From assembly GCA_038062075.1 (NCBI GenBank), contig JBBTXY010000003.1, positions 17,589 through 81,588 of the forward strand: a stretch of 64,000 nucleotides of DNA. The letters run 5' to 3'. Position 1 is the stretch's first letter. Each line of letters begins with the position of its first letter. Of this stretch, positions 1 to 64,000 are shown piece by piece. The position numbers were made by a program, and so were the translations under genes. Source of the DNA: Patescibacteria group bacterium (GTDB lineage: Bacteria; Patescibacteriota; Minisyncoccia; Phycocordibacterales; UBA2100). The notes beneath the pieces are model-generated. The model was not told the origin of the DNA. It was given only the letters and a program-made list of their open reading frames with translations, and did no database searches.

Positions 1-2
1 AC

Positions 3-464
3 GTCATTGTCGGGGCGCAGATTGACGAGCCGAACTACGTCCAGAAGTTAATGCAAACGGTGCGCGAGAGCGGCGTCGAGGACAGTGTCGATTTCGTGAA
101 AGATATCTCAGATGAACGTCTGCGCGAGCTCTATCAAGGAGCGTCGCTTTTCATGCTCACGTCGGTGAACGAAGGAGGCCACTTCGAAGGATTCGGGCTC
201 GTCTTTCTAGAGGCGGCGGCGTACGGGCTCGCGAGCATCGGGACGAAGGGGAACGGCATCGAAGATGCGATTATCGACGGGAAGACCGGCATCTTGGTGC
301 CGCAATACGACGTCGAAGCGACCGCCGCCGCCATTGTGCGTCTCATGCGCGATACTGAATTGCGCACGCGCCTTGGCGCGGCCGCGAGAGCGCACGCGGA
401 GGCTCGCGCGTGGCCACATGTGGTGCGCGAGTACGAACAGCTCTACAAGAGGGTTCTTTCCTGA
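3..464 (+). CDS. Glycosyltransferase family 4, C-terminal fragment (5' end outside window)
   Basis: Open frame from window edge; GT4 C-terminal signature 'SVNEGGHFEGFGLVFLEAAAYGLASIGTKGNG...GILVP' (EX7E-like). Confidence 0.6.
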   Translation, partial: VIVGAQIDEPNYVQKLMQTVRESGVEDSVDFVKDISDERLRELYQGASLFMLTSVNEGGHFEGFGLVFLEAAAYGLASIGTKGNGIEDAIIDGKTGILVPQYDVEATAAAIVRLMRDTELRTRLGAAARAHAEARAWPHVVREYEQLYKRVLS

Positions 465-504
465 TTATATGGTTTCCACGTGGAAATTTTAAATGATCGC
501 GTTT

Positions 505-1605
505 TCATTCTCCTGCCTTCGGACGGATTGAATGCATAATATCCCTAATCTGTTGTAAGCTTTTGAGAAAGTTCTCCGCTGAGTCGGTACTCTTGACCCC
601 TTCAGAAAAATCTTCGGGTTTGTATTTTGAGCGAAATATTTCGGAGAGCTTCCCATAAATACTTTCGTCTTCATGCCGACTGTACCCAAATCGCGATAAC
701 GCCTTGATCGAACCCCTATTCAAAACCATTTCCATTTCCTTTAAATAGCTTCGGTCACCGATCAAAAATTTTCTCGCATATTCTTTCCAGATGTCCATAC
801 ATGTAATGTCGGGATTGGTTTTCTCGCGGTTCTTTTTTACAAGGCCGATAATCATATAAAGCACGTGTCTGTAGTGTATATAAATACCATCTAGTAACTC
901 ATCGTCTATGGAACCATCTAAAATACCGCCTTGGATATTGAGTTCTTCAACAAACGCTTCCTCAAGTCCAGAAAAATAGCCTTTGATTTCTGGACGATTC
1001 CCACCAACCCTTTCTCGAACTATCTCTACACCGCCTCCACCTTGCACAAAGTCTTTATTGCTGGCGCTGTAAGCAACAAAATCGGTCTTGGTACGACTGT
1101 GCAAGAGTTCGTGGCTCATGTCATGAACAAGCTCACGGCGAGCGAATTCGCTTTTTTCATCACGTAAAACGATTTTGTTTTCCCGTCTGCGGTACATTCC
1201 GAATAAGGGCTGAATTTTGCCACTGTCTCTATCAAGGAGACCTTTCGCAAATACAATGCGAGGAACGGGTTCTTTGACTGATTCATCACGAGATACGCTG
1301 AGGTAGGAATAAATCTTGGCTACTCTCTGTTTCGCAATTTTAAATTGTTTCAGTTCTTCGGGCGTTGGTTCCCTTGACTCCACAAGTTCATCGGTGGGTG
1401 GAATATCCTTAAAGGCATTCAAAATTCTTTTTTTCTTGTCGGGGGACTCTGGCATCACAACAGTATAGAGCCGACAATCTATCCCTTCAATCAACCAAAC
1501 GGACCTCACACTTGAATACCTTTGCCCATCGGACAGCATGCTGTTTTTTCGGCTTAAAAGTGTTACAATCCAGCGGTTTCCAGCCGTAAAATATGAAGCT
1601 TCCAA
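505..1605 (-). CDS. Hypothetical protein with HExxH (HELLH) motif; lower GC than neighbours
   Basis: 366-aa ORF; AT-richer than flanking DNA; contains 'VHDMSHELLHS'. True start may be the internal ATG at 1539, because the divergent + gene starts at 1593. Confidence 0.45.
   Translation of the reverse strand: MEASYFTAGNRWIVTLLSRKNSMLSDGQRYSSVRSVWLIEGIDCRLYTVVMPESPDKKKRILNAFKDIPPTDELVESREPTPEELKQFKIAKQRVAKIYSYLSVSRDESVKEPVPRIVFAKGLLDRDSGKIQPLFGMYRRRENKIVLRDEKSEFARRELVHDMSHELLHSRTKTDFVAYSASNKDFVQGGGGVEIVRERVGGNRPEIKGYFSGLEEAFVEELNIQGGILDGSIDDELLDGIYIHYRHVLYMIIGLVKKNREKTNPDITCMDIWKEYARKFLIGDRSYLKEMEMVLNRGSIKALSRFGYSRHEDESIYGKLSEIFRSKYKPEDFSEGVKSTDSAENFLKSLQQIRDIMHSIRPKAGE
1561..1569 (+). promoter_or_regulatory. 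Extended -10 element TGTTACAAT upstream of GT2 gene
   Basis: TGnTAcAAT 24 nt upstream of ATG 1593; same motif upstream of 27640. Confidence 0.35.
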
Positions 1606-2390
1606 CCATCACCATAACTCTTATCGCGCGCAATGAAGCGCATAATCTCGACGCTTTTATCGAGACGATTGCGCCGATTGCCGATGAGCTTGTCGTCTGC
1701 TACACGCCATCGAGCGACGACACGCTCACGAGGCTCGAAGAATGGAAAGTGAAGACGTCGTATCCTGTCATCATATTCCAGTACGCGGATGTACCGTTCC
1801 ATTTCGGTAAATCACGCAATGAGACGATCAAGCGAGCGACCAAGGACTACATTTTTATGCTCGATGCCGATGAAAGGCTGACGCCCGCATTTTGTGCGCG
1901 CATCAAGCAATTTCTCGCGGAGAAACAGCCGAAGGCGGTCTCGATGCAGCGGCAGGACGACGTAACGCCGCATCTCATCGACCCGCAGACGCGCATCGTG
2001 AAAAACCACGAGCGTATTGTGTATGCGACGGATGTCGCAGGGCAGCTGCATGAGCACCTCGAATTGCCGGAGCCGGCGGTCTGGTTCGACGAGCCGTTCA
2101 TCCACAGCCAGGGGAAAGGTCATTGGGTCTATGACCACGATCGTCTGTTCATTCTTCTCGCGCGCGAGGTCGCACGAGGCGAAAACACCAAAGGGCTTTT
2201 CCGCGAGATCCTGCGCGCATTCGCGAGTTTCTTCTACAAGTTCCGCAAGGAATATATCCGCAAGCAAACGTACAAAGACGGAAAGATCGGCTTCAAGTAC
2301 GCATTCCTGCGTGGTTTCCATGCCTTCCTCATCCATATTTTCATCGGTCTCAAGCCGCGCGTTAAAGCTCATGTTGAAAATAACCACTAG
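1593..2390 (+). CDS. Glycosyltransferase family 2 (LPS-core KdtX/WaaE-like)
   Basis: N-terminal 'ITLIARNEAHNL...' GT-A fold, DADE (DxD) motif. Confidence 0.75.
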   Translation: MKLPTITITLIARNEAHNLDAFIETIAPIADELVVCYTPSSDDTLTRLEEWKVKTSYPVIIFQYADVPFHFGKSRNETIKRATKDYIFMLDADERLTPAFCARIKQFLAEKQPKAVSMQRQDDVTPHLIDPQTRIVKNHERIVYATDVAGQLHEHLELPEPAVWFDEPFIHSQGKGHWVYDHDRLFILLAREVARGENTKGLFREILRAFASFFYKFRKEYIRKQTYKDGKIGFKYAFLRGFHAFLIHIFIGLKPRVKAHVENNH

Positions 2391-3084
2391 CTGGGATGAC
2401 GGGGATGTTCTCGACGAACGCGTGATGCAGCTCCTCGAGAAGTATGGTCTCAAAGGGACGTTCTATATTCCGCGGGACTATTGGGGGGAACGGCTCTCAG
2501 ACGAGCGTATTCGTGAACTCTCCGAAAAGTTTGAGATAGGCGCCCACACGCTCACGCATGCCGATCTCACGAAACTTTCACTCGAGGAGGCGGAACGGGA
2601 GATCAGAGGAAGCAGAAAGTGGCTCGAAGAAGTGACCGGAAAACCCGTCGAGATATTCTGCTACCCGCGCGGACGGTATACGCCAGCGGTGCGGGAGCTG
2701 GTTACTAAAGCCAGATTTCGGGGCGCCCGTACGACGAAGCAATTCTCGCTTACAGTGGGGGATCCGTTCGAGATGGAAACGACCGTACACGTGTATCCTC
2801 TGCCAGTGCGTTTCAGTGCGGGAATACGACGAATATTTGGCCCCATCCGCGAGCGCTATCCCGGCTATCGCTCGCTTGGAGTCTCCATCTTTGATATGCG
2901 CAGTTTCGAATCCGCGGCGAAGGCGTCTTTCGATACTGCCCTAGCGCGCGGCGGCATCTTCCATCTCTGGGGGCACTCGTGGGAGATCGAAAAGTACGGA
3001 CTGTGGGAAGCGTTTGAGCGTGTGTGCGCATACATCGGCAACCGTGCGGATTGCAGATATGTGACGAATGCAGAACTCGTATGA
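2371..3084 (+). CDS. Polysaccharide deacetylase (CE4 / NodB homology domain)
   Basis: 'TTSWDDG' (TFDDG motif 1) plus 'HTLTH' His motif. Start at internal ATG 2371; upstream part of track ORF 2017.. overlaps the GT2 gene in another frame. Confidence 0.75.
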   Translation: MLKITTSWDDGDVLDERVMQLLEKYGLKGTFYIPRDYWGERLSDERIRELSEKFEIGAHTLTHADLTKLSLEEAEREIRGSRKWLEEVTGKPVEIFCYPRGRYTPAVRELVTKARFRGARTTKQFSLTVGDPFEMETTVHVYPLPVRFSAGIRRIFGPIRERYPGYRSLGVSIFDMRSFESAAKASFDTALARGGIFHLWGHSWEIEKYGLWEAFERVCAYIGNRADCRYVTNAELV

Positions 3085-4319
3085 AAATTCTCATTCTTCA
3101 AGACGATTTCCCGCCGCGCCACATCGGGGGCAGCGGATCTATCGCGTATGCCTTGGCGCAAGAACTCCGGAAGCGGGGCCATGAAGTCGAAGTGGTAACG
3201 GCGGTGCAGGATCGGGCGCTCGTTGGGGAGACGACATACGAGGGCATTCCCGTACACAACATCTTTGCGCCCTACTCGAAGCGCTTTAATGCATATACGT
3301 GCCTATGGAATCCGCCCGCGATCCGCGAGCTCACAAAAATTCTTGCTAATTTCAAGCCGGAGATTGTGCATGCGCACAGCGTGAACGGGTATCTCTCATA
3401 CGGCTCGCTCGTGATCGCGAAGAAAAGCGGCGCACGCGTCGTTCTCACGTGTCACGATGTCATGGCGTTCAACTACTCGAAGCTTACCGAATTCATAGAT
3501 CCCGACGACACGGCTGTCCACGAACGGTACGACTACCGCGTAAGTGCCTTCCGGCAACTGCGCGAATCCCGATTCCGCTACAATCCCTTCAGGAATATCG
3601 TCATTAGGCATATCCTGCACAACTACGTTGATGTTCTGACGGCGGTCTCCGATGCTCTGCGGCAGGCGCTCGAAGATAATGGCGTCCCAGGTGCCGTCGT
3701 CATCCATAACGGGATAGATGTTGCCGAATGGAAAGAAAATCCGGCACGCGATCGCGCGTTCAAGGAAAGGCACGGGCTCGGCGATTCCGTGATTCTTTTC
3801 GGCGGTCGCATTTCCGGCATTAAGGGAACGGATAAGATCCTCGACGCGCTCGCGCGAGTGCGCACGCAGGTGCCTGACGTCCAGCTTCTCGTTATAGCAA
3901 AAGAGGGCGAATCGCTCGACCGGATGCGGGCGCTGGCGAAAGAGCGCGCTGTCGCAGAGGCGCTCGTTGCGCCCGGCTGGCTTTCAGGGGATGATCTGAA
4001 AGCTACGTATCATGCGAGCGCTGTTGTCGCAGTTCCCACGCTCTCGTTCGATTCCTTCCCGACGATGAATCTTGAAGCCTTCGCATGCACAAAGCCGGTC
4101 GTCGCCACCTGCTTCGGCGGCTCGCGAGAGTTGGTCGAAGATGACATTTCGGGTTACATCGTGAATCCGTATAATGTGCCGATGCTCGCTGAAAAAATAA
4201 CCGATCTTTTGTCCGACAAAAGCAAGGCGGAGCGATTTGGAGAAAAGGGCCTTGAGCGCGTCGCGAGAGAATTCACGCTTGAAAAGCAAGCCGAGGGGTT
4301 TGAGAAGCTATACCGATAG
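3081..4319 (+). CDS. Glycosyltransferase family 4
   Basis: ATGA start/stop overlap with upstream gene; GT4 N-domain 'MKILILQDDFPPRHIGGSG', C-domain 'E..E' motif. Confidence 0.8.
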   Translation: MKILILQDDFPPRHIGGSGSIAYALAQELRKRGHEVEVVTAVQDRALVGETTYEGIPVHNIFAPYSKRFNAYTCLWNPPAIRELTKILANFKPEIVHAHSVNGYLSYGSLVIAKKSGARVVLTCHDVMAFNYSKLTEFIDPDDTAVHERYDYRVSAFRQLRESRFRYNPFRNIVIRHILHNYVDVLTAVSDALRQALEDNGVPGAVVIHNGIDVAEWKENPARDRAFKERHGLGDSVILFGGRISGIKGTDKILDALARVRTQVPDVQLLVIAKEGESLDRMRALAKERAVAEALVAPGWLSGDDLKATYHASAVVAVPTLSFDSFPTMNLEAFACTKPVVATCFGGSRELVEDDISGYIVNPYNVPMLAEKITDLLSDKSKAERFGEKGLERVAREFTLEKQAEGFEKLYR

Positions 4320-4322
4320 ACC

Positions 4323-5492
4323 ATGTTCACCATTTTTGCCAACATGTTCATAAACTCGGAGGAGCGCTTCGAGCACCTGAAGGATTCGTTCGAATCGTTC
4401 AGTACCGTGAGCGATGATTGGCTCATCAATATCCGAGGAAGATTTCGTGAACCTGTCATCGCCTGGCTTAAGGAGCGTCTCGGTGATAGAGCGACCTTTT
4501 TCGAACTCCTCGACGATTCGCGCGGCTGGACCGTGAATTCACTGGACATGGTTCGGCACGCCAGACACCCGTATGTCTTGTTCTGGCTGGAAGATCATAT
4601 GAATATCGCTCCGCAGTCGTATCTGCGCGATGTAGTCGAGGAGATGGCGGAGCACAAAGCCGACTACCTCCAGCATTCGTGGTGGCAGAACGGAAAATAC
4701 AGGCACTATTTTGACATCTTTGACCGACAACAGGGCACATCGATCGACACAGTCACCATTGGATATAACGAGTGGAAGAAGTGGCAAGACGCTGGCGACA
4801 ACGTGCAAATCATCTCTCTTCTCGGTATTTTCGAGAAGCATTTTCTCATCAAGATGCTGCAGTACGATCGCTTTATGCTTCCCATGTCGGTTAGGTCGTG
4901 GATTTTTCGCATCATGACTTTGTTGCAGCGGATGGGCCTGCGTTTCGATCAAAAGAAATGGTATCACCGGATCAATCGCTTGCTGCATTTCAAGATCCGC
5001 AGGCAACCGAAGGAAACCCCGCACGATTTCGAGAAAGAGCCGAATCGTTTTGACGTTCTTCCGATCCGGACTTCGGTTCCGCACCGCGAATTGTTCGCGT
5101 GCATGGATGATGATGACGATCCGGCGTGGAGGTCGTCTTTGATGACGCGCGGTCTCTACCCCTTGCGGGATCGCCTCGTGCGGTGGGACGAAAAAAAGCA
5201 GCCTGCGAAGCATTCACGCACCATCGCGGCGCTTAAGAAGGGCGCGTCGCTCCGGGAAGCGTACTGCTACTACAGCGCGAAAGGGGTGCGCCACGTGCTT
5301 TCTCGCGAATATATCCGCGTCGCGCGTGGGCGCGTCCGGGTTGCGGTGAAAGACGAACATGTCGAGCTGGGGGCGGGAGAAGGAGCCGCATTTTTCACCA
5401 ACATTCTACACGACATCGTCGCACTCGAAGACGCGGAGATCGAGCGATTCACGCCTGCAATCGGGCTTGCCCCGCACTATCTCCTGACGTAG
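4323..5492 (+). CDS. Hypothetical protein in glycan operon (no recognised domain)
   Basis: 389-aa ORF, tightly packed in operon; Trp/His-rich, no family recognised by eye. Confidence 0.5.
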   Translation: MFTIFANMFINSEERFEHLKDSFESFSTVSDDWLINIRGRFREPVIAWLKERLGDRATFFELLDDSRGWTVNSLDMVRHARHPYVLFWLEDHMNIAPQSYLRDVVEEMAEHKADYLQHSWWQNGKYRHYFDIFDRQQGTSIDTVTIGYNEWKKWQDAGDNVQIISLLGIFEKHFLIKMLQYDRFMLPMSVRSWIFRIMTLLQRMGLRFDQKKWYHRINRLLHFKIRRQPKETPHDFEKEPNRFDVLPIRTSVPHRELFACMDDDDDPAWRSSLMTRGLYPLRDRLVRWDEKKQPAKHSRTIAALKKGASLREAYCYYSAKGVRHVLSREYIRVARGRVRVAVKDEHVELGAGEGAAFFTNILHDIVALEDAEIERFTPAIGLAPHYLLT

Positions 5493-5501
5493 CATGGGCT
5501 G

Positions 5502-6044
5502 ATGACCGTATCGAAGGGCAAAAAGCCCAAGCATTTCATCCTTGACGTGGACGGTGTCATGACCGACGGCCAGTTTTATTACTCTGCCGAGGGGAAGGCG
5601 ATGAAGGCGTTCGGGCCGGATGACCATGATGGGCTTCTCTTATTGAAGCCCTATATCAACATCCATATCGTGACCGGCGACAAGAAGGGATTTCCGATAA
5701 CCAGGAAGCGTATTGCTGACGATATGAAGATGAAGCTCGACGTAGTGAGCACGGTTGAGCGGCTGCAGTGGATGAAGGAAAGCGGGTATGAGCTCGATGA
5801 GACGATCTACATGGGAGATGGCATTTTTGACGCCGTCGTCTTCGATAAAGTGGCGTATGCAATCGCGCCCGCGAATGCGTTCTACCTCACCAAAGAGCGC
5901 GCTGATTTTGTGACGCGATCCGTTGGCGGCGACAGCGCCGTTGCGGAAGCATGCGTGCACATTCTTGAGAAATTCTTCACGCCGTTCGACCCCCTCCACT
6001 TCAAGCTCGAGAAGTCGAGCGGCGAGTGGGGCGCACACGCATAA
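5502..6044 (+). CDS. HAD-IIIA phosphatase, KdsC/YrbI family (KDO-8-P / sialic-acid-9-P phosphatase-like)
   Basis: 'LDVDGVMTDG' motif I; typical KdsC length of 180 aa. Confidence 0.7.
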   Translation: MTVSKGKKPKHFILDVDGVMTDGQFYYSAEGKAMKAFGPDDHDGLLLLKPYINIHIVTGDKKGFPITRKRIADDMKMKLDVVSTVERLQWMKESGYELDETIYMGDGIFDAVVFDKVAYAIAPANAFYLTKERADFVTRSVGGDSAVAEACVHILEKFFTPFDPLHFKLEKSSGEWGAHA

Positions 6045-6046
6045 CT

Positions 6047-7621
6047 ATGAAGCACAAAGTCTGCATTCTCGCGGCAGGAGTGGGGAATCGGATGGGCGAG
6101 CTCTCCGAGCACGTCAATATCGCCGTCTTGCCCGTCAACAACAAAGCGGTGATTTCCTACATCATCGAGAAGTTCCCGATGCAGACCGAGTTTGTGATCG
6201 CGGTCGGCCACAAGAAAGAGACCGTCATCGACTATTTGAAACTTGCGCATCCCGAGCGAAGATTCACCTTCGTGCACGTCGACAAATACACCGGTCCGGG
6301 CACGGGCCCCGGGTACAGTATCCTGAAGTGCGAGAAGCACCTCCGGGAGCCCTTTATATTCTTTACGGCCGATACCATGGTCTTGGAGGATATTCCTCCG
6401 CCGGATCAGAACTGGATGGGAATCGCGCCGGTCAAGGAAACCGAGCTTTACTGCACGGTCCGCATGAGGAACAACCTCATCGTCCAGCTCGACAACAAGA
6501 TAAAGACCGACAACAAATTCGCTTTTATCGGGCTCGGCGGGGTGAAGGACTATGAAGATTTCTTCAGCGTGCTCACGCATGACCAGGAAATCCAGAAAGG
6601 CGAAGTGCAGGTCGTGACCGGATTTGCGCGCCTCATTGAAAAGAAACTCGTGCCCATAGGCTTCACGTGGTTTGACACCGGCTCCTTTAAGAACTACGCG
6701 GACACCAACCGCAACTTCTCCGGCGGCGGCACAAAATTCGATTTCAGCAAGGGCGATGAATTTCTGTATTTTGTGAACGGTCGTGTCATCAAGTTTTTTG
6801 CTGACGCGAAGACAGCGAAGAACCGCTATGAGCGCGCCACAAAACACCTGAAAGGTCTCGCGCCAAAAATGGAAGCGCACCGCGGCAATTTCTATTCGTA
6901 CAAACTCGTCGAAGGGCAGACGCTCTACAGCATGCTGAACGCGCGGCTCGTCAGGGAATTTCTCGCGTGGGCGTCCAAGCATCTGTGGAAACCGCTCAAG
7001 CTCGACGCGAAGAAGAAAAAAGAATTCGCCGCCGCGAGCAGGCGCTTTTATCGCGACAAAACGCTCGAGCGCGTCGAGGCATATCAGAAAAAAGTCGGGG
7101 AAGGAGAACGAGCAATCATCAATGGCCTCGAAGTGCCGCCGATTGCCGAGCTCCTCGGTAAGGTTGACTGGGACACGATGTCGGAGAGTATCCCCGTTCC
7201 CTTCCACGGCGATCTGCAGTTCGACAACGTTCTCTACGTGGGCGCAAAGAAAGGGCGGCATCCGTTCGTTCTTTTGGACTGGCGTCAGGATTTCGGCGGC
7301 CTCATCCACGCCGGCGACCTCTACTACGACCTCGCCAAGCTCTACGGCGGAGTGACGATGTCCTACCCCTTGATCAAAGAAGGCATGTTCACCTACACGG
7401 GCACGGACACCTCGGCCGACTACAAATTCTTCATCAAGAGCGATCTTCTGGAAGCCAAGGACGAGCTGGAAGATTTCATTCTCGCCAACAAGTACGACCT
7501 CAAAAAAATCCGGACGCTGACCGCGCTCATATTTCTCAACATGGCGCCCCTCCACCACGACCCGTTTGACCGGCTGTTGTACCACCACGGACGCTCGATG
7601 CTCCACAAAGCACTGAAGTGA
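6047..7621 (+). CDS. Bifunctional sugar-1-P nucleotidyltransferase (N) :: APH/choline-kinase-like kinase (C)
   Basis: N-terminal 'ILAAGVGNRMG' NTP_transferase P-loop; C-terminal 'HGDLQFDNVLY' Brenner kinase motif and 'DWRQD'. Same architecture as LicC-LicA and MurU-AmgK systems. Confidence 0.7.
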   Translation: MKHKVCILAAGVGNRMGELSEHVNIAVLPVNNKAVISYIIEKFPMQTEFVIAVGHKKETVIDYLKLAHPERRFTFVHVDKYTGPGTGPGYSILKCEKHLREPFIFFTADTMVLEDIPPPDQNWMGIAPVKETELYCTVRMRNNLIVQLDNKIKTDNKFAFIGLGGVKDYEDFFSVLTHDQEIQKGEVQVVTGFARLIEKKLVPIGFTWFDTGSFKNYADTNRNFSGGGTKFDFSKGDEFLYFVNGRVIKFFADAKTAKNRYERATKHLKGLAPKMEAHRGNFYSYKLVEGQTLYSMLNARLVREFLAWASKHLWKPLKLDAKKKKEFAAASRRFYRDKTLERVEAYQKKVGEGERAIINGLEVPPIAELLGKVDWDTMSESIPVPFHGDLQFDNVLYVGAKKGRHPFVLLDWRQDFGGLIHAGDLYYDLAKLYGGVTMSYPLIKEGMFTYTGTDTSADYKFFIKSDLLEAKDELEDFILANKYDLKKIRTLTALIFLNMAPLHHDPFDRLLYHHGRSMLHKALK

Positions 7622-7623
7622 GT

Positions 7624-8631
7624 ATGAGCCACGCGTTCAATGCACGCTTGGGCATTGGCCCGATGAGCACCGAAGCCATCGAGGCGACCTTTCACTATTC
7701 GCATTTCTACCGCAAAGAGCTGATGCTCATCGCGTCGAAAAATCAGATCGACTGGGGCGGCGGCTACGTCAACAACTGGACGACGAGGGACTATATAGAT
7801 TTCGTGCGTGCGATGCGTGCGAAATATCCTTTGGCCAACGTCCACGTGTGCCGCGATCACTGCGGGCCGGGATTCAACGGCATCCACGATTTGAAGGATG
7901 TCTACAAGACGATCGAAGACGACATCGCAAGCGGCTTCGATCTCATCCATATTGATTTCTGCCATTTTCTCGGCACCAAAGACGAGCAGTTCGACGAATC
8001 GAGACGGGCGATCAAGCACTGCCTCATGCTCAATCCGAAGATACGCATCGAGGTCGGTACCGACGAGAATATCGGTGTCACGTACGGTCTGCCGAACATT
8101 AACGAGCTTGAAAGGGAGATTGATTTCTTCAGAAGCGTCTGCGATCCGGAGTTCTACGTTGTCCAGACCGGCTCCTTGGTCTTGGAGACGCATCAGGCAG
8201 GCTCGTTCAACACGCCGTTCGTCGAGAAAATGTCCCTGCTCCTGCGTGAGAAGGGTATCAAAATGAAAGAGCACAATGCGGACTATCTCACGGAAGATGA
8301 CATTCTCCTCCGAAAGGGCCTTGTCGGCGCGATGAACATCGCGCCGCAACTTGGCGTGATTCAGACGCACTACATTCTTTCTAAATGCGCGGTGTATGGA
8401 CTCGACTCATCGGAATTTCTCAATAAAGTCTACGAGTCAGGCAAATGGAAGAAGTGGCTGAAGGATAACACTGCCGAGAACAAGATGCTCTGCTGTACGA
8501 TAGCGGGCCACTACCTCTTTGCTTCGGATGAGTACCGGCGTCTTGTTGATAAACTGGAGCGGTACGAAGATGTGCGGGAAGCTATCACGAACGAGCTTGC
8601 AAAGCTCATTGATCACTATGTTGCGCGGTAA
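7624..8631 (+). CDS. GatZ/KbaZ-family protein (tagatose-bisphosphate aldolase accessory / sugar-phosphate 4-epimerase family)
   Basis: 'LIASKNQIDWGGGYVNNWTTRDYIDFV...VCRDHCGP' resembles the GatZ 'ATSNQVNQFGGYTGMTP...GGDHLGP' block as recalled from memory. Confidence 0.55.
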   Translation: MSHAFNARLGIGPMSTEAIEATFHYSHFYRKELMLIASKNQIDWGGGYVNNWTTRDYIDFVRAMRAKYPLANVHVCRDHCGPGFNGIHDLKDVYKTIEDDIASGFDLIHIDFCHFLGTKDEQFDESRRAIKHCLMLNPKIRIEVGTDENIGVTYGLPNINELEREIDFFRSVCDPEFYVVQTGSLVLETHQAGSFNTPFVEKMSLLLREKGIKMKEHNADYLTEDDILLRKGLVGAMNIAPQLGVIQTHYILSKCAVYGLDSSEFLNKVYESGKWKKWLKDNTAENKMLCCTIAGHYLFASDEYRRLVDKLERYEDVREAITNELAKLIDHYVAR

Positions 8632-9331
8632 AACCATACTTATCACAGGCTCCTCCCGCGGTATCGGCGCCGCAACCGCGCGCCTCGCCAAAAAATACGG
8701 TGCGACTGTGATCCTACACGGGAAAGAGGATTCGAAAGAATTGAAGAAACTCTCCAAAGAGCTTGCCGCACAGTATGTTGTCTTTGATGTCGCAGACGAG
8801 CGCGCCGCTCGAAAGGCAATCGCGAAACGCGGCGTCGACATTCTGGTGAACAATGCGGGGATCAGCATCTCGAAGCCATTTCAGGAGCTCACGAGCAGGG
8901 ACTGGCATGAGACGCTTTCGACGAATGTCATGGGGGTCGTGAACGTCTCGAAAGCGGTTATTCCGGCGATGGTGAAAAGAAAGCACGGCACGATCGTCAA
9001 CGTCTCGTCAATAAAGGGGTACCCCCATACGGCCGGCCGTGCGGCCTTTGCCGCTTCGAAGGCCGCGATTATCACGCTTACGGCGAGCATGGCAAAAGAA
9101 TTCGCTCCGCAGATTCGCGTCAATGCCGTCGCTCCTGGATTCACGGAAACAGAGACGACGAAGAAAGCGTGGGGCGAGCGGATCTATACGCAGATCAGCA
9201 CAACGCCCTTAGGGAGAGCGGCACAGCCGGAGGAGATCGCACAAGCGATTCTCTTTCTCGCAAGCGACGCGTCAGCGTTCATGACGGGGCAGACGATGAT
9301 TGTTGATGGCGGATACAGTATCGCGGGGTAA
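8618..9331 (+). CDS. Short-chain dehydrogenase/reductase (FabG-like)
   Basis: 'TILITGSSRGIGAATA' Rossmann, 'NNAG', S-Y-K triad region; starts inside upstream gene end. Confidence 0.8.
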   Translation: MLRGKTILITGSSRGIGAATARLAKKYGATVILHGKEDSKELKKLSKELAAQYVVFDVADERAARKAIAKRGVDILVNNAGISISKPFQELTSRDWHETLSTNVMGVVNVSKAVIPAMVKRKHGTIVNVSSIKGYPHTAGRAAFAASKAAIITLTASMAKEFAPQIRVNAVAPGFTETETTKKAWGERIYTQISTTPLGRAAQPEEIAQAILFLASDASAFMTGQTMIVDGGYSIAG

Positions 9332-9340
9332 TATACCGGT

Positions 9341-9811
9341 ATGGATCGGAAAAAATGGAGTCAGGAGGAAAAAGATGTTAAGCTTGTCGCGAAGCCGTGG
9401 GGTAACGGCACGATTGGCGGCGTGGAAGGGGTTGGAGAACTGTGGCTCAATTACAAACGCGGGGAGAACGTGGGCGATGAAGAGAAGCGCTATGTGTTCA
9501 AGAAACTCTACATCAAGAAGGGAACCAAGACGAGCTTCCAATATCATATAAATAAATTGGAGACGAATCACCTCATCAGCGGTCTGGCAGAAGGACACAT
9601 GGAAAATGACAACGGAGAGATGGAGAAGAGTATTTTCGGGCCTGGTGATTCGTGGACTATTCCCTGCGGCAAAAAACATCGTCTCATCGCGCTTGAGGAT
9701 ATGGTCATGTTGGAAGCTTCGACGCCGGAAGTGGATGATGTGGTGCGCATCGCAGATGACACAGGTCGTGGAGACGGCCGCATCGAAAGCGAGCACCAAA
9801 AGGGAAACTGA
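9341..9811 (+). CDS. Cupin-fold protein, type-II phosphomannose-isomerase C-domain-like
   Basis: 'KPWG...ELW' and 'GPGDSWTIPCGKKHRL' cupin motifs. Confidence 0.6.
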   Translation: MDRKKWSQEEKDVKLVAKPWGNGTIGGVEGVGELWLNYKRGENVGDEEKRYVFKKLYIKKGTKTSFQYHINKLETNHLISGLAEGHMENDNGEMEKSIFGPGDSWTIPCGKKHRLIALEDMVMLEASTPEVDDVVRIADDTGRGDGRIESEHQKGN

Positions 9812-9812
9812 T

Positions 9813-10730
9813 ATGGCTGAAACACTCCAACAAAAAGAGCCGTCACTCGTAGAACGATTCAAAGAGATTGGTTTCGATGATCATGTGATGCTTGCGGCAC
9901 AAGGTGCCGCGCGACTGGGTGCGCGGCAGATATTGAAATTCCACGGTGCGAGTCAGGAGAAACTTCGAACGGAATTGAAGGCAGGCGATATGACTCCTGT
10001 TACGGCTGCGGATATTGCATCGGAAGAGGCGATTCTCAAAATCATAACGACTCGATTGTATTCTCCAGACGAAGTACATGCGGAGGAAAAAGGCCGCGCT
10101 GATACCGCTGAGCACAGTATTATGTGGTACGTTGATCCTCTGGATGGCACTCGGAGTTTTACGCGTGAACAAACAGCTTCCACTGTAGGTATCTGCATGT
10201 ATGAACACAACGAGCCACACACCGCAGTAATCTGTCGACCGTTCCAGTGTGAGCTATTACTCGCGGGTAAAGGAAGAGGCGCATTTGTATTTCCACTTGA
10301 CGACAAGCAGAAAATAATCGGTCCGGCAAAGCGCGTTCACGTAGCAGAGAGAAAAGATCTCACAGGTGGGATTTTCTATTGGGACGGCGTCATGACAGGA
10401 AAGAATGTCGATCGTGCCCTCAGGATGTTTGAAGGGGTGATAGCGGATACCGGAAAAACCGATTTCCGCGCGTTGGGGACGAATATAGGCGAGCAGGCCG
10501 AAGTTGCGCTCGGACACGGCGACTTAAAGTTAACGACCGGCGTCGGGGGATTCTACGATATCGCAGTGGGGGGGTTAATAATCCAGGAAGCCGGAGGGGA
10601 GGTTATTGATGAAAACGGCAAGCCGATAAGCCCGGGATCTAAAGCTGCGCTCTTTGGTAATCCGGAACTCATTAAAAAGTACGGCCCCTTGTTCCAACAG
10701 TGCTATGCGGGCTATGACGGTTTCGCTTAG
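9813..10730 (+). CDS. Inositol monophosphatase family protein (IMPase/FBPase/CysQ fold) paralogue 1
   Basis: 'WYVDPLDGTRSF' plus 'EE' metal-binding motifs. Confidence 0.8.
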   Translation: MAETLQQKEPSLVERFKEIGFDDHVMLAAQGAARLGARQILKFHGASQEKLRTELKAGDMTPVTAADIASEEAILKIITTRLYSPDEVHAEEKGRADTAEHSIMWYVDPLDGTRSFTREQTASTVGICMYEHNEPHTAVICRPFQCELLLAGKGRGAFVFPLDDKQKIIGPAKRVHVAERKDLTGGIFYWDGVMTGKNVDRALRMFEGVIADTGKTDFRALGTNIGEQAEVALGHGDLKLTTGVGGFYDIAVGGLIIQEAGGEVIDENGKPISPGSKAALFGNPELIKKYGPLFQQCYAGYDGFA

Positions 10731-10738
10731 AGCGCCCT

Positions 10739-11458
10739 ATGATCAACTATAAGGTTCTACTTCCGACATCTGGTACGGGTTCGCGACTGAAGGAAATAAC
10801 AAAAAATACCAATAAAGCATTAGTCTCTATTGCAGGAAAGCCTGCCATTGAATATATTCTTTCCTCTTATCCCAAAGAGGTACCAATAGTCGTCACGCTC
10901 GGGTACCTCGGAGAGAGCGTGAAAGCGTACCTCGAAAGCAATCACTCTGATCGGACATTCGAATTTGTGTGGGTTGATAAGTACGAAGGGCCCGGATCGA
11001 GCCTTGGCTATTCGATGCTGAAAGCAAAAGACAACCTCCAGTGCCCCTTCATCTTCCACGCCTGCGACGGCATCTTTGTGGAGCCTATCCCTACGCCGGA
11101 ATACAACTGGATAGGCGGATTTGTGGATGACTGGGAGACGACTAACTTGCCGCTTGAACAGTACCGGACACACACAATGAAGGACGGCGTGATACTCAAT
11201 CTCAATGACCGCGGAATTCCCGGATTTGATTCCATTCACATCGGCCTCGACGGCATCTTCGATTACAAAATCTATTGGGAGACCCTGCAGGCGATTTACG
11301 ATAAAGACCCGAACGACGCGCAAATATCCGATGTGCCCATTCTTGATGCGATGATACAAGCAGGCGTGCAATTCAAATGGATCCCCTACAAAGTCTGGCT
11401 CGACACGGGGAATATTCCCGCACTGCAGAGAACCACAGATTTTCTTTCTACTCAATAA
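10739..11458 (+). CDS. Sugar/alcohol-phosphate nucleotidyltransferase (LicC-like), paralogue of the N-domain of 6047-7621
   Basis: 'KVLLPTSGTGSRL'; 'FVWVDKYEGPGSSLGYSML..PFIFHACDGI' is collinear with 'FVHVDKYTGPGTGPGYSIL..PFIFFTADTM' in the fusion. Confidence 0.7.
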   Translation: MINYKVLLPTSGTGSRLKEITKNTNKALVSIAGKPAIEYILSSYPKEVPIVVTLGYLGESVKAYLESNHSDRTFEFVWVDKYEGPGSSLGYSMLKAKDNLQCPFIFHACDGIFVEPIPTPEYNWIGGFVDDWETTNLPLEQYRTHTMKDGVILNLNDRGIPGFDSIHIGLDGIFDYKIYWETLQAIYDKDPNDAQISDVPILDAMIQAGVQFKWIPYKVWLDTGNIPALQRTTDFLSTQ

Positions 11459-11464
11459 AGTAAG

Positions 11465-11488
11465 AAGCCCCGGTCCTTACCGGGGCTT
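11465..11488. terminator. Bidirectional hairpin terminator between convergent genes
   Basis: Perfect 9-bp stem AAGCCCCGG/CCGGGGCTT with 6-nt loop, directly after stop codon 11458. Confidence 0.5.
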
Positions 11489-11499
11489 CCACGTCACTG

Positions 11500-12186
11500 T
11501 CACTGAATGAGTTGTTCTCGCGCCCACGCGAGCAGTTCTATCGGCAGGTCAGGTTGAGGGTCGCTCCAACCCTTTCCCGGCCAGTCTGCTACACGCACAA
11601 ACTCGTTTAAAAGTTCTGCGCGATGCAGGGGGTTTTCTGCACACAAAGGATCATGCATACACACCACCTGATAGTCGGCAGAGAAACCTTTCTCATCCCG
11701 TGCGATTTTTGTGTGCACGGCATACACCCGCCGAGCACTCCTTGGGTGTACCACCAGAATGATCCGAGTATGTGGCAATCCAAGCCGCACGATCGTGTCT
11801 ATGCCGAAGCGGGAGTTTTCTGCCCCGTTCTTTGCTTTTGTCTCAAGGCGGATCACGTCGCAGGGTACACCGTGGTCAGCGACCAGCAGATTTCTTTGAT
11901 GTATCGCCTCGGAACCGGAAGCTCTGGATAGCTCGCCGGAGTCTTTGCCGATGCCGCCTGTAAGCAAGATCCAGTCGATCTTTCCCAGGCGGTACAGTTT
12001 GGCTGCCGCCCGCGCCACCTCCGCATCTTCCCTGCAGAAGACAAAAGCGCCATTGGCATATTGTACACGGGAGTCATCCGGGGGCAGGAGTCCCATACCC
12101 ATGTACAACGCAACCTGCTGAAGTTTCTCTGAGTCCTTCAAAGGACCCTCCTCTCTGTTCGCTCTTCGCTTCAGCAAGCGAAGCAC
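11500..12186 (-). CDS. DUF218 / YdcF(ElyC/SanA)-like envelope-associated protein
   Basis: 'WILLTGGIGKDSGELS..SEA...ETKAKNGAENS' DUF218 pattern. Confidence 0.55.
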   Translation of the reverse strand: MLRLLKRRANREEGPLKDSEKLQQVALYMGMGLLPPDDSRVQYANGAFVFCREDAEVARAAAKLYRLGKIDWILLTGGIGKDSGELSRASGSEAIHQRNLLVADHGVPCDVIRLETKAKNGAENSRFGIDTIVRLGLPHTRIILVVHPRSARRVYAVHTKIARDEKGFSADYQVVCMHDPLCAENPLHRAELLNEFVRVADWPGKGWSDPQPDLPIELLAWAREQLIQ

Positions 12187-12294
12187 GAGGAGAAAGCTTT
12201 GTCAATTGGAATGTAGCTGGGCGCAGGCGACATTACATGCGGCCGCGACAACGATCATGTCTGGTGGCTATCTTCGGGCAGAGGAAATATAGTA

Positions 12295-12333
12295 GGTAAA
12301 AAACAAACGGTCTCCCCAGCGGGCTGGGGAGAC
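12295..12333 (-). terminator. Rho-independent terminator for IMPase gene (minus strand)
   Basis: Perfect 10-bp stem GGTCTCCCCA/TGGGGAGACC; on minus strand followed by a T-run (GTTTGTTTTTT). Confidence 0.6.
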
Positions 12334-12351
12334 CGAAAGATCGTGTGCTCG

Positions 12352-13227
12352 CTAAACGCGCAACACCTTGTCGCATAGATAGTCGACGATTTGCGGTGAG
12401 TTGCCGGTAACGAGGACGTCATACGCGAGGACGTCAAGAGGGTCGCATTCGGTGAATGAAAAGAGCTCCTTCTTGAACGCCCGGCAGAATCCGCCTGCCT
12501 GCTCCACGAGCAGTGACCCGCAGACATCCCACGGGCCGCCGATTGCGAGCGTGAGCGATCCGGCGATGGAGCGAGCACCATTCGCGACGAGCGCCTGATG
12601 CAAGCCGTTCGAGCCCGGGAGCAGGATTTTCACCTCGCCGTTAAGCGAAGCAAAGAGCTTCGCAGTCTGCGCATCGGTGAGTATCTGCCGACCAGCGCGC
12701 TTAAAGCCATGCGAGACGTCGACGAGAATTGTCAGTTGCTCGTTGACCTCGCTCGTCCTCTTGCCGTCCCATTCGTTGCCGACTTGTATCGGGGCCGAGT
12801 TTTCTCCTGTGGCGAAATTGTGCCACAGAAGCTGGGTTAGCGTTATGTCGCTCGCTGACCATATCCGGCCGGTAGCCGGTTCGCCAATGACGCACCGTGT
12901 TACCTTATGTACATTGTGGTCGTACGTTGCCGCGATGACTGTTGATGTTGCCAATCCGATGGCGAAGGCTCGCGTGCCGTCCATCGGATCCACCAATATT
13001 TTGACTGGCGCATCCACCGTGTGTCGGTCGGACTCCTCGGCATGGATGTAGGTGCCGGGGATGCCTTGCAGAACCTCAAGCATTGCCGCTTGGCTCTGCT
13101 TGTCGGTCGGCGTCACTTGCGTGCCGTCCGTCTGCTTCACTGCGGTCGTGGTCGGCCGGCCTTGGTTGGCACGGACGACTTTCATGCCCGCGATCACTGC
13201 CGTCGTGAGACGGTCGAGCATCTCCAT
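12352..13227 (-). CDS. Inositol monophosphatase family protein paralogue 2
   Basis: 'ILVDPMDGTRAF' motif. Confidence 0.75.
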   Translation of the reverse strand: MEMLDRLTTAVIAGMKVVRANQGRPTTTAVKQTDGTQVTPTDKQSQAAMLEVLQGIPGTYIHAEESDRHTVDAPVKILVDPMDGTRAFAIGLATSTVIAATYDHNVHKVTRCVIGEPATGRIWSASDITLTQLLWHNFATGENSAPIQVGNEWDGKRTSEVNEQLTILVDVSHGFKRAGRQILTDAQTAKLFASLNGEVKILLPGSNGLHQALVANGARSIAGSLTLAIGGPWDVCGSLLVEQAGGFCRAFKKELFSFTECDPLDVLAYDVLVTGNSPQIVDYLCDKVLRV

Positions 13228-13363
13228 TTCTGTACTCCCTTAAAGAGCGAGTGGCATAATGCCACGAGGCAAAAACTATATCACGCCGATAGCAATGTGA
13301 CAAGAGTCGCATTGCCGCTTGTGCTCGAGTCAAAAAGGCTCCATTAATGATATTGTATGCACA

Positions 13364-14278
13364 ATGAAGAAGAAGATTTTGGTGACTGGAGTCGCTGGAT
13401 TCATCGGAAGCAATCTCGCGAAAAGGCTCGTCGAGGCGGGGTATGACGTGGTCGGCTTGGACAACTTTTCCCAGGGCATCCCCGAGCATGTGCCTTCCGG
13501 CATGCGTTTCAAGCAAGCCGATATCCGCTCCCGCGACATAGCACCACTCTTTCGTGGGATAGACGTCGTCTTTCACCTTGCCGCGAAGAATTCGCTTCGG
13601 GATTGCCAGGAAGATCCTGTGGGCACGATGGAGATGAATGTCGTCGGGACCGCGAACGTTTTCGACGTGTCCTTAAAAGCCGGCGTGAAGAAAGTGATCT
13701 ACGCGCAATCGTCGGTTGTTGAAGAAGGCGAGGAGCGCAGAAAAGGTTTCTATGCGATAAGCAAGATCACAGATGAGCTACTCGCGGGCGGGTTTCAGAC
13801 TATGGGTCTCACGACGGTCGGCCTCCGCTATTTCAATGTCTACGGCCCGGGGCAGGATTATCGCCGCTCCTCGCCGCCCATTATGAGCCGCTTCATCTCC
13901 ACGCTCCTCAAAGGGGAGCAGCCAGTTCTTTTTGAGGGTGATGAGAACAACAAGCGCGATTTCATACACGTCGACGACATCAACGATTTCCATCTCCTCT
14001 GTGTCGAAGACGAGCGGGTCGACAATCGAGTGTTTCGGCTAGGGACCGGGAAGAATTTCTCGATGGTTGAAGTGCTCGATACGGTTCAGAAAGTGCTCGG
14101 CACTCACACCGAGTCCTCCCACAAGCCGCGCCCTCCGCATGATCCTCCAGTCCAAACCCTCGCCGATATCAGCGAAACGACCGCACTCGGATGGCAGCCG
14201 ACAATCGGGCTTGAAGAAGGAGTCCGTAGTATGGTGCCCTATATCAAGGCTGAAATAGAGCGCGGGGCTCTCAAGTAG
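13364..14278 (+). CDS. NAD-dependent nucleotide-sugar epimerase/dehydratase (extended SDR)
   Basis: 'ILVTGVAGFIGSNL', 'YAISK' YxxxK. Confidence 0.8.
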   Translation: MKKKILVTGVAGFIGSNLAKRLVEAGYDVVGLDNFSQGIPEHVPSGMRFKQADIRSRDIAPLFRGIDVVFHLAAKNSLRDCQEDPVGTMEMNVVGTANVFDVSLKAGVKKVIYAQSSVVEEGEERRKGFYAISKITDELLAGGFQTMGLTTVGLRYFNVYGPGQDYRRSSPPIMSRFISTLLKGEQPVLFEGDENNKRDFIHVDDINDFHLLCVEDERVDNRVFRLGTGKNFSMVEVLDTVQKVLGTHTESSHKPRPPHDPPVQTLADISETTALGWQPTIGLEEGVRSMVPYIKAEIERGALK

Positions 14279-14310
14279 ACAAGCCCAGATCAAGGGAGTA
14301 CTCTGGCACA

Positions 14311-15303
14311 ATGATAATCACACGGACGCCATTTCGGGTGACTCTTGGCGGCGGCGGGACGGATTTGCCTGCCTACTACGAAAAACACGGCGGGTTCATC
14401 TTTTCCGCCGGACTCGACAAATACATGTATGTGACGGTAAACCGCCCTATGGAAGATGATCTCGTCCGCATCAAATACAGCGCGACTGAAGTCGTCAAGA
14501 AAGTAAAAGACATCAAGCATCCGATCGCACGAGAAGCTCTTACCATGCTGGGCGTTGAGAAGCAGGTCGAGATCAGTTCGGTTGCGGATGTTTCTGCGGG
14601 TACTGGTCTTGGCTCATCGAGCTGTTATGCGGTCGGGATTCTCCACGCGCTCCACGTGATGAAGCGCGATTATGTGCCGCTCCAGACGATCGCGGAAGAA
14701 GATTTTCTTCTGGAGAATAAGAAACTTGGCCGTCCGATAGGGAAGCAAGACCCCTACATGGCCGCGTTCGGCGGGCTCACGGTCTTAGATATCGCCAAAA
14801 ACGGTTCTGTGAAAGTCCGCAAAGCAAATGTATCGCAAGAAGCGGCCGACACGCTGAATCGCAACATGCTCATGTTCTTTACGGGGGTCACACGCAGTGC
14901 CGACGACATTCTCAAGCAACAGTCAAAGGCCTTCAAAGGAAACAAAAAAGACGCGACCGAGAGCATGCACTACATCAAGGAGATTGGGCACGAGATACTT
15001 GCGGCCATGGAGGATGACGAAGTTGATGAAGTGGGAAGGCTCTTCGATGCACACTGGCGACACAAGAAGAAGACAGCAAGCGGCATGTCGAACTCGAAGT
15101 TTGATGCGATCTACGAGACGGCGAAAGATGCCGGGGCGCTTGGGGGGAAGATTTCCGGCGCTGGCGGCGGCGGATTCTTTACATTCTATGTCCCGGAGAG
15201 GCACAAAGAATTCAGGAAGGCAATGCAGAAGTACGGCCTTCGCGAACTTCGCTACCACTTTGACTTCGAGGGATCAAAAGTCTTGGCCGACATCAGCCAG
15301 TAG
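14311..15303 (+). CDS. hddA: D-glycero-alpha-D-manno-heptose 7-phosphate kinase (GHMP kinase)
   Basis: 'MIITRTPFRVTLGGGGTDLP' HddA-type N-terminus; GHMP 'GLGSSS' motif. Confidence 0.7.
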   Translation: MIITRTPFRVTLGGGGTDLPAYYEKHGGFIFSAGLDKYMYVTVNRPMEDDLVRIKYSATEVVKKVKDIKHPIAREALTMLGVEKQVEISSVADVSAGTGLGSSSCYAVGILHALHVMKRDYVPLQTIAEEDFLLENKKLGRPIGKQDPYMAAFGGLTVLDIAKNGSVKVRKANVSQEAADTLNRNMLMFFTGVTRSADDILKQQSKAFKGNKKDATESMHYIKEIGHEILAAMEDDEVDEVGRLFDAHWRHKKKTASGMSNSKFDAIYETAKDAGALGGKISGAGGGGFFTFYVPERHKEFRKAMQKYGLRELRYHFDFEGSKVLADISQ

Positions 15304-15305
15304 CT

Positions 15306-16040
15306 ATGAAGGATCCGAAGCCGGTGCACAAACTGCGTCTGAAGATATTCGCTGATGGCGCAGAGAAAGACGGCATGCTCGCGCTTGCGAAAGAGCCTTT
15401 TATTAAGGGGTTTACCACCAACCCGACTCTCATGAAAAAGGCGGGTATTACTGATTATGCGGCGTTTGCAAAAGATATTCTCGCCTCCATAACAAAAAAA
15501 CCCATCTCATTCGAGGTTTTTTCCGACGATTTTGATGAGATGGAGCGGCAGGCGCGCATCATCAATGCGTGGGGGGAGAATATCTACGTGAAAATTCCGG
15601 TTACCAACACGAAAAAGAAGTCGGCCGCGGCGCTCGTCAGAAAGCTCTCTCATGAAGGGATTCGACTCAATGTCACGGCGCTTCTTACGCTTGTGCAAGT
15701 GAAGGAAATGACCGCAGCGCTCTCGCCGAAAACTCCCGCGATCATTTCTGTCTTTGCCGGCCGCATTGCGGATACGGGTTACGACCCGCTTCCTATCATG
15801 AAAGCCGCAAAAGCGATCACCTTGAGAAAGAAAAATATTGAGCTTCTCTGGGCGTCGCCGCGCCAGCTCTTTGACATCTACAATGCCGAGGCTGCGGGAG
15901 CCGATATTATTACGGTGACGCACGACGTTCTCAAAAAACTCGACAAGATCGGGTACGACCATACGGCACTTTCCCTGGACACGGTGAAAATGTTCTATGA
16001 CGACGGCCAGAAAGTTGGCTACACACTCTATGAAGCGTGA
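15306..16040 (+). CDS. tal: Transaldolase (short Tal/Fsa type)
   Basis: 'LKIFADGAE...GFTTNPTLM' transaldolase signature; lies between hddA and gmhA. Confidence 0.8.
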   Translation: MKDPKPVHKLRLKIFADGAEKDGMLALAKEPFIKGFTTNPTLMKKAGITDYAAFAKDILASITKKPISFEVFSDDFDEMERQARIINAWGENIYVKIPVTNTKKKSAAALVRKLSHEGIRLNVTALLTLVQVKEMTAALSPKTPAIISVFAGRIADTGYDPLPIMKAAKAITLRKKNIELLWASPRQLFDIYNAEAAGADIITVTHDVLKKLDKIGYDHTALSLDTVKMFYDDGQKVGYTLYEA

Positions 16041-16047
16041 GGCAAAA

Positions 16048-16710
16048 ATGAGAACGAAGAAGAAGCGCACTCGCACAAAAAAGCGGATCGCAAGAAAAAC
16101 GAGCTACCACGATCACATTCACGGCTACTTGGACGAAGTGAAGCTTATCGCGGAGCGGATTGATCGCGAAGCGATCAATGACATGATCAACCTGCTTGCG
16201 GATGTGCGCGATAAAAAGGGGCGGCTCTTCATTCTTGGTGTTGGCGGCTCTGCGGCCAACGCTTCTCATGCCGTCAATGATTTTCGAAAAATCGGGCACA
16301 TCGAGGCATACACGCCGGTGGATAATGTCGCAGAGTTAAGCGCCCGTACGAACGACGACGGATGGGAATCGGTCTTCGCCCGATGGCTGGAGCGCAGTGG
16401 CGTTCGGAAAGATGACGCCGTCATGGTGTTTTCTGTTGGCGGCGGGAATGCCGAGAAGAATATAAGCGCCAATATCGTGCATGCACTTAACACTGCCAAA
16501 GCTGCAGGCGCGAAGATCATGGGTATCGTGAGCCGTGATGGAGGTTATACCGCACAAGTTGCCGATGCCTGTGTCATCGTGCCAGTCGTAAATCCCGACA
16601 ACGTGACCGCGCACGCGGAGGCGTGGCAGGCGGTCGTCTGGCACGCGATGGTCCTCCATCCGAAATTCAAGCGTATTGAGGCAACATGGGAGTCAATCCA
16701 AAAAAGATAG
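16048..16710 (+). CDS. gmhA: Sedoheptulose-7-phosphate isomerase (SIS domain)
   Basis: 'LFILGVGGSAANASHAVNDF' SIS motif; N-terminal Lys/Arg-rich extension. Confidence 0.7.
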   Translation: MRTKKKRTRTKKRIARKTSYHDHIHGYLDEVKLIAERIDREAINDMINLLADVRDKKGRLFILGVGGSAANASHAVNDFRKIGHIEAYTPVDNVAELSARTNDDGWESVFARWLERSGVRKDDAVMVFSVGGGNAEKNISANIVHALNTAKAAGAKIMGIVSRDGGYTAQVADACVIVPVVNPDNVTAHAEAWQAVVWHAMVLHPKFKRIEATWESIQKR

Positions 16711-17294
16711 AACTTATTCGCCAAGTGTGGGCAAAAGGGAACCGTGTCGCACGGCCCGCAGTTTTTTTTGACAGGGACGGGGTTGTGATCCGACAGCGTA
16801 ATGTGGTGAGCGAGGAGAAACATATGCGCCCGCTTGCGGGAGCAGCTGCAGGACTACGCTCACTTCAGGAGTGCGGATTTCTGCTCATCATCATCACGAA
16901 TCAGCCGTCCATTGAAAAGGGTATGGTGACGGAGGCGCGCGCGCGAAGACTTAATGAGTATTTATACCAGGAGCTCAAGAAAAAAAGAGTAACATTTGAC
17001 GCATCGTACACGTGTCCGCATCGTTTCGGGACGGAGTGCACCTGCCGCAAGCCGGGTCTCGAGCTCATCCGCGCGGCACAAAAAGATTTCAAAATTGATA
17101 TGAAGCAGAGCTGGCTTATCGGCGATACGACGCGTGATATGGAAACTGGACGCCGCGCCAAGCTAAAGACGATTCTCGTCAAAACCGGCGATGGCGGGAA
17201 AGATAAAAGATTTTTCAAAACGCGAGGGGACATTGAAACGCGAAATTTGCGCCTCGCGGCGCAGGCCATTGCAAAGAAGAAGGGCCGACTGTAA
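16686..17294 (+). CDS. gmhB: D,D-heptose 1,7-bisphosphate phosphatase (HAD-IIIA, Zn-binding CxHx..CxC)
   Basis: 'VFFDRDGVV' plus 'CPHRFGTECTCRKP' zinc motif typical of GmhB/HisB-N. Confidence 0.7.
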   Translation: MGVNPKKIELIRQVWAKGNRVARPAVFFDRDGVVIRQRNVVSEEKHMRPLAGAAAGLRSLQECGFLLIIITNQPSIEKGMVTEARARRLNEYLYQELKKKRVTFDASYTCPHRFGTECTCRKPGLELIRAAQKDFKIDMKQSWLIGDTTRDMETGRRAKLKTILVKTGDGGKDKRFFKTRGDIETRNLRLAAQAIAKKKGRL

Positions 17295-17307
17295 TGAAAG
17301 TCGGCCC
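17282..17307. terminator. Hairpin terminator between convergent gmhB and HAD genes
   Basis: 9-bp perfect stem GGGCCGACT/AGTCGGCCC; gmhB stop codon lies in the loop. Confidence 0.5.
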
Positions 17308-17317
17308 CCTCGTCCTT

Positions 17318-18019
17318 TTAGGAAAGGTTTTCGATAAGCGCAAGCATGTTGATCTCGCGCCAGTCGAAAAAGATGCGACAAACGCCAGCCTCGACAAGCG
17401 CGGCAACCGTCGTTGGTCGAATGACGACCGGCATTCCGATTGCTTTTGACCCGGCCCCTCTCAGAGCCTTGACGCCGCGGGGTGAATCTTCGAAACCAAT
17501 CTGATCTCTAGGGTCAATTCCCATGACATCGGCGGTCCGCAGGAACACATCTGGAGCGGGCTTCTCGTTTCTGACGTGCTCGCGGAGAACGATTGTCTTT
17601 TTGTCGAACAGCTCACTGAGTCCTGATCGCTCAAGAAGTGTCATGGCTTGCCCTTCTGGTGTAAGAGAACCAATGGCAAGCTTTAAGCCCAGCGCTTGTG
17701 CTATCCTGAATGCCTCAAGAAATCCTGGGCGGGTCTCAATGGGCACTGTCGCGAGCAGACGCTCGTAGTAGTATTTGTCGCGGCTTAGCACTTCACCAAC
17801 TGCTATGCTGGTGCGTGCTGCTGGATCGAGCAGGGCAAAAATGTCTTCACACACTCGCTCATCCGGCCCACCGATGAAGTGCGGTAATTTCACATACGCC
17901 TCTTCGAGTGTGAGGTTAACTCCGAATTCTGCCGCCGTCGCGAGATGGCCGTAGTGGTGTGCAGTTTCAACGTTAACAACAGTACCTTCGAGGTCGAAGG
18001 CGATTCCTCTTATGGGCAT
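17318..18019 (-). CDS. HAD-IA hydrolase (beta-phosphoglucomutase/phosphatase-like)
   Basis: 'IAFDLEGTV' motif I; HAD core. Confidence 0.7.
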   Translation of the reverse strand: MPIRGIAFDLEGTVVNVETAHHYGHLATAAEFGVNLTLEEAYVKLPHFIGGPDERVCEDIFALLDPAARTSIAVGEVLSRDKYYYERLLATVPIETRPGFLEAFRIAQALGLKLAIGSLTPEGQAMTLLERSGLSELFDKKTIVLREHVRNEKPAPDVFLRTADVMGIDPRDQIGFEDSPRGVKALRGAGSKAIGMPVVIRPTTVAALVEAGVCRIFFDWREINMLALIENLS

Positions 18020-18031
18020 GACACCCTCCTT

Positions 18032-18466
18032 TCATTTCAAAGATGTGAATGCGAGTCCGACGACGCCGATTACGATAAAAGCCGTGAAGGCGATTTTGGG
18101 GCCGGTCACCGGATCACCGAAGAAGATCGGCCCGCCGATAGCATTCGTGACAATGACAAGTGCCGGCATCAGCGTCATGTAGAGCGAGATCTGCGTCCCC
18201 GCAGCTGTTTGCAGCTTGGGGAACAACATATGCCCAGCGAGATTGAGACATCCCGCAATGAGCATATATTTCGCTCCGGTTGAAACAAGTGTTGCCGAAG
18301 ATATCCTTCCCGGTAAGAAGGGAAGAAATCCGATCGTCGTGACCGCATTCAAGAGAAAGCCTCTGACGAACGGGTCGGAGATGTCGCTTGCCTGCGCCAC
18401 AAGGGGCCAGCCGCCCCAAAATACGACTCCGATCAGCGCCACAAGCGCCAATGAGGTGATGTCCAT
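18032..18466 (-). CDS. Small 4-TMS membrane protein (DMT/EamA-like; ArnE/F-like candidate)
   Basis: 144 aa, four hydrophobic spans. Confidence 0.4.
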   Translation of the reverse strand: MDITSLALVALIGVVFWGGWPLVAQASDISDPFVRGFLLNAVTTIGFLPFLPGRISSATLVSTGAKYMLIAGCLNLAGHMLFPKLQTAAGTQISLYMTLMPALVIVTNAIGGPIFFGDPVTGPKIAFTAFIVIGVVGLAFTSLK

Positions 18467-18565
18467 CGGTTTATCCTTTCAAGGTGCAGTTTGAACGCAG
18501 CCAAGATAGTACCACAAGTATTGAGTATTACAAGTGGGCGGGGGTGCAGTTCGTAATCAGCCTGC

Positions 18566-19552
18566 CTACGCAGTTGCATCAGGTCTGCGGACCGACCACC
18601 CATGCTTTGGCAGTTGGTCGAAGAGCCACTCTGCGATTGCTGGTTCGCCGGCGACGAAGCCGAGGCGGTTTTCGCGGCTCGCCACGGAAAAGGAACGCTC
18701 GTCGTATTCTGCTGCTGGAACGAGTTTCGAAGTCCCGTCGTTTGCATCCATGTCCGGGACGAGACGAAAGAATTTGAAGACCCTTCCGCTCTCGAGGACG
18801 GCGCGGTACATCGGTGCCCAATCCCATGGTTTTTGCGGCGTTTGGATCAGAGCCTGAAGTCTTCCGGTGGCTATTTGTGCAAGCGCTAAGAGGCCGGAGT
18901 TTGCCAGTGTCCACGCACGGATCTGCGACGCGATAGACGGGACGGCGGACATGAACGGCTGGTGGAGCGTCGCGTCAACTCCCATCGCTACAATTGCATC
19001 TTTGCGCGCTGTGCCTTCGTGCAACGGCTCGATGCGCTCGGGCTTCTTGGCACCCCATTCAGTAATGTACACACCTTTCCCTTTTTCTGCCGTAACCGTC
19101 ATACCGCCGTTGAGCGCCGGCGCGTGCAGGACGCTTCCTATAAGCTCGCCATGCTGCATAAGCCCTGCGCCAACCGACCAGGTGCCCAGTTTGTTCGCGT
19201 ATCCGGCCGTGCCATCTATGGGATCCATGACGACAACGTTGGCCATTTCGAGTATTCCCTTAGGATTATTGATATCAAGCACCTTCCCGCCGCCTACACC
19301 TCCTTCTTCGGAGAGAATGTAGGCCTCGGGAAATGCGTGGCCGATGTTCTCAAAAAGTATGTCTTGTGCGCGCACGTCCCCGCTGGTGATACCAGAACGA
19401 TGGCTTTCGTCTCCCTTGATCTCGAATGCCCGCTCTTCAAGCTCTTTTATCGATGAACCCGCTGAAACAACCGCACCTAATAATCGAGCGATTGATCTTG
19501 GATTTTCGAGTGTTACGTCAGTCCTTTCGATCATGTCATTCTTTGTGCGCAT
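18566..19552 (-). CDS. Inositol monophosphatase family protein paralogue 3
   Basis: 'VVMDPIDGTAGY' motif. Confidence 0.7.
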   Translation of the reverse strand: MRTKNDMIERTDVTLENPRSIARLLGAVVSAGSSIKELEERAFEIKGDESHRSGITSGDVRAQDILFENIGHAFPEAYILSEEGGVGGGKVLDINNPKGILEMANVVVMDPIDGTAGYANKLGTWSVGAGLMQHGELIGSVLHAPALNGGMTVTAEKGKGVYITEWGAKKPERIEPLHEGTARKDAIVAMGVDATLHQPFMSAVPSIASQIRAWTLANSGLLALAQIATGRLQALIQTPQKPWDWAPMYRAVLESGRVFKFFRLVPDMDANDGTSKLVPAAEYDERSFSVASRENRLGFVAGEPAIAEWLFDQLPKHGWSVRRPDATA

Positions 19553-20291
19553 CTCCGAGTATCGCGTCCTCGACGAGCATGCGGAGATCCGAGGGAGCCA
19601 GGAATTTCTGCGACAGCTGCGGATTATTCTCTTTTACGAGCTCGAACAGCTCTTTTTCTACTATTTCCGTTATTTCTTCCTGTTTGTCGAAAAGCGGGGT
19701 ACCGCCATACAGCTCATTCCCAACATCAATATTCATTTTCGGGCTCCGTTTCCGCAGAGCTTCGAAACGTTGGTGCCAATCTTGCAGATATGCACGCCCG
19801 TCAGGCGTCGTACCGAGACACGAGTCCACATACCTCATTATCTTTTCTTTCATGTTCCATGTATCGAAATCCCGCAAGTCATGTCCCGTCACTCTCTCAA
19901 TGCCGCGTTTCTCCCGCTCCATTTGATCAAGTATCTTTGAGTCCGATCCGGTCATGACGAGTCCCTCTGATGTCCGCGTTCCCGGCAATTGCGCCTGTTC
20001 TTTCTGCAGACGCTTGTCCCAATCATGGGTCAGGGCGGCGGACGTGAGCTCGTGCAGGTCGGCCTCCTCAAGCCCCGCGAGCCTGCCGAGCATGTATGCG
20101 GTGACGCCCGCAAGCAAGCAGTGTTCGGCGATATTGCGCCAACCTTCGGATCCGTGGCCCAATATCTTCCCTTTCTTTAGGACGCGCATCGCATCAATGT
20201 GGGACAACGCGAAACGCGAGAAATATTTCGTCTTTGCATCTTCTTGTACGGGCTTCTCTAATGGCATATTTTTGCTGGGAACATAGAACAT
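19536..20291 (-). CDS. HD-domain phosphohydrolase
   Basis: 'H..LLAG' ... 'LTHDWDK' HD motif. Confidence 0.65.
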   Translation of the reverse strand: MFYVPSKNMPLEKPVQEDAKTKYFSRFALSHIDAMRVLKKGKILGHGSEGWRNIAEHCLLAGVTAYMLGRLAGLEEADLHELTSAALTHDWDKRLQKEQAQLPGTRTSEGLVMTGSDSKILDQMEREKRGIERVTGHDLRDFDTWNMKEKIMRYVDSCLGTTPDGRAYLQDWHQRFEALRKRSPKMNIDVGNELYGGTPLFDKQEEITEIVEKELFELVKENNPQLSQKFLAPSDLRMLVEDAILGDAHKE

Positions 20292-20313
20292 TATACGTTA
20301 CAGTGAGGGCGTC

Positions 20314-21618
20314 ATGAGTTCGGGATATATCATAGGCGTCATAGGATTATGGCACTTGGGGGAGGTGTATTCGGCATGTTTGGCGGAGATCGGCCACACG
20401 GTCGTTGGGTTGAGTGAAGACATAACCCTCATTGAGAATTTCCAGAAGAACATTCCGCCGCTTGCGGAACCGAAACTCACCGAGTTGCTTGAAGCGAACC
20501 AGAAAGCCGGGCGGCTCTCATTCTCGACCGATCTATCGAAGGTGAAAGATTCCACGATCGTGTGGTTTACAGAAGATGTCCCGACTGACGAGAACGACAC
20601 GGCGGATGTCTCAGGACTTATCGGCACTGCGAAAAAGATCGCGCCATATCTCTTTCAAGGAGTTACCATCGCCGTTTCAAGCCAGCTTCCTGTTGGTACT
20701 TCTGCGAACATTATTGAGACGATCAAAGCCACACGACCTGATTTACAGTTTGAGTATTTCTATTCGCCGGAAAACCTGCGCTTAGGAGACGCGGTCAGGT
20801 GCTTCATGGAGCAGAAACGAGTCGTCGTGGGTGCACAAACACCGCGCGGACTGGAGGTGGCAAGGGAGATTTTCGCGCCCTTGAAGACGGAAATCGTAAG
20901 CATGTCGCCAGCATCTGCGGAAATGGCCAAGCATGCTCTGAATGCGTGGCTTGCGACGTCCATCGGATTCGCAAACGACCTCGCCGACGTGTGCGAGAAA
21001 GTCGGCGCTGATGTCGAGGATGTTATCAAAGCATTAAAGAGCGAGCCGCGGGTGGGGGAGAAAGCCTATCTTTTCGCGGGGCTCGGATTCGCAGGCTGGT
21101 CCATTGCTCGCGACTTGAAAGTACTCATGGCAGTAGCTGGAGAGAAGCACATTGAGCTTCCCATCATCGCTGGTGCCTACGCGAAAAACCGCGCGCGCAC
21201 GAGCATCGTCCTTGCCCGACTGCGCGAACGCTTCGGCGAGATCAAAGGTAAAACATTCGCCATTTTTGGCGTCACCTATAAGGCAGGAACGCCGACTTTG
21301 CGCCATTCGCAATCTCTTCAGGTAGAAGCGGAGTTATGGGCTGCGGGCGCGACGATCCGGCTCTACGATCCGCTCGCAAGAGCTGATGATGTTGCGGTCG
21401 TAACGCCCGCAGCGTTCTTTAACGATCCGTATGAGGCAGTGCAGGGTGCTGATGGCGTCCTTATCCTCGTTCCCGATAGAGCCTTACAGGAGTTGGATTT
21501 CAAAAAAATCGCATCTATAATGCGAACGCCGTTTCTTTTTGATGCACAAAACATTTTGGTTTCGAAAGAGACAACCATTCGCGCCGAAGGCATTGAGTAT
21601 AGTAGTATTGGACGATGA
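20314..21618 (+). CDS. Nucleotide-sugar 6-dehydrogenase family (UgdH/TviB/WbpA-like) with catalytic Cys replaced by Ser
   Basis: 'IGVIGLWHLGEVYSA' NAD fold; 'VCEKVGADVEDVIKAL' central domain; active-site block 'GLGFAGWSIARD' aligns to the canonical 'GxGxGGSCFPKD' (Ser codon TCC at 21100-21102). Confidence 0.75.
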   Translation: MSSGYIIGVIGLWHLGEVYSACLAEIGHTVVGLSEDITLIENFQKNIPPLAEPKLTELLEANQKAGRLSFSTDLSKVKDSTIVWFTEDVPTDENDTADVSGLIGTAKKIAPYLFQGVTIAVSSQLPVGTSANIIETIKATRPDLQFEYFYSPENLRLGDAVRCFMEQKRVVVGAQTPRGLEVAREIFAPLKTEIVSMSPASAEMAKHALNAWLATSIGFANDLADVCEKVGADVEDVIKALKSEPRVGEKAYLFAGLGFAGWSIARDLKVLMAVAGEKHIELPIIAGAYAKNRARTSIVLARLRERFGEIKGKTFAIFGVTYKAGTPTLRHSQSLQVEAELWAAGATIRLYDPLARADDVAVVTPAAFFNDPYEAVQGADGVLILVPDRALQELDFKKIASIMRTPFLFDAQNILVSKETTIRAEGIEYSSIGR

Positions 21619-22604
21619 ATCCCGGGATGAAAATCGCGCTTGTTGGCGCAGGAGGCATAGGGAGCACGTGGGCGAAAGCGCTTCAGAAGAGCGGCGCGCA
21701 CGTATCTGTTGTCGTTGATACAGACGAGTCGAGAGCCAAAGAAGCTGCCGTCATGCTTGGAGCGGAGTCTACGACCGACTGGAAGGAAGCCGTGGGAAGA
21801 GCGGACGCGGCGATTGTTGCCGTGCCGCACGTGTATTTGGCGCCGATAGTGAAAGGATTTCTCTCAGGAGGAGTACATGTGCTGTGCGAAAAACCAGGGG
21901 GGATTTCGTCGCACGAGGTGGCGGACGTAGTCGCACTCGCATCACAGAAAGGCCTCGTCTACATGCCCGGCTTCAATCATCGCTATCATCCTGCGTTTGC
22001 GGAGGCGAAGAGGCGCTTCGACGCGAGCGAGATAGGAGACCTCATGTTCATCCGTGCCCGATATGGTTTCGGCGGGCGGAAGGACTTTGAGAAAGAATGG
22101 CGGTTCGATGCGGGAGTTTCCGGCGGGGGTGAGCTTCTCGATCAGGGCATCCACATGATAGACATAGCGCGCTGGTTCATGAGGGACATTGTCGACGTCA
22201 AAGGCTTCGCGGAGAATATGTTCTGGGGCGGAGGAGTCGAAGATAACAGCTTTCTCCTTCTGCGGAATGCCGCGCATCGAGTCGCGCAGATCCATGTGTC
22301 GTGGACGAATTGGGACTGGATACACTCGTTCGAGATATTTGGCACAAAAGGCTATCTCATTATCGACGGTCTTGATTCGCGCTATCGCGGCCCGGAGCGG
22401 CTGACAGTGGGGCATGCCGATCCGCGTGCCGGGACTTTTCCTACGGAAGAAACCATCACGTATGCGGAAGAGAAGAAAGAAGATTCCCTGCGGCGGGAGG
22501 CTGAGGCGTTCGCAGAAGCCGTCGCGGGGAAAGCAGTTGCCATTCCGAGCGGAGCCGATGCGGTCGCAGCACTTCGTATTGTCGAAGAGGTATATGGGAA
22601 ATAA
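21615..22604 (+). CDS. Gfo/Idh/MocA-family NAD(P) oxidoreductase
   Basis: 'MKIALVGAGGIG' N-terminal Rossmann, 'EKP' motif. Confidence 0.75.
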   Translation: MNPGMKIALVGAGGIGSTWAKALQKSGAHVSVVVDTDESRAKEAAVMLGAESTTDWKEAVGRADAAIVAVPHVYLAPIVKGFLSGGVHVLCEKPGGISSHEVADVVALASQKGLVYMPGFNHRYHPAFAEAKRRFDASEIGDLMFIRARYGFGGRKDFEKEWRFDAGVSGGGELLDQGIHMIDIARWFMRDIVDVKGFAENMFWGGGVEDNSFLLLRNAAHRVAQIHVSWTNWDWIHSFEIFGTKGYLIIDGLDSRYRGPERLTVGHADPRAGTFPTEETITYAEEKKEDSLRREAEAFAEAVAGKAVAIPSGADAVAALRIVEEVYGK

Positions 22605-23409
22605 AACGGCATTGATCACGGGTGGCAGTCGCGGAATAGGGCTCGCGATCGCGCGAGGCTTGGCAAACGACGGATACGAGGTGATCCTGGTTGCGCGTAA
22701 ACAGGAAGAACTTAACGATGTGCAAAAGAGCATGCCGTCTCGCGCACAGACGTTCGCGGTTGATGTCACTGATGCGGAGGCGGTCGCTGGAATGTGTCGG
22801 ACGATTCCTGCACTCGATATTCTCGTCAACGCCGCAGGCGTGATAGAGCCGATCGGATCGATCGAGAATGTCGATCCGGAGCAATGGCTCCAGCTCTTGA
22901 AAATCAATGTGTTCGGGACATTCCTCATGACACACGCCTGCGTCCCGCTCCTTGCAAAACGCGGTGGCACCATCATTAATTTCGTGGGAGGTGGAGAAGG
23001 CGCGTTTCCGAATTTCAGCGCGTATGCCGCAAGCAAGGGCGCAATCGCGCGCTTCACCGAAACCGCTGCGGTGGAGCTGAAGACAAAGAACATCACGGTG
23101 AACGCCATAGCGCCGGGGCCGGTCAACACGAAGATGACGGACAACATGATAGCTGCAGGGGAGGACGCGGGAGCACAATACGAACGGGCGCTTAAGCAAA
23201 AAGAGAGTGCCGCGGCGACGCCGGAGAAGGTCGTGCGTCTCGCACTCTGGCTGTGTTCCGATGCGTCTCGCGGCATCACGGGGAAAATTATCTCCGCGCA
23301 ATGGGATGACTACGAGAAGTTTCCGGAACATAGAAAAGAGATTTCCTCGACCGACGTGTACACAATGCGGCGTGTGCGGCCGAAGGACCGCGGACTCTCA
23401 TGGGAATGA
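22594..23409 (+). CDS. Short-chain dehydrogenase/reductase
   Basis: 'TALITGGSRGIGLAIA', 'NAAG', 'YAASKGA'; start at internal ATG 22594. Confidence 0.75.
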   Translation: MGNKTALITGGSRGIGLAIARGLANDGYEVILVARKQEELNDVQKSMPSRAQTFAVDVTDAEAVAGMCRTIPALDILVNAAGVIEPIGSIENVDPEQWLQLLKINVFGTFLMTHACVPLLAKRGGTIINFVGGGEGAFPNFSAYAASKGAIARFTETAAVELKTKNITVNAIAPGPVNTKMTDNMIAAGEDAGAQYERALKQKESAAATPEKVVRLALWLCSDASRGITGKIISAQWDDYEKFPEHRKEISSTDVYTMRRVRPKDRGLSWE

Positions 23410-24125
23410 TCACGCAAGCAGTCATATCAGCAGGAGGATTCGGGACTCGTTTGAAGCCATTTACTGATACTGCACCAAAGCCCATGGTGCCAATTTTAGG
23501 TAAACCGCTTCTGGAGTGGCACATCGAGCAATTTAAGAAGCATGGTGTGACCGAGTTTTTTCTTACGCTGCATTATTTGCCCGAGGTTATAAGGGAGTAT
23601 TTTCAAGACGGTTCATCCCGAGGCGTGCATATTGAGTATGTGGTTGAAGCAGAGCCACTCGGCTCTGCGGGAGGATTGAAACTCGTAGAGAAGAAATTAG
23701 ACACGCGATTCTTTTACATCTACGGCGATACCTTCAGTCTCATGGACTATTCCGCGATGGCACAAAACTACGCGACAAGAAAGGATCCTCTTGGCATGCA
23801 GAGGATGAAGCAGACCGGCGACTACGCTGATGCTGACGTTGCAGAACTCGATGAAAATTGCAGGTTTGTCGGCATTCATGCGAAGCCACATTCGCATATA
23901 TACAAAAACGCCTATCGTATGCGCGGCGTCTTTATTCTTGAAAAGGAGATATGCAACTTCATTCCAGATGGCCCGTCAGACTTGGCTAAGCAGGTGCTTC
24001 CAGCGGTGCTTGCCGCGGGCAAGAATTTCTACGGCTACGAGTGCGACGATTACTCGAAAGGCATTGATACTGTCGAAAAACTGCGGGAGGTTGAAAGCTA
24101 CCTCACAACGCGCGGGTTAGGATAG
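23400..24125 (+). CDS. Sugar-1-phosphate nucleotidyltransferase (HddC/GMPP-like)
   Basis: 'AVISAGGFGTRLKPFTDTAPKPMVPILGKPLLEW'. Confidence 0.7.
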   Translation: MGMITQAVISAGGFGTRLKPFTDTAPKPMVPILGKPLLEWHIEQFKKHGVTEFFLTLHYLPEVIREYFQDGSSRGVHIEYVVEAEPLGSAGGLKLVEKKLDTRFFYIYGDTFSLMDYSAMAQNYATRKDPLGMQRMKQTGDYADADVAELDENCRFVGIHAKPHSHIYKNAYRMRGVFILEKEICNFIPDGPSDLAKQVLPAVLAAGKNFYGYECDDYSKGIDTVEKLREVESYLTTRGLG

Positions 24126-25103
24126 TTCTGAAAGACGCACAACACGTTTCTCTTGGAAGGAGCGACGTCCCGCATCTACAACATGCGCCTGTACGAGCAG
24201 GTCTTCTTCGTAGCGTTTTGTGCTTGCTTCGCCCAAGGCCACCTCGCTGCAAAAGTCATCAACCATGAGTTTGAAATGATCGGCCGGCTCGATGCATATT
24301 TCTTCGCGGGCATTTCCGACTTCTAGAAATATTCTCACGGCCAAGTCTTTGGGAACCGCATAGGCCCGCTCCATACTGATGCTTCCTTTCGTTCCGAGCA
24401 CGCGGTATGTGGAGCGATAGTCGGAGTCGAACGCGCTTGAGATAGAGGCAGTGCGGCCGGAATACGTAAGAGTGGCGTCAGCTTTCACATCCACTCCGAG
24501 CGCGGGATCTATCGTCAGGTTGCAGGTGATACTTTGCGGCTCTTCGCCGAAAGCAAAGCGGCTGGCGCGGATGGGATAAACAAGCGCGTCATAGTAAATG
24601 CCTCCGCCTAAGCGTGCATTGAGCCGGATATTGCCAACGTCAGGCATGGGGAATGCAAAGCGGCCTTCGAATCCGGTTATTTCTCCGAGTGTGCCGCTCT
24701 GGATGATCTCGCGTACCCGTTTCTGTTGCGGGTGGTAGAGGAACATGAAGCCCTCCATCAGGCGCACATTATTTGCGCGCGCGGCAGTCACCATTTTTTG
24801 TGCTGACGCATACGAAAGCGCGGCGGGCTTCTCGCACCACACGTGTTTGCCTGCTTCGAGTGCGCGAACACTCCATTCTTCGTGGAGGGAATTGGGAAGG
24901 GAAATATAGACCGCGTCTATGTTCGGATTCGCGAGCACGTTTTCGTACGAACTGGCCGGGCAATCGAATCCCTGCACATTCGCAGGAGTGCGGCTCCCTA
25001 CCATTGCCAACTCCGCGTGCGTGCTTGCAATAATCGCGGGGATCGCGGCTTTTTTCGCGATGCGTGATGCGCCCAAAACCCCGAATCGTATCTTGTTGTG
25101 CAT
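24117..25103 (-). CDS. Gfo/Idh/MocA-family oxidoreductase
   Basis: 'IRFGVLGASRIA', 'EKP' motif. Confidence 0.75.
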   Translation of the reverse strand: MHNKIRFGVLGASRIAKKAAIPAIIASTHAELAMVGSRTPANVQGFDCPASSYENVLANPNIDAVYISLPNSLHEEWSVRALEAGKHVWCEKPAALSYASAQKMVTAARANNVRLMEGFMFLYHPQQKRVREIIQSGTLGEITGFEGRFAFPMPDVGNIRLNARLGGGIYYDALVYPIRASRFAFGEEPQSITCNLTIDPALGVDVKADATLTYSGRTASISSAFDSDYRSTYRVLGTKGSISMERAYAVPKDLAVRIFLEVGNAREEICIEPADHFKLMVDDFCSEVALGEASTKRYEEDLLVQAHVVDAGRRSFQEKRVVRLSELS

Positions 25104-25111
25104 CCAAAGGT

Positions 25112-25537
25112 TTACGCGGCAGGCGGTTTGTAGTTCGGATCGCCATGATCGCCGACACCCATGCCGAGGTTTTCGTGGATGATCGGGACCTTGCAGTCAT
25201 CCCATTTTTTGGTGAGAAATGTCACGATGTTCATGTCGGTGATCGCGTAAAGGACGTGGACGACGCCGCGCGGCGTATAGGTGCAATCGCCTTTCCCCAC
25301 ATAGAGGAAATCTTCCTTCCCGTTCTCATCCTTCGAGACGAGGACGCCGTGGCCGTCGGTGATGACGTAGTACTCGTCGAATTCGGGGTGGGAGTGGTTG
25401 CCGCGGATCTTGCCCTTATTGATGAACTGAAAATTGAATTCGACAATGGGTTTTTCGGGGTAGAAGGTGAAGATGCCGCCGCGCCCGTCGCGGACGGTAT
25501 CAAGGTTGCACGCAGGCTGGATCTTTCTCGTATTCAT
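25112..25537 (-). CDS. Cupin, FdtA/QdtA(WxcM)-like NDP-4-keto-6-deoxyhexose 3,4-ketoisomerase
   Basis: 'RGNHSH' (RGxHxH) motif; ~140 aa. Confidence 0.5.
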   Translation of the reverse strand: MNTRKIQPACNLDTVRDGRGGIFTFYPEKPIVEFNFQFINKGKIRGNHSHPEFDEYYVITDGHGVLVSKDENGKEDFLYVGKGDCTYTPRGVVHVLYAITDMNIVTFLTKKWDDCKVPIIHENLGMGVGDHGDPNYKPPAA

Positions 25538-25620
25538 AGGGCTACTGTATCAGAAAGACATGACCTCGCAACGGAACGCAAGCGTCTTCCCATTCGCTCC
25601 GGATTCTGTAGACTGGTGCG

Positions 25621-26271
25621 ATGGGTTTCATCTTTCAGCCGAACCGTCACGTGCTGTTGCAGCAGGTGACGAAGTATGCCTATTACATCCATGGCAGGAC
25701 GCTTGATGTCGGCTGTGGGCCAACCCCCCGGTACCGTCACTTGTTCAAGGAGTGCACGGAATACGTGAAGATGGACATCGAGGCGGGAGAAAATGTTGAT
25801 GTCGTTGGTTTCGCCGAAGCGATACCGTTTCCTGACGATTCGTTCGACTCCATCGTCTGCACCGAGACCATTCAGGATGTTTTTGAGCCGGTCAAAGGCA
25901 TAACCGAATTCGCGAGGGTATTGAAGAAAGGCGGTGTTGTGCTTATGACGGCGCCAAGCATTTCAAGGCAATCGGAGAGCCGGACCGATAATTGGCGATT
26001 CACTCGGCATAGCTTCAGGAAGCTCGCAGAAGACGCCGGCTTCAGAGTCGAGGTATTCGAACAACGCGGAGCATTCTGGAGCACGCGAGCACAGCTCACT
26101 ATAAGCTACTGGATTGCCAAATTCGGGGTCTATGGCGCATGGTACGAACGACCGTTCGGAATTCTGGCATCGGCGTTCGGAAGGTTCTCAATATGGCTCG
26201 ATGGGTTCGAGAAGGAGCCGTTGCGCAACGCATTCACGAACGGGTATCTCCTTGTCGGGAGGAAATCATGA
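25621..26271 (+). CDS. Class I SAM-dependent methyltransferase
   Basis: 'LDVGCGP' motif I, Methyltransf_11-like. Confidence 0.7.
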   Translation: MGFIFQPNRHVLLQQVTKYAYYIHGRTLDVGCGPTPRYRHLFKECTEYVKMDIEAGENVDVVGFAEAIPFPDDSFDSIVCTETIQDVFEPVKGITEFARVLKKGGVVLMTAPSISRQSESRTDNWRFTRHSFRKLAEDAGFRVEVFEQRGAFWSTRAQLTISYWIAKFGVYGAWYERPFGILASAFGRFSIWLDGFEKEPLRNAFTNGYLLVGRKS

Positions 26272-27549
26272 GGAGGTGTGTTCTTTGTTTCGGATCGCGT
26301 ACCACAGATACCACGTAATGACGCACGACGCCGCATAGGTAAGCACTTGCCCGGCGACCGCGCCCCAGAGACCGAATGTCTTGATAAGAAGAAGAGCGCT
26401 TATCGCGGCAATGATGCTGGGGATGTTCCACAGATACAAGAGGCGTCTCGGGATGAGCGTGACGCGGGAATCAATAGCGGCACCCACGAGTGCAGTCCCG
26501 ACCTGGAGGAGGATCGTGATGGAAAAGAAGAGTGAGAGCGGGACGGCTTCGATGTATTGGGGGAAGAAGATAAAGTAAAACGGATATGCGAGCAGACAGT
26601 AGGCGAGCGTTATGCCAGCCCCCAGGATGAAGAGCACGCCGGTGCGCTTCATGAGGATGCTCTTGATGGCCGCAGTGCTCTGTCCTGCAAGTTTCGGCAG
26701 CGCAAGGATGGTCGGCGTATTCACGATGGTTCGCAGGTGGGAGACCGGTGCCATCGCGAATGCAAACAGTGCGAGTTCGGCAGCGCCGAGGTAATGGAAA
26801 ACGAGGATGGCGTCGAGTGACGATATCACGATGTTGGATGCGTTGATGGCGCTGGAGTGGAGCGCGTAGGAGAGCGCGCCGGGTTCGTTTGTGTCGTTTG
26901 AGGGGAATTTACGGAGCGTTATCTGCAGGGAAATATATCGTGTGAGCGTCCAGGCGCTGGCATACACTGCAAAGATAATAATGGGATTGTCGGTGAAGAA
27001 GAGTGTGGCGATAAGCGCCGCGGCAGCGGCGATCTGCCCGAGGACGCCAAGAATGCTTGAGAGCTTGAAATCTTTCTTCCCCACAAGAACCGCATTGAAT
27101 ATCCCAAACGGCTCCATGAAAGGAATGAAGAACGCCGCGAAGATGAGCCCAGTGCCAAGCGTATCGTTCCCGTTGTAGAAGTAGTACGCCGCGCCGCAGA
27201 GGGCGCCCAAGGAGCCGAGAAGGCTCCAGCGCATCTTCGCCCAGAGCCCCATCATGACCGTGCCGTCGTTCCCGCGTGCGGCACCCTGCGTGACGGCGGT
27301 GTCCATCCCGCGCAGACAGGCGACGCAGAAGATGCCGAAGAGGGTGAGAATGTATTTGTAGACGCCGTAATCGTGCTGGGTGAGAAGATTTGCAAAGGCA
27401 AGCGCAAGGAGAAATGAGACTGCGGCAGTTATAATGGAAGAACTTGAGAGCCAAAAACTGCCCCGCGCAAGGTAGACCATGTCGGTCCCGGTATATTTCT
27501 CGCTCCAGCGCAAGGCGCGCACGAGCTGTTCCTTCGAGTACCGATACAT
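26266..27549 (-). CDS. Wzx-like oligosaccharide flippase (MOP superfamily)
   Basis: 427 aa, ~12 TMS, polysaccharide-biosynthesis-protein pattern. Confidence 0.65.
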   Translation of the reverse strand: MYRYSKEQLVRALRWSEKYTGTDMVYLARGSFWLSSSSIITAAVSFLLALAFANLLTQHDYGVYKYILTLFGIFCVACLRGMDTAVTQGAARGNDGTVMMGLWAKMRWSLLGSLGALCGAAYYFYNGNDTLGTGLIFAAFFIPFMEPFGIFNAVLVGKKDFKLSSILGVLGQIAAAAALIATLFFTDNPIIIFAVYASAWTLTRYISLQITLRKFPSNDTNEPGALSYALHSSAINASNIVISSLDAILVFHYLGAAELALFAFAMAPVSHLRTIVNTPTILALPKLAGQSTAAIKSILMKRTGVLFILGAGITLAYCLLAYPFYFIFFPQYIEAVPLSLFFSITILLQVGTALVGAAIDSRVTLIPRRLLYLWNIPSIIAAISALLLIKTFGLWGAVAGQVLTYAASCVITWYLWYAIRNKEHTSS

Positions 27550-27624
27550 CGCACCATCCTAGCGCGAAGAGCGTGTTTTTGATAGACAGAGCGCGAGACA
27601 GTTCCCTTGTGGTTCGTCGGCGGA

Positions 27625-27633
27625 TGATACAAT
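27625..27633 (+). promoter_or_regulatory. Extended -10 (TGATACAAT) immediately upstream of NYN gene; near-leaderless
   Basis: TGnTAcAAT 7 nt upstream of ATG 27640. Confidence 0.35.
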
Positions 27634-27639
27634 CGCCGC

Positions 27640-28140
27640 ATGCGCAAGCCAGATAGCAACTACGCGTTCATCGATGCGCAGAACGTGTACATGGGGACGA
27701 GGGCGACTGGATGGACGATAGACGCATTCAAACTCCGCGTGTATCTGCGCGAGACATTCGATGTTGAGCGCGCATATTGGTTCGTCGGTTTCCTATCAGA
27801 CATGCAAGACTTCTACACACTGCTTCAGCGCGCAGGATATGTGCTCATATTCAAGGAAGTATCGCGTGATCACGAAGGGACACCGAAAGGGAATGTCGAC
27901 GTCGACCTCACGCTTCATGCTGTGGATTTGCAGTCGGAGTACGACAAGGCTGTCCTCCTCACGAGCGATGGGGATTTCGCCAGTCTGGTGCGCTACTTAC
28001 GCGAGCGCGGCAAGCTTCGTGCGATCTTGAGCCCGAATCGCGCACGTACATCAAGACTCCTTCGCAAGGCGGTCGGCAGCAGTGCGAGCTTGCAGTATCT
28101 CGAAGATGCAAAACAAAAGATCGCACGCGCAGCGTTATGA
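27640..28140 (+). CDS. NYN/LabA-like (PIN-related) domain protein
   Basis: 'AFIDAQNV' ... 'VLLTSDGDF' NYN motifs. Confidence 0.65.
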   Translation: MRKPDSNYAFIDAQNVYMGTRATGWTIDAFKLRVYLRETFDVERAYWFVGFLSDMQDFYTLLQRAGYVLIFKEVSRDHEGTPKGNVDVDLTLHAVDLQSEYDKAVLLTSDGDFASLVRYLRERGKLRAILSPNRARTSRLLRKAVGSSASLQYLEDAKQKIARAAL

Positions 28141-28340
28141 GAACCAATAGCCCCTCAAAAAAGAAAAAGCCCTCCGAGGGACGAACCCTTTGGCGAGCTT
28201 CTTCATAGTGATTAGCTACATACTAGCAACCATCCGTAAAAAGTCAATGAGAAAAATGGGGATTGGGCAGGGCTGTGCGGCTGAAGTCGCGTCTGATACT
28301 GCAGCTAGCGCATGTAAGCCATTTTTGATAGATTGCGCGG

Positions 28341-29438
28341 ATGCAAGGGAAGAAAGTCTCCCGACGAGCTGACCATCGGTATGCTGTAATCATGGCCGGT
28401 GGGACTGGCACGCGGCTTTGGCCCTTGAGCCGTAGAGAGAAGCCGAAGCAATTTCAGCAGTTAGTGGGGGATACGACATTGCTCCAGGAAATGTACAGAC
28501 TTCTCTCAAACTCTTTTCCACCAGAACATATTTTTATTCAGACCACGCCCTCGTACCTGCATTTCGTCAAAGAACAGCTTCCGCAGGTTTCGTCGGAGCG
28601 CATTCTAGTGGAGCCTGAGATTCGAGACACGGCCCCCGCATTTGCGTATATGGCGGCACGCATCGCAGCGCTTGATGAAAAAGCGAATGTCGGCATTTTC
28701 TTTTCCGACCATCTCATCGAGACGCCCTCCCGATTTACCGCCGCAATCGAGCACGCATTCAAGGTTGTGACCGCATTTCCCGAATACATGGTACTGGTGG
28801 GTGTGTCGCCGCTTTTCCCGCATACAGGGCTTGGCTATATCCAGCTGGATCCGAAGAGGAAGGTAGGTGCCAATACCTATAGGGTGAAGTCGTTCGTCGA
28901 AAAACCCAATGCTACAGAGGCCCGCCGACTTGCGCGGTCGGATACGTATTTGTGGAACACCGGCTACAAAATCATGTCAGTGCAGAGAATGTTGCACCTG
29001 CTTTCAAGTACGAAAGAATATGCATCCGCTATACAAATGCTTAAGAAGGCCATACGAGAGGACGATGACACGGCGTTGCGCGCCGTATATACAAAGTTTA
29101 AAAAGAAATCCTTTGAGTACGTTTTCACCGAACGTGCGAAGAATCTCGCGGTTGTCCGCTCGAATATGCGGTGGTCGGATGTGGGCGATTGGGAAACAGT
29201 CCATCGAATCTTAACAAAGAAAAAGAAATCAGGCCTGCATACTGGCGGAAAAGTCATCCAGCATGATTCTAAAAATACGCTCCTTTTGAGCAATCATCGC
29301 TCCATTGTCGCCGTAGGTGTCGAGGGCTTGATTGTGGTCGAAACGGAGAATGCGGTTTTGGTGATGTCGAAATACCAAAGCCAGGACATCAAACGGACGA
29401 TAGAAAAATTGATCAAGCAGGAACCGGATCTACTCTGA
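28341..29438 (+). CDS. manC: Mannose-1-phosphate guanylyltransferase (no C-terminal cupin)
   Basis: 'YAVIMAGGTGTRLWPLSRREKPKQF'. Confidence 0.75.
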   Translation: MQGKKVSRRADHRYAVIMAGGTGTRLWPLSRREKPKQFQQLVGDTTLLQEMYRLLSNSFPPEHIFIQTTPSYLHFVKEQLPQVSSERILVEPEIRDTAPAFAYMAARIAALDEKANVGIFFSDHLIETPSRFTAAIEHAFKVVTAFPEYMVLVGVSPLFPHTGLGYIQLDPKRKVGANTYRVKSFVEKPNATEARRLARSDTYLWNTGYKIMSVQRMLHLLSSTKEYASAIQMLKKAIREDDDTALRAVYTKFKKKSFEYVFTERAKNLAVVRSNMRWSDVGDWETVHRILTKKKKSGLHTGGKVIQHDSKNTLLLSNHRSIVAVGVEGLIVVETENAVLVMSKYQSQDIKRTIEKLIKQEPDLL

Positions 29439-29444
29439 TTTTTT

Positions 29445-30401
29445 ATGAAAGAACATATATTAGTTACGGGTGGCGCGGGGTTTATCGGCTCGAATTGCGC
29501 GAATATTCTTGCTGAGAAGGGGTATGATGTTGTTGCGCTCGACAATCTGTCGCTCGGCACCGTGGCGAATCTTGAGAAGCGTGTTCGTTTCGTTGAGGGA
29601 GATGTACAAGACCCGCGCACGCTTGAGGCGATCGGTCCAGTTGCATATGTGATACATCTTGCCTCATCTTCATCTGCTCCAATGTTTGCGGACGATCTCG
29701 TAGGGAGTGTTGGGAACAACATCCTCGGGCATGTCCAAATCTTAGAATACGCACGTCGCACTGGCGCACGCAAGGTGCTCTACGCCTCTACCTCATCCAT
29801 CTACGGCAACAATCCCACGCCGCTCTCGGAAAATCAGTCTGTGACGCCTCCGAATTTTTATGCTGCCACAAAGCATAGTCAGGAAGAGCTCTCACAGGTC
29901 TATCAGCAGGTGTACGGTCTCGAGATCATCGGATTTCGCTTCATGAGCGTCTACGGTCTGCACGAGGAACATAAGGGGCGATTCGCAAATCTCGTTTCCC
30001 AGTTCATCTGGGGCATGGAACAAGGGAAGCGGCCTGTGCTCTATGGCGATGGGAGTCAGACGCGCGACTTTGTGAATGTGCGCGATGTGGTGAATGCGTT
30101 CGAGCTCGCCATAGGTACGGCCAACAGATTCGGCTCGACGGTGTTTAACGTTGGCACGACACGCGCGACATCACTTTTAGAACTAGTGCACATCATCAAT
30201 CGCGTTATGGGGACACATATCGAACCGGAACTGGTTCCCAATCCCGTCAAAGCGGGCTACATCATGGCGCAGCAAGCCGATCTCTCGAAGATCCAGAGCG
30301 AACTTGGCTATGCACCGGCGGTCGCCCTCGAGGCGGGAATTCGTGAAATCGTCTCGTATCGAAAGGGTAATCCGGTACCACCTCCTTCTTTAAGTTTTTA
30401 G
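29445..30401 (+). CDS. NAD-dependent nucleotide-sugar epimerase
   Basis: 'ILVTGGAGFIGSN', 'YAATK'. Confidence 0.75.
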   Translation: MKEHILVTGGAGFIGSNCANILAEKGYDVVALDNLSLGTVANLEKRVRFVEGDVQDPRTLEAIGPVAYVIHLASSSSAPMFADDLVGSVGNNILGHVQILEYARRTGARKVLYASTSSIYGNNPTPLSENQSVTPPNFYAATKHSQEELSQVYQQVYGLEIIGFRFMSVYGLHEEHKGRFANLVSQFIWGMEQGKRPVLYGDGSQTRDFVNVRDVVNAFELAIGTANRFGSTVFNVGTTRATSLLELVHIINRVMGTHIEPELVPNPVKAGYIMAQQADLSKIQSELGYAPAVALEAGIREIVSYRKGNPVPPPSLSF

Positions 30402-30419
30402 GGGCTAAAAAGCGAAAAC

Positions 30420-31382
30420 TTACGCGTTATAGTGCGGATTCTGGACGTCAATCAGGTGAGCCGCGCGGATGAGCTCATCAATTCCTTGTTCCATAGAAAC
30501 GGTCGTTTTGTATCCGAGGCTTCCGAGTTTTTTATATGACACGAGGTAGTCCCGCTGGTCGATATCCTTACCGACATCGGCGAAGTGAAGAAAGTAGTCG
30601 GTCTTTTTCTTGATCATCAGGCACACCTCTTCTTTGGTGAAGTTCAAACTATCGTCTCCCACGTTGTATATTTCTCCTTGCATCTTCTTGTACTGCTCGA
30701 GTGCAAAAAGAAACGCCCGCGCCATGTCGCGCACATGGATAAAGGTTCGCATAAAATGTTTTTCGTAGACGATGAGGCTTCGATCACGCACTGCGCGGTA
30801 CGTAAAATCGTTGGGCATAAGGTCAAGGCGCATCCGCGGCGAGATGCCAAAAGCGGTCGCGAATCGGAAGATGACATACTCTTTGTTTTTCTTTACGATC
30901 TCCTCGGCTTTGGTTTTCTGTCTGCCGTAGTGCGAAAGGGGGTTGAGCGGCGTCGTTTCGGTGCAGATCGCTTCTTTCATCTTTCCGTAGTTGCTTCCGG
31001 TGGAAGCGAACACGACGGGGATCTTTCTTCCAGCAGCTTCTACGAGGATCTTCGTTCCGTTCACGTTCGTGTCGTACGAAAGCTTCGGGTCTTTCTGACA
31101 CGCGGGGGCGCCCACGATCGCCGCAAGGTGAATGACCGCATCTACCCCCCGCATGGCTTTCGCAACGTCTGCTCGATTCCGGACATCCCCTCGTATGAAT
31201 TCGAGGTTTGGATGCGCGAGGACAGGAAGAAGCCCTACGCCGCCGAGGCGCAGTGAATCAAGGACGCGCACCGTGTAGCCGTTGCTCAAAAGGAGCGGGA
31301 CCAAGGACGTCCCGACATAGCCGGCGCCCCCGGTGACGAGCACGGTGTTGAATACACGCTTCTTCCGCGAAGGTCGAGCCAT
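30420..31382 (-). CDS. NAD-dependent epimerase/dehydratase
   Basis: 'VLVTGGAGYVGTSL', 'YGRQK'. Confidence 0.7.
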   Translation of the reverse strand: MARPSRKKRVFNTVLVTGGAGYVGTSLVPLLLSNGYTVRVLDSLRLGGVGLLPVLAHPNLEFIRGDVRNRADVAKAMRGVDAVIHLAAIVGAPACQKDPKLSYDTNVNGTKILVEAAGRKIPVVFASTGSNYGKMKEAICTETTPLNPLSHYGRQKTKAEEIVKKNKEYVIFRFATAFGISPRMRLDLMPNDFTYRAVRDRSLIVYEKHFMRTFIHVRDMARAFLFALEQYKKMQGEIYNVGDDSLNFTKEEVCLMIKKKTDYFLHFADVGKDIDQRDYLVSYKKLGSLGYKTTVSMEQGIDELIRAAHLIDVQNPHYNA

Positions 31383-31391
31383 GGGAGCACG

Positions 31392-32717
31392 TTATACGGA
31401 ATGAGGAGTTTTTTCAAGTCGGTGCGCATGCGTGCGCCGGAAGAGAATAAGACCGAGAAATCCGATAAGAATAAAGAACGGGAGGTAGGGCGTATTGAAA
31501 CGCGGGACAACGTTGAAGAAGCTCAAGGTGATGATATTATAAAAAATGAAAAGGAGCGCGAGGATGCCGAGCGCTCGGACATCCCCCTTGCCTTTGGTGC
31601 GTATTAGCTGGTAGAGACCGAAGAGAAAGAATGAATAGATGAAGAGGTACTGCACCGGCCTGAAATAGCGGTTGAGGGTGTCGGAATAATCGTGCTCGAT
31701 GTAACCGAGTTTTACCATCTCCACCACATTGCCGTAGAGGTAGTGCCCGGGGCGGGAGAGTATCGTATGAATGTTCTTCGCCCTGATGCGCGCGACGGCT
31801 TCGCTCGTGGTCGCAAGCGTCTCGTATTCGTAGCCGAGCTTTTTGAATTCGTTGTCGGTCAGGAACTGCGTGTTCTCGCCGCCGGAGATACTGCGCCAGA
31901 GCCAGTCGCGGAGATACCTCGTGATCTCGCCGTAGGAGAGCTCGGCGCGGACGGCGCGATAGTACAGCATGTCATTCTGCCGGCCGCTCGTGACTGCAAA
32001 GACGCCGGTGTTTGCGTAGATGTAGGATGCAAATGAAAGGGGGATCACGGCGAATACTGCGAGTGCGATGATAGTGTTGCGCATGACCTGCCACGATAGT
32101 GGCCGGGCATATATGAGATAGAAGAAGGCAATGAAGAATGGGAAGAGAACGAATTGGAACCGCACCAGCGCTTCATAGCCGAAGGCGAGTCCGAGGAGCG
32201 CGTACCAATACCATGGCGCTGCCGCGGGAGAGCGCATGATACGCACACAGAGGAGAAGGATCACGCCGAGCATGAAGATGAACAGAGGCTCTGCACCGGT
32301 TTCGTTGGTGTGGTGGCCGAGTATCGGCTGTGATGCGATGCAGATGCCGGCCACAAGTGCGATCCATGTTTCTCCGTAATGTTTTAAAATGCGATAAATG
32401 ATGAATCCGAGAAGTCCGAGAAGGAGCGCCTGCGTGAACGATGCGGCGAGAAGGGCGAGGGGCGTTTCGATGCCGAAGATCTTGTAGAAGGGCAGAAGAT
32501 AGAACGACACGCCCGGCTCACGGTAGATGCTGAACGTGACACCGTCGAGGCTGTAGCCATTTCCGAGCGAAAGATTCTTTGCGTAGGCGCTGTAATCAGC
32601 CGCATCTTTCCAGCCAGGGTCATGGATGAGTCCGAAAACGAAGAAATTTGCGATTGCGAGCGCCATCAACAAGACAAGTATCCAAATGTCTTTTGAACGG
32701 GATGTCATGGTGAGCAT
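31392..32717 (-). CDS. GT-C fold membrane glycosyltransferase (ArnT/PMT, GT39/83-like)
   Basis: Multi-TMS; 'DPGWKDAADY' first-loop acidic motif. Start trimmed to ATG 32717 to avoid overlap with divergent gene. Confidence 0.55.
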   Translation of the reverse strand: MLTMTSRSKDIWILVLLMALAIANFFVFGLIHDPGWKDAADYSAYAKNLSLGNGYSLDGVTFSIYREPGVSFYLLPFYKIFGIETPLALLAASFTQALLLGLLGFIIYRILKHYGETWIALVAGICIASQPILGHHTNETGAEPLFIFMLGVILLLCVRIMRSPAAAPWYWYALLGLAFGYEALVRFQFVLFPFFIAFFYLIYARPLSWQVMRNTIIALAVFAVIPLSFASYIYANTGVFAVTSGRQNDMLYYRAVRAELSYGEITRYLRDWLWRSISGGENTQFLTDNEFKKLGYEYETLATTSEAVARIRAKNIHTILSRPGHYLYGNVVEMVKLGYIEHDYSDTLNRYFRPVQYLFIYSFFLFGLYQLIRTKGKGDVRALGILALLFIFYNIITLSFFNVVPRFNTPYLPFFILIGFLGLILFRRTHAHRLEKTPHSV

Positions 32718-32783
32718 TAAGTATACGGCACAAGGTCTGTGGATATCCCTCAAAGACGTCTTGTTCTGTTGTATCATCCTGAC

Positions 32784-33809
32784 ATGGGAAAAATCGCATC
32801 GAAACGAGACCTTATTGTTCTTGGTGTTTTGGGAACATTTGTTCTAGGAGTTTTTTACCTGACGCCGGTCGCATCCGGAGGGCCCAATAAGCAACTGGCC
32901 CCGAAGATTTCAAATATCGCTGTGACCTATATTACCCCGTACACGGCGATCATCACGTGGGATACGGACATGCCTACGACAGGAATGGCCCACTACGGGC
33001 TCAAGGCCGGTAGTATGGGCGCGGGCGCGGGCGGCTCGCCGGGTCCCGTCACGGCTCATGCTGCGACACTGGGCAATCTCTCTCCATCAATGAAATATTA
33101 TTTTTACGTTGATGCGAGCAATCCAGTGACCAATGGATTTTCAAAATCAAAGCCGTTCTCATTTACTACGCTTACGTCCGCTCCGCGAGACGTCACCCCT
33201 CCTCCGCCACCGACGGTTACTGGTAGTGCGGCTTCAGCTTCTCAAATCAACCTGACCTGGAGCGCGTCTGCTGATATCAGCGGTATTGCGGAATATCGTG
33301 TATTCCGTAACGGACGCGTGGTCGGGATTGTTAATGGAATTACGAGAAGCTACGTTGATACAGGTCTTGGCGATGGCGGTCTTCAGCCGTCAACCACGTA
33401 CAGCTATACAGTTAATGCCGCTGATGCGGCAGGCAACTGGTCAGTGCAATCATCTCCAGTCTCGATCACAACACTTGCAGGTCCCCCCGATATAATTACG
33501 CCCACGACTCCTGCAGGGCTTGCCGTCATCTCCACCACAGCATCTTCTGCTTCGCTTTCATGGTCTCCCGCAACCGACAATGTCGCAGTCAGAGGATACA
33601 AGGTGTATCGTGATGGAGCACAAGTCGCCACTCCGGGAGGGACAAGCCATACCGACTCTGGGCTCACCGCATCAACCGCGTATAATTATATGGTCGCGGC
33701 GTATGATGCGGCAGGCAATACGTCGGCCCAATCAGCACCAATAACTGCTACGACCCTTGTAGCTCCTCCAGCCACTACGACGTCGCCGACCGCCACCAGC
33801 ACTCCCTAG
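32784..33809 (+). CDS. Membrane-anchored protein with three fibronectin-III-like repeats, Thr/Pro-rich tail
   Basis: N-terminal TM; two ~90-aa internal repeats ('..LTWSASADISGIAEYRVFRNG..' / '..LSWSPATDNVAVRGYKVYRDG..'). Confidence 0.6.
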   Translation: MGKIASKRDLIVLGVLGTFVLGVFYLTPVASGGPNKQLAPKISNIAVTYITPYTAIITWDTDMPTTGMAHYGLKAGSMGAGAGGSPGPVTAHAATLGNLSPSMKYYFYVDASNPVTNGFSKSKPFSFTTLTSAPRDVTPPPPPTVTGSAASASQINLTWSASADISGIAEYRVFRNGRVVGIVNGITRSYVDTGLGDGGLQPSTTYSYTVNAADAAGNWSVQSSPVSITTLAGPPDIITPTTPAGLAVISTTASSASLSWSPATDNVAVRGYKVYRDGAQVATPGGTSHTDSGLTASTAYNYMVAAYDAAGNTSAQSAPITATTLVAPPATTTSPTATSTP

Positions 33810-33810
33810 A

Positions 33811-33967
33811 GCATGTCTGGAAACCCGTGGTACCCAGGTAGAACTGTTTTGTTTTCGTTGCGAGACGCCTCTTCGGAGCCTGAAGTGTAGCCGAGCTACA
33901 TTGAGGGCGAGAAGAGGTGTCGAGTAGAAAACAGAACAGTTCTAGCAGGGGAGGTTTCCAGATATGC
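33811..33967. repeat. 157-bp imperfect palindrome (MITE/ERIC-like element or giant bidirectional terminator)
   Basis: Terminal inverted repeats GCATGTCTGGAAACC / GGTTTCCAGATATGC; internal matched blocks TAGAACTGTT, TTGTTTTC; central hairpin TGTAGC-cga-GCTACA. Confidence 0.6.
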
Positions 33968-33981
33968 TCTAGCACGGGCTA

Positions 33982-35301
33982 TCACTTCGCGAACACAAGG
34001 AACTTGTAGCCGAGGAAGTTGCCAAGGATCGCGGTGAGAATCGTAAAGAGGAGCGCGATGTTGGCCCACAGGGTGGTTGATATCCCTGCAGGAGCTCCGA
34101 CGATGTTCACTAATACATGGATGATGCCGAGGTTCACCAGCGCGGTTGTTGAGGTGACGGCGAAGAAACGCATGTACTGCCGTGTGCGGTTCTGGGGCGG
34201 CGTGTGGTGGAACGTCCAAAACATATTCCAGAAGAACGACTGCGAAATGACGATGGCGAAGGTAATGAGCGCGAAGAACGTCACGATAAGACCCTCGGAA
34301 ACGCCGCTTATGAAGATCAACGAATTGAAGATCGCCATGTTGAGCGTGGTATTGAAAATGCCCACGATGCCATAGCGGCTGAATTCCGCGGCACTGTGCT
34401 TGTGCAGGGGGAGAAGCGCGAGCCCCATCGCGCCGCAGACGAGCCCGGCAGGCACGACAAGAAGCAAGAATGCGATCGTAAGGGATGTGGGAATGCCGCG
34501 CTCGGTAAGGATCGCGAATATACCGAGATTGTGCAGGATCGGGATGAGGAGGACCGCGACGGCGATGCCAAGCGTTGCGATAAAATACGCGTCGCGCCGC
34601 GAGAGGCTGGTGCGGGTGCGCATGTAGAGCGCAAAAAGAGCGAGCCCCATGCTCGGACCGTCGCGAAGGAGCCGGATTGAGGTCTGTGATTCGTTCACGA
34701 GGGTGACCGGTATGAATGCGATCGAATCGCCCCTGTGTTGTGCGAGGTAGAGCACGTCCACATCAAAGGTGTACCCATCCGTCTTAAGCTCGCGGAAAAT
34801 GATTCGTCCGATGTCGGCGCGCACCCCTTTAAACCCGCACTGCGTGTCAGCGACCGGTTCGAGAAGTATCGTGTTCGCAAGCAGGGAAAAAATGACACTT
34901 GAGAGCTGGCGTTCGGGGCGTCGCTTGGTCTCGAATCTCGAATCCGGAAGGTGCCGCGAGCCGCAGACGAGATCCGCGCCCTTTGAGAATTCTTTGAGCG
35001 CGGTATCGATCGCGCTGAAGTCATAGGGCAAGTCTATGTCCGTGAAGAACACATACTCGCCTTCTGCGGCAAGCACGCCGGCGCGCACGGCCGCTCCTTT
35101 GCCGCGGTTGGCTGGCAAGGTAATAACCCGTATCGGGGCAGGTACATCCCGTAAGATCGCCGGGGTGCCGTCGGTCGAGCCATCGTCGACGAGGATGATC
35201 TCGAGGACGTCAGAACGCGATCGGACCCAACGATCCAGGTGCGTGATGGTGGCGCGGAGCTTGCCTTCGAAGTTATAGACTGGGATGACGAGCGAGATCA
35301 T
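33982..35301 (-). CDS. Polyprenol-phosphate glycosyltransferase (GT2, DPM1/ArnC/GtrB-like) fused to C-terminal GtrA-like 4-TMS domain
   Basis: 'ISLVIPVYNFEG', 'VDDGSTDGT', 'DIDL' DxD; C-terminal hydrophobic GtrA-type domain. Confidence 0.7.
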   Translation of the reverse strand: MISLVIPVYNFEGKLRATITHLDRWVRSRSDVLEIILVDDGSTDGTPAILRDVPAPIRVITLPANRGKGAAVRAGVLAAEGEYVFFTDIDLPYDFSAIDTALKEFSKGADLVCGSRHLPDSRFETKRRPERQLSSVIFSLLANTILLEPVADTQCGFKGVRADIGRIIFRELKTDGYTFDVDVLYLAQHRGDSIAFIPVTLVNESQTSIRLLRDGPSMGLALFALYMRTRTSLSRRDAYFIATLGIAVAVLLIPILHNLGIFAILTERGIPTSLTIAFLLLVVPAGLVCGAMGLALLPLHKHSAAEFSRYGIVGIFNTTLNMAIFNSLIFISGVSEGLIVTFFALITFAIVISQSFFWNMFWTFHHTPPQNRTRQYMRFFAVTSTTALVNLGIIHVLVNIVGAPAGISTTLWANIALLFTILTAILGNFLGYKFLVFAK

Positions 35302-35335
35302 ACGGAAGGCGATAGTAGCACGAATGCTCGGGCGG

Positions 35336-36793
35336 TTATTTGCGCTCCAACATGAGATACGCCGCTGCCATCCCGCTTTCGTGGTAGCCGCTGAAGAGCG
35401 CCTGCTTTTGTTCGTAGGCCTCGTGAGAGAGGAGGATTATGTCGGGGACGCCTTTTTCGATGAGGTGGAGCTGCTCCTCCCCATAGAGAATCGTCTCCGT
35501 CGGCTGCAGGTACTGGTAATACTTTGTGGTAGGGAGGAATATTACCGCTGCAGGGCTGTTGTAGATGAAAATACTCTTATTCTCCGGGAACGAAGAGAAG
35601 TATTCTATCATTTGGGCGGTACGCGTCGTGTTGTAATGTTCGGCGACCCACGATGCGTAGTTAAGCTGATAGAACTGCATGAGCGTAAGAGCGGCGACGA
35701 TAAAGATGACGCCGAACGTAGCATACGGCCGAAGATATGCGCGGCGCTGTCCTGCTGCTTCGGCAAGGACTTGCAGGGATTGCGGCATAAAGAGAAGCGC
35801 AAACACCATCGCTTGGAAAAGGTAGCGATACCATCCGGCGGTTCGTAAGTATGCGAAGAGAACCATAACGGCAAAGACGAACGCAGACTTCTCGACGAGC
35901 GATATCTGCCCTTTCTGGTAGAGCCGGATGAGAAGTCCAGCGGTCCACACGAGCATGAGCGCTGCGCAATAAAGCGGCGTCGTCTCCGTGAAGAATCCAA
36001 TGAGATTGTGCATCACGGTTTCCGGTATTGAGGCGACGCCGTAGGGATTCGCATAATAGGAAAGTATGAGGGAAGGGTCCACGTGTCCGAATTGGAGATA
36101 CATCCAGAGGGCAAGCGGTGCGATGAATGCGACGAGGGCCGCACCGATGTTCCTCACGTGCAGCGGGATGGACCGAACATGGAAGAGAAGGACGAGACCT
36201 ATCGCCGCCGGCATGAGGAGAAAGATGGGTTTTGTCGCGGCGACGAGACCTGTTGTAAGCCCAAGAAAGACGTAGTGCCAAATGCCCTCGAAGTTCCGCT
36301 CGCCGAGGCGATGGAGCGCGAGAAGCGCGAGCATCGAATAGAAAAGACCGGGGATCTCCCCGAGCACGTTCTTGCCGTTGCCATAGATGATGGGGAACGT
36401 CGCGAGGAGCGCGAGTCCGAGAAGAGCGTTACGCGATCCCGCGACGCGGACGAGAAGCACCCAGGCGGAAAGGGCAAACAGTATGATGAAAAGTACCATT
36501 GGGATGCGTGCTGCGAGAAGTGAGTTACCAAAGAGTTTGAGCGATGCCGCAACTGGTGCAATAAGCGGATAGCCGACCGTGAGGAAGTCAATCTGACGGA
36601 ACTCACCCGGTGCGACCTGGACGGTCTGCTCTCCGCGCTCACCGAACGACTGGGCGACCTGGATGTAGATACCCTCGTCATACCATGTCGGCGGGCTTTC
36701 GGTCAGGCGGTACGTCGCATAGAAGACGACGACTCCGAGGAGGCACGCGAGGATACCGACATACGCTTTCGAGGGGAGTGCCGAAGTGGGCAT
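35336..36793 (-). CDS. GT-C fold membrane glycosyltransferase (ArnT/PMT-like)
   Basis: 'TWYDEGIY' DE motif in first extracytoplasmic loop; ~12 TMS. Confidence 0.6.
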   Translation of the reverse strand: MPTSALPSKAYVGILACLLGVVVFYATYRLTESPPTWYDEGIYIQVAQSFGERGEQTVQVAPGEFRQIDFLTVGYPLIAPVAASLKLFGNSLLAARIPMVLFIILFALSAWVLLVRVAGSRNALLGLALLATFPIIYGNGKNVLGEIPGLFYSMLALLALHRLGERNFEGIWHYVFLGLTTGLVAATKPIFLLMPAAIGLVLLFHVRSIPLHVRNIGAALVAFIAPLALWMYLQFGHVDPSLILSYYANPYGVASIPETVMHNLIGFFTETTPLYCAALMLVWTAGLLIRLYQKGQISLVEKSAFVFAVMVLFAYLRTAGWYRYLFQAMVFALLFMPQSLQVLAEAAGQRRAYLRPYATFGVIFIVAALTLMQFYQLNYASWVAEHYNTTRTAQMIEYFSSFPENKSIFIYNSPAAVIFLPTTKYYQYLQPTETILYGEEQLHLIEKGVPDIILLSHEAYEQKQALFSGYHESGMAAAYLMLERK

Positions 36794-36826
36794 ACAAAGA
36801 GATTTCTATGATACCCTGCAAGCACT

Positions 36827-37726
36827 ATGGAAGCCACCGTGCGTTCGCTCGCGCGCAGAGCCGTCACGGGACTTCTCCACCTCCTTCCGAGCGGCGCGCC
36901 GCCGCGTATCTATGCCACGCTCTTCCGTGGCCCGTTGGGAAAAATAGGGAACCCGCTCATCAAGGCGCTTCTGCCGGTGCAGGTACGTCTCCCTGAAGGC
37001 CTCATCATCCTCAACCGCGAGGATCCGACCGTCTCTGCCGCGATTGCCTTCGGGGTTTTCGAACCGTATGAGACGCAGCTTTTCAGGGAAGCGGTGCGGC
37101 CCGGGATGACGGTCGTCGATATTGGTGCGAACATTGGCTACTTCACGGTGATCGCCGCCCACCTCGCGGGGAAAACGGGCCGCGTTATCGCCTTCGAACC
37201 GGCGCCGGAGAATTTTCGCGTGCTCACCGAGACGTTGAGCGTGAACGGATTCGTAACGGCACGTGCATACCAGGTGGCTATTGCAGACAAGGAAGGGACG
37301 CTGATCTTGAACCTCTTCGATTCCAACAAAGGCAAGCATTCGCTCGTCAAAGACAAGAGCGACGAGAAAGGTTTCGACGGATCGATACGCGTGAGCGCCA
37401 CGACACTCGATGCGTTCTGTGCATCGCACGATGTCGGTACGATCGATGTCATTAAGATGGACATCGAGGGCGCGGAATCACTCGCGCTCTCTGGCATGCA
37501 CCAGGCGCTCGCCGATACGAAGGTCCTTTTTATGGAATTCACGCCCTCCGCGATACGGAAAGTAAGGGATGAGCCCGAAGCAGTCCTGCGCTTCCTGCGT
37601 GAGAAAGGATTCAAAGTATCCTCGATCGAAGAGCACACGAGATCGACGCGTCCGATCGCGGACGTCCGAGCATTCATACGTTCAATACCGGATGGCGAGT
37701 GTGCAAATCTACTGTGCAAGAAATGA
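36827..37726 (+). CDS. FkbM-family methyltransferase
   Basis: 'VVDIGANIGYFT' plus 'IDVIKMDIEGAE' FkbM motifs. Confidence 0.7.
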   Translation: MEATVRSLARRAVTGLLHLLPSGAPPRIYATLFRGPLGKIGNPLIKALLPVQVRLPEGLIILNREDPTVSAAIAFGVFEPYETQLFREAVRPGMTVVDIGANIGYFTVIAAHLAGKTGRVIAFEPAPENFRVLTETLSVNGFVTARAYQVAIADKEGTLILNLFDSNKGKHSLVKDKSDEKGFDGSIRVSATTLDAFCASHDVGTIDVIKMDIEGAESLALSGMHQALADTKVLFMEFTPSAIRKVRDEPEAVLRFLREKGFKVSSIEEHTRSTRPIADVRAFIRSIPDGECANLLCKK

Positions 37727-37735
37727 CGGGTGTTT

Positions 37736-38800
37736 CTAGGCGCCGCGCTCGCGCAAAAGGCGATACCACGCGAGCATCCGCTTCAGACCTTCTTCGAGTG
37801 TCACGTCCGGTTCGTAGCCGAGTTCGGTGCGCGCCTTCGTGATGTCCGGCAGACGGCGGCTCGGATCGCCGACCGGATACCCTTCCGGATATTCCGCATG
37901 TTGGATATCAAGGGGCGATCCGTAGACGCTTTCCACCTTCTTTGCGAGGTTGTAGATGGAGATCTCTCCCTCGTCGGTCCCGATGTTATACGCTTCGCCG
38001 CTTCTTCCAAGGAGAAGGGCGCGCAGAAAACCGTTGAGACAATCGGTCGTATAGGCGAACGTACGGGTTTGCGCGCCACGATTATGGATCTCGATCGTGC
38101 TGCCGTCGAGCGCGGCATTGAGGAAATTCGGCAGAACGCGCTTGTCGTCTATTTTCATACCGGGACCGTAGGCATTGAACGGCCGCACGCTCACGACGGG
38201 GACCCCGTGCACGCGGTGATAGATCGTCGCGATGGTCTCGCCGACACGCTTCGATTCGTCGTAGCAGGCGCGCAGGCTCGTGCAGGAGACATGGCCGTGG
38301 TACTCCTCTGTGGTCGGGATGTTCTCGGGGGTCGGATCGCCGTAGATCTCGCTCGAGCTGAAGTAGAGGACGCCTTTCGCTTTCTTTGCGCGCGCCAACT
38401 CGAGCGTATGCCGCAGGCCGTCGATAGTCGCCGTCAGCGTTTCCATCGGGTATTTCGCGTAGTAGACGGGGGATGCGATCGATGCCGCGTGCATGATGTA
38501 ATCGATATTCCGCTCGGTCTCGAATGGCACGCATACGTCATGCTGTATGAATTCAAGATTCGAGTCGTCCATGGTGAAGAGCGGACTGCCCTTCACGCCG
38601 GTGATGAAATTGTCCAGCGCGATCGTGTGCACGGGCTTTGTGAAGCGCGTGCGATTGAGGTATTGCATCAGGCCGACGATATGGTTCCCCAAAAAGCCGC
38701 CAGCGCCATTGATGAGGATCGTGGTGCCTTCCAAACGGTCGGCTACGTCTCCGAGTTTGCGAGCGACTTCGGAGAATTGCGCTTCGATAAATGCGGGCAT
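37736..38800 (-). CDS. UDP-glucuronate decarboxylase-like (UXS/ArnA-C-like) extended SDR
   Basis: 'ILINGAGGFLGNH', 'ACYDESKRVGET' (cf. UXS 'ACYDEGKRVAET'), 'FNAYGP'. Confidence 0.7.
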   Translation of the reverse strand: MPAFIEAQFSEVARKLGDVADRLEGTTILINGAGGFLGNHIVGLMQYLNRTRFTKPVHTIALDNFITGVKGSPLFTMDDSNLEFIQHDVCVPFETERNIDYIMHAASIASPVYYAKYPMETLTATIDGLRHTLELARAKKAKGVLYFSSSEIYGDPTPENIPTTEEYHGHVSCTSLRACYDESKRVGETIATIYHRVHGVPVVSVRPFNAYGPGMKIDDKRVLPNFLNAALDGSTIEIHNRGAQTRTFAYTTDCLNGFLRALLLGRSGEAYNIGTDEGEISIYNLAKKVESVYGSPLDIQHAEYPEGYPVGDPSRRLPDITKARTELGYEPDVTLEEGLKRMLAWYRLLRERGA

Positions 38801-38838
38801 ACGAGACGGCAGTGTAGCAGATAACGGCTGTTTCGGGA

Positions 38839-40197
38839 ATGGTCAAAGCGCTCTGCAGAGGCGCGTGTGCATTGTTGACACAGTCCACATCCTGGACAAT
38901 GATGCTACGGATGAAGGCACGCTATCCGAAACATCATGCGATACGGACCGGCCACATCGCGCGCTGTCAGATATGCAATTCCTTGAAACTGCATCTCATT
39001 CTGGATCTCGGGTTCCAGCCGCCGGCTGACTCGCTCTTAACGACGCAGATGCTCAATGAGCCGGAGAAGACGTATCCCCTGCGGATGGTGTGGTGCGAGA
39101 AATGCACGGGGGTCCAGCTCGATTACTGCGTCGACGGAAAAGAGGTGTATCACCCGAACTATCCATACCGAAGCGGCATCACGAAGCCCTTGGCAGAATA
39201 TCAGCGGAACATCAGCCACTCTCTCATTGAGAAGTACAATCTCGGCCCGAAAGACCTCGTGATAGACGTTGGCTCCAACGACGGGACGCTCCTTAGCGGC
39301 TTCAAGGAAAAAGGCGTGCGGGTCTTAGGCGTTGAGCCGACGAACACTGCCGATATCGCGAACAAAAGCGGCATCAAAACCGTCAAGTCGTTTTTCGACA
39401 TCAAAACAGCGCGTGCGATACGGAAGAAATACGGCAAGGCCGCAGTCATGACCGCGACCAATGTCTTTGCGCACATGCAGACTTTGGGCGAGGTGATCAT
39501 GGGTATCTATGAACTTCTCGAGGACGACGGCGTGTTCGTTTCCGAATCGCACTATCTTTTGGATGTCATCAAAGACAATCAATTCGATACGATATACCAC
39601 GAGCACCTGCGGACGTATTCACTGCACTCCCTTATCGCGCTTTTCAAGCAGTATGATTTCACCATAACGGATGTCGAGCGGGGGAGCCGGTACGGCGGCA
39701 ATATCCGCGTGCATGTCACCAAAGGGAAGGGGAGAAAGGCGAGTCCCGCAGTCGGGAAGCTGCTCGCGGAGGAGAAGAAATTCGGGCTCGGCAAGCTGAA
39801 GACTTACACGACGTTCGCAAAGCGTGTCCGGAAGGCGCGGCTAGAACTCATAGACTTCCTTATTCAGGCGAAGAAGAAAGGCAAGCGCATCGCCGGGAAA
39901 TCAAGTCCCGCCCGTGCCGCGACCCTTCTTAATTACTATGGCATCGACACCGAGCTCATTCCGTATCTGGCTGAACAGCCGACCTCGCTGAAACTTAATC
40001 AGTATCTGCCCGGCGGGCACATTCCGATTGTTGATGAAAAGATTCTTCGTAAAGACAAGCCTGATTACATCGTTTTAATGGCGTGGCATTATGCGAAGGA
40101 GATCTCCAAACGTCTCAAGGTTGAAGGCATACGATCGGACTTTGTCGTGCCGCTTCCCGAAGTGCGCGTGATAAAAAATGCGGCGGTAAAAGCGTAG
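38839..40197 (+). CDS. Zinc-ribbon NDP-sugar C-methyltransferase family (TylCIII-like; Methyltransf_13 + MTase + C-MTase C-domain), copy 1
   Basis: 'CQICNS...CEKC' zinc ribbon, 'VIDVGSNDG' motif I, C-terminal domain. Start probably an internal Met (~38899). Confidence 0.6.
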   Translation: MVKALCRGACALLTQSTSWTMMLRMKARYPKHHAIRTGHIARCQICNSLKLHLILDLGFQPPADSLLTTQMLNEPEKTYPLRMVWCEKCTGVQLDYCVDGKEVYHPNYPYRSGITKPLAEYQRNISHSLIEKYNLGPKDLVIDVGSNDGTLLSGFKEKGVRVLGVEPTNTADIANKSGIKTVKSFFDIKTARAIRKKYGKAAVMTATNVFAHMQTLGEVIMGIYELLEDDGVFVSESHYLLDVIKDNQFDTIYHEHLRTYSLHSLIALFKQYDFTITDVERGSRYGGNIRVHVTKGKGRKASPAVGKLLAEEKKFGLGKLKTYTTFAKRVRKARLELIDFLIQAKKKGKRIAGKSSPARAATLLNYYGIDTELIPYLAEQPTSLKLNQYLPGGHIPIVDEKILRKDKPDYIVLMAWHYAKEISKRLKVEGIRSDFVVPLPEVRVIKNAAVKA

Positions 40198-40200
40198 CGC

Positions 40201-41226
40201 ATGCTCAACGTTGCTATTGTCGGCTCGGGTTTTGGTCGGTACGGTCTCCTGCCTGCGTTTGCTGCGGTGCCGCAGTGCACGGTTGTCGCGGTATGCGGGA
40301 AGAAAACAGATTCCCTTCGTAAAGATTGCCGGCGTTTTGGTGTTGAACATATCTACGAAGACTGGCGTGCGCTTTTGAAGAACGAGCGTATTGACGCGAT
40401 TGCGCTCGCGGTAACGCCGCGCGCGCAATACACGATTTCGAAAGCGGCGCTTCGCCAAGGCATCCATGTTTTCGCGGAAAAGCCGCTGGCGGTGGATCTC
40501 GCGCAGGCGAACGAACTCTTGCGCCTCGCACGGAAAAAACGCATTGTCACTGCGGTTGATTTCACCTTTCCGGAAATCGCCGCATGGCAGAAGGTCAAGC
40601 GATTGCTCGATGCGAAGACCTACGGCGAATTGCGGCATATCACAGCGAATTGGGATTTTTTGAGCTACGATATTGCGCACAAACGGAAGTCGTGGAAGAC
40701 CATCGCCGCCGAAGGCGGCGGAGCGCTGTCATTCTTTTTCTCGCACGGGTTGTACTATCTCGAGCATTTCGCGGGGACAATCTCGGATGTGCAGAGTAAC
40801 TTCTCGTACGCGAAGGAAAGTCTCGGCGGCGCGGAGGCGGGCGTCGATATGCTGCTCACGTTCCAGAGCGGAGTCATGGGAAGTGCGCACATCTCCTGCG
40901 CCGCGCGGGGTCTCCACCGCCACCAGCTTCTCTTCCACTGCGCACGTGCGACGATCGTGCTTGAGAACGAAGGGAGCCATATGAGCGGCTTCACGCTCAC
41001 CGTCTACGAGAAAGGGGCGCGGCGCATCGCGGTTTCTGCCGAGCGAGTCGTCAAGCATCAAGATCCACGCGTTCCTTTCGTGAAAAAGATCGCCGCACGG
41101 TTTGTCAGGAGCTGCCGGAGCGGCGCAACGATGCACCCGGGTTTTAAGGAGGGAGTGCGTGTGCAGGAGCTGATAGCACAGATACGATCCCGGCACACAG
41201 GTACGAAACCACGAGCTGCACGTTGA
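40201..41226 (+). CDS. Gfo/Idh/MocA-family oxidoreductase (cassette copy 1)
   Basis: 'VAIVGSGFGRYG', 'EKP'. Confidence 0.7.
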   Translation: MLNVAIVGSGFGRYGLLPAFAAVPQCTVVAVCGKKTDSLRKDCRRFGVEHIYEDWRALLKNERIDAIALAVTPRAQYTISKAALRQGIHVFAEKPLAVDLAQANELLRLARKKRIVTAVDFTFPEIAAWQKVKRLLDAKTYGELRHITANWDFLSYDIAHKRKSWKTIAAEGGGALSFFFSHGLYYLEHFAGTISDVQSNFSYAKESLGGAEAGVDMLLTFQSGVMGSAHISCAARGLHRHQLLFHCARATIVLENEGSHMSGFTLTVYEKGARRIAVSAERVVKHQDPRVPFVKKIAARFVRSCRSGATMHPGFKEGVRVQELIAQIRSRHTGTKPRAAR

Positions 41227-41245
41227 TAAAGGCCTGTACAATGGT

Positions 41246-42685
41246 ATGTCTCGTATGAAAGAGCAGACATTCGATTATATTGTTCTTGGCGGCGGTGTCT
41301 CGGGTTTGGGATTCGCGAAGCGGGTGAGCGAGAACAGCAGGTCGGTGTTGGTCCTCGAAAAAGAAGCAGTTGTCGGCGGCCTCTCGCGGAGCCTCCAGCA
41401 TAAGGGGTTTTATCTGGACTTTTGCGCGCATCGCTTCCACACAAAGAACAAAGCTCTCCTTGATGAGATCCGTTCGCTTCCCGGTCTCACGATGGAGCGC
41501 CATATCAAGAAGAGCCGCATCTACATGTTCGGGAAGTATTTGAAGTATCCGTTCGAGATACAGAATCTCCTTCGCGCCATGCCTATCACCCAGAGCTTCC
41601 TTTCAGGGCTCTCGTTCCTCAAGAACCTCGCGTTGAAATCGCTGCGAACGACGCGAGACCTGCGCTCATATAAAGATTGGTTCGTTCATCTCTATGGTAC
41701 ACGCCTGTATGAAGTCATGTGCCGGCCGTATACCTCGAAGATATGGCATCGTGATCCCAGCGAGATATCCGCAGATTGGGCCGATCAGCGTTTCCAAGGA
41801 GAGAACCTCTCCAAGCTTCTCGGGCGGATCATGAAGAAGATACTCACGCTGGATTTCAGTTCATACAATCTGGAGGACGACAGCCTCGCCCCGGATGGCG
41901 GCGCATTCTACTATCCACTGCGCGGCATCCAGGAGATGCCGGACGCGCTCGCGCGCTCAGCGGAGCGGAATGGCGCTCGCATTCTCACGAAGACAACGGT
42001 CACTAAGGTGAATACCGCTGCACGTACGGTTACGTTCGAGCACGAGGGGGTTCCTCGTACGGTCTCCTATGCTCAACTGATATCGACGATCCCCCTGCAT
42101 GCATACTATGCGCTCCAGGAGCGGCGCGATCCAAGGATCGAAAAGCACCTCACCAGCCTCACGTACATGGACATCATCTTTGTCTATCTATTTCTGGACA
42201 TTCCCCAGGTCTCCAACGACCACTGGTTGTATTTCCCGGACCCGGACATTATCTTCAATCGCGCCGTTGAGTTCTCGAACTGGTCGCCGCAGATGTGCCC
42301 ACCGGGGAAGACCGCGATTTGTTTCGACATCACGGTATTCCTCGAATCACCGGAATGGCAGATGAGCGATGAGGTGCTCATCGAGCGGACGATCGCCGAC
42401 GCGGCGCGCGTGGAGTATGTTAGAAAAGAGCATGTCGAAGAGGGGTTGGTTTTCCGCGTCACGCACGCGTATCCGTTCTACGACCTCGACTATCGAACGA
42501 AACTGGATGCGATCGTCCGCTTTCTTGAGACGGAACACGTGCATCTTCTCGGTCGCACTGGCATTTTCCGCTACAACAACTCCGACAACTCCATCGAGAT
42601 GGGCTTCGAGCTTGCGGAGAAGATGCTTGCCGGGAGATCTGCCGCGAGCGCTCACGAATATCGGGTAAAAGAAGTGAGCTACTGA
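41246..42685 (+). CDS. FAD-dependent oxidoreductase (amine-oxidase/PPO/Glf-like Rossmann), copy 1
   Basis: 'DYIVLGGGVSGLGFA...VLEKEAVVGG' dinucleotide-binding motif. Confidence 0.65.
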   Translation: MSRMKEQTFDYIVLGGGVSGLGFAKRVSENSRSVLVLEKEAVVGGLSRSLQHKGFYLDFCAHRFHTKNKALLDEIRSLPGLTMERHIKKSRIYMFGKYLKYPFEIQNLLRAMPITQSFLSGLSFLKNLALKSLRTTRDLRSYKDWFVHLYGTRLYEVMCRPYTSKIWHRDPSEISADWADQRFQGENLSKLLGRIMKKILTLDFSSYNLEDDSLAPDGGAFYYPLRGIQEMPDALARSAERNGARILTKTTVTKVNTAARTVTFEHEGVPRTVSYAQLISTIPLHAYYALQERRDPRIEKHLTSLTYMDIIFVYLFLDIPQVSNDHWLYFPDPDIIFNRAVEFSNWSPQMCPPGKTAICFDITVFLESPEWQMSDEVLIERTIADAARVEYVRKEHVEEGLVFRVTHAYPFYDLDYRTKLDAIVRFLETEHVHLLGRTGIFRYNNSDNSIEMGFELAEKMLAGRSAASAHEYRVKEVSY

Positions 42686-42690
42686 CGGAT

Positions 42691-44079
42691 ATGCATCTCC
42701 TGCGGAGCATGTTCGGCGAGAAAAGGATACGCTTTACGCTTTTCGCGATCTCTCTCCTCGCGCACCTCGTCGTATTCGCGCTGCTCCTCGTGCACTACGG
42801 TCCGTCGGCATCTTTTTTTTCGGTCGACGGGTCGTTGAATGGCAACGACGCGCAGCACTACGTGACGATCGCGAAGAATCTTGCGGAGGGGAACGGGTAC
42901 TCCCGTTTCCCGGACGCGCCATTCGAGCCGGATGCGTTCCGTACGCCACTTCTCCCGCTCTATTTCGTCCCCTTCGTCTTTTTCGGCGGCCTGCCCCTCA
43001 TATGGCTCCCCATTCTTCTTTTAAATCTAATCCTCGCATTCGCGGCGGTCCTCATGTACAAGCTGGCACGGCTCTTCCTCCCGCATGGATATGCGGCGGC
43101 CGCCGGGCTCGCCATGGCGCTTGACCCCTTGTTTTTGTACCGCAGCCAGCTCGCGGAACCGGACGCGCTCTTCGTGTTTCTCACGCTCGGTGCTGCATAC
43201 TTCTGCGCGCTGTTCTGGGGGACCGCGCGTCCTCGCTACATCCTCTTTTCGTCGGTCATCTTAGGCATCTCCATCCTTCTCAAACCGACCGGACTGTATG
43301 TCGCGATCATCCTCTTTGCATGCCTCGCCGCGTTCGTCTTTTTCTTCAGACGAGGAGAGTGGCGCATGCATGCGAGGCATCTCATTTTCGGGGCATTGAT
43401 ACTACTGGCGCTTCTTGCGCCATGGCTGATACGCAACCACGCGTCCTTCGGCGTCTGGGGTATCTCGAGCGTCGGCGGATTTAATCTCTACGAATTCTAT
43501 ACGGTGAACCAGCGGTTGCCCGGTGAGCAAGTGCCCGAGAACATAGCGACGAGCAGTCGGGAACCGAGCCGACACCTTCCGAACCAGTCATACTTTACGG
43601 ACGTTGCAATGGAGAGGATACGAGAGGCGCCGCTCTCCTATGCGAAAGAACAGGCGGTGGGGACGTTGCGCAACCTGTTCGTTTCGGAGTTGCCGGTCAT
43701 CTACTACTATGGCCATAGCGCTCTCTTGCCTTTTCCCTACAATCCGGAGTCAACAACAAACCTGCGCGAACTTCTGCTCCAAGGGGACGGAGCGAGCGTC
43801 TTCTTTGCGCTTGCCCACAATATCCCGAAGGTTCTCTGGTTCGCCGCGCTTCTTTTTGTCTATATCCTTACCTTTCTCGGCTGGCTGTACGCATGGAAGA
43901 AGGATCGTGTCGTCTTCCTCATGTTCACCTCCTTCATCCTGATCTTCGGGTATTTTGTCGTCGCCTCGGGACCGTATGTCGACGCTAAATACCGGATGCC
44001 CGCAATGCCGCTCATCGTGATAGTGTGTGCATATGGCGTTTATGAGTTGCGGAGTCAATGGTGGCGAATACGACCATGA
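42691..44079 (+). CDS. GT-C fold membrane glycosyltransferase (ArnT/PMT-like)
   Basis: Multi-TMS, Dol-P-sugar transferase-like topology. Confidence 0.55.
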   Translation: MHLLRSMFGEKRIRFTLFAISLLAHLVVFALLLVHYGPSASFFSVDGSLNGNDAQHYVTIAKNLAEGNGYSRFPDAPFEPDAFRTPLLPLYFVPFVFFGGLPLIWLPILLLNLILAFAAVLMYKLARLFLPHGYAAAAGLAMALDPLFLYRSQLAEPDALFVFLTLGAAYFCALFWGTARPRYILFSSVILGISILLKPTGLYVAIILFACLAAFVFFFRRGEWRMHARHLIFGALILLALLAPWLIRNHASFGVWGISSVGGFNLYEFYTVNQRLPGEQVPENIATSSREPSRHLPNQSYFTDVAMERIREAPLSYAKEQAVGTLRNLFVSELPVIYYYGHSALLPFPYNPESTTNLRELLLQGDGASVFFALAHNIPKVLWFAALLFVYILTFLGWLYAWKKDRVVFLMFTSFILIFGYFVVASGPYVDAKYRMPAMPLIVIVCAYGVYELRSQWWRIRP

Positions 44080-44954
44080 GTATTGAAAAAGCATTTGACC
44101 ATAATTCCTTCAGAGGCGAAATACTGCGCCCTGATTTTTTGCGGAGCGTCGTTGAGGCGGGGAATCTCGCACTTAACGTTCGACAAGAGGGTCTTACATC
44201 CGAGGTTAAATCAACAAAGGAAGACATTGTCACCCGCGGCGACCTTGCTGTTTCTTCGATGCTGCGCGAGCGGCTCTCACAGCTTTTCCCGGGGATTGTC
44301 TTTATTGACGAAGAAGTCCCGGAGAGCGACTCGCTTGATATAACAGCGCATGCGATGGTCGCCATCATTGACCCCATTGATGGCACGACGAATTACTATA
44401 ACAAGGGAGAAAAAGATTCTTCGGAAGCTCCCGCAAACCCGAACTGGGCCGTTTCGGTTGGGATCACACGAGAGGGAAAACTACACGCCGGGGTCATATA
44501 TCAGCCAATGCTGCAGAAGTTATTTTATGCGGAAAGGGGTCGTGGTGCCTATATGAATGGCAAACGTCTTCATGTCTCGACGACCCAGTCGCTTTCGGAT
44601 GCGCGGCTCATCTACGATTACCCCTATCCTAAAGACAAGAAGGAATACGAGCTTACCGGCCGTGTACTTGCTGCGCTGGAGCCGCAGATAACGTCTGCAG
44701 AGCGGCTCGGGAGCGCTGTCGTAGAGACCATGGAAGTGGCAGAGGGGAAAAGCGACTTCTTTATGCTTTTGAGGACCCAGCCATGGGATGTGGCCGCCGC
44801 GGCTGTTATCGTCGAAGAGGCGGGCGGGACAGCTTTTAATGCAACAGGTGAGCCGTTCAAAATCGGCAACCGCTCGATCGTACTCACAAATGGAAAGATT
44901 GAAATCGCGCCTCTGATACATCTCATTTACCAGAAATTGGGGAGTGATTCATAA
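44058..44954 (+). CDS. Inositol monophosphatase family protein paralogue 4
   Basis: 'AIIDPIDGTTNY'. Confidence 0.7.
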   Translation: MVANTTMSIEKAFDHNSFRGEILRPDFLRSVVEAGNLALNVRQEGLTSEVKSTKEDIVTRGDLAVSSMLRERLSQLFPGIVFIDEEVPESDSLDITAHAMVAIIDPIDGTTNYYNKGEKDSSEAPANPNWAVSVGITREGKLHAGVIYQPMLQKLFYAERGRGAYMNGKRLHVSTTQSLSDARLIYDYPYPKDKKEYELTGRVLAALEPQITSAERLGSAVVETMEVAEGKSDFFMLLRTQPWDVAAAAVIVEEAGGTAFNATGEPFKIGNRSIVLTNGKIEIAPLIHLIYQKLGSDS

Positions 44955-45004
44955 GTCCGGTGCACTGCCTTGCACCCAAGCGCAAAGTAGTGTTTATTGT
45001 GCGG

Positions 45005-46060
45005 ATGCAAAGAAAGATCGAGAAGTCCTCCAAGCCCAAAGGGGAAAAGCCACCAAAAAAAGTCCTCATTACCGGCGCGGCGGGGTTCATCGGTCATCAC
45101 CTGCTGGACTATCTCTTGCAAAAGACCGATTGGGATTTTGTCCTCCTCGATCGGCTCGATGTGTCGGGGAACCTCGATCGTGTTCGGGACATTCCTTCGT
45201 ATGAAGCGAACCGGCATCGCATCCAATTCGAATGGCATGATCTGAAAGCGCCCGTGAATGATTCCCTCGCAAAGCGTCTGGGCAACCCGCACTACATTTT
45301 ACATCTTGCCGCATCAAGCCACGTCGATCGTTCCATCGAGGATCCGATGCTCTTTGCAATGGATAATGTCGTCGGCACGGTCAATATTCTCAATTTTGCA
45401 CGCACATGCAGCAACCTCGAGAAATTCATAAATTTCTCGACCGACGAAGTATTTGGTCCTGCACCCGAAGGGCACGCGCACAAAGAAGACGAGCCGCACC
45501 GGCCCTCAAACCCCTATTCGGCATCGAAAAGCGGGCAGGAAGCATTCGGCTACGCGTTTTTCGTCACGTACGGCCTTCCTGTCGTCACAACGCACACCAT
45601 GAATAATTTTGGGATCCGGCAGCATCCTGAAAAGCTCCTGCCAAAGACCATTTGTTCCGTTCTAAACGGAACGCCGATGCCTATTTTTGCGAAATTGAAC
45701 GCCAAAAGAAAACTTGAGGCTGTTGGCAGCCGCTACTGGATCAACTGCTGGAACACATCGTCTGCTGTGCACTTCCTTCTTGAGCACGGCTCGCCCGGCG
45801 AGAGCTACAACATCATCGGATTCGACGAATTCACGAATCTCGAGATCGCGGAAAAGATCGCAAAGATCATCGGCAAAAAACTCATCCCGAAATTCGTCGA
45901 CTTCCACGCCGTCCGTCCCGGCCATGACCGGCGCTACGCTCTCGACGGCAGCAAGATAAAGAAAATGGGGTGGAAACCTGAAATCCCTTTCGACACATCG
46001 CTCCGTGATACGGTCGAATGGTACCTTGAGCCGAAGAATCGGCATTGGCTGAACGATTGA
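45005..46060 (+). CDS. rmlB: dTDP-glucose 4,6-dehydratase-like
   Basis: 'VLITGAAGFIGHHL', 'STDEVFG', 'YSASKSGQE'. Confidence 0.75.
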   Translation: MQRKIEKSSKPKGEKPPKKVLITGAAGFIGHHLLDYLLQKTDWDFVLLDRLDVSGNLDRVRDIPSYEANRHRIQFEWHDLKAPVNDSLAKRLGNPHYILHLAASSHVDRSIEDPMLFAMDNVVGTVNILNFARTCSNLEKFINFSTDEVFGPAPEGHAHKEDEPHRPSNPYSASKSGQEAFGYAFFVTYGLPVVTTHTMNNFGIRQHPEKLLPKTICSVLNGTPMPIFAKLNAKRKLEAVGSRYWINCWNTSSAVHFLLEHGSPGESYNIIGFDEFTNLEIAEKIAKIIGKKLIPKFVDFHAVRPGHDRRYALDGSKIKKMGWKPEIPFDTSLRDTVEWYLEPKNRHWLND

Positions 46061-46065
46061 TTGAT

Positions 46066-46776
46066 ATGAAAGGTCTCATACTCGCCGGTGGGAAGGGGAC
46101 GCGGTTGCAGCCCGTGACGTACGTGGTGAACAAGCACATGGTGCCCATCATCAACCGTCCGATGATACTCTACCCCCTTGAGACCCTGAAGTATTTGGGC
46201 GCAACCGACATCATGGTCGTTTCAGGAGGCGGGCACATCGGCGGCATCGCGGAATTTTTGGGCGATGGGTCGGAGTATGGTGTCTCGCTCACGTACCGGG
46301 TCCAAAAAGCCGCGGGCGGTATCGCGCAGGCACTTGGGCTCGCCAAAGATTTTGTTGACGGGCATTCTGTTGCGGTCGTTTTAGGTGACAACATTTTTGA
46401 GAATACGAAGCTTCCGAAAGTACCGAAGAGTGCAGGTGTTGATGAAGCATTCCTCTATTTCGCGCGCACTAAAGATCCAAGCCGCTTCGGCGTGCCGGTT
46501 TTCAAGAAGAACGGCGCGGTCGCGAAGATAGAAGAGAAGCCTACAAAACCTAAGAGCAAGTATGCGGTGACGGGCCTCTATGTGTATCCGCCGAACGTCT
46601 TCGATATCGTCGCCAAACTTAAACCGTCGGCGCGCGGCGAGCTTGAGATCACCGATGTCAACAATTGGTACATCGAAAAGGGGAAATGCAGCCACGCGCT
46701 TTTCAAAGGATTCTGGTCCGATGCGGGGACGCGGGAGTCACTCAAGCAAGTGATAGACTGGGCATACAAGGCCTGA
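46066..46776 (+). CDS. rmlA: Glucose-1-phosphate thymidylyltransferase-like (short form)
   Basis: 'MKGLILAGGKGTRLQPVT'. Confidence 0.7.
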   Translation: MKGLILAGGKGTRLQPVTYVVNKHMVPIINRPMILYPLETLKYLGATDIMVVSGGGHIGGIAEFLGDGSEYGVSLTYRVQKAAGGIAQALGLAKDFVDGHSVAVVLGDNIFENTKLPKVPKSAGVDEAFLYFARTKDPSRFGVPVFKKNGAVAKIEEKPTKPKSKYAVTGLYVYPPNVFDIVAKLKPSARGELEITDVNNWYIEKGKCSHALFKGFWSDAGTRESLKQVIDWAYKA

Positions 46777-46781
46777 ATGAT

Positions 46782-47492
46782 ATGGACACGGCGATCGAAG
46801 GGAAGCTCTCGAGCGTTTCTTTCTTTTGCCCTGCCTATCATGATGAGAAGAACTTGCCGGTTTTGATACCGCGCGTGCACGCATTTCTCTCCGAGATCGC
46901 GCACCGATTCGAGATCGTCATCGTCGAAGATGGGAGCCCTGACACAACGGGGGAGGCGGCTGACGCACTTGCCGCACGATACAAAGAAGTCCGCGTCATA
47001 CATCATCCGAAGAACCTCGGCTATGGAGGTGCTATCCGCGACGGGTTCCTCAACAGCCGTCTGGACTATGTCATGTATACCGACGGCGACAACCAATACG
47101 ACCCCCGCGAATTCGAGGCGGCACTCCCGCTTTTAAGAGAGGCAGATGTCGTGAGCGGGTATGTCCGCGAAAAGGCCGTGAGCGACCTCCGGAAACTGCA
47201 ATCCACTATCTTCAACCTTATGGTCGCCGTGTTGTTTTTTGTCTGGATCCGGGACATCAACTGCTCGATGAAGATATACAAGCGGAAAGTGCTTGATGCG
47301 ATCGAGATAAAAAGCATGAGCGCTTTTATCGATGCGGAAATGCTGGTGTGCGCGCGCCGTGCGGGGTTTCGCATCGCACAATTCCCGGTCACGCACTTTC
47401 GCCGGACCGAGGGCCTTCCGAGCGGATCGAAACTTGCCGTCATCGTCCCCACCATTATGGATATGCTGAAATTTAGATTCGGGCTATTATAA
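46782..47492 (+). CDS. Polyprenol-phosphate glycosyltransferase (GT2, DPM1-like)
   Basis: 'VSFFCPAYHDEKNL', 'VEDGSPDTT', 'TDGD' DxD. Confidence 0.7.
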   Translation: MDTAIEGKLSSVSFFCPAYHDEKNLPVLIPRVHAFLSEIAHRFEIVIVEDGSPDTTGEAADALAARYKEVRVIHHPKNLGYGGAIRDGFLNSRLDYVMYTDGDNQYDPREFEAALPLLREADVVSGYVREKAVSDLRKLQSTIFNLMVAVLFFVWIRDINCSMKIYKRKVLDAIEIKSMSAFIDAEMLVCARRAGFRIAQFPVTHFRRTEGLPSGSKLAVIVPTIMDMLKFRFGLL

Positions 47493-47498
47493 AGCCCC

Positions 47499-48398
47499 AT
47501 GATTACCACGAACGATACAGTGCTCATCACCGGCTGCGGTGGCATGCTCGGCGAAGGCGTCTACAAGCGCTTTAAGGATCATGTGAAGGTGTTTGCGACC
47601 GATATTGATCTGAACGAGCCGTGGCTTACGCATCTCGATGTGCGGGATGCGACAGAGGTTGAGAAACGCCTCGACGAGATACGGCCTGACTACATCGTCC
47701 ACCTCGCTGCGCTCACGGACATGGAATACTGTGAGACGCATCCGGAGGACGCGCAGGCGACGAATGCTGACGCAGTCGCTCATTTCGCGCCGTATGTGGA
47801 AAAGAACGCGACGCCGTTCGCGTATATCTGCACTGCCGGCATCTTCGACGGAGAAAAAGAAGTGTATCAGGAAGACGACATTCCCAATCCTTTGAGCGTG
47901 TATGGGAAGACGAAATACAGCGGGGAGCTGAACGCAAAGAAATATCAAAAACATGTCGTCGCGCGCGCCGGCTGGATGATGGGCGGGGGTCCTACAAAAG
48001 ACAAGAAATTCATCAATAAGCTCATCAAACAGGTGAAGGGTGGAGCGAAAGAGCTCTTTGTCGTGGACGACAAATTGGGGACACCCTGCTACACCTACGA
48101 TCTCGCCAATATCCTCTATACGCTCCTGGATAAAGGGCACCACGGCGTCTTCCACGGGGTCTGTGAAGGGGGAGGTTCGCGAGCGGAAATCGCACGCTTT
48201 CTTTTACAATGTCTCGGTCGCGAAGATGTGAAGATAACAGAAGTTGCTTCTGATTATTTCAAGACAACCTATTTCGCGCCGCGTCCGCGATCGGAGAAGA
48301 TGATCAATAAGCACCTGCATGACCTCGGCCTCAACCTGACGCGCGATTGGCATGACGCCGTCGAGGACTACGCCCGCACGTTCGACTGGGGCGTATGA
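47499..48398 (+). CDS. rmlD: dTDP-4-dehydrorhamnose reductase-like
   Basis: 'VLITGCGGMLG', 'YGKTK'. Confidence 0.7.
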   Translation: MITTNDTVLITGCGGMLGEGVYKRFKDHVKVFATDIDLNEPWLTHLDVRDATEVEKRLDEIRPDYIVHLAALTDMEYCETHPEDAQATNADAVAHFAPYVEKNATPFAYICTAGIFDGEKEVYQEDDIPNPLSVYGKTKYSGELNAKKYQKHVVARAGWMMGGGPTKDKKFINKLIKQVKGGAKELFVVDDKLGTPCYTYDLANILYTLLDKGHHGVFHGVCEGGGSRAEIARFLLQCLGREDVKITEVASDYFKTTYFAPRPRSEKMINKHLHDLGLNLTRDWHDAVEDYARTFDWGV

Positions 48399-49693
48399 CG
48401 GCATCGGGCTTTGCATCATTTGTGCAACGCCACAAAACCGAGCTCATCATTTTCAGCGGCGCGCTCCTCATCCGCGTGCTGTACGTGGTCCTGATCCAGG
48501 CGGTTTCGGGTGCGCACGGCTTTATCTCGCATGCCGATGCCTACTTTTTCTACTACCGCGCCGCACTCAATCTTCTCGAACACCACGTGTTGAGCATCGC
48601 GGAAATGGCCCCCTATTACCCAGATGCGTACCATACGCCGCTCTACGCACTCTTCCTCGCCGGGCTTATCGCGCTCAAGGTGCCGTTAGGGGGGGTTGTT
48701 CTGGTGCAGAGCGTGTTTTCTTCGCTGACGGCGGTCCTGGCCTATAGGATCGGCATCATCCTCTCCCGCCGTGCATGGATCGGGGTTTTTGCCGCAGTGC
48801 TTGTCGCGCTCGAACCGATGTCCTTGTACTGGAACGGGCTTCTCATGTCTGACGTCCTTTTCGGATTCTTGCTGACGGTATCCTACTACCTTCTCATAAC
48901 CGGACGGTATCGTATAAGCGCGGTCGCACTCGGGCTTTCTGCCCTCACCCGCCCGATCATGCTCTACCTTGCTCCGGTCTTTTTTCTTGCCATGGTGTTT
49001 GGAGAGTTCCGGCGCGAGAGGACATTCTGGGAGAACAGTGCGCGTACGCTCGCTTCGTTCGCGATCTTCGTTGCGATTATCTTCCCGTGGTTCGTGCATA
49101 ATAAGATAACGTCAGACACGTGGGCATTCACGAGCGCAGGATGGTATGAGATTTATGTCGCACCACTTCAGGAGTTCACGAAGCGGTATGGATATGAAGT
49201 GCCGGACGTAGAGACGTTGGGAGCCTCTGATTTCTCGCGCTTTAACTTTTCCTACTCTTCGCGCTATCGTGATGTGGCGCTTCCACTCATCATCCAGCAT
49301 CCGATTCAATACGGCCTTACGCATCTGTCCCGTTCGGCGAGGTCGGTGGTCACGAACCGCTACGAATACCTCGTGAACGTCGTCATTAAGTCACAAGTGC
49401 CGTCTCTATACGAGCGTTTTTCTAGCATTTTTTCACTGCTGCTTGTCGTAGGATGGTTGTTTTGGATCATCGTGTATCTTCTGTGCGCGGTCGCATTCTT
49501 CGAGAAGGAGATACGAATCTGGTGGTTCTTTTTAGCTGGACTCTTTCTCATCAACATCCTACTCTCGGGCGGGATCAATCCCGGAGGCGCCGAGATGAGC
49601 CGCTACATGCTTGGGCTCCATGCGTTCTTTTTCGCATTCGCGGGCGTCGGTGTACAGGTAATATCGCGATGGCGGAATTCGTTCAATGAGTGA
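48395..49693 (+). CDS. GT-C fold membrane glycosyltransferase (ArnT/PMT-like)
   Basis: Multi-TMS, overlaps rmlD stop (ATGA). Confidence 0.55.
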   Translation: MTASGFASFVQRHKTELIIFSGALLIRVLYVVLIQAVSGAHGFISHADAYFFYYRAALNLLEHHVLSIAEMAPYYPDAYHTPLYALFLAGLIALKVPLGGVVLVQSVFSSLTAVLAYRIGIILSRRAWIGVFAAVLVALEPMSLYWNGLLMSDVLFGFLLTVSYYLLITGRYRISAVALGLSALTRPIMLYLAPVFFLAMVFGEFRRERTFWENSARTLASFAIFVAIIFPWFVHNKITSDTWAFTSAGWYEIYVAPLQEFTKRYGYEVPDVETLGASDFSRFNFSYSSRYRDVALPLIIQHPIQYGLTHLSRSARSVVTNRYEYLVNVVIKSQVPSLYERFSSIFSLLLVVGWLFWIIVYLLCAVAFFEKEIRIWWFFLAGLFLINILLSGGINPGGAEMSRYMLGLHAFFFAFAGVGVQVISRWRNSFNE

Positions 49694-49820
49694 TAAAATG
49701 CTGCCCTATATGCCCGTACACACGAAATGGCATAGCGCTTAGAATTGTAATCGGTTATTCTACAAACTCTATGGTGTCAATTTACAAGTCATCTGTAGGG
49801 GCATTCGTTGCGCAGCAACA

Positions 49821-51026
49821 ATGCCATTTCGTGTGACGGGTATGCACTGTCGCCTGTGCCGTCATGAGAACACGCTTGAGTTCCTGGATCTGGGGAAACA
49901 GCCTCTCGCCAACAAATATCCGAAAAAAGAGGAGTTTGAGACCGAGGATTTCTTTCCCGTAAAGGTCTTTTTCTGTCCAGAGTGCAAGAGCGTGCAGCTC
50001 GGAACACAGGTCTCGCGCGAGAGGATGTTTGAAGACTACTTTTATCTTTCGTCGGTGAATACGGGACTCGTGAAGCAGTATGAAGTATTTGCGAAGACTC
50101 TTGCGGATTCGAGATTTGTTGTCGACATAGGCTCGAATGACGGCATATTATTGAAACCTCTGAAAGAGATGGGGGTCAAAGCCGTCGGCGTCGAACCCTC
50201 CATCAATGTGTCAAAGATAGCGAACGATGCGGGCCTCACCACGATCACCTCATTCTTCGATGCGAGAGCGGCCGCACAGGTAGAGAAAGAGTACGGAAAG
50301 CCCGATGTGATCACAGGCTTCAGCATGTTCTCGCACCTGGGGGACCCGCATGATTTTATCGAAGATGTGAAAAATCTCCTGATGGACGACGGCAGATTCA
50401 TCCTGGAGATCGAATATGTCGATACCATGCTGAAGAACATGTCCTTCGAACGATTTTACTTGGATAGGATCTCCTACTATTCCGTAACCTCGCTTGAGAA
50501 CTTGTTCCAGCAGCACGGCATGTACCTCTCCGACGTGGAGGAGACGGATTCTCATGGGGGGTCATTGCGCGCAACGGTGCAAAAGAAAGGAAAGGGTCAG
50601 GTGCCAACGGAGCGCGTCGCGCGTCATATCACGTATGAGGCGAAGAAGCTGACAGCAGAGAGCCTGACCGAATTCGGGAATGAGGCCATGGCGCAGATAG
50701 CAGCGCTTCGCGGAAAATTAGAGGAATTCAAAGCTGCCGGACTGAAGGTTGCTGGCTTCGGTGCGCCGGCACGCGTCTCCACATTATGCAATTTCGGCCG
50801 TATCGGCCCCGAACTCATTGCATGTATCGTGGACGAGACCCCGCTAAAGCAAAATCGACACAGCCCCGGGACACACATTCCCATCGTGCCGATGTCGCAT
50901 CTGGAAAAGTACCGACCAGACATCTTTGTCGTTTTTGTACATGAATACTTCGACGTCGTGAAGAAAAAGTTATCTGGGGCATCATATCGCTACCTGTTCC
51001 CGATACCGCCAAAAGAAGTACACTAA
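49821..51026 (+). CDS. Zinc-ribbon C-methyltransferase family, copy 2
   Basis: 'CRLCRH...CPEC', 'VVDIGSNDG'; collinear with 38839-40197. Confidence 0.65.
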   Translation: MPFRVTGMHCRLCRHENTLEFLDLGKQPLANKYPKKEEFETEDFFPVKVFFCPECKSVQLGTQVSRERMFEDYFYLSSVNTGLVKQYEVFAKTLADSRFVVDIGSNDGILLKPLKEMGVKAVGVEPSINVSKIANDAGLTTITSFFDARAAAQVEKEYGKPDVITGFSMFSHLGDPHDFIEDVKNLLMDDGRFILEIEYVDTMLKNMSFERFYLDRISYYSVTSLENLFQQHGMYLSDVEETDSHGGSLRATVQKKGKGQVPTERVARHITYEAKKLTAESLTEFGNEAMAQIAALRGKLEEFKAAGLKVAGFGAPARVSTLCNFGRIGPELIACIVDETPLKQNRHSPGTHIPIVPMSHLEKYRPDIFVVFVHEYFDVVKKKLSGASYRYLFPIPPKEVH

Positions 51027-51031
51027 TCAAC

Positions 51032-51958
51032 ATGACACGCCTTGCACTCTTCGGGCACGGACGGTGGGGGAAAGCTATTCTCCGGACGCTCGAGGGGTTC
51101 CCCGAAGTGTCGGTTACTGTCGTGGGCCGCGGCGAAACGCCAGGAGCGAACGTTGATGGCGCCATTATCGCAACGCCTGTCTCGACGCACGCCGAACTCG
51201 CGCTCCCGCTTATCGAGCGCGGAGTTCCCCTACTCATAGAAAAACCTCTGACGGCTTCCGTTGAGGAAGCGAACCGTCTCGAGGCTGCTGCCGAAAAGGC
51301 AGACACGCTTGTGCAGGTCGGGCATATTCATCTGCATAATCCGGCATTTATGAAAGTACAAGAACTGCTGCCAACACTAGGCCGCATCCGATATCTCTCA
51401 TTTGAGGGGATGAATAACGGGCCGGCGCGCAATGACGCATCGGTTTTATGGGACTGGCTTCCGCATCCCTTGTCGATGACGTTACGTCTTGTGGAGGCCG
51501 CGCCTCTATCGGTGCAGGCGTGGGGAATAAACTGTTTACGCCCCGACACGCAGGCGCTGTACGACATTGGCATCGTGAGATATGTATTTGAAGGAGGTGC
51601 GTCCTTGCTATGTTCGGTGAATTGGCTCTCGCCCGAGAAGCGCACCAAAATGACAATCGTCGGCGAAACGAGCTCGTTGGTTCACACCGATACGGATGCG
51701 CAGAAACTCGTGCTCTACGAAGGGATGGGCCCGGCTGTTGACGGGATGCAGGTGACGCACCAGGCTCCGTCCGTCTCGTATCCTGCCTATGGGGGTGGCT
51801 GGCCGCTGGAGCACGAACTGCACGCGTTTATTGACGCTCTGCAGAAAGGGTCTCGTGACCGATCAGAGTTGGCATTCGGTGCTCGGATCGTGCGATTGAT
51901 CGCCGCCGCGCACACATCGATCGAAACGGAAGGCCGAGCGGTGACCCTCAATATATAA
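51032..51958 (+). CDS. Gfo/Idh/MocA-family oxidoreductase (cassette copy 2)
   Basis: 'LALFGHGRWG', 'EKP'. Confidence 0.65.
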   Translation: MTRLALFGHGRWGKAILRTLEGFPEVSVTVVGRGETPGANVDGAIIATPVSTHAELALPLIERGVPLLIEKPLTASVEEANRLEAAAEKADTLVQVGHIHLHNPAFMKVQELLPTLGRIRYLSFEGMNNGPARNDASVLWDWLPHPLSMTLRLVEAAPLSVQAWGINCLRPDTQALYDIGIVRYVFEGGASLLCSVNWLSPEKRTKMTIVGETSSLVHTDTDAQKLVLYEGMGPAVDGMQVTHQAPSVSYPAYGGGWPLEHELHAFIDALQKGSRDRSELAFGARIVRLIAAAHTSIETEGRAVTLNI

Positions 51959-51966
51959 TCCACCCC

Positions 51967-53406
51967 ATGTCTTCCGGTATCACACGTAAGAAGTTTGTTA
52001 TACTCGGCGCGGGGCCTGCTGGCATGGGGGCTGCGTGGGAACTCCATACAAAGGGCGCGAAAGACATCACGGTCGTCGATCGCAACGACCGTGTCGGCGG
52101 TCTCGCACGCACGTTTACGTTCAAAGGCTATCGTTTCGATGTTGGGCCACACCGATTTCTGACGAAATATCCGGAAGTCGAAGTTCTGTGGAAGCAGCTC
52201 TTAGGCGACGACCTCTTGACCCGTCCGCGACTCACGCGCATTTATTATCGCGGACGTTTTTTTCTATATCCTCTCAAGATGGTGAACGCACTCTGGAATC
52301 TCGGATTTTGGCAGAGCATCCTCGCGGGCTTGAGTTTCCTGAAGGCGCAGATACTGTGGCGTGGGAAGGAGCCGAAGAATTTCGCCGAGTGGACCACGAA
52401 GACCTTCGGCAACCGGATGTCCCAGGCGTTTTTCCGGGACTATTTCAGGAAGGTGTGGGGGATAGGCGCGCACGAGGTCGGGATAGAGTGGGCCGGCCAG
52501 CGCATCAAAGGGATACGTATTCGTGATTTTTTTGGCAATAAGCTGAAAGAATTCGTCTGGCAGCAGAGGTCCGAGAATATCGGCAATCAGTTCTTGTATC
52601 CACGCCACGGTGCAGGGCAATTCTACGAAGCGATGAAACAGGAACTCGAGAGGGCCGGCGTGCATTTCAACCTCGGGCACGAGGTAGTCGCGGTGTGCCA
52701 CGAGGGCGAACATATCACTACGGTTGAAACCGAAGGACCGAATGGCGCGCACGAAATCTTCTCGGGCGACGTGTTCATATCGAGCATACCGGCGAATTTC
52801 CTCGTACAGTCACTCACGCCGGCAGTTTCTGCGAACGTGCTGGCTCTGACGGATACGATGCGTTTCCGTGCGCATATCGCGGTCAATATGATAATCAAAC
52901 GGAAGGATCTCTTTGCTGATTCGTGGTTCTATATCCAATCGTCCGAATTCCGCATCGCTCGCATCGGGAATTACGGCGCATTTAGCCCGGACATGTTGGG
53001 ACGGCCCGACACCTCCGCAATAGGGGTCGAATTCTTTTGCCACGCGGGCGATACGTTCTGGAAACAGAGCGACGAGGATATTATCGCACGTGCGGTAGAT
53101 GAATTGGTCCAGCTCGGGTTTATTGCGCGGGAAGAATTCGACGGCGCGTTCGTCGTCAGACATGCAGATGCATACCCGATGTATTACTTAGGGTATCGTG
53201 AGGAGTTCGCGCGCTTGCGGACGTATCTGGAAGGCTTTGAGAACTTACGGCTCACCGGCCGTGCGGGGATGTATAAGTACAAAGACCAAGATCACGCGCT
53301 CTATACGGGGATCCTGACGGTTCGGAACCTCTTCGGAGAGCATAACGACGTATGGGAGCTCGGAGAAGAAAAGGAATTTTTTGAAGAGAAAACAGTTTCT
53401 AAATGA
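51967..53406 (+). CDS. FAD-dependent oxidoreductase, copy 2
   Basis: 'KFVILGAGPAGMGAA...VVDRNDRVGG'; paralogue of 41246-42685. Confidence 0.65.
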   Translation: MSSGITRKKFVILGAGPAGMGAAWELHTKGAKDITVVDRNDRVGGLARTFTFKGYRFDVGPHRFLTKYPEVEVLWKQLLGDDLLTRPRLTRIYYRGRFFLYPLKMVNALWNLGFWQSILAGLSFLKAQILWRGKEPKNFAEWTTKTFGNRMSQAFFRDYFRKVWGIGAHEVGIEWAGQRIKGIRIRDFFGNKLKEFVWQQRSENIGNQFLYPRHGAGQFYEAMKQELERAGVHFNLGHEVVAVCHEGEHITTVETEGPNGAHEIFSGDVFISSIPANFLVQSLTPAVSANVLALTDTMRFRAHIAVNMIIKRKDLFADSWFYIQSSEFRIARIGNYGAFSPDMLGRPDTSAIGVEFFCHAGDTFWKQSDEDIIARAVDELVQLGFIAREEFDGAFVVRHADAYPMYYLGYREEFARLRTYLEGFENLRLTGRAGMYKYKDQDHALYTGILTVRNLFGEHNDVWELGEEKEFFEEKTVSK

Positions 53407-55658
53407 TGCCAAGTCCTTCCCGTGCTACAATCCTCTCCATGTTCGAAAAGGCATTGCGCACCATAGTCCTTGCGGGAGTGTTCGCGCTCCCGTTTCTCGT
53501 CCTCTACGTCTCGACGTCGCTCTTCTTTCCCTTCATTACGGGCAAGAATTTTGCCTTTCGCATCATCATCGAGATCATTGCCGGTGCATGGTTTTCTCTT
53601 GCACTAGTCAAGACCGAGTACCGGCCGCGGCGCTCGTGGCTTTTGTGGGCCTTCGCGGCCTTCGTACTTCTGATCGGTATTTCTGATATCTTCGGCGTCT
53701 ATCCGGAGAAGAGTTTTTGGAGCAACTATGAGCGCATGGAAGGGTGGGTGACGCTTGCGCATCTCTTTGTATATTTCGTCGTCGCGGTTTCGGTCCTCAA
53801 CACCGAGCGTCTCTGGAAGTACTGGTGGCACACGACACTTGGCGTCTCCGTCATCGTCGCTTGCATTGGTCTTTTCCAACTTGCGGGATGGGTCCCCATT
53901 AATCAAGGGGGAGCCCGCGTCGATGCGCGCATTGGGAACGCCACCTACCTCGGCGTCTACATGCTGTTCCATGTGTTCATGGCGGCGCTCTTTCTCGCAC
54001 GAGCGTGGGTTGAGCGGGCAAATGAGCGTACTCTGTACGTATCGCTCTATGGGGGAATCATTCTCCTCAATTCATTCGTTCTCTTTTTCACCGCGACGCG
54101 CGGCGCGATCTTAGGGCTCCTTGGCGGATTCCTCTTGAGTGGTCTCATTCTCATCCTACTTGCACCGCGCTCCCGCGTCGCATGGCGAGTTGGGAGCGTT
54201 ATTGCGGCGTTCATCATTCTTACAGGGGCGTTCTGGGCTGTGCGCGATCAGGCGTGGGTCCATCGGATAGAGCCCTTGCACCGCCTCGCGACCATTCTCT
54301 CCGACGGCACGACATTCTCGCGCTTCCTAAACTGGGGGATGGCCCTGCAAGGCTTCAAAGAGCGACCGATACTCGGCTGGGGTCAAGAGAATTATGCGGC
54401 GGTCTTCGACAAATACTACAACCCTGCCATGTACGCGCAGGAGCAGTGGTTCGACCGCACCCATAACATCATCTTTGATTGGCTCATCGCGGGCGGTATC
54501 CTCGGGCTTCTCGCATATTTCTCACTCTATCTTTTCGCACTCATCACTCTGTGGCGAAGCGGTCCGCCTGCGCGCGACGGATCGGGCGCGCGGTCAGGCG
54601 CATTCGCGCTGTATGAGCGCGCGATCCTCACCGGGCTCTTCGCAGGCTACTTCTTCTACCTCCTGTTCACCTTCGACAACATCACGAGCTACCTGCTCTT
54701 TATTTCGCTCTTGGCGTACATCGCGGCGCGCGCGACGGCGGGCGCGTCACCTCCGGTGCGCCCACCGATAACGCCGCTCTCACTCACGAGCTTGCCGATT
54801 GTAGTGGCAGTTATGCTTGTGGGAACGGGCGGGCTCGTGTGGTACGTGAATGCTGATGCGCTCGCCGCGAATCGGGCGCTCATCCAGGGACTTATGCCGT
54901 ATGCCGAAGGAGCATCGAAGAACCTTGCGTTTTTCGAGCAAGCGCTTGAGCGTGGGCATGGGAAGCAGGAAATACGCGAACAGTTCGCGCAGGCGGCGAT
55001 GAGCGTGATTGGTGCTCCCGGAGTGCCCAACGACTTGAAACAGCGTTTTGTACAGCGTGCGGCCGAGGAACTGGTGAAGCAGGCGAATGATGCGCCGCAA
55101 CACGCACGTGGCGCATTCTTTCTCGGCATCCTTCTTGATCGCGCCGGCGCATATGCGGACGCGAAACTGGCGCTTGAGCAAGCGCACGAGCGCTCACCAC
55201 AGAAACAAGGCGTTCTCTTCGAGTTTGGGTTGAATGCGTTCGCGCGCGGTGCAAACGACGAAGCACTTCAGTACTTTAAGTCGGCGTATGAAAGTGCGCC
55301 GCAGTATGCGGAAGCGTTTGCGTACTACGGTGCCGCGCTGATCCAAACGGGGCATGAGAAAGAAGCGGAGGAGCTTCTCGCGCCGTTGATAGGTACACGC
55401 ACTGCGGCGCATCAGCGCATCGCTGCCGCATATGCCGCTCGCGGGAAGTTCGATGCGATTATTGCTATCTGGAGTCCCTACATAGAGAAAAATCCTACCG
55501 ATTTCGACTCACGGCTTGTTATCGTCAGCGCATACTATTCCAAAGGAGACCGCGCGCGAGCGCTGCAGGAGCTTGAGCGTATGCGGCAGGAAATCCCCGG
55601 CGCAGCTGCGCAGATCGATGAACTGATCCGTCAGGCACAGAGCGGGGCGATACAGTAG
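53403..55658 (+). CDS. O-antigen ligase/polymerase-family (Wzy_C) membrane protein with C-terminal TPR domain
   Basis: 'FFTATRGAILGLLGG' Wzy_C motif; ~10 TMS; C-terminal ~250 aa of TPR-like Ala-rich repeats. Confidence 0.6.
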   Translation: MMPSPSRATILSMFEKALRTIVLAGVFALPFLVLYVSTSLFFPFITGKNFAFRIIIEIIAGAWFSLALVKTEYRPRRSWLLWAFAAFVLLIGISDIFGVYPEKSFWSNYERMEGWVTLAHLFVYFVVAVSVLNTERLWKYWWHTTLGVSVIVACIGLFQLAGWVPINQGGARVDARIGNATYLGVYMLFHVFMAALFLARAWVERANERTLYVSLYGGIILLNSFVLFFTATRGAILGLLGGFLLSGLILILLAPRSRVAWRVGSVIAAFIILTGAFWAVRDQAWVHRIEPLHRLATILSDGTTFSRFLNWGMALQGFKERPILGWGQENYAAVFDKYYNPAMYAQEQWFDRTHNIIFDWLIAGGILGLLAYFSLYLFALITLWRSGPPARDGSGARSGAFALYERAILTGLFAGYFFYLLFTFDNITSYLLFISLLAYIAARATAGASPPVRPPITPLSLTSLPIVVAVMLVGTGGLVWYVNADALAANRALIQGLMPYAEGASKNLAFFEQALERGHGKQEIREQFAQAAMSVIGAPGVPNDLKQRFVQRAAEELVKQANDAPQHARGAFFLGILLDRAGAYADAKLALEQAHERSPQKQGVLFEFGLNAFARGANDEALQYFKSAYESAPQYAEAFAYYGAALIQTGHEKEAEELLAPLIGTRTAAHQRIAAAYAARGKFDAIIAIWSPYIEKNPTDFDSRLVIVSAYYSKGDRARALQELERMRQEIPGAAAQIDELIRQAQSGAIQ

Positions 55659-55785
55659 CACGAAAAAGATCCACTGCGGAGGACGGGTGCGAGCTCCAAA
55701 AGTGAAAGTCAAATTGTGAGTGCCGCCGCCCTCCACAGTAGATCCTTCTTTCCCAAGTGTATCGACTTCCCATAAAAACGCAAAA

Positions 55786-55800
55786 CCCGCCGAAGGCGGG
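55786..55800 (-). terminator. Hairpin CCCGCC-gaa-GGCGGG with T-tract on minus strand
   Basis: On minus strand followed by TTTTGCGTTTTT; no annotated minus-strand ORF upstream. Confidence 0.35.
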
Positions 55801-56066
55801 ATCTGCGCGACTTTCTCTGGGCATCACATCTTTGTGACACTCACGTAGTTATCATAGCGCATCGAACTGGAAACGCAATCGTATGCATACTGATCTTTTC
55901 TTAGTTTCCATTTTTGATTTTTGTCTCTCTTTAGTTATCCACAGAAAAAATAAAAAACACATGCATGACGCACATAGAGTGCAATAATTCAGAAAACGCA
56001 TCAACATACGCAAAGCAACGATGCGGGTCGAATGTTTTAGTCCCTAGGGAAAACTAAAAAAATACT

Positions 56067-56117
56067 ATGGCCAAGAAAAAGAAGGCGAAGAAGGCAAAGA
56101 AGTCTCGCCGCCGATAA
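56067..56117 (+). CDS. 16-codon Lys/Arg-rich mini-ORF (MAKKKKAKKAKKSRRR) upstream of secA
   Basis: ATG..TAA intact, AGGGA 14 nt upstream, followed immediately by a strong terminator; too short for the ORF track. Confidence 0.3.
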   Translation: MAKKKKAKKAKKSRRR

Positions 56118-56137
56118 GACCTCCTCGGTCTATCCGA

Positions 56138-56170
56138 GAAGAACCCTCCTCTGGAGGGTTCTTCTCTTTT
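56138..56170 (+). terminator. Strong rho-independent terminator/attenuator
   Basis: 12-bp perfect stem GAAGAACCCTCC/GGAGGGTTCTTC, 3-nt loop, then TCTTTT. Confidence 0.65.
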
Positions 56171-56255
56171 GAGGCCAAACATTTTTTCAATGCAAAAACG
56201 TTCGTCCGATGAGTCGCCAAAGCGACTCGTTTAGGGTAGGATATTCCAACTGCAT

Positions 56256-58799
56256 ATGTCGTTTCTCAATCAATGGTTCGGAGATGGCTCCGGGAGCGCC
56301 TTACGCCGGGCCGAACCTATAGTCGGGAAGGTCAATGCTCTTGAGGAGAGTTTCAAAGTGCTCTCGGACGAGGCGCTGAAGGCGAAAACGACCGAATTTA
56401 AGGGGCGTCTCGAGAAAGGTGGGACCTTGGACGATCTTATGCCCGAGGCCTTTGCGGCGGTGCGGGAAGCCTCCCGCCGCACGCTTGGTCAGCGTCATTT
56501 CGATGTGCAGCTCATTGGCGGTGCGGTCTTGCACCAAGGCGGCATCGCAGAGATGCGCACCGGCGAAGGGAAGACCTTAGTCGCGACACTTCCAGCCTAT
56601 CTAAATGCACTCGAAGGGAAAGGCGTGCATGTCGTGACCGTGAACGACTACCTCTCGCGGCGCGATGCCGTGTGGATGGGACAGATCTACTGGGCGCTCG
56701 GGATGACGACTGCTGTCCTGAACCACGAAAGTTCGTTCCTCTACGATCCAAGCGCGGTACCGCAGGAAGAGAAGGCGGAAGATGAGAAGGTACAGGATGA
56801 ACTCGGCGCATTCAAGGTTGTGCATGAATTCCTCCGTCCCATCTCGCGCGAAGAAGCCTACGCGGCGGACATCACCTATGGAACCAACAACGAGTATGGT
56901 TTCGACTACTTGCGCGATAACCTTGAATACGAGCCGGGAAAGATCCGCCAAAAGCAGCACCACTTCGCTATTGTTGACGAAATTGACTCCATCTTGATCG
57001 ACGAAGCGCGCACGCCCCTCATCATCTCTGCGCCGGTTGCCGACGCCGAGGGTCTCTATCAGACATTCGCGCAGATCGCTACGACGATGAAAGAAGACGA
57101 AGATTATACTGTCGAGCATAAGCATCGCGCCATCATCATGACCGACGCGGGCATCGAGAAAGCCGAAGCAGCGCTTGGTCTTGGCTCCATCTACACCGAT
57201 GCCGGTATCAAGTATGTGCACCATCTGGAGACGGCCGTGCGCGGGAAGGCCCTGTTCCAGCGCGATAAGGAATATGTCGTGCGGGGCGGGGAAGTCATCA
57301 TCGTGGATGAATTCACGGGCCGCATGCAGCCAGGCAGACGCTGGAGTGAAGGCTTGCACCAGGCGATCGAGGCCAAAGAAGGCGTCGCCATACAAAAAGA
57401 GAGCCGCACGTTCGCGTCCATCACGTTCCAGAATTATTTCCGTCTTTACACGAAGCTTGCCGGGATGACGGGCACTGCCGCGACCTCTTCGGAAGAGTTC
57501 TTCAAGGTCTATGGGTTGACGACCGTCGCCATCCCAACGAACAAGCCGCCGAAGCGCGTTGATCACGATGACATGATGTTCCAATCGGAGAGCGGGAAGA
57601 TGCACGCGATCGCGAAGCGCGTCAAAGACCTGCACGAAAAAGGGCAGCCCGTCCTCGTCGGCACCGTTTCCGTCGAGAAGAACGAACTTCTCTCCACCCA
57701 TTTCAAACAAGCAGGTATCCCGCACGAACTTCTCAACGCGAAGAACCACGAGCGGGAAGGCGAGATCATCGCACAGGCCGGACGCAGGGGCGCCGTCGTC
57801 ATCGCGACGAATATGGCCGGCCGCGGCGTCGACATCAAGCTTGGAGGAAATCCGGCAACTGACGAGCAGTATGAGGAAGTGAGAAACGCAGGCGGTCTTT
57901 TCGTCCTCGGCACGGAGCGGCACGAAGCGCGGCGCATTGACAATCAGCTGCGCGGCCGTGCTGGCCGCCAAGGAGATCCTGGTGAGACGCAATTCTTCGT
58001 TTCCCTCGAAGATTCGCTGATGAAGATATTCGCCTCTGATGTTATCAAGCGAGTGATGGGCACCTTCAAGATCCCCGAAGACGAGCCTATTTACAATTCG
58101 ATGATAACGAAATCGTTGGAGCGTGCGCAGACGAGGATCGAGGAGATGAATTTCGATTCGCGCAAACATGTGCTTGCCTACGACGACGTCTTGAACGTGC
58201 AGCGCAAGAGCATCTACGAGCGTCGCCGCGCTCTTCTTGTTGGCGGCAACGAGACCGTCGATGGAGAACTCGGCCGCGTCGCGGAATTCATTCTCGAAGA
58301 GAAAGACGCGTGGAGGGGAAAGATCCAAGAACTAAAAACTAAGAACGGGGAAGCATTTTATCCCGCTGTGAGGCGTTTACTTCTGCAAACCGTCGATCTT
58401 CTGTGGGTCGAGCACCTCGAAGCGATGGAATACCTGCGCTCCTCGGTGAACCTGCGCGCGTACGGCCAGCGCGATCCTTTGGTGGAATACAAGAAAGAAG
58501 GCCTGCGCCTTTTCCAAGGGATGGAAGCATCCTACACGTTGCACGTTGCCTCAACTGTGCCTGGCCTGTTCGGAGCGCAACAGCGCGAAGGCCTGCCTGC
58601 CGCAGTCTTGACGAAGGCGGGGGAAGTCGTGCAAAAAGCTGCGCAATCTATTACCGCATCGCACGTGCACACCGGCATCAAAAAATACGGCCGCAACGAC
58701 AAGGTCACCATCACCGACGGCACGACGACGCAGGAAATGAAATTCAAGAAGGCAGAGCGGCTCTTACAAACTGGTCAGTGGAAAATTGTTGAGCGTTGA
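56256..58799 (+). CDS. secA: Preprotein translocase ATPase SecA (short form, no C-terminal zinc finger)
   Basis: 'RTGEGKTLVATLPAYLNAL', DEAD-like 'IVDEIDSILIDEARTPLIIS', 'TNMAGRGVDIKLGG'. Confidence 0.95.
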   Translation: MSFLNQWFGDGSGSALRRAEPIVGKVNALEESFKVLSDEALKAKTTEFKGRLEKGGTLDDLMPEAFAAVREASRRTLGQRHFDVQLIGGAVLHQGGIAEMRTGEGKTLVATLPAYLNALEGKGVHVVTVNDYLSRRDAVWMGQIYWALGMTTAVLNHESSFLYDPSAVPQEEKAEDEKVQDELGAFKVVHEFLRPISREEAYAADITYGTNNEYGFDYLRDNLEYEPGKIRQKQHHFAIVDEIDSILIDEARTPLIISAPVADAEGLYQTFAQIATTMKEDEDYTVEHKHRAIIMTDAGIEKAEAALGLGSIYTDAGIKYVHHLETAVRGKALFQRDKEYVVRGGEVIIVDEFTGRMQPGRRWSEGLHQAIEAKEGVAIQKESRTFASITFQNYFRLYTKLAGMTGTAATSSEEFFKVYGLTTVAIPTNKPPKRVDHDDMMFQSESGKMHAIAKRVKDLHEKGQPVLVGTVSVEKNELLSTHFKQAGIPHELLNAKNHEREGEIIAQAGRRGAVVIATNMAGRGVDIKLGGNPATDEQYEEVRNAGGLFVLGTERHEARRIDNQLRGRAGRQGDPGETQFFVSLEDSLMKIFASDVIKRVMGTFKIPEDEPIYNSMITKSLERAQTRIEEMNFDSRKHVLAYDDVLNVQRKSIYERRRALLVGGNETVDGELGRVAEFILEEKDAWRGKIQELKTKNGEAFYPAVRRLLLQTVDLLWVEHLEAMEYLRSSVNLRAYGQRDPLVEYKKEGLRLFQGMEASYTLHVASTVPGLFGAQQREGLPAAVLTKAGEVVQKAAQSITASHVHTGIKKYGRNDKVTITDGTTTQEMKFKKAERLLQTGQWKIVER

Positions 58800-58843
58800 A
58801 ATGGAATGTGTACCTCTCATGGGATTGTTAGAGGCAGCGGAGT

Positions 58844-58880
58844 CCAGCACCAATGTTTCTTCAAGAAACATTGGTGCTGG
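58844..58880 (+). repeat. Perfect 17-bp-stem hairpin downstream of secA
   Basis: CCAGCACCAATGTTTCTT-ca-AAGAAACATTGGTGCTGG; no U-tract follows. Confidence 0.45.
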
Positions 58881-58953
58881 GCGGAGCCCTTGCTTGCAAC
58901 AGGGAAGTGGAAGATCATAGCGTAGCCGACTGGAATTTTTAAGGGAAGCGGGT

Positions 58954-60405
58954 ATGATTGCCCGCATGTCCGAATTCGTTCCTACGATAGGTCTTGAGAT
59001 TCATGCGGAGCTGAAGACGCGCACTAAGATGTTCTGCAACTCGAAGAATGACCCCGAAGAAAAGCGGCCGAATGTGAATATCTGCCCCGTCTGTCTCGCG
59101 CATCCTGGAACGCTTCCGGTCATCAATAGGGAAGCTGTGCGACATGTTCTGCGCGTGGGCGTCGCGCTTGGCGGCGAGCTTGCTGATTACACTGAATTTG
59201 ACCGCAAGAATTATTTCTATCCTGACCTCCCCAAGGGTTACCAGGTCAGTCAGTACGAATTCCCGCTTGTTTCTAGGGGGTCGCTAAACGGCATTGTCAT
59301 CACGCGCGTGCATCTTGAAGAGGACACGGCGAGCTCCATCCACGATGCCAAAACGGGAGCTACACTTATAAACTTTAACCGCTCCGGCGTTCCTTTGATG
59401 GAGCTGGTGACAGAGCCCGTGATACACACGGCGGAGGAAGCGGGGAACTTCGCACGCGAGCTGCAGATTCTCCTGCGCTATCTTGATGCGAGCGATGCCG
59501 ATATGGAGAAAGGGCAGATGCGCCTTGAAGCGAATGTTTCCGTTTCCGATTCTGACGTGCTTGGCACCAAAGTGGAAGTGAAAAATATCAACTCGTTCCG
59601 CGCGATGGAGCGGGCAATCGCCTATGAGATCAAACGCCAGAGCGACGTTCTTGCTCGCGGTGAGCGCGTAATTCAAGAGACCCGCGGTTGGGACGATACG
59701 AAGCAGCAGACATTCTCGCAGCGTGTAAAAGAAGTTGCCGCCGATTACCGATATTTTCCCGATCCCGATCTGCCATCATTGAAACTCTCGGAGATCTCTG
59801 AGTTTTCGCATGACGTACTTATGCAGTCGATCCCCGAATTACCAGAGGCGCGCAGGGGGCGCTATGCAGAGTGGGGGATAAAGCCGGCTGACGCGGAGCA
59901 GTTCGTGAGCTATCCCCGCCTCGGTGCTTTCTTCGACGAGGTGGCAGAAAGGCATCTTGGCGACGCTGCCTTTATCCAACGCTCGGCAAATTACATTGCG
60001 AACGATTTAGTGAAGATAATCCGAGATACCGGAGAGCAAGATACGGAATTGATTGCTGAAATACCGATTTCAGCTACCAGATTCGAGAAAATAATCAGGC
60101 TCATAGGAGAGGGGAAGATCTCCTCTCGGGTGGCCAAAGACCTACTAGTGCACACGATAGAAGAGGGCAAAGAGCCTGAGACGATCGCCAAGGAGCGCGG
60201 GCTCTTTACTGAAGCCCAAGGTGCAGGCGTCGAACCCATCATCGAAAAGATTCTCGAAGAACATGCTTCGGTGGTCGCTGATTATAAAAAGGGGAAAGAG
60301 GCTGCGCTGCAATTTCTCATCGGCCAGTGCATGCGTGTGCTTAAAGGCGCAGCGGATCCTGTAGAGCTTCGCGCGAGGATACTTGAGAAAATTACTACAA
60401 AGTGA
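58954..60405 (+). CDS. gatB: Asp/Glu-tRNA(Asn/Gln) amidotransferase subunit B
   Basis: 'PTIGLEIHAEL', 'NICPVCLAHPGTLPV', 'VHLEEDT', C-terminal GatB/YqeY domain. Confidence 0.9.
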   Translation: MIARMSEFVPTIGLEIHAELKTRTKMFCNSKNDPEEKRPNVNICPVCLAHPGTLPVINREAVRHVLRVGVALGGELADYTEFDRKNYFYPDLPKGYQVSQYEFPLVSRGSLNGIVITRVHLEEDTASSIHDAKTGATLINFNRSGVPLMELVTEPVIHTAEEAGNFARELQILLRYLDASDADMEKGQMRLEANVSVSDSDVLGTKVEVKNINSFRAMERAIAYEIKRQSDVLARGERVIQETRGWDDTKQQTFSQRVKEVAADYRYFPDPDLPSLKLSEISEFSHDVLMQSIPELPEARRGRYAEWGIKPADAEQFVSYPRLGAFFDEVAERHLGDAAFIQRSANYIANDLVKIIRDTGEQDTELIAEIPISATRFEKIIRLIGEGKISSRVAKDLLVHTIEEGKEPETIAKERGLFTEAQGAGVEPIIEKILEEHASVVADYKKGKEAALQFLIGQCMRVLKGAADPVELRARILEKITTK

Positions 60406-60985
60406 TCATAGTCGCCAGGAACCTACGGATCTCAACATCTCCTCAGCTTACAGAGATGAGGTCCAGACAAAATAATTTTGGTGCGATGATTCTTACTTCC
60501 ACACCGAACTGGTCTTAAAAGAGACGCTAGTTATGGTATGGGAACCATACGAGCTATCTGAATGTGTGCTTGATGCTTTTCGGCAACAAGAGAATACATT
60601 TTGTAATTGACCAGAGAGAGCTTGAGTGTATGACTCATGCTTCGATATTCAAGAATTTCAGGCTCATTTCACCGGTCGTATATTCCACTCCCAGCTGAAA
60701 AGGGAGTAGATCGCTCAATGCAAGGATCGCATCAATTTCAATCCCGGTCGCAATAATGGCACTTCAAGCATTGTAGGGGAGTCACATCCATGATCATTCT
60801 GGTTAGAAATGAGTGGTGGAGAATATTGTAATTATTTTTACAACATATCTTCGCTAGGTTGCGCCCTTAAGGATACGATCGTGCCTCGTCTAGGTCCCAA
60901 ACGGGGATTTCGAGGGTCAAAATGGCAAAATCTGCTGTGATTTCAGGCTGGCGTGGGGATTGTGGTAGCCATTTTATGGCTTATT

Positions 60986-61027
60986 TAGCAAGGCTAAACC
61001 TCGCATGTGCGAGGTTTAGCCTTGCTA
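60986..61027. repeat. Perfect 40-bp palindrome (TAGCAAGGCTAAACCTCGCA|TGCGAGGTTTAGCCTTGCTA)
   Basis: Exact reverse-complement arms with no spacer, 108 bp upstream of the HuH transposase start. Confidence 0.65.
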
Positions 61028-61134
61028 GGTGAGCCAAGATATCCAGATTTTAGGCTTTTGAGGTCTTTTCAGTCCTAAAGTAGGTGCAATAATGGTTCCT
61101 GAAGCCCGGGGAGGTATTTTCGAGTCAGGAAAGT

Positions 61135-61815
61135 ATGAGACGGACCACATTTGCTGAAGGTGAATACTACCATTTGTATAATCGTGGGGTCGATAAGCGC
61201 ACTGTTTTCAGCACGCGCGGCGATTTCGAACGCTTCAAAGCGTATCTATATCTTCTGAACGACGAAGAGAGCACGCGGGCATCAAATTTCTTTGAAGGTA
61301 CGCGAGGGAAAGACCCTTATGAAAACGCGCGGGGAAACCCCCTTGTCGCGATCGGCGCGTACTGCCTCATGCCAAACCATTTCCATCTCCTCGTCACACC
61401 CCTTCTTGAACATGGCGTCCCGCGCTTCATGCAAAAACTCCTCACCGCTTATACAATGTACTTCAATGAGCGTACCCTTCGCTCCGGAAGTCTTTTTGAA
61501 GGAACATACAAGAGCCGTCATGCGGAGAGCGACACGTACCTCAAGTATCTCTACGCCTACATCCATCTTAACCCGGCGCGTTTTTTTATTACTGATTGGC
61601 AGAAGGCAACCGAAGGAGATCTGCATTCACTGGAACATAAGATCGCGACATATCCGTATTCAAGCGCGCACGAATATTTCACATCGAAGTATGTCATCAC
61701 ATCGCCATCGCATTTTCCGCGGCACTTTGTGCGGGCGAAAGACATACGATCACACCTTAATTTCTGGTTGAGGTTCAGAGTAGGTGAGGAGAAGCCTGTT
61801 CTCGGGGAAACGTAA
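61135..61815 (+). CDS. IS200-like / REP-associated tyrosine (HuH Y1) transposase
   Basis: 'YHLYNRGVDKRTVF', HuH 'CLMPNHFHLLV', catalytic Tyr region 'YLYAYIHLNP'. Confidence 0.7.
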   Translation: MRRTTFAEGEYYHLYNRGVDKRTVFSTRGDFERFKAYLYLLNDEESTRASNFFEGTRGKDPYENARGNPLVAIGAYCLMPNHFHLLVTPLLEHGVPRFMQKLLTAYTMYFNERTLRSGSLFEGTYKSRHAESDTYLKYLYAYIHLNPARFFITDWQKATEGDLHSLEHKIATYPYSSAHEYFTSKYVITSPSHFPRHFVRAKDIRSHLNFWLRFRVGEEKPVLGET

Positions 61816-61870
61816 AAAAGAGATATTGACACATCAGTTATCTCGTTGGATACCCAACAATATCTTTTTT
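61815..61870 (+). promoter_or_regulatory. Consensus -35 TTGACA (61826-61831) bracketed by inverted repeat AAAAAAGAGATATTG / CAATATCTTTTTT
   Basis: Lies between tnpA stop and HTH gene 61931; either IS right-end hairpin or operator/promoter. Confidence 0.35.
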
Positions 61871-61930
61871 AGCCTTATTCTTGCTGCCGAGATTCTCCAC
61901 AGGGGCGGTCAATGAGTAGAGACAACCTGC

Positions 61931-62929
61931 ATGTTCGTGGATATAATCCGAGACATGGCTCAGGAGATAAATCTCGGAGGGACGATATACATTTCTTCAA
62001 AGCAGGCAGCCGAGATTACCGGCTACGCCCAGGATTATGTCGGCCAACTTGCACGTAGCGGTGCTATCGAAGCGAAGCGGATCTCAGGGCTTTGGTATAT
62101 TCATGAGGACTCGATCCGACAACACAAAGAGAAGACCGATGCGTACGTCCCACAGCCGCCGCAGCCAGAGCGAGTTCAAGAAGCTGAAGTAAGTTTGTCA
62201 TTGGACGGAAAGGACTATGTCTCTGCAAAACGTGCATCAAAGCTCACAGGCTATTCCCAGGACTATGTGGGGCAATTGGCGCGCTCTGGACAGGTGTTGT
62301 CACGCCAGATCGGGAACCGGTGGTATGTTGACCGTACGTCGCTCGTCGAACACAAGAAAAAGAAAGATTCGTTGCTAGCCACAGTCCAGAGGGACTCGGT
62401 TGGCCTTGCCTCGGCATCAGAGGAAGGAGAAAACATCACAGAAGAGGCGATATCGGAGAGCCGAGACACGCATTTTACATATATTAATGAGGATAATCAG
62501 CCGATTCCTCAAATCCCTGAGAAAGAATCCAGCTATCCCGACACCAGTCTTGAAGGTCGTTCTGCTCCAGAAGAGACTCTCGAGAGCGATGTTGTCAATC
62601 AGATCCCCATACATGTCGTCTGGGCGCCAAGGCAAGGCCGTCTGGGCGCTTCATCTGGACCCGGAGGGAGGTCACATGCCAATCTCTCAAAGAGAAGCAT
62701 CTTACTTGCAGCCGGAGGTTCCTTGCTTGTTGGCATGCTTGCGCTGGTCTTATACTTAGGAGTTAGTGGTGTCTTTACTTTGCCTATTCACAATCTCGGA
62801 TTACCGAGAAATGAAGCAGCCAAAGGGTACCTTGGCAATAGTATTATTGTCAGGAGGGTGGGTGATAGTATTCACCAACTCGCTGAGATTCTCTTTTCAA
62901 AAGAAGTAGTTTATCAAAGGGTCCCATAG
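61931..62929 (+). CDS. Membrane-anchored protein with two tandem excisionase-type HTH (HTH_17-like) repeats
   Basis: Repeats 'SSKQAAEITGYAQDYVGQLARSGAIEAKRISGLWYIHEDSI' / 'SAKRASKLTGYSQDYVGQLARSGQVLSRQIGNRWYVDRTSL'; C-terminal TM 'ILLAAGGSLLVGMLALVLYLGV'. Confidence 0.55.
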   Translation: MFVDIIRDMAQEINLGGTIYISSKQAAEITGYAQDYVGQLARSGAIEAKRISGLWYIHEDSIRQHKEKTDAYVPQPPQPERVQEAEVSLSLDGKDYVSAKRASKLTGYSQDYVGQLARSGQVLSRQIGNRWYVDRTSLVEHKKKKDSLLATVQRDSVGLASASEEGENITEEAISESRDTHFTYINEDNQPIPQIPEKESSYPDTSLEGRSAPEETLESDVVNQIPIHVVWAPRQGRLGASSGPGGRSHANLSKRSILLAAGGSLLVGMLALVLYLGVSGVFTLPIHNLGLPRNEAAKGYLGNSIIVRRVGDSIHQLAEILFSKEVVYQRVP

Positions 62930-63181
62930 GTAGAGGGAGAAATGTCATATTAGGACAACGCGGAAGCCTTTTCAGGCTCTTTTGACTTTAATCTACCCAT
63001 ATAGGGCATATCGGGGTGCCGAGAATACTCTCCGTCAGTCGTAACCCCGTCAGCTACTTACGTAGTGCTTGGTTTCTGGAGCAAAAAGACGTGAGTTCCC
63101 GGTTGAGTTCCCGGAGAGATCTGATAAAAAGCTATGTGATCTTTGTTATCCCCACATGAATAATGCAAGCGGGTCTGAGAG

Positions 63182-63211
63182 CCGACTTAGCTAATAAAAT
63201 ATAGCTAAGTC
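63182..63211 (+). promoter_or_regulatory. Perfect 10-bp-stem hairpin with AT-rich loop (candidate operator / -10) upstream of HTH gene
   Basis: CGACTTAGCT-aataaaatat-AGCTAAGTCG, 17 nt upstream of ATG 63228. Confidence 0.35.
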
Positions 63212-63227
63212 GAATATCCGACTACGC

Positions 63228-64000
63228 ATGGGAAACAGCGAGGACGAACTTTTCTTTGACGGCATTCGGTATCTCTCTGCGGCGGATGCAGCAGCGTCTT
63301 CTGGTTTGCATCGCGACTATGTCGCGCGTCTCGCGCGTGAAGGAAAAATACGCGCGAAGCGCATTGGTAAGAGTTGGTACGTCAACAAGGCGTCATTCGA
63401 AGAGTTTCTCGTTCGTCAGGAATACGAACACGCGAAACGCCGCAAAGAGCTCATGCACGATCGTCGGCGCGAGTATATTCGCGCATCGCGCATCGCGCAT
63501 GGGAAGGAAGCAACACTCTCTTTCTCGAAAGATGTACTGACTTCTCTTTCTTCTACTACAACGGAGACGAAAGAAAAGGCAAAAAGTTTAGTTCGCACGG
63601 GTACGTACAATGTTCAGCGCGCTCTTGCCATTGCGGCGTCGCGCGCACAAGCGCACGCGGGAGTTCCTGTTTCGCACTTCGCGGCATTCCACGTGCCGCA
63701 CCCGGTGACCGAATTCGCGCATAAGGCCGTCGCGCTCATCACCGCGTTCGTTCTCATCTTCGGCGCATACTCGCTTGTCGATGCGCGCTATGCGCGCTTC
63801 GCACTCGAGACGATGCGTCATTCGACAGAGAGGATCATGCAAACAGGAACGTATGCTCTTAAGGGAGGTGCGGTGGAATGGGCGCGCGATGCGGCATCGC
63901 AGCTCGCGGCCGCGGCCACGAATTCCGGTGCGACCCTCGATGCTCTGTATGGTTCTTTCACACCGGATGCGGACACATCGTTCTCCCTATTTGCACGCAC
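63228..64000 (+). CDS. Excisionase-type HTH + TM protein, paralogue of 61931-62929 (3' end outside window)
   Basis: Open frame to window end (no stop, hence absent from ORF track); 'SAADAAASSGLHRDYVARLAREGKIRAKRIGKSWYVNKASF'; TM 'AVALITAFVLIFGAYSLV'. Confidence 0.5.
   Translation, partial: MGNSEDELFFDGIRYLSAADAAASSGLHRDYVARLAREGKIRAKRIGKSWYVNKASFEEFLVRQEYEHAKRRKELMHDRRREYIRASRIAHGKEATLSFSKDVLTSLSSTTTETKEKAKSLVRTGTYNVQRALAIAASRAQAHAGVPVSHFAAFHVPHPVTEFAHKAVALITAFVLIFGAYSLVDARYARFALETMRHSTERIMQTGTYALKGGAVEWARDAASQLAAAATNSGATLDALYGSFTPDADTSFSLFAR

Follow-up and report, generated by a model that had tools for sequence, protein, structure and literature searches.

Why would a bacterial surface-glycan island carry four genes of the inositol monophosphatase (IMPase) family? 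The stretch of 64,000 nucleotides analysed here (the window) comes from a groundwater member of the Patescibacteria (CPR), on a Kaiserbacteria-like contig, and its IMPase genes lie inside an island of more than 60 kb made up of cell-surface-sugar genes; the same DNA was independently assembled in NCBI, ENA and Logan data. The IMPase family usually has a few copies per whole genome. Here, four genes fall within ~35 genes, a clustering far beyond chance. The best reading of sequence and context is that the four products, IMP1–IMP4, would be phosphatases of sugar or polyol phosphates, each dedicated to a nucleotide-sugar pathway. We consider it fairly probable that they are catalytically competent, Mg-dependent phosphomonoesterases dedicated to three precursor-supply cassettes of the island rather than housekeeping enzymes; any substrate named below is a prediction.

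Four divergent members of the IMPase family

All four open reading frames matched PF00459 (Inositol_P) well over its gathering score of 27: IMP1 (9813–10730, plus strand, alternative start at 9756) with 114 bits, IMP2 (12352–13227, minus) with 59, IMP3 (18566–19552, minus) with 79 and IMP4 (44058–44954, plus) with 190. IMP2 and IMP3 thus run opposite to most cassette genes. A scan of the window in six frames located DP[ILMV]D[GS][TS] at four sites only, one per gene (DPLDGT at 10134, DPMDGT at 12973, DPIDGT at 19208 and DPIDGT at 44370 for IMP1 to IMP4), and phmmer found no fifth IMPase-like reading frame in the window. The remaining metal ligands, an EE pair and a WD motif (YD in IMP1), are present in all four, and the residues of EE, DPxDGT and W/Y-D vary little or not at all across the IMP2 and IMP3 clades. 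The original prediction of four such genes in one glycan island, each with DPxDGT, is therefore borne out. Pairwise identity among them is only 22–28%, and they are ancient paralogues.

Are they housekeeping phosphatases that merely happen to lie inside the island? On this explanation, at least one copy, with IMP4 as the prime candidate, would be a general IMPase/FBPase, an NADP phosphatase or a pAp phosphatase that supplies fructose-6-P or clears toxic by-products for the whole cell. IMP4, the most canonical copy, scores ~100 bits to both SuhB and human IMPA1. In the neighbour-joining (NJ) tree, it nests among generic SuhB-like IMPases, so it could serve the cell as a general IMPase/FBPase. 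The AF2 model of IMP3 (pLDDT 91.9) has an IMPase fold and matches IMPases with a Foldseek probability of 1.0; its best structural neighbour is T. maritima TM1415, an enzyme with both IMPase and FBPase activity. The window showed no further FBPase. Against this, none of the four reached the NCBIfam equivalog cut-offs for SuhB, CysQ, HisN or FBPase/IMPase, and by a wide margin (the best score was 115 versus a cut-off of 275). In the bootstrapped NJ tree, each copy fell into its own clade (c1, c2 and c3, for IMP1 to IMP3, in 300/300 replicates and c4, for IMP4, in 282/300), and the grouping of any of these with E. coli SuhB or CysQ had 0/300 support. IMP1–IMP4 are thus outside the standard housekeeping IMPase, CysQ, HisN and FBPase subfamilies, rather than scattered copies of them.

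The clades are also extremely rare instead of broadly conserved in Patescibacteria. Among 5.8 billion proteins, about 11 relatives of IMP1, 68 of IMP2 and about 49 of IMP3 were found, and all those with an informative organism name are Patescibacteria. The edge of the IMP3 clade is sharp (scores drop from 179 to 58 bits), with nine IMP3-type loci in 185,579 species genomes (GTDB), and IMP4 has 23 representative relatives at E ≤ 1e-30 among 1.84 billion. In other Patescibacteria, relatives of all four occupy clusters of glycan or nucleotide-sugar genes, and synteny with sugar-activation genes is kept down to 36–50% identity, although these loci (numbered with L below) were retrieved by searching with the IMPases themselves, so that the counts carry ascertainment bias, and several are closely related (L026 and L027 are 81–83% identical), so that they are not independent. 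Taken with the embedding of both IMP4 and a 44% identical relative in glycan operons, these data make a housekeeping role unlikely. IMP1, IMP2 and IMP3 appear instead to be rare, Patescibacteria-only clades with conserved synteny, and because none of the four is a standard housekeeping enzyme by type, and three represent rare lineages confined to the CPR and found alongside sugar-activation genes, the IMPase fold was probably recruited to make unusual surface sugars. Non-inositol roles have precedents in VTC4, an IMPase-family L-galactose-1-P phosphatase (PMC5854111), and in the IMPase-fold structures of HisN and a riboflavin-pathway IMPase (5zon and 9mmi).

IMP3 and a GDP-octose-like cassette

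IMP3 is embedded in cassette B (13364–24125), whose enzymes belong to the same families as those encoded by the lincomycin GDP-octose genes LmbR/N/P/K/O/M/L/Z. On the plus strand, these are an NAD-dependent epimerase of the LmbM class (13364–14278; 130 bits to GalE and 117 to heptose 6-epimerase, each under its cut-off), an HddA-like GHMP kinase of the LmbP class (14311–15303; best NCBIfam match HddA, 155 bits versus a cut-off of 600), a transaldolase of the LmbR class (15306–16040; 332.8 bits to TIGR02134, passing its cut-off of 282), a GmhA-like SIS-domain sugar-phosphate isomerase of the LmbN class (16030–16710; PF13580; GmhA 63 bits, below cut-off) and a GmhB-like HAD-IIIA phosphatase of the LmbK class (16686–17294; NF006506 GmhB, 128 bits versus 178; TIGR01662 HAD-IIIA, 102 bits, above 44.6). 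Beyond IMP3, there follow a nucleotide-sugar dehydrogenase of the LmbL class (20314–21618; TIGR03026, 297 bits, above 190), a GFO/IDH/MocA oxidoreductase of the LmbZ class (21615–22604; precomputed Pfam), an SDR oxidoreductase (22594–23409; precomputed Pfam adh_short) and a ManC/HddC-like sugar-1-phosphate nucleotidyltransferase of the LmbO class (23400–24125; mannose-1-P guanylyltransferase 112 and HddC 91 bits, below cut-offs).

The minus-strand run that contains IMP3 has four genes. Its first encodes a 251-residue protein (HD251, 19536–20291) and extends 17 nt past the start of IMP3. In a Kaiserbacterium, a 547-residue protein (P0084) fuses the HD251 and IMP3 types, and its N-terminal half shares 56% identity with HD251. 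After IMP3 come a 144-residue, hydrophobic, EamA-like multi-pass membrane protein (18032–18466), with homologues adjoining IMP3-type genes in L015 (weakly flagged EamA), L022 and L027, and a beta-phosphoglucomutase-family HAD hydrolase (17318–18019; TIGR02009, 89 bits, below cut-off), with clear homologues (174–221 bits) beside IMP3 types in L017, L020, L021 and L023; near distant IMP2 types, there were only weak HAD-like matches to it (20–58 bits). The predicted operon of an IMPase with an HD phosphohydrolase and a HAD hydrolase therefore holds for the run and the HAD. The HD label is plausible but tentative, resting on H57, an H89-D90 motif and sub-threshold Pfam HD matches (E = 0.056 for HD_3 and 0.12).

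What would IMP3 do? The IMP3 type lies inside cassette B in 7/9 of the GTDB loci. L017 and L020–L025 carry this arrangement, and L013/L026 and L027 do so in addition; a GmhB-like HAD is present in cassette B at every locus. Because the cassette already has this HAD, IMP3 would be an extra enzyme and not a GmhB substitute, and because it holds every enzyme of the Lmb and Gmh–Hdd schemes, no known scheme requires an IMP3 step. Thus, where the fold was expected to act as GmhB-like sugar-bisphosphate phosphatases, gene context gives good support for its recruitment to the synthesis of glycan precursors, but IMP3 does not simply stand in for GmhB. Cassette B may correspond, as a set of homologues, to the GDP-octose/heptose pathway, with IMP3 as a conserved extra phosphatase. 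Our preferred guess is that IMP3 might be a ketose 1,n-bisphosphate 1-phosphatase, like a sedoheptulose- or octulose-bisphosphatase, a step that would feed the transaldolase irreversibly.

IMP4 and an Rml-like operon

IMP4 follows an ArnT-like PMT_2 (GT-C) glycosyltransferase gene (42691–44079; PF13231, 39 bits), and the end of that gene shares 22 nt with the beginning of IMP4. Downstream, all on the plus strand, are an NDP-sugar 4,6-dehydratase-like enzyme of the RmlB/Gmd type (45005–46060; GDP_Man_Dehyd, 184 bits), an RmlA-like sugar-1-phosphate nucleotidyltransferase (46066–46776; TIGR01207, 234 bits versus 361), a 236-residue GT2 resembling polyprenyl-phosphate glycosyltransferases of the ArnC/Dol-P-hexose type (46782–47492; NF007986 71 and NF041391 51 bits, below cut-offs) and an RmlD-like reductase (47499–48398; RmlD_sub_bind, 185 bits). 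IMP4 is thus predicted to be translationally coupled into, and would be co-translated with, an RmlA/B/D-like and polyprenyl-phosphate-sugar operon; its 44% identical relative (P0157) closes a PMT–GT–GT–ManC-like–Bac_transf operon. An Rml-type operon has no known phosphatase-requiring step and no obvious bisphosphate step.

Could IMP4 instead complete a synthase/phosphatase pair? In the logic of the glucosyl-3-phosphoglycerate, sucrose-6-P and di-myo-inositol-phosphate-phosphate pathways, a glycosyltransferase such as this GT2 would place a sugar on a phosphorylated small acceptor, and an IMPase would then remove the phosphate. IMP4 stands two genes ahead of the GT2, the order nucleotidyltransferase–IMPase–GT2–IMPase occurs in L047 and L049, and the GT2 weakly matches glucosyl-3-phosphoglycerate synthase (25 bits). 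However, it matches polyprenyl-phosphate glycosyltransferases better (ArnC, 71 bits), the three PMT_2 GT-C enzymes of the island are of a kind that draws on lipid-linked donors, and neither IMP1 nor IMP3 shows an evident pairing of this sort. We regard this explanation as highly improbable.

IMP1, IMP2 and a putative sugar-activation cassette

Cassette A (4323–13227) begins, on the plus strand, with a conserved 389-residue protein with a C-terminal cupin (4323–5492; Cupin_2, E = 1.9e-4, sub-threshold; homologues in the cassettes of L010, L012, L014, L026, L027 and L030) and a KdsC-like HAD phosphatase (5502–6044; 73 bits to the TIGR01670 KdsC family and 70 to KDN-9-P phosphatase, each short of its cut-off; synteny is kept in L012, L014 and L026). 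The next gene (6047–7621) encodes a LicCA-like fusion of an N-terminal LicC-like nucleotidyltransferase (NTP_transf_3, 31.3 bits; best PDB match LicC 1jyk, E = 3e-5) and a C-terminal APH/choline-kinase-like domain, whose APH match is sub-threshold in 4/4 homologues and whose motifs HGDxxxxN (387–394) and LLDW (409–412) are invariant. It is followed by a GatZ/KbaZ-like TIM barrel of the class-II-aldolase superfamily (7624–8631; PF08013, 24.8 bits, just missing the cut-off of 26.7; homologues flagged PF08013/PF01116; hhalign probability of 58% to E. coli GatZ across 110 N-terminal columns), a short-chain dehydrogenase/reductase (SDR) (8618–9331; adh_short_C2, 198 bits) and a 156-residue cupin resembling the mannose-6-phosphate isomerase C-terminal domain (9341–9811; sub-threshold matches to Cupin_2, E = 6e-5, and MannoseP_isomer, E = 2.4e-4; PF01050 is flagged in the homologue from L014). 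The GatZ-like, APH, HD and cupin isomerase assignments accordingly rest on sub-threshold matches.

IMP1 ends at 10730 and, as predicted, directly precedes a nucleotidyltransferase gene, that of a divergent 239-residue sugar-phosphate enzyme (10739–11458, plus; PF00483, 24.2 bits versus a cut-off of 21.2). This is the most constant neighbour of IMP1/IMP2-type genes, adjoining them in L010, L013/L026, L014/L028, L027, L030 and L052. A DUF218 gene (11500–12186, minus; PF02698, 37.7 bits) lies downstream of IMP2 and again beside IMP2-type genes in L037, L047 and L049. Across the syntenic loci of the IMP1/IMP2 types (L010, L012, L013/L026, L014/L028, L027, L030, L036 and L052), the partner genes encode the 239-residue nucleotidyltransferase, the fusion, the GatZ-like protein, the KdsC-like HAD and cupins. 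At least two phosphatases per cassette A were present in all five contexts inspected (the window, L010, L012, L014/L028 and L013/L026), as a HAD with an IMPase or, in L010, which lacks the HAD, as two IMPases.

Inositol-1-P is the canonical substrate of the family, and the IMPases might dephosphorylate inositol phosphates for inositol glycans or CDP-inositol, with LicC/IPCT-like nucleotidyltransferases activating inositol phosphate. The N-terminal domain of the fusion does weakly match IPCT (PDB 2xme, E = 0.031; NF041135, 20 bits), and the island has several genes of GFO/IDH/MocA oxidoreductases, the inositol dehydrogenase family. These enzymes are, however, common in ordinary nucleotide-sugar pathways, the SuhB equivalog was missed, and neither a myo-inositol-1-phosphate synthase nor a CDP-alcohol phosphatidyltransferase (DIPPS-type) gene was found in the window or 8.4 kb upstream. 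The inositol-phosphate-glycan alternative of the original prediction thus finds no support in the context, and we judge it very unlikely.

A sugar-bisphosphate phosphatase role is possible for IMP1 and IMP2, beside a kinase domain and nucleotidyltransferases. In its strict, GmhB-type form, the IMPases would strip the terminal phosphate from aldose 1,n-bisphosphates made by GHMP or APH-like kinases, yielding sugar-1-phosphate for the adjacent nucleotidyltransferase. The position of IMP1, the near-constant nucleotidyltransferase neighbour and the kinase domain in the same cassette fit this, and the isomerase–kinase–phosphatase–nucleotidyltransferase set parallels GmhA–HddA–GmhB–HddC. On the other hand, cassette B has its own GmhB-like HAD at every locus, cassette A also has the KdsC-like HAD, and the IMP4 operon, which begins at sugar-1-phosphate, has no need of this reaction. 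Among kinases of the APH type, LicA and AmgK act on unphosphorylated alcohols. As an account of the IMPases, the strict form is quite unlikely.

We therefore return to pathway-dedicated sugar- or polyol-phosphate phosphatases. In cassette A, the GatZ-like epimerase/aldolase, cupin isomerase and SDR would remodel a hexose or pentose phosphate, the IMP1/IMP2-type enzyme together with the KdsC-like HAD would remove the metabolic phosphate(s), and the APH-like kinase and two nucleotidyltransferases would install the activating phosphate and nucleotide. The phosphatase might act before the kinase, in a free-sugar or polyol route like those of LicA/LicC or CDP-2-glycerol; equally, the kinase might act first, in a bisphosphate route like that of HddA/GmhB/HddC.

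Four inositol monophosphatase-family genes in a glycan island

The stretch studied here is also present as positions 27697-91696 of CAYIIW010000001.1 (MAG GCA_964363605.1), whose proteins NCBI annotates as 'Patescibacteria group bacterium', as well as in ENA contigs (sample 'Hain_H51_01um') and in Logan assemblies. Recovery in NCBI, ENA, and Logan assemblies therefore indicates a genuine, independently assembled segment of a CPR genome. The nearest relatives of the studied proteins are found in Candidatus Kaiserbacteria MAGs. Over the ~79 kb of this 109-kb contig that we inspected (record positions 19289-98101), precomputed Pfam assignments and our own profile scans traced a glycan-biosynthesis island that begins at least 8.4 kb before the window, continues unbroken to ~55.7 kb, and is followed by the SecA and GatB genes. 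The island encodes GT1, GT2, and GT4 glycosyltransferases, Wzx- and Wzy-like proteins, several nucleotidyltransferases, and many epimerases/dehydratases and methyltransferases. A tRNA scan, run to locate its borders, found no tRNA. Past GatB (60400-64000), where the G+C content falls to 0.47, come a Y1-transposase-like gene (61135-61815) and then an HTH_17 gene (61931-62929); numerous short ORFs without a Pfam match lie downstream of the window. This region and the sequence beyond it may be a mobile element bordering the island.

The island holds four IMPase-family genes, at 9813-10730 (+; IMP1), 12352-13227 (−; IMP2), 18566-19552 (−; IMP3), and 44058-44954 (+; IMP4). As originally predicted, all four belong to the family and carry its signature: they passed the PF00459 cut-off of 27 bits (with 114, 59, 79, and 190 bits for IMP1 to IMP4), and a six-frame scan found the DPxDGT motif four times, once in each IMPase ORF. 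A phmmer search detected no fifth IMPase-like ORF in the window. The remaining metal ligands (the EE pair and the (W/Y)D motif) were found in all four, with F/Y-D in IMP1 and its clade where the others have W-D, and alignments of 35 IMP3-type and 41 IMP2-type proteins showed little or no variation at the metal-site residues. An AlphaFold (AF2) model, built for IMP3 on the alignment of its clade, was a two-domain alpha/beta sandwich (pLDDT 91.9) that matched solved IMPases with a Foldseek probability of 1.0 and a target-normalized TM of 0.8, the top match being T. maritima TM1415 at 16-21% identity. These results show that the IMPase catalytic sites are intact, and the four proteins are, judging from their sequences, predicted phosphomonoesterases.

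Could these be housekeeping IMPases that happen to be scattered over the island? The original prediction had set standard SuhB, CysQ, FBPase, or HisN membership against recruitment, and both HMMs and phylogeny spoke against such membership. IMP1 to IMP4 scored 56.5, 22.4, 33.1, and 95.8 bits with the SuhB model (NF008027, at least 332 bits required); 81, 38, 45, and 94 bits with the CysQ models (TIGR01331 and NF008182, at least 229 and 379 bits); 88.6, 61.7, 53.3, and 115 bits with the HisN model (TIGR02067, at least 275 bits); and 54.7, 22.7, 25.4, and 91.6 bits with the bifunctional FBPase/IMPase model (NF009321, at least 264 bits). Against solved structures, IMP4 reached ~100 bits to SuhB and human IMPA1, and IMP1, IMP3, and IMP2 reached 62, 49, and 27 bits. 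HisN and FBPase were compared through HMMs, while E. coli SuhB and CysQ (NC_000913.3) were the references in a distance-based NJ tree of 75 sequences that also held the four clades and generic IMPases from the searches. The IMP1, IMP2, and IMP3 clades were each recovered in 300/300 bootstrap replicates and the IMP4 clade in 282/300; IMP1 and IMP2 were sisters in 196/300, and E. coli SuhB or CysQ grouped with an IMP clade in 0/300. By the equivalog scores and the NJ tree, a housekeeping identity was rejected for IMP1 to IMP3, and weakly so for IMP4, which places the four proteins, at the sequence level, outside the characterized housekeeping subfamilies. Pfam assignments showed no sulfotransferase/PAPS or histidine genes in the window, and no ascorbate, riboflavin, or sulfate-assimilation genes were found near the four IMPases. 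A recent duplication was also ruled out because pairwise identity among the four paralogs is only 22-28%.

Furthermore, we observed that these clades are rare. Among 5.8 billion clustered proteins, IMP1 has about 11 relatives, IMP2 has 68, and IMP3 has about 49, after which the scores fall steeply from 179 to 58 bits. All IMP1 to IMP3 relatives with an informative organism name are Patescibacteria (Kaiserbacteria or Parcubacteria), with a few labeled just 'bacterium'. Similarly, a pattern-based scan of 185,579 species genomes found nine IMP3-type loci, and all informatively labeled ones are Patescibacteria. For IMP4, 23 representatives were found among 1.84 billion at E<=1e-30; about nine form its own clade, and the remainder grade into generic IMPases. 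Such rarity makes a core housekeeping function in the phylum unlikely.

The suggestion that the island makes inositol-phosphate-containing glycans lost ground, as Pfam assignments revealed neither a myo-inositol-1-phosphate synthase nor a CDP-alcohol transferase in the window or the 8.4 kb upstream of it. An IPCT-type cytidylyltransferase was matched weakly (PDB 2xme, E=0.031; NF041135, 19-31 bits versus 580).

IMP4 stands in an operon of its own kind. It shares its first 22 nt with the end of a PMT_2 gene, and the four genes that come next encode a 4,6-dehydratase-like protein, an RmlA-like nucleotidyltransferase, an ArnC/Dol-P-hexose-transferase-like GT2, and an RmlD-like reductase. A homolog 44% identical to IMP4 (P0157, on a 470-kb contig) stands at the end of an operon with PMT, GTs, a ManC-like nucleotidyltransferase, and Bac_transf; the closest relative (P0154) is on a 1.1-kb contig where gene context is absent. 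The island has three PMT_2 (GT-C, ArnT-like) glycosyltransferases (31392-32717(−), 35336-36793(−), and 42691-44079(+)), a GT2-GtrA fusion (33982-35301(−)), and an ArnC/DPM1-like GT2 (46782-47492(+)), which together point to glycosylation outside the membrane from polyprenyl-phosphate-linked sugars. A three-gene module consisting of a C-methyltransferase (Methyltransf_13/14), a GFO/IDH/MocA oxidoreductase, and an amine-oxidase-type flavoprotein occurs twice (38899-42685 and 49821-53406); the copies are ancient, being 34%, 22%, and 26% identical gene by gene. An NYN-domain gene (a predicted RNase) lies mid-island at 27640-28140.

Cassette A and a proposed relocation of phosphate

IMP1 and IMP2 belong to a sugar-activation gene set, cassette A (4323-13227). 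Its order is a 389-aa cupin-containing protein, a KdsC-like HAD phosphatase, a 524-aa fusion, a GatZ/KbaZ-like TIM barrel, an SDR, a small mannose-6-phosphate-isomerase-domain-like cupin, IMP1, and a 239-aa nucleotidyltransferase, with DUF218 and IMP2 on the opposite strand; several of the neighbor assignments around the IMPases are sub-threshold matches. The expectation that one IMPase directly precedes a nucleotidyltransferase proved correct, with 8 nt between IMP1 and the divergent nucleotidyltransferase.

In the fusion (6047-7621), a LicC-like nucleotidyltransferase is followed by an APH/choline-kinase-like domain, a LicCA-like architecture. Its HGDxxxxN and LLDW motifs show no variation, and the APH match recurs, below threshold, in 4/4 homologs; a PDB sequence search gave no match for its C-terminal half. 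The conserved motifs and the consistent sub-threshold APH matches argue for a putative kinase in this half. Class II aldolases yield ketose bisphosphates as products. In hhalign comparisons, the GatZ-like protein matched E. coli GatZ with a probability of 58% over the N-terminal third and GatY with 1.5%; from its sequence, it may be either an aldolase or an epimerase. GatZ/KbaZ proteins epimerize fructose-6-P to tagatose-6-P (PMC11907403).

How constant is this set? We searched all ORFs of 40-odd related loci for matches to 56 proteins of the window and read the Pfam-annotated contexts. In these loci, which were ascertained via the IMPases themselves and some of which are close relatives, the cassette A set recurs, incomplete and in variable gene order. 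The most constant neighbor of the IMP1 and IMP2 types is the 239-aa nucleotidyltransferase. One locus from a Kaiserbacteria MAG (L010) has two tandem IMP1-type genes (9051-10933; 46% and 73% identical to IMP1) and no KdsC-like HAD, as though an IMPase had taken the place of a HAD phosphatase. Another (L012) has a reduced set of a ribulose-phosphate 3-epimerase, an IMP1-type gene, the fusion protein, and the KdsC-like HAD, and in L013/L026, L014/L028, and L027, an IMP2-type gene occurs alone, without the IMP1 type. At least two phosphatases were present in each of the five contexts checked (the window, L010, L012, L014/L028, and L013/L026). More distant IMP2 relatives (<42% identity) lie in glycan surroundings of another kind, among genes for Wzx, Wzy-TPR, epimerases, HADs, and DUF218; one of these surroundings, seen in L047 and L049, is an RmlA-like/GT2 arrangement resembling the one around IMP4. 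DUF218 (SanA/ElyC/YdcF-like) adjoins IMP2-type genes in four contexts (window 11500-12186, L037 9147-9779, L047 11021-11650, and L049 7171-7800), and in L037, it is translationally coupled to the IMP2-type gene.

That two or more phosphatases consistently accompany a kinase domain and two nucleotidyltransferases suggests that phosphate is relocated. It is plausible that the GatZ-like protein, the cupin isomerase, and the SDR would remodel a ketose phosphate, after which the metabolic phosphate or phosphates would be taken off and an activating phosphate put on. This might proceed via a free sugar or polyol, like the LicA/LicC and CDP-2-glycerol genes, or via a bisphosphate, like GmhA-HddA-GmhB-HddC; by either route, the IMP1/IMP2 type would act as a sugar- or polyol-phosphate phosphatase.

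Cassette B and the lincosamide octose genes

IMP3 lies inside a second sugar-activation set, cassette B (13364-24125), which encodes an epimerase, an HddA-like GHMP kinase, a transaldolase (TIGR02134, 333 bits, passing the cut-off), a GmhA-like SIS isomerase, a GmhB-like HAD-IIIA phosphatase, a nucleotide-sugar dehydrogenase, a GFO/IDH/MocA oxidoreductase, an SDR, and a ManC/HddC-like nucleotidyltransferase. Within it, an HD-motif protein (251 aa, 19536-20291), IMP3, a 144-aa membrane protein, and a beta-phosphoglucomutase-family HAD form a minus-strand run. An operon with an HD phosphohydrolase and a HAD had been predicted: the run is confirmed, and the HD label is a weak one, given by an H...HD motif and sub-threshold Pfam matches. 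The HD-motif protein had no match in a PDB sequence search, its AF2 model from a two-sequence alignment reached a pLDDT of 46.5, too low for a usable fold, and it was not detected beside more distant IMP3-type genes; in one Kaiserbacterium protein (P0084, 547 aa), it is fused to the IMP3 homolog.

IMP3 was found inside cassette B in 7/9 GTDB loci, the remaining two being a 3-kb contig and a contig end, and likewise in L013/L026 and L027. These results show that the IMPases are conserved parts of sugar-activation cassettes. The cassette B cluster is kept in at least 10 Patescibacteria loci. In L015/L019, the gene cluster of a 42%-identical IMP3 relative also has, ~8.5 kb upstream of this gene, a TagF-like CDP-glycerol glycerophosphotransferase gene (Glyphos_transf, 207-1526), a hint that some of these bacteria may make teichoic-acid-like polyol-phosphate polymers.

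The octose set of lincomycin/celesticetin comprises the LmbR transaldolase, LmbN isomerase, LmbP kinase, LmbK phosphatase, LmbO guanylyltransferase, LmbM epimerase, LmbL dehydrogenase, and LmbZ oxidoreductase (PMC4351081 Table 2; PMC12945683). Cassette B has one member for each of these families (R, N, P, K, O, M, L, and Z), a match at the level of enzyme family only, and shares with this GDP-octose pathway the unusual transaldolase and the dehydrogenase/GFO/IDH/MocA pair. On the other hand, cassette B has an SDR in place of the LmbS-type aminotransferase (Pfam assignments showed no aminotransferase in the window), adds IMPase, HAD, EamA-like, and HD-like genes, and sits within a CPR glycan island, whereas the octose genes form an antibiotic cluster. 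From this family-level likeness, the product of cassette B may be a C8 (or C7) surface sugar of CPR bacteria. It is equally valid to read the same genes as a heptose route that supplies sedoheptulose-7-P for itself; in a single case, L010, a simple heptose core occurs without the transaldolase, dehydrogenase, GFO, and IMP3.

The known octose and heptose schemes are already fully covered by the other genes, the terminal-phosphate phosphatase included, and IMP3 must therefore do something extra. Octulose-1,8-bisphosphate can be formed by an aldolase from ribose-5-P and DHAP, and yeast has a bisphosphatase that uses octulose as well as sedoheptulose bisphosphates (PMC5854111). Because of these precedents, our favored guess is that IMP3 would be a ketose-1,n-bisphosphate 1-phosphatase that irreversibly supplies the donor or the product of the transaldolase. 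In its most specific form, which we consider improbable, the proposal would be that the IMP3 clade is an obligatory extra enzyme (e.g., a sedoheptulose-/octulose-bisphosphate 1-phosphatase making the transaldolase step irreversible) of a Patescibacteria-specific C8 pathway homologous to the lincosamide GDP-octose route, and that the IMP1 and IMP2 clades are phosphatases of a second, undescribed route that remodels, dephosphorylates, re-phosphorylates, and nucleotidylates its substrate to a rare hexose or polyol donor. If this were true, CPR surfaces would carry higher-carbon or rare sugars, with the IMPase fold replacing or accompanying HAD phosphatases in their synthesis.

Significance and comparison with other phosphatase and kinase systems

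Nucleotide-sugar cassettes of ultra-small groundwater bacteria have three rare, lineage-restricted IMPase clades among their fixed components. To our knowledge, the surface glycans of ultra-small groundwater CPR bacteria are essentially uncharacterized. IMPase-fold enzymes are by default usually annotated as inositol monophosphatase, CysQ, or FBPase, and our results advise caution in transferring the annotation 'inositol monophosphatase' to CPR genomes. Our literature searches turned up neither IMPase-family genes from CPR or O-antigen/capsule clusters, nor IMPases fixed in glycan or nucleotide-sugar cassettes, nor these CPR clades. If the context-based reading holds, the clades would offer new substrate classes for a well-studied superfamily and candidate enzymes for two undescribed CPR sugar-activation routes, one of which is apparently the sole octose pathway known beyond lincosamide producers; they would also provide small, soluble, easily expressed proteins for in vitro pathway reconstitution.

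Recruitment of the IMPase fold to pathway-specific substrates has precedents in HisN, CysQ, class IV FBPase, VTC4, and the riboflavin-pathway phosphatase (PMC5854111), and the kind of finding is therefore known. HisN, plant VTC4 (an L-galactose-1-P phosphatase), the Aquifex IMPase of riboflavin synthesis (PDB 9mmi), and CysQ resemble the window IMPases in that the fold serves a pathway-specific phosphate ester. They differ in that the window IMPases do not match them at the equivalog level and have none of their pathway genes nearby.

Bifunctional IMPase/FBPases are central-metabolic enzymes that cleave the C1 phosphate from a ketose bisphosphate. The Thermotoga and archaeal IMPase/FBPases TM1415 (which we take to be a dual IMPase/FBPase), MJ0109, and AF2372 have the fold and the metal site in common with the window IMPases, and by analogy with them, C1 dephosphorylation of a ketose bisphosphate is the chemistry that we propose for IMP3 and possibly for IMP1/IMP2. 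Unlike these enzymes, to which identity is only 16-21%, the window IMPases miss NF009321 (25-92 versus 264 bits) and stand in glycan cassettes.

In the LicA/LicC (LicCA fusion), Gtp1-3 CDP-2-glycerol, and AmgK/MurU systems, an APH/choline-kinase-type kinase and a LicC-like nucleotidyltransferase activate a free alcohol or sugar. Such an arrangement requires a dephosphorylated substrate, which would explain the phosphatases that accompany it in cassette A. The pneumococcal CDP-2-glycerol genes gtp1-3 reportedly act via the free polyol. On the other hand, the similarity of the cassette A fusion to these proteins is weak (LicC, E=3e-5; APH, sub-threshold), and we know of no LicA/LicC-type system that comes with IMPase-family genes. 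The existence of the pneumococcal gtp1-3 genes has been noted (PMC1391919).

Finally, the original prediction had likened the IMPases to GmhB of heptose activation, and of this, a functional analogy is possible: GmhB and LmbK, too, are phosphatases within an isomerase-kinase-phosphatase-nucleotidyltransferase cassette for an NDP-higher-sugar. The structural side of the likeness does not carry over, as GmhB/LmbK-type enzymes have the HAD-IIIA fold with DxDxT and the four window proteins have the IMPase fold instead. Moreover, cassette B has its own, separate GmhB-like HAD-IIIA gene at 16686-17294, so that the IMPases are additional to this phosphatase and not replacements for it.

Follow-up and report, generated by a model that had tools for sequence, protein, structure and literature searches.

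What does an enzyme with the fold of UDP-glucose dehydrogenase (UGDH) do when the catalytic cysteine of the family is missing? This question is raised by an open reading frame (ORF) at positions 20314..21618 (+ strand) of a 64,000-nucleotide stretch of DNA from a Patescibacteria group bacterium, hereafter the window. Its 434-residue product, a nucleotide-sugar dehydrogenase homologue encoded in a surface-glycan island, carries Ser at the Cys position, and the original prediction regarded it as a natural Cys-to-Ser variant of UGDH, possibly a one-step enzyme that forms an aldehyde from UDP-Glc, UDP-GlcNAc or UDP-ManNAc.

The ORF encodes a complete three-domain UGDH-fold protein without the catalytic Cys. 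All three UGDH domains were recognised by Pfam (PF03721, 7.8e-30; PF00984, 4.1e-23; PF03720, 5.8e-22), and a Foldseek search with the AlphaFold2 model (pLDDT 94.5) retrieved BceC and UgdG with a TM-score of 0.93 at 31-34% identity. The only model passed is TIGR03026, a broad subfamily model (297 bits), and the protein falls far under the cut-offs of the equivalog models for UGDHs, ManNAc dehydrogenases and TviB (TuaD, AglM, WecC, TviB and others), with 275 bits against 700 for the best UGDH model and 196 against 670, 109 against 750 and 35 against 592 elsewhere. An identical protein is encoded on contigs of at least three independent assemblies (NCBI GCA_964363605.1, ENA ERZ1292627 and ENA ERZ1292643), which, together with the lack of Cys in all of 120 homologues (see below), excludes a read error; likewise, a pseudogene was rejected, as the reading frame is unbroken and the whole family shows the trait. 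No canonical Cys-bearing paralogue, which could have made the ORF an irrelevant pseudo-enzyme, was found by tblastn within the 64-kb window. The protein is best explained as a catalytically competent member of its clade and not as a damaged UGDH.

The active-site block, AGLGFAGWSIARD (residues 255-267, 21076..21114, + strand), has Ser263 at the Cys position and Arg266 at the Lys position, and retains Asp267. Codon 263 is TCC (21100-21102) and is preceded by TGG, i.e. Trp262. In a pairwise phmmer alignment with Sphingomonas UgdG (4a7p; E 3.2e-72), l-f-a-g-l-g-f-a-g-w-S-i-a-R-d pairs with l-h-a-g-p-g-y-g-g-s-C-f-p-K-d, and the same register was obtained from a 62-sequence family profile against 4a7p, 3gg2 and 2y0c/d/e. 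Both substitutions named in the original prediction are therefore real: two independent alignments agree, no Cys occurs at the catalytic position, and a misplaced motif was rejected. Further non-canonical motifs had been missed. The dinucleotide-binding motif GxGYVG is replaced by G11-L-W13-H14-L-G16 (20344..20361, + strand), in which the second Gly of GxGxxG has become Trp, VGTP is altered to DTP, STVP to SSQLP and PEFLREG to PENLRLG. Gln124 and Leu157 hereby replace the Thr of STVP and the second Glu of PEFLREG, residues of water and thioester handling. Lys206, Asn210, Asp267 and Glu153 are kept, the first three corresponding to the first-oxidation core of SpUGDH (K204, N208 and D264). The roles of the Cys and of SpUGDH Thr118 and Lys204 in UGDH have been described (PMC6367545).

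These changes are shared by a large group of proteins. Cys is absent from the catalytic position in all 120 nearest homologues (113 Thr, 7 Ser), Thr was found there in 97 of the 101 GTDB genome loci listed, and approximately 122 of the 150 best 50%-identity cluster representatives lack the Cys and possess a co-varying signature that consists of GLWHLG, SSQxP, PENLRLG, KHAxN and GG(T/S)LxRD. The active-site consensus of the clade is G-F-[SA]-G-G-T-L-[AG]-R-D. Similarly, GGTLxRD was present in all 120 matches listed for a search seeded with the Mycolicibacterium member (GGTLARD in 116), and G[LIM]WH[LC]G in all 120 nearest homologues. Judged by these sequence patterns, the protein is a member of a very large and deep Cys-less branch of the UGDH family with Thr as the norm, instead of the isolated Cys-to-Ser variant that had been envisaged. 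The Ser lineage nests inside Thr lineages and Ser arose from Thr at least twice; Ser263 accordingly derives from Thr and not from Cys, and it is the hydroxyl that is conserved at this position. We found no natural Cys-less UGDH homologues in the literature.

The replacements in the 122 clade representatives are concerted and comprise C263T/S, T124Q, E157L, K266R, F154N and S262G. The first three affect the catalytic Cys, the counterpart of SpUGDH Thr118 and the second Glu of PEFLREG; position 124 is Gln in 98% of the clade versus Thr in 100% of the canonical representatives, and position 157 is Leu in 99% versus Glu in 95%. Lys206, Asn210, Asp267 and Glu153 are 98-100% conserved, as in the canonical enzymes. 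The pattern indicates that the residues of the second half-reaction, i.e. the handling of the thioester, are lost and that the core of the first step is kept. The protein of the window carries the bulky Trp262 where the clade has Gly, and could thus act on a substrate unlike that of the remaining members.

Which substrate this may be is suggested by the neighbouring genes. Upstream of the ORF and on the same (+) strand lie an extended-SDR sugar-nucleotide epimerase (13364..14278; LmbM-like), which resembles both GalE and heptose 6-epimerase (NCBIfam GalE 130 bits, heptose_epim 117 bits, both sub-threshold); a GHMP sugar-phosphate kinase (14311..15303; HddA/LmbP-like; PF00288, PF08544; 155 bits for the HddA model, cut-off 600); a small transaldolase with an LmbR-like role (15306..16040; PF00923, 3.8e-39; TIGR02134 333 bits, cut-off 282); a SIS-domain ketose-phosphate isomerase (16030..16710; GmhA/LmbN-like; PF13580; GmhA model 63 bits, cut-off 209); and a HAD-IIIA sugar-bisphosphate phosphatase (16686..17294; GmhB/LmbK-like; PF13242, PF13419), which passes the histidinol-phosphatase-type domain model TIGR01656 (107 bits, cut-off 84) and reaches 128 bits for GmhB (cut-off 178). 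Three genes on the opposite strand (17318-20291) separate these building genes from the operon of the UGDH-like gene. The latter continues with a Gfo/Idh/MocA NAD(P) oxidoreductase with an LmbZ-like role (21615..22604, +; PF01408, PF22725, PF02894), whose start overlaps the end of the UGDH-like ORF by four bases (ATGA), a classical, FabG-like short-chain dehydrogenase/reductase (SDR), i.e. a ketoreductase (22594..23409, +; PF13561, PF00106, E ~1e-49), and an LmbO/HddC-like sugar-1-phosphate nucleotidyltransferase (23400..24125, +; PF00483, 1.7e-24), for which the best NCBIfam models are mannose-1-P guanylyltransferase and HddC, both sub-threshold (HddC 59 bits, cut-off 300). A second Gfo/Idh/MocA oxidoreductase (24117..25103, - strand; PF01408, PF22725), convergent with the operon, probably provides an extra tailoring step. 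The window genes scanned (13.3-46 kb) include no aminotransferase.

The same nine families (epimerase, UGDH-like protein, SDR, Gfo/Idh/MocA oxidoreductase, GHMP kinase, nucleotidyltransferase, SIS isomerase, HAD phosphatase and transaldolase) occur beside the clade gene in four CPR lineages, on plasmid 3 of Lawsonia intracellularis and in Rhizobium jaguaris. A motif-only DNA scan of genome contigs, which used a high-GC codon pattern and yielded at least 120 loci, showed cassette families flanking the clade gene in at least 101 genomes, from Acidobacteriota, Actinomycetota (including Mycolicibacterium sp. P1-18), Planctomycetota, Myxococcota, Chloroflexota and Elusimicrobia as well as two archaeal MAGs. 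In the 101 loci listed, the partners within 8 kb of the clade gene are the epimerase (81), the SDR (70), the Gfo/Idh/MocA enzyme (68), the GHMP kinase (54) and the transaldolase (38). The SDR directly adjoins the clade gene in 67 of 105 loci listed, and the Gfo/Idh/MocA gene is tightly paired with it, often with overlap. The transaldolase is kept in the cassettes of Rhizobium, Mycolicibacterium, Acidobacteriota and others, and is fused to the SIS domain in one CPR locus (L004). In cassette variants without the SDR, no aminotransferase was found in the ten ORFs examined. Streptomyces is absent from the 120 loci listed in the high-GC scan, and two protein searches, one seeded with the Mycolicibacterium member and one with a 75%-GC member, yielded, among the matches listed, only unnamed or non-Streptomyces clade members and no named LmbL. 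Plasmid tblastn gave clade members from Rhizobium and Lawsonia only. A match in Nonomuraea was rejected as a clade member, as the motif scan revealed neither the PENL and KHxxN motifs nor the Cys-site motif of the clade.

The partner genes appear suited to build and tailor a higher-carbon sugar nucleotide, and this conserved context points away from UDP-Glc, UDP-GlcNAc and UDP-ManNAc, as well as from the aldehyde product that had been proposed for them. The substrate is probably an unusual nucleotide sugar with eight (or seven) carbons. We consider it somewhat better than an even chance (roughly 0.55) that the protein is a two-electron dehydrogenase of the C6 secondary alcohol of an NDP-octose, most probably GDP-octose, a reaction for which the thiol is not needed. 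We infer this substrate, the oxidised position, the order of steps and the product from sequence and gene context. The transaldolase would join a pentose-5-phosphate and a C3 unit to octulose-8-phosphate; a transaldolase reaction also opens the published octose route. The SIS isomerase, GHMP kinase, HAD phosphatase and nucleotidyltransferase would then complete the nucleotide-activated octose. This would be bound by the UGDH-like enzyme and its C6 secondary alcohol oxidised by NAD+ to a ketone, with Ser263 (Thr in most clade members) merely hydrogen-bonding the substrate. A ketone cannot be oxidised further, hence neither a thiohemiacetal nor a thioester would arise and the Cys could be dispensed with. 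Finally, the Gfo/Idh/MocA enzyme and the SDR would accomplish the 6,8-dehydration and the keto-reduction, presumably to an NDP-8-deoxy-octose for a surface glycan. We know of no 8-deoxy-octose glycan from any carrier organism, and we found no GDP-octose outside the lincosamides in the literature. Other points that weigh against this reading are the split of the cassette in the window, the Trp262 of the query, the remodelled dinucleotide site (see below) and the lack of aminotransferases in the SDR-less loci examined.

The most serious alternative, although an unlikely one, is that the same chemistry takes place on a heptose: the enzyme would oxidise C6 (or C7) of GDP-D-glycero-D-manno-heptose, e.g. 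for an inversion at C6, and the transaldolase would only supply sedoheptulose-7-phosphate. In its favour, the building enzymes are homologous to those of the GDP-heptose pathway: when the kinase, isomerase, phosphatase and transferase are compared with the NCBIfam models, heptose-pathway enzymes come out best, and the epimerase is like heptose 6-epimerase. Patescibacteria often have an incomplete central metabolism, so that a private transaldolase could be useful to them. However, the scores of the four building enzymes given above lie far under the equivalog cut-offs (155 versus 600, 63 versus 209, 128 versus 178 and 59 versus 300). A dedicated transaldolase is not needed for sedoheptulose-7-phosphate where the pentose-phosphate pathway is normal, and ordinary pentose-phosphate metabolism is to be expected in Rhizobium, Mycolicibacterium, Acidobacteriota and other carriers, whose cassettes nevertheless keep the gene. 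Moreover, the known 6-epimerisation of heptose is achieved by a single SDR and not by three redox enzymes, and the dehydration logic calls for a C8 hydroxyl, which a heptose lacks.

More doubtful is a non-redox or cofactor-locked subunit that has lost the ability to bind NAD+ exchangeably and would assist the Gfo/Idh/MocA enzyme as a scaffold or as its dehydratase- or enolase-like partner, with Lys206, Asn210 and Asp267 as acid-base groups. The tight and often overlapping pairing with the Gfo/Idh/MocA gene would fit such a role, as would the clade-wide remodelling of the NAD pocket (G13W, G88D and G95D), which turns the second Gly of GxGxxG into Trp and VGTP into DTP. Trp13 occurs in 89% and His14 in 95% of the 122 clade representatives, versus Gly in 100% and Tyr in 89% of the canonical ones, and the beta-2 acid is also changed in the query's own subclade (D34S); the use of NAD is therefore not certain. 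By contrast, G11, G16, T89 and P90 are retained in the clade, the beta-2 Asp is present in 84%, and position 13 is still Gly, Ala or Ser in a few members; these features speak for continued use of the cofactor site.

A one-step dehydrogenase acting on a UDP-hexose (Glc, GlcNAc or ManNAc) and halting at the 6-aldehyde, as the original prediction had it, is improbable. A lost nucleophile and retained first-step residues are how such an enzyme should look, but none of the conserved neighbours would have a use for a hexose 6-aldehyde, the partners build a new sugar phosphate, and real UGDHs mutated to lack the Cys do not release the aldehyde (PMC6367545). Least probable is a UDP-glucose 6-dehydrogenase with Ser263 as oxygen nucleophile that feeds the UXS-like enzyme at 37736-38800: this gene is real (best PDB match human UXS1, 2e-56) and the window holds no canonical UGDH, but engineered Cys-to-Ser UGDHs lose normal turnover, as had been pointed out, and stall as a stable covalent ester (PMC6367545), which makes a normal four-electron UDP-glucose dehydrogenase unlikely here; the clade norm Thr is a poorer nucleophile, the hydrolysis residues are gone, every UGDH equivalog model is missed by a wide margin, and a normal UGDH may be encoded in the genome beyond the 64-kb window that the paralogue search covered. 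The UXS-like enzyme, for which the protein had been named as one possible source of UDP-GlcA, is encoded in another group of genes at a distance of 16 kb, outside the conserved cassette and with no conserved link to it, and the two genes appear to be unconnected.

A wider and more tentative interpretation, to which we give somewhat less than even odds, can be added: the cysteine-less clade and the nine-gene cassette may constitute a widespread primary-metabolism route to a nucleotide-activated eight-carbon sugar, probably NDP-8-deoxy-octose, for cell-surface glycans, of which the lincosamide sugar pathway would be a specialised offshoot, and the UGDH fold may have been converted from a thiol-dependent four-electron oxidase to the ketone-forming (C6) half of a split 6,8-dehydratase. 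The carriers of this route would be Patescibacteria, Acidobacteriota, Actinomycetota, Planctomycetota, Chloroflexota, Lawsonia, Rhizobium and some archaea. Besides suggesting an origin for the unusual octose chemistry of lincomycin, the cassette predicts an unrecognised higher-carbon envelope sugar in many uncultured and some cultivable bacteria, among the latter the pig pathogen Lawsonia intracellularis, Rhizobium jaguaris, Mycolicibacterium sp. P1-18 and Gemmata algarum. It would also provide a natural example in which the loss of a covalent nucleophile accompanies the change from a primary to a secondary alcohol as substrate. Thousands of database proteins labelled 'UDP-glucose 6-dehydrogenase' or 'nucleotide sugar dehydrogenase' are probably unable to perform that reaction, and the signature GLWHLG, PENLRLG and GGTLxRD, which separates the clade from true UGDHs, would correct such annotations.

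The closest known parallel is the biosynthesis of lincomycin and celesticetin, where the published role of LmbL/CcbL ('C8 dehydrogenase') and of the Gfo/Idh/MocA-type LmbZ/CcbZ is the 6,8-dehydration of GDP-octose. In lincomycin biosynthesis the 6-keto sugar is passed to an aminotransferase rather than to an SDR, and LmbL is presumably a UGDH-family protein that likewise lacks the Cys. If it is a secondary alcohol at C6 that is oxidised, neither LmbL nor the enzyme of the window would need this residue. The lmb/ccb genes K, L, M, N, Z, P, O, R and S encode a phosphatase, dehydrogenase, epimerase, isomerase, NAD(P)-oxidoreductase, kinase, nucleotidyltransferase, transaldolase and aminotransferase, respectively, and GDP-octose is converted to GDP-lincosamide by LmbM, LmbL, CcbZ and CcbS (PMC4351081; PMC12945683). 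The cassette of the window matches the LmbM/L/Z/P/O/N/K/R set, with LmbL compared by its functional description only, and shares with the lincomycin genes a tight packing with 4-bp overlaps (PMC7014725). The place of the C6 aminotransferase LmbS is, however, taken by a classical SDR, which implies a hydroxy rather than an amino product, and the setting is a surface-glycan island, with relatives in many non-producer phyla, instead of an antibiotic gene cluster. From the match in gene sets and from the literature we infer a possible kinship of the clade with LmbL-type NDP-octose dehydrogenases.

With canonical UGDHs (UgdG 4a7p, BceC 2y0c and human UGDH; EC 1.1.1.22) the protein shares the three-domain fold, the Lys/Asn/Asp core, Glu153 of the PE motif and a C-terminal nucleotide-binding domain with K323 and R330. 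It differs in Ser (Thr in the clade) for Cys, Arg for the Lys before Asp, Gln for the Thr of STVP, Leu for the second Glu of PEFLREG, GLWHLG for GxGYVG and DTP for VGTP. The GDP-D-glycero-alpha-D-manno-heptose pathway provides homologues (GmhA, HddA, GmhB and HddC) of the isomerase, kinase, phosphatase and nucleotidyltransferase, whose equivalog cut-offs none of the window proteins reaches; to our knowledge it has no dedicated transaldolase and no UGDH-like, Gfo/Idh/MocA or FabG-like SDR partners. A mechanistic analogue only is found in the NDP-hexose 4,6-dehydratases, extended SDRs of unrelated fold, which oxidise a carbinol, eliminate water across the next two carbons and return the hydride. 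In these, one enzyme with tightly bound NAD+ performs all steps, whereas the route proposed here would divide them between a protein of UGDH fold and one of Gfo/Idh/MocA fold.

The 434-aa protein of interest, a UGDH-fold enzyme, is encoded by an intact ORF (20314-21618, + strand) by ORF calling and translation, preceded by a ribosome-binding-like GTGAGGG stretch. Pfam finds all three domains of the UDP-glucose/GDP-mannose dehydrogenase family in it, and among solved structures it matches Sphingomonas UgdG best (4a7p, E 3.2e-72). Pairwise alignment pairs its block AGLGFAGWSIARD with AGPGYGGSCFPKD of 4a7p, which places Ser263 (codon TCC, 21100-21102) opposite the catalytic Cys and Arg266 opposite the Lys; the register at the Cys site was reproduced against five solved UGDHs in a 62-sequence family profile. 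These alignments, together with the codon, confirm the original prediction of a Ser in the Cys position and an Arg in the Lys position. A sequencing error is ruled out, since groundwater Patescibacteria contigs from three or more independent assemblies encode the identical protein and none of its 120 nearest homologues carries Cys. The same alignments reveal further departures from the canonical type, namely GxGYVG to G-L-W-H-L-G, STVPVGT to SSQLPVGT and NPEFLREG to SPENLRLG. In NCBIfam the protein passes only the broad TIGR03026 subfamily and misses all equivalog models of known nucleotide-sugar 6-dehydrogenases by a wide margin. Its AlphaFold2 model (family alignment as input, mean pLDDT 94.5) superposes on BceC and UgdG with a TM of 0.93 at 31-34% identity.

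The finding is real and broader than originally supposed: the protein belongs to a large branch of the UGDH family that lacks the cysteine and has so far no name (hereafter "the clade"), whose members are uniformly mis-annotated as UDP-glucose 6-dehydrogenase among the search matches. Searches of solved structures by sequence, profile and model found none for any clade member. The best 120 homologues, at 46-100% identity and from Kaiserbacteria, Liptonbacteria, Paceibacterota and other groups, possess Thr (113 sequences, GGTL[GAN]RD) or Ser (7) at the Cys position, and all 120 share G[LIM]WH[LC]G. An exhaustive search covered 1.84 billion 50%-identity cluster representatives; of the best 150 examined, about 122 bear the clade signature and 19 are canonical. 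Fixed differences from canonical to clade representatives are G13W, Y14H, V15L, G88D, G95D, T124Q, F154N, E157L, Y207H, S262G, C263T, K266R, F322Y and D328T, and positions kept in both include, among others, G11, G16, D34, E52, T89, P90, S123, P126, P152, E153, K206, N210, R246, G261, D267, N292, K323, R330, D352 and D410. In a neighbour-joining tree the Ser-bearing sequences nest within Thr-bearing ones, with a second, independent Thr-to-Ser change in one homologue (P0053), and the Thr codons are ACN in 103 of the loci listed. Tree and codons indicate that Ser263 is derived from Thr, not from Cys, so that the predicted replacement stands for the residue itself but not for its origin; judged from these sequences, it is the hydroxyl group that the clade conserves at the catalytic-Cys site. 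Within the clade, the subclade of the query has diverged further (G262W, T263S, L264I, D34S, T89V).

The next gene downstream of the query overlaps it by four bases (ATGA) and encodes a Gfo/Idh/MocA oxidoreductase (21615-22604); behind it come genes for a classical SDR (22594-23409) and for a sugar-1-phosphate nucleotidyltransferase (23400-24125, +). In the public gene call the latter begins at 23484, with about 24 profile positions missing from its N-terminus; the ORF from ATG 23400 restores these, with a 10-base overlap with the SDR stop. Three opposite-strand genes separate this operon from an upstream block (13364-17294) of extended-SDR epimerase, GHMP kinase, small transaldolase, SIS isomerase and HAD-IIIA phosphatase. 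A 251-aa ORF (19536-20291, -), which runs divergently to the UGDH-like gene and overlaps an inositol-monophosphatase-family gene, matches no family in Pfam or NCBIfam; a 257-aa gene without a Pfam family occupies the equivalent position in another Patescibacteria locus (L004). After the operon, a second Gfo/Idh/MocA gene (-) at the start of the stretch 24117-26271, a small cupin (25112-25537, -), a class I methyltransferase (25621-26271, +) and a Wzx-type flippase (26266-27549, -) suggest that this lineage tailors the sugar further and exports it. Four inositol-monophosphatase-family genes occur within this one 64-kb window (9606-10730, +; 12352-13227, -; 18566-19552, -; 44058-44954, +) and another beside the cassette in the Patescibacteria locus L005; their products may be sugar-phosphate phosphatases of glycan pathways.

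The cassette families also flank homologues in other Patescibacteria. On the 651-kb contig of L004, transaldolase and SIS isomerase are fused (3806-5161, +; 451 aa, PF00923 + PF13580), which argues for consecutive catalytic steps. A further CPR contig (L006, 8001-10874 and flanks) has a minimal arrangement of UGDH-like gene, SDR and transaldolase, the remaining cassette genes being absent within 8 kb, among TagF-like glycerophosphotransferases, polysaccharide deacetylases and an ACPS/FkbH-like pair. The set is likewise present in Rhizobium jaguaris, and the RefSeq annotation of Lawsonia intracellularis plasmid 3 lists SIS, HAD-IIIA, transaldolase, nucleotide sugar dehydrogenase, SDR, Gfo/Idh/MocA, galactokinase and nucleotidyltransferase. 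A DNA pattern for three clade motifs only, scanned across one genome per GTDB species, yielded at least 120 loci; 101 to 105 of the 120 listed, depending on the filter, contain the clade gene. Carriers among them include Acidobacteriota, Solirubrobacterales and other Actinomycetota, Planctomycetota, Myxococcota, Chloroflexota, Elusimicrobia and others, with the cultured Mycolicibacterium sp. P1-18 (Actinomycetota) and Gemmata algarum (Planctomycetota). Gfo, SDR, UGDH-like, epimerase, transaldolase, SIS and GHMP genes are present in an Altiarchaeales and a Micrarchaeota MAG (L069, L117), whose bacterial-type cassette may have arrived by horizontal transfer or be a binning artefact. In 8-kb pieces from 101 of the loci listed, the partners were epimerase (81), SDR (70), Gfo (68), GHMP kinase (54), transaldolase (38), nucleotidyltransferase (37), SIS isomerase (35) and HAD phosphatase (34); the immediate neighbour was an SDR in 67, an epimerase in 52 and Gfo in 36 of 105 listed. 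Because the motif scan was blind to neighbours, the association is genuinely a feature of the clade, which is locked into a nine-gene cassette in many phyla. In a high-GC actinomycete contig (L130, Logan SRR32660064, 75% G+C) a Gfo/Idh/MocA gene overlaps the end of the clade gene by 4 bp, and the place of the usual SDR after it is taken by a protein with a PHP-like HxH...D motif (read by eye), which may represent a different cassette variant.

In UGDH, the sugar C6 is held against NAD+; for the first hydride transfer the enzyme uses Lys, Asn and Asp, and for oxidising the thiohemiacetal and hydrolysing the thioester it uses Cys, the STVP Thr together with its water, and Glu residues. Among the cluster representatives, the clade retains exactly the first set, and the second is replaced in concert (the roles of Cys, Thr118 and Lys204 are summarised in PMC6367545). 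If the substrate had carbons beyond C6, as in an octose or heptose, its C6-OH would be a secondary alcohol and oxidation would stop at the ketone, so that the thiol would be superfluous. Of the replacements around C6 (F154N, T124Q, Y207H, S262G, C263T), four add a polar side chain and S262G takes one away, a pattern that would fit a pocket accommodating and hydrogen-bonding a hydroxylated C7-C8 tail. After C6 oxidation, the C8 hydroxyl would be lost and the hydride returned, steps for which the Gfo partner is the natural candidate, to give a 6-keto-8-deoxy sugar whose ketone the SDR would reduce, at the point where the lincomycin pathway transaminates. To this whole reading, i.e. two-electron C6 oxidation, 6,8-dehydration with Gfo and SDR reduction of the 6-ketone, we assign a probability of roughly 55%. 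If the product of the cassette turned out to be a common C8 sugar not seen until now, its significance would be clearly greater.

The family resemblances of the cassette enzymes would also fit a heptose as the substrate: kinase, isomerase, phosphatase and transferase are homologous to HddA, GmhA, GmhB and HddC of the GDP-heptose pathway, all four scoring far below curated cut-offs. We nevertheless consider this rather unlikely, as it leaves unexplained why three redox enzymes would be needed and why a transaldolase is retained by organisms whose pentose-phosphate metabolism is presumably ordinary. Less probable still is a role without redox activity or with a locked cofactor, to which the remodelled dinucleotide site would point (second Gly replaced by Trp, VGTP by DTP, and G95D): G11, G16, T89 and P90 are retained, the beta-2 Asp persists in 84% of the clade, and position 13 is Gly, Ala or Ser in a few members. 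The originally proposed one-step, aldehyde-forming UDP-hexose dehydrogenase is highly improbable, since Cys-to-Ala UGDH mutants release no aldehyde (PMC6367545) and the conserved neighbourhood holds no user of such a product. The UXS-like gene is real (37736-38800, -; closest to human UDP-glucuronate decarboxylase, 2e-56, next family 1e-32) and is flanked by an FkbM-type methyltransferase (36827-37726, +) and a TylC3-type sugar C-methyltransferase (38839-40197, +). That the query is a still-functional UGDH supplying it is hardly credible, as the gene lies outside the conserved cassette, human and streptococcal UGDH with Cys mutated to Ser are trapped as a covalent ester (PMC6367545) and the conserved neighbourhood holds no user of a UGDH product. 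No canonical, Cys-containing UGDH, a paralogue named beforehand as a possible refutation, occurs within the 64-kb window, and the source of UDP-GlcA, if the UXS-like enzyme uses it, must therefore lie elsewhere in the genome, as had been allowed for.

The C6 oxidation and 6,8-dehydration that we favour have their closest counterpart in the sugar half of lincomycin/celesticetin biosynthesis. Wang et al., in 2020, are said to have attributed the 6,8-dehydration to LmbL and CcbZ jointly, and LmbL, which we take to be a UGDH-family protein, is by analogy of the gene sets the only probable characterised relative of the clade, presumably with the fold and probably with the chemistry of the query. 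The cassette matches the complete set of functions, eight of nine being present in the window: LmbR transaldolase, LmbN isomerase, LmbP kinase, LmbK phosphatase, LmbO nucleotidyltransferase, LmbM epimerase, LmbL dehydrogenase, LmbZ NAD(P) oxidoreductase and LmbS aminotransferase (PMC4351081; PMC12945683). There, GDP-octose is converted to GDP-lincosamide by LmbM, LmbL, CcbZ and CcbS (PMC12945683), and the genes L-M-N-Z-P-O of the lmb cluster overlap by 4 bp (PMC7014725), as at the ATGA junction of query and Gfo. By contrast, the terminal step differs, the place of the aminotransferase, absent from the window cassette, being taken by the classical SDR; the query stands in an envelope glycan island, and its lineage shows a local active-site variant, GWSI for GGTL.
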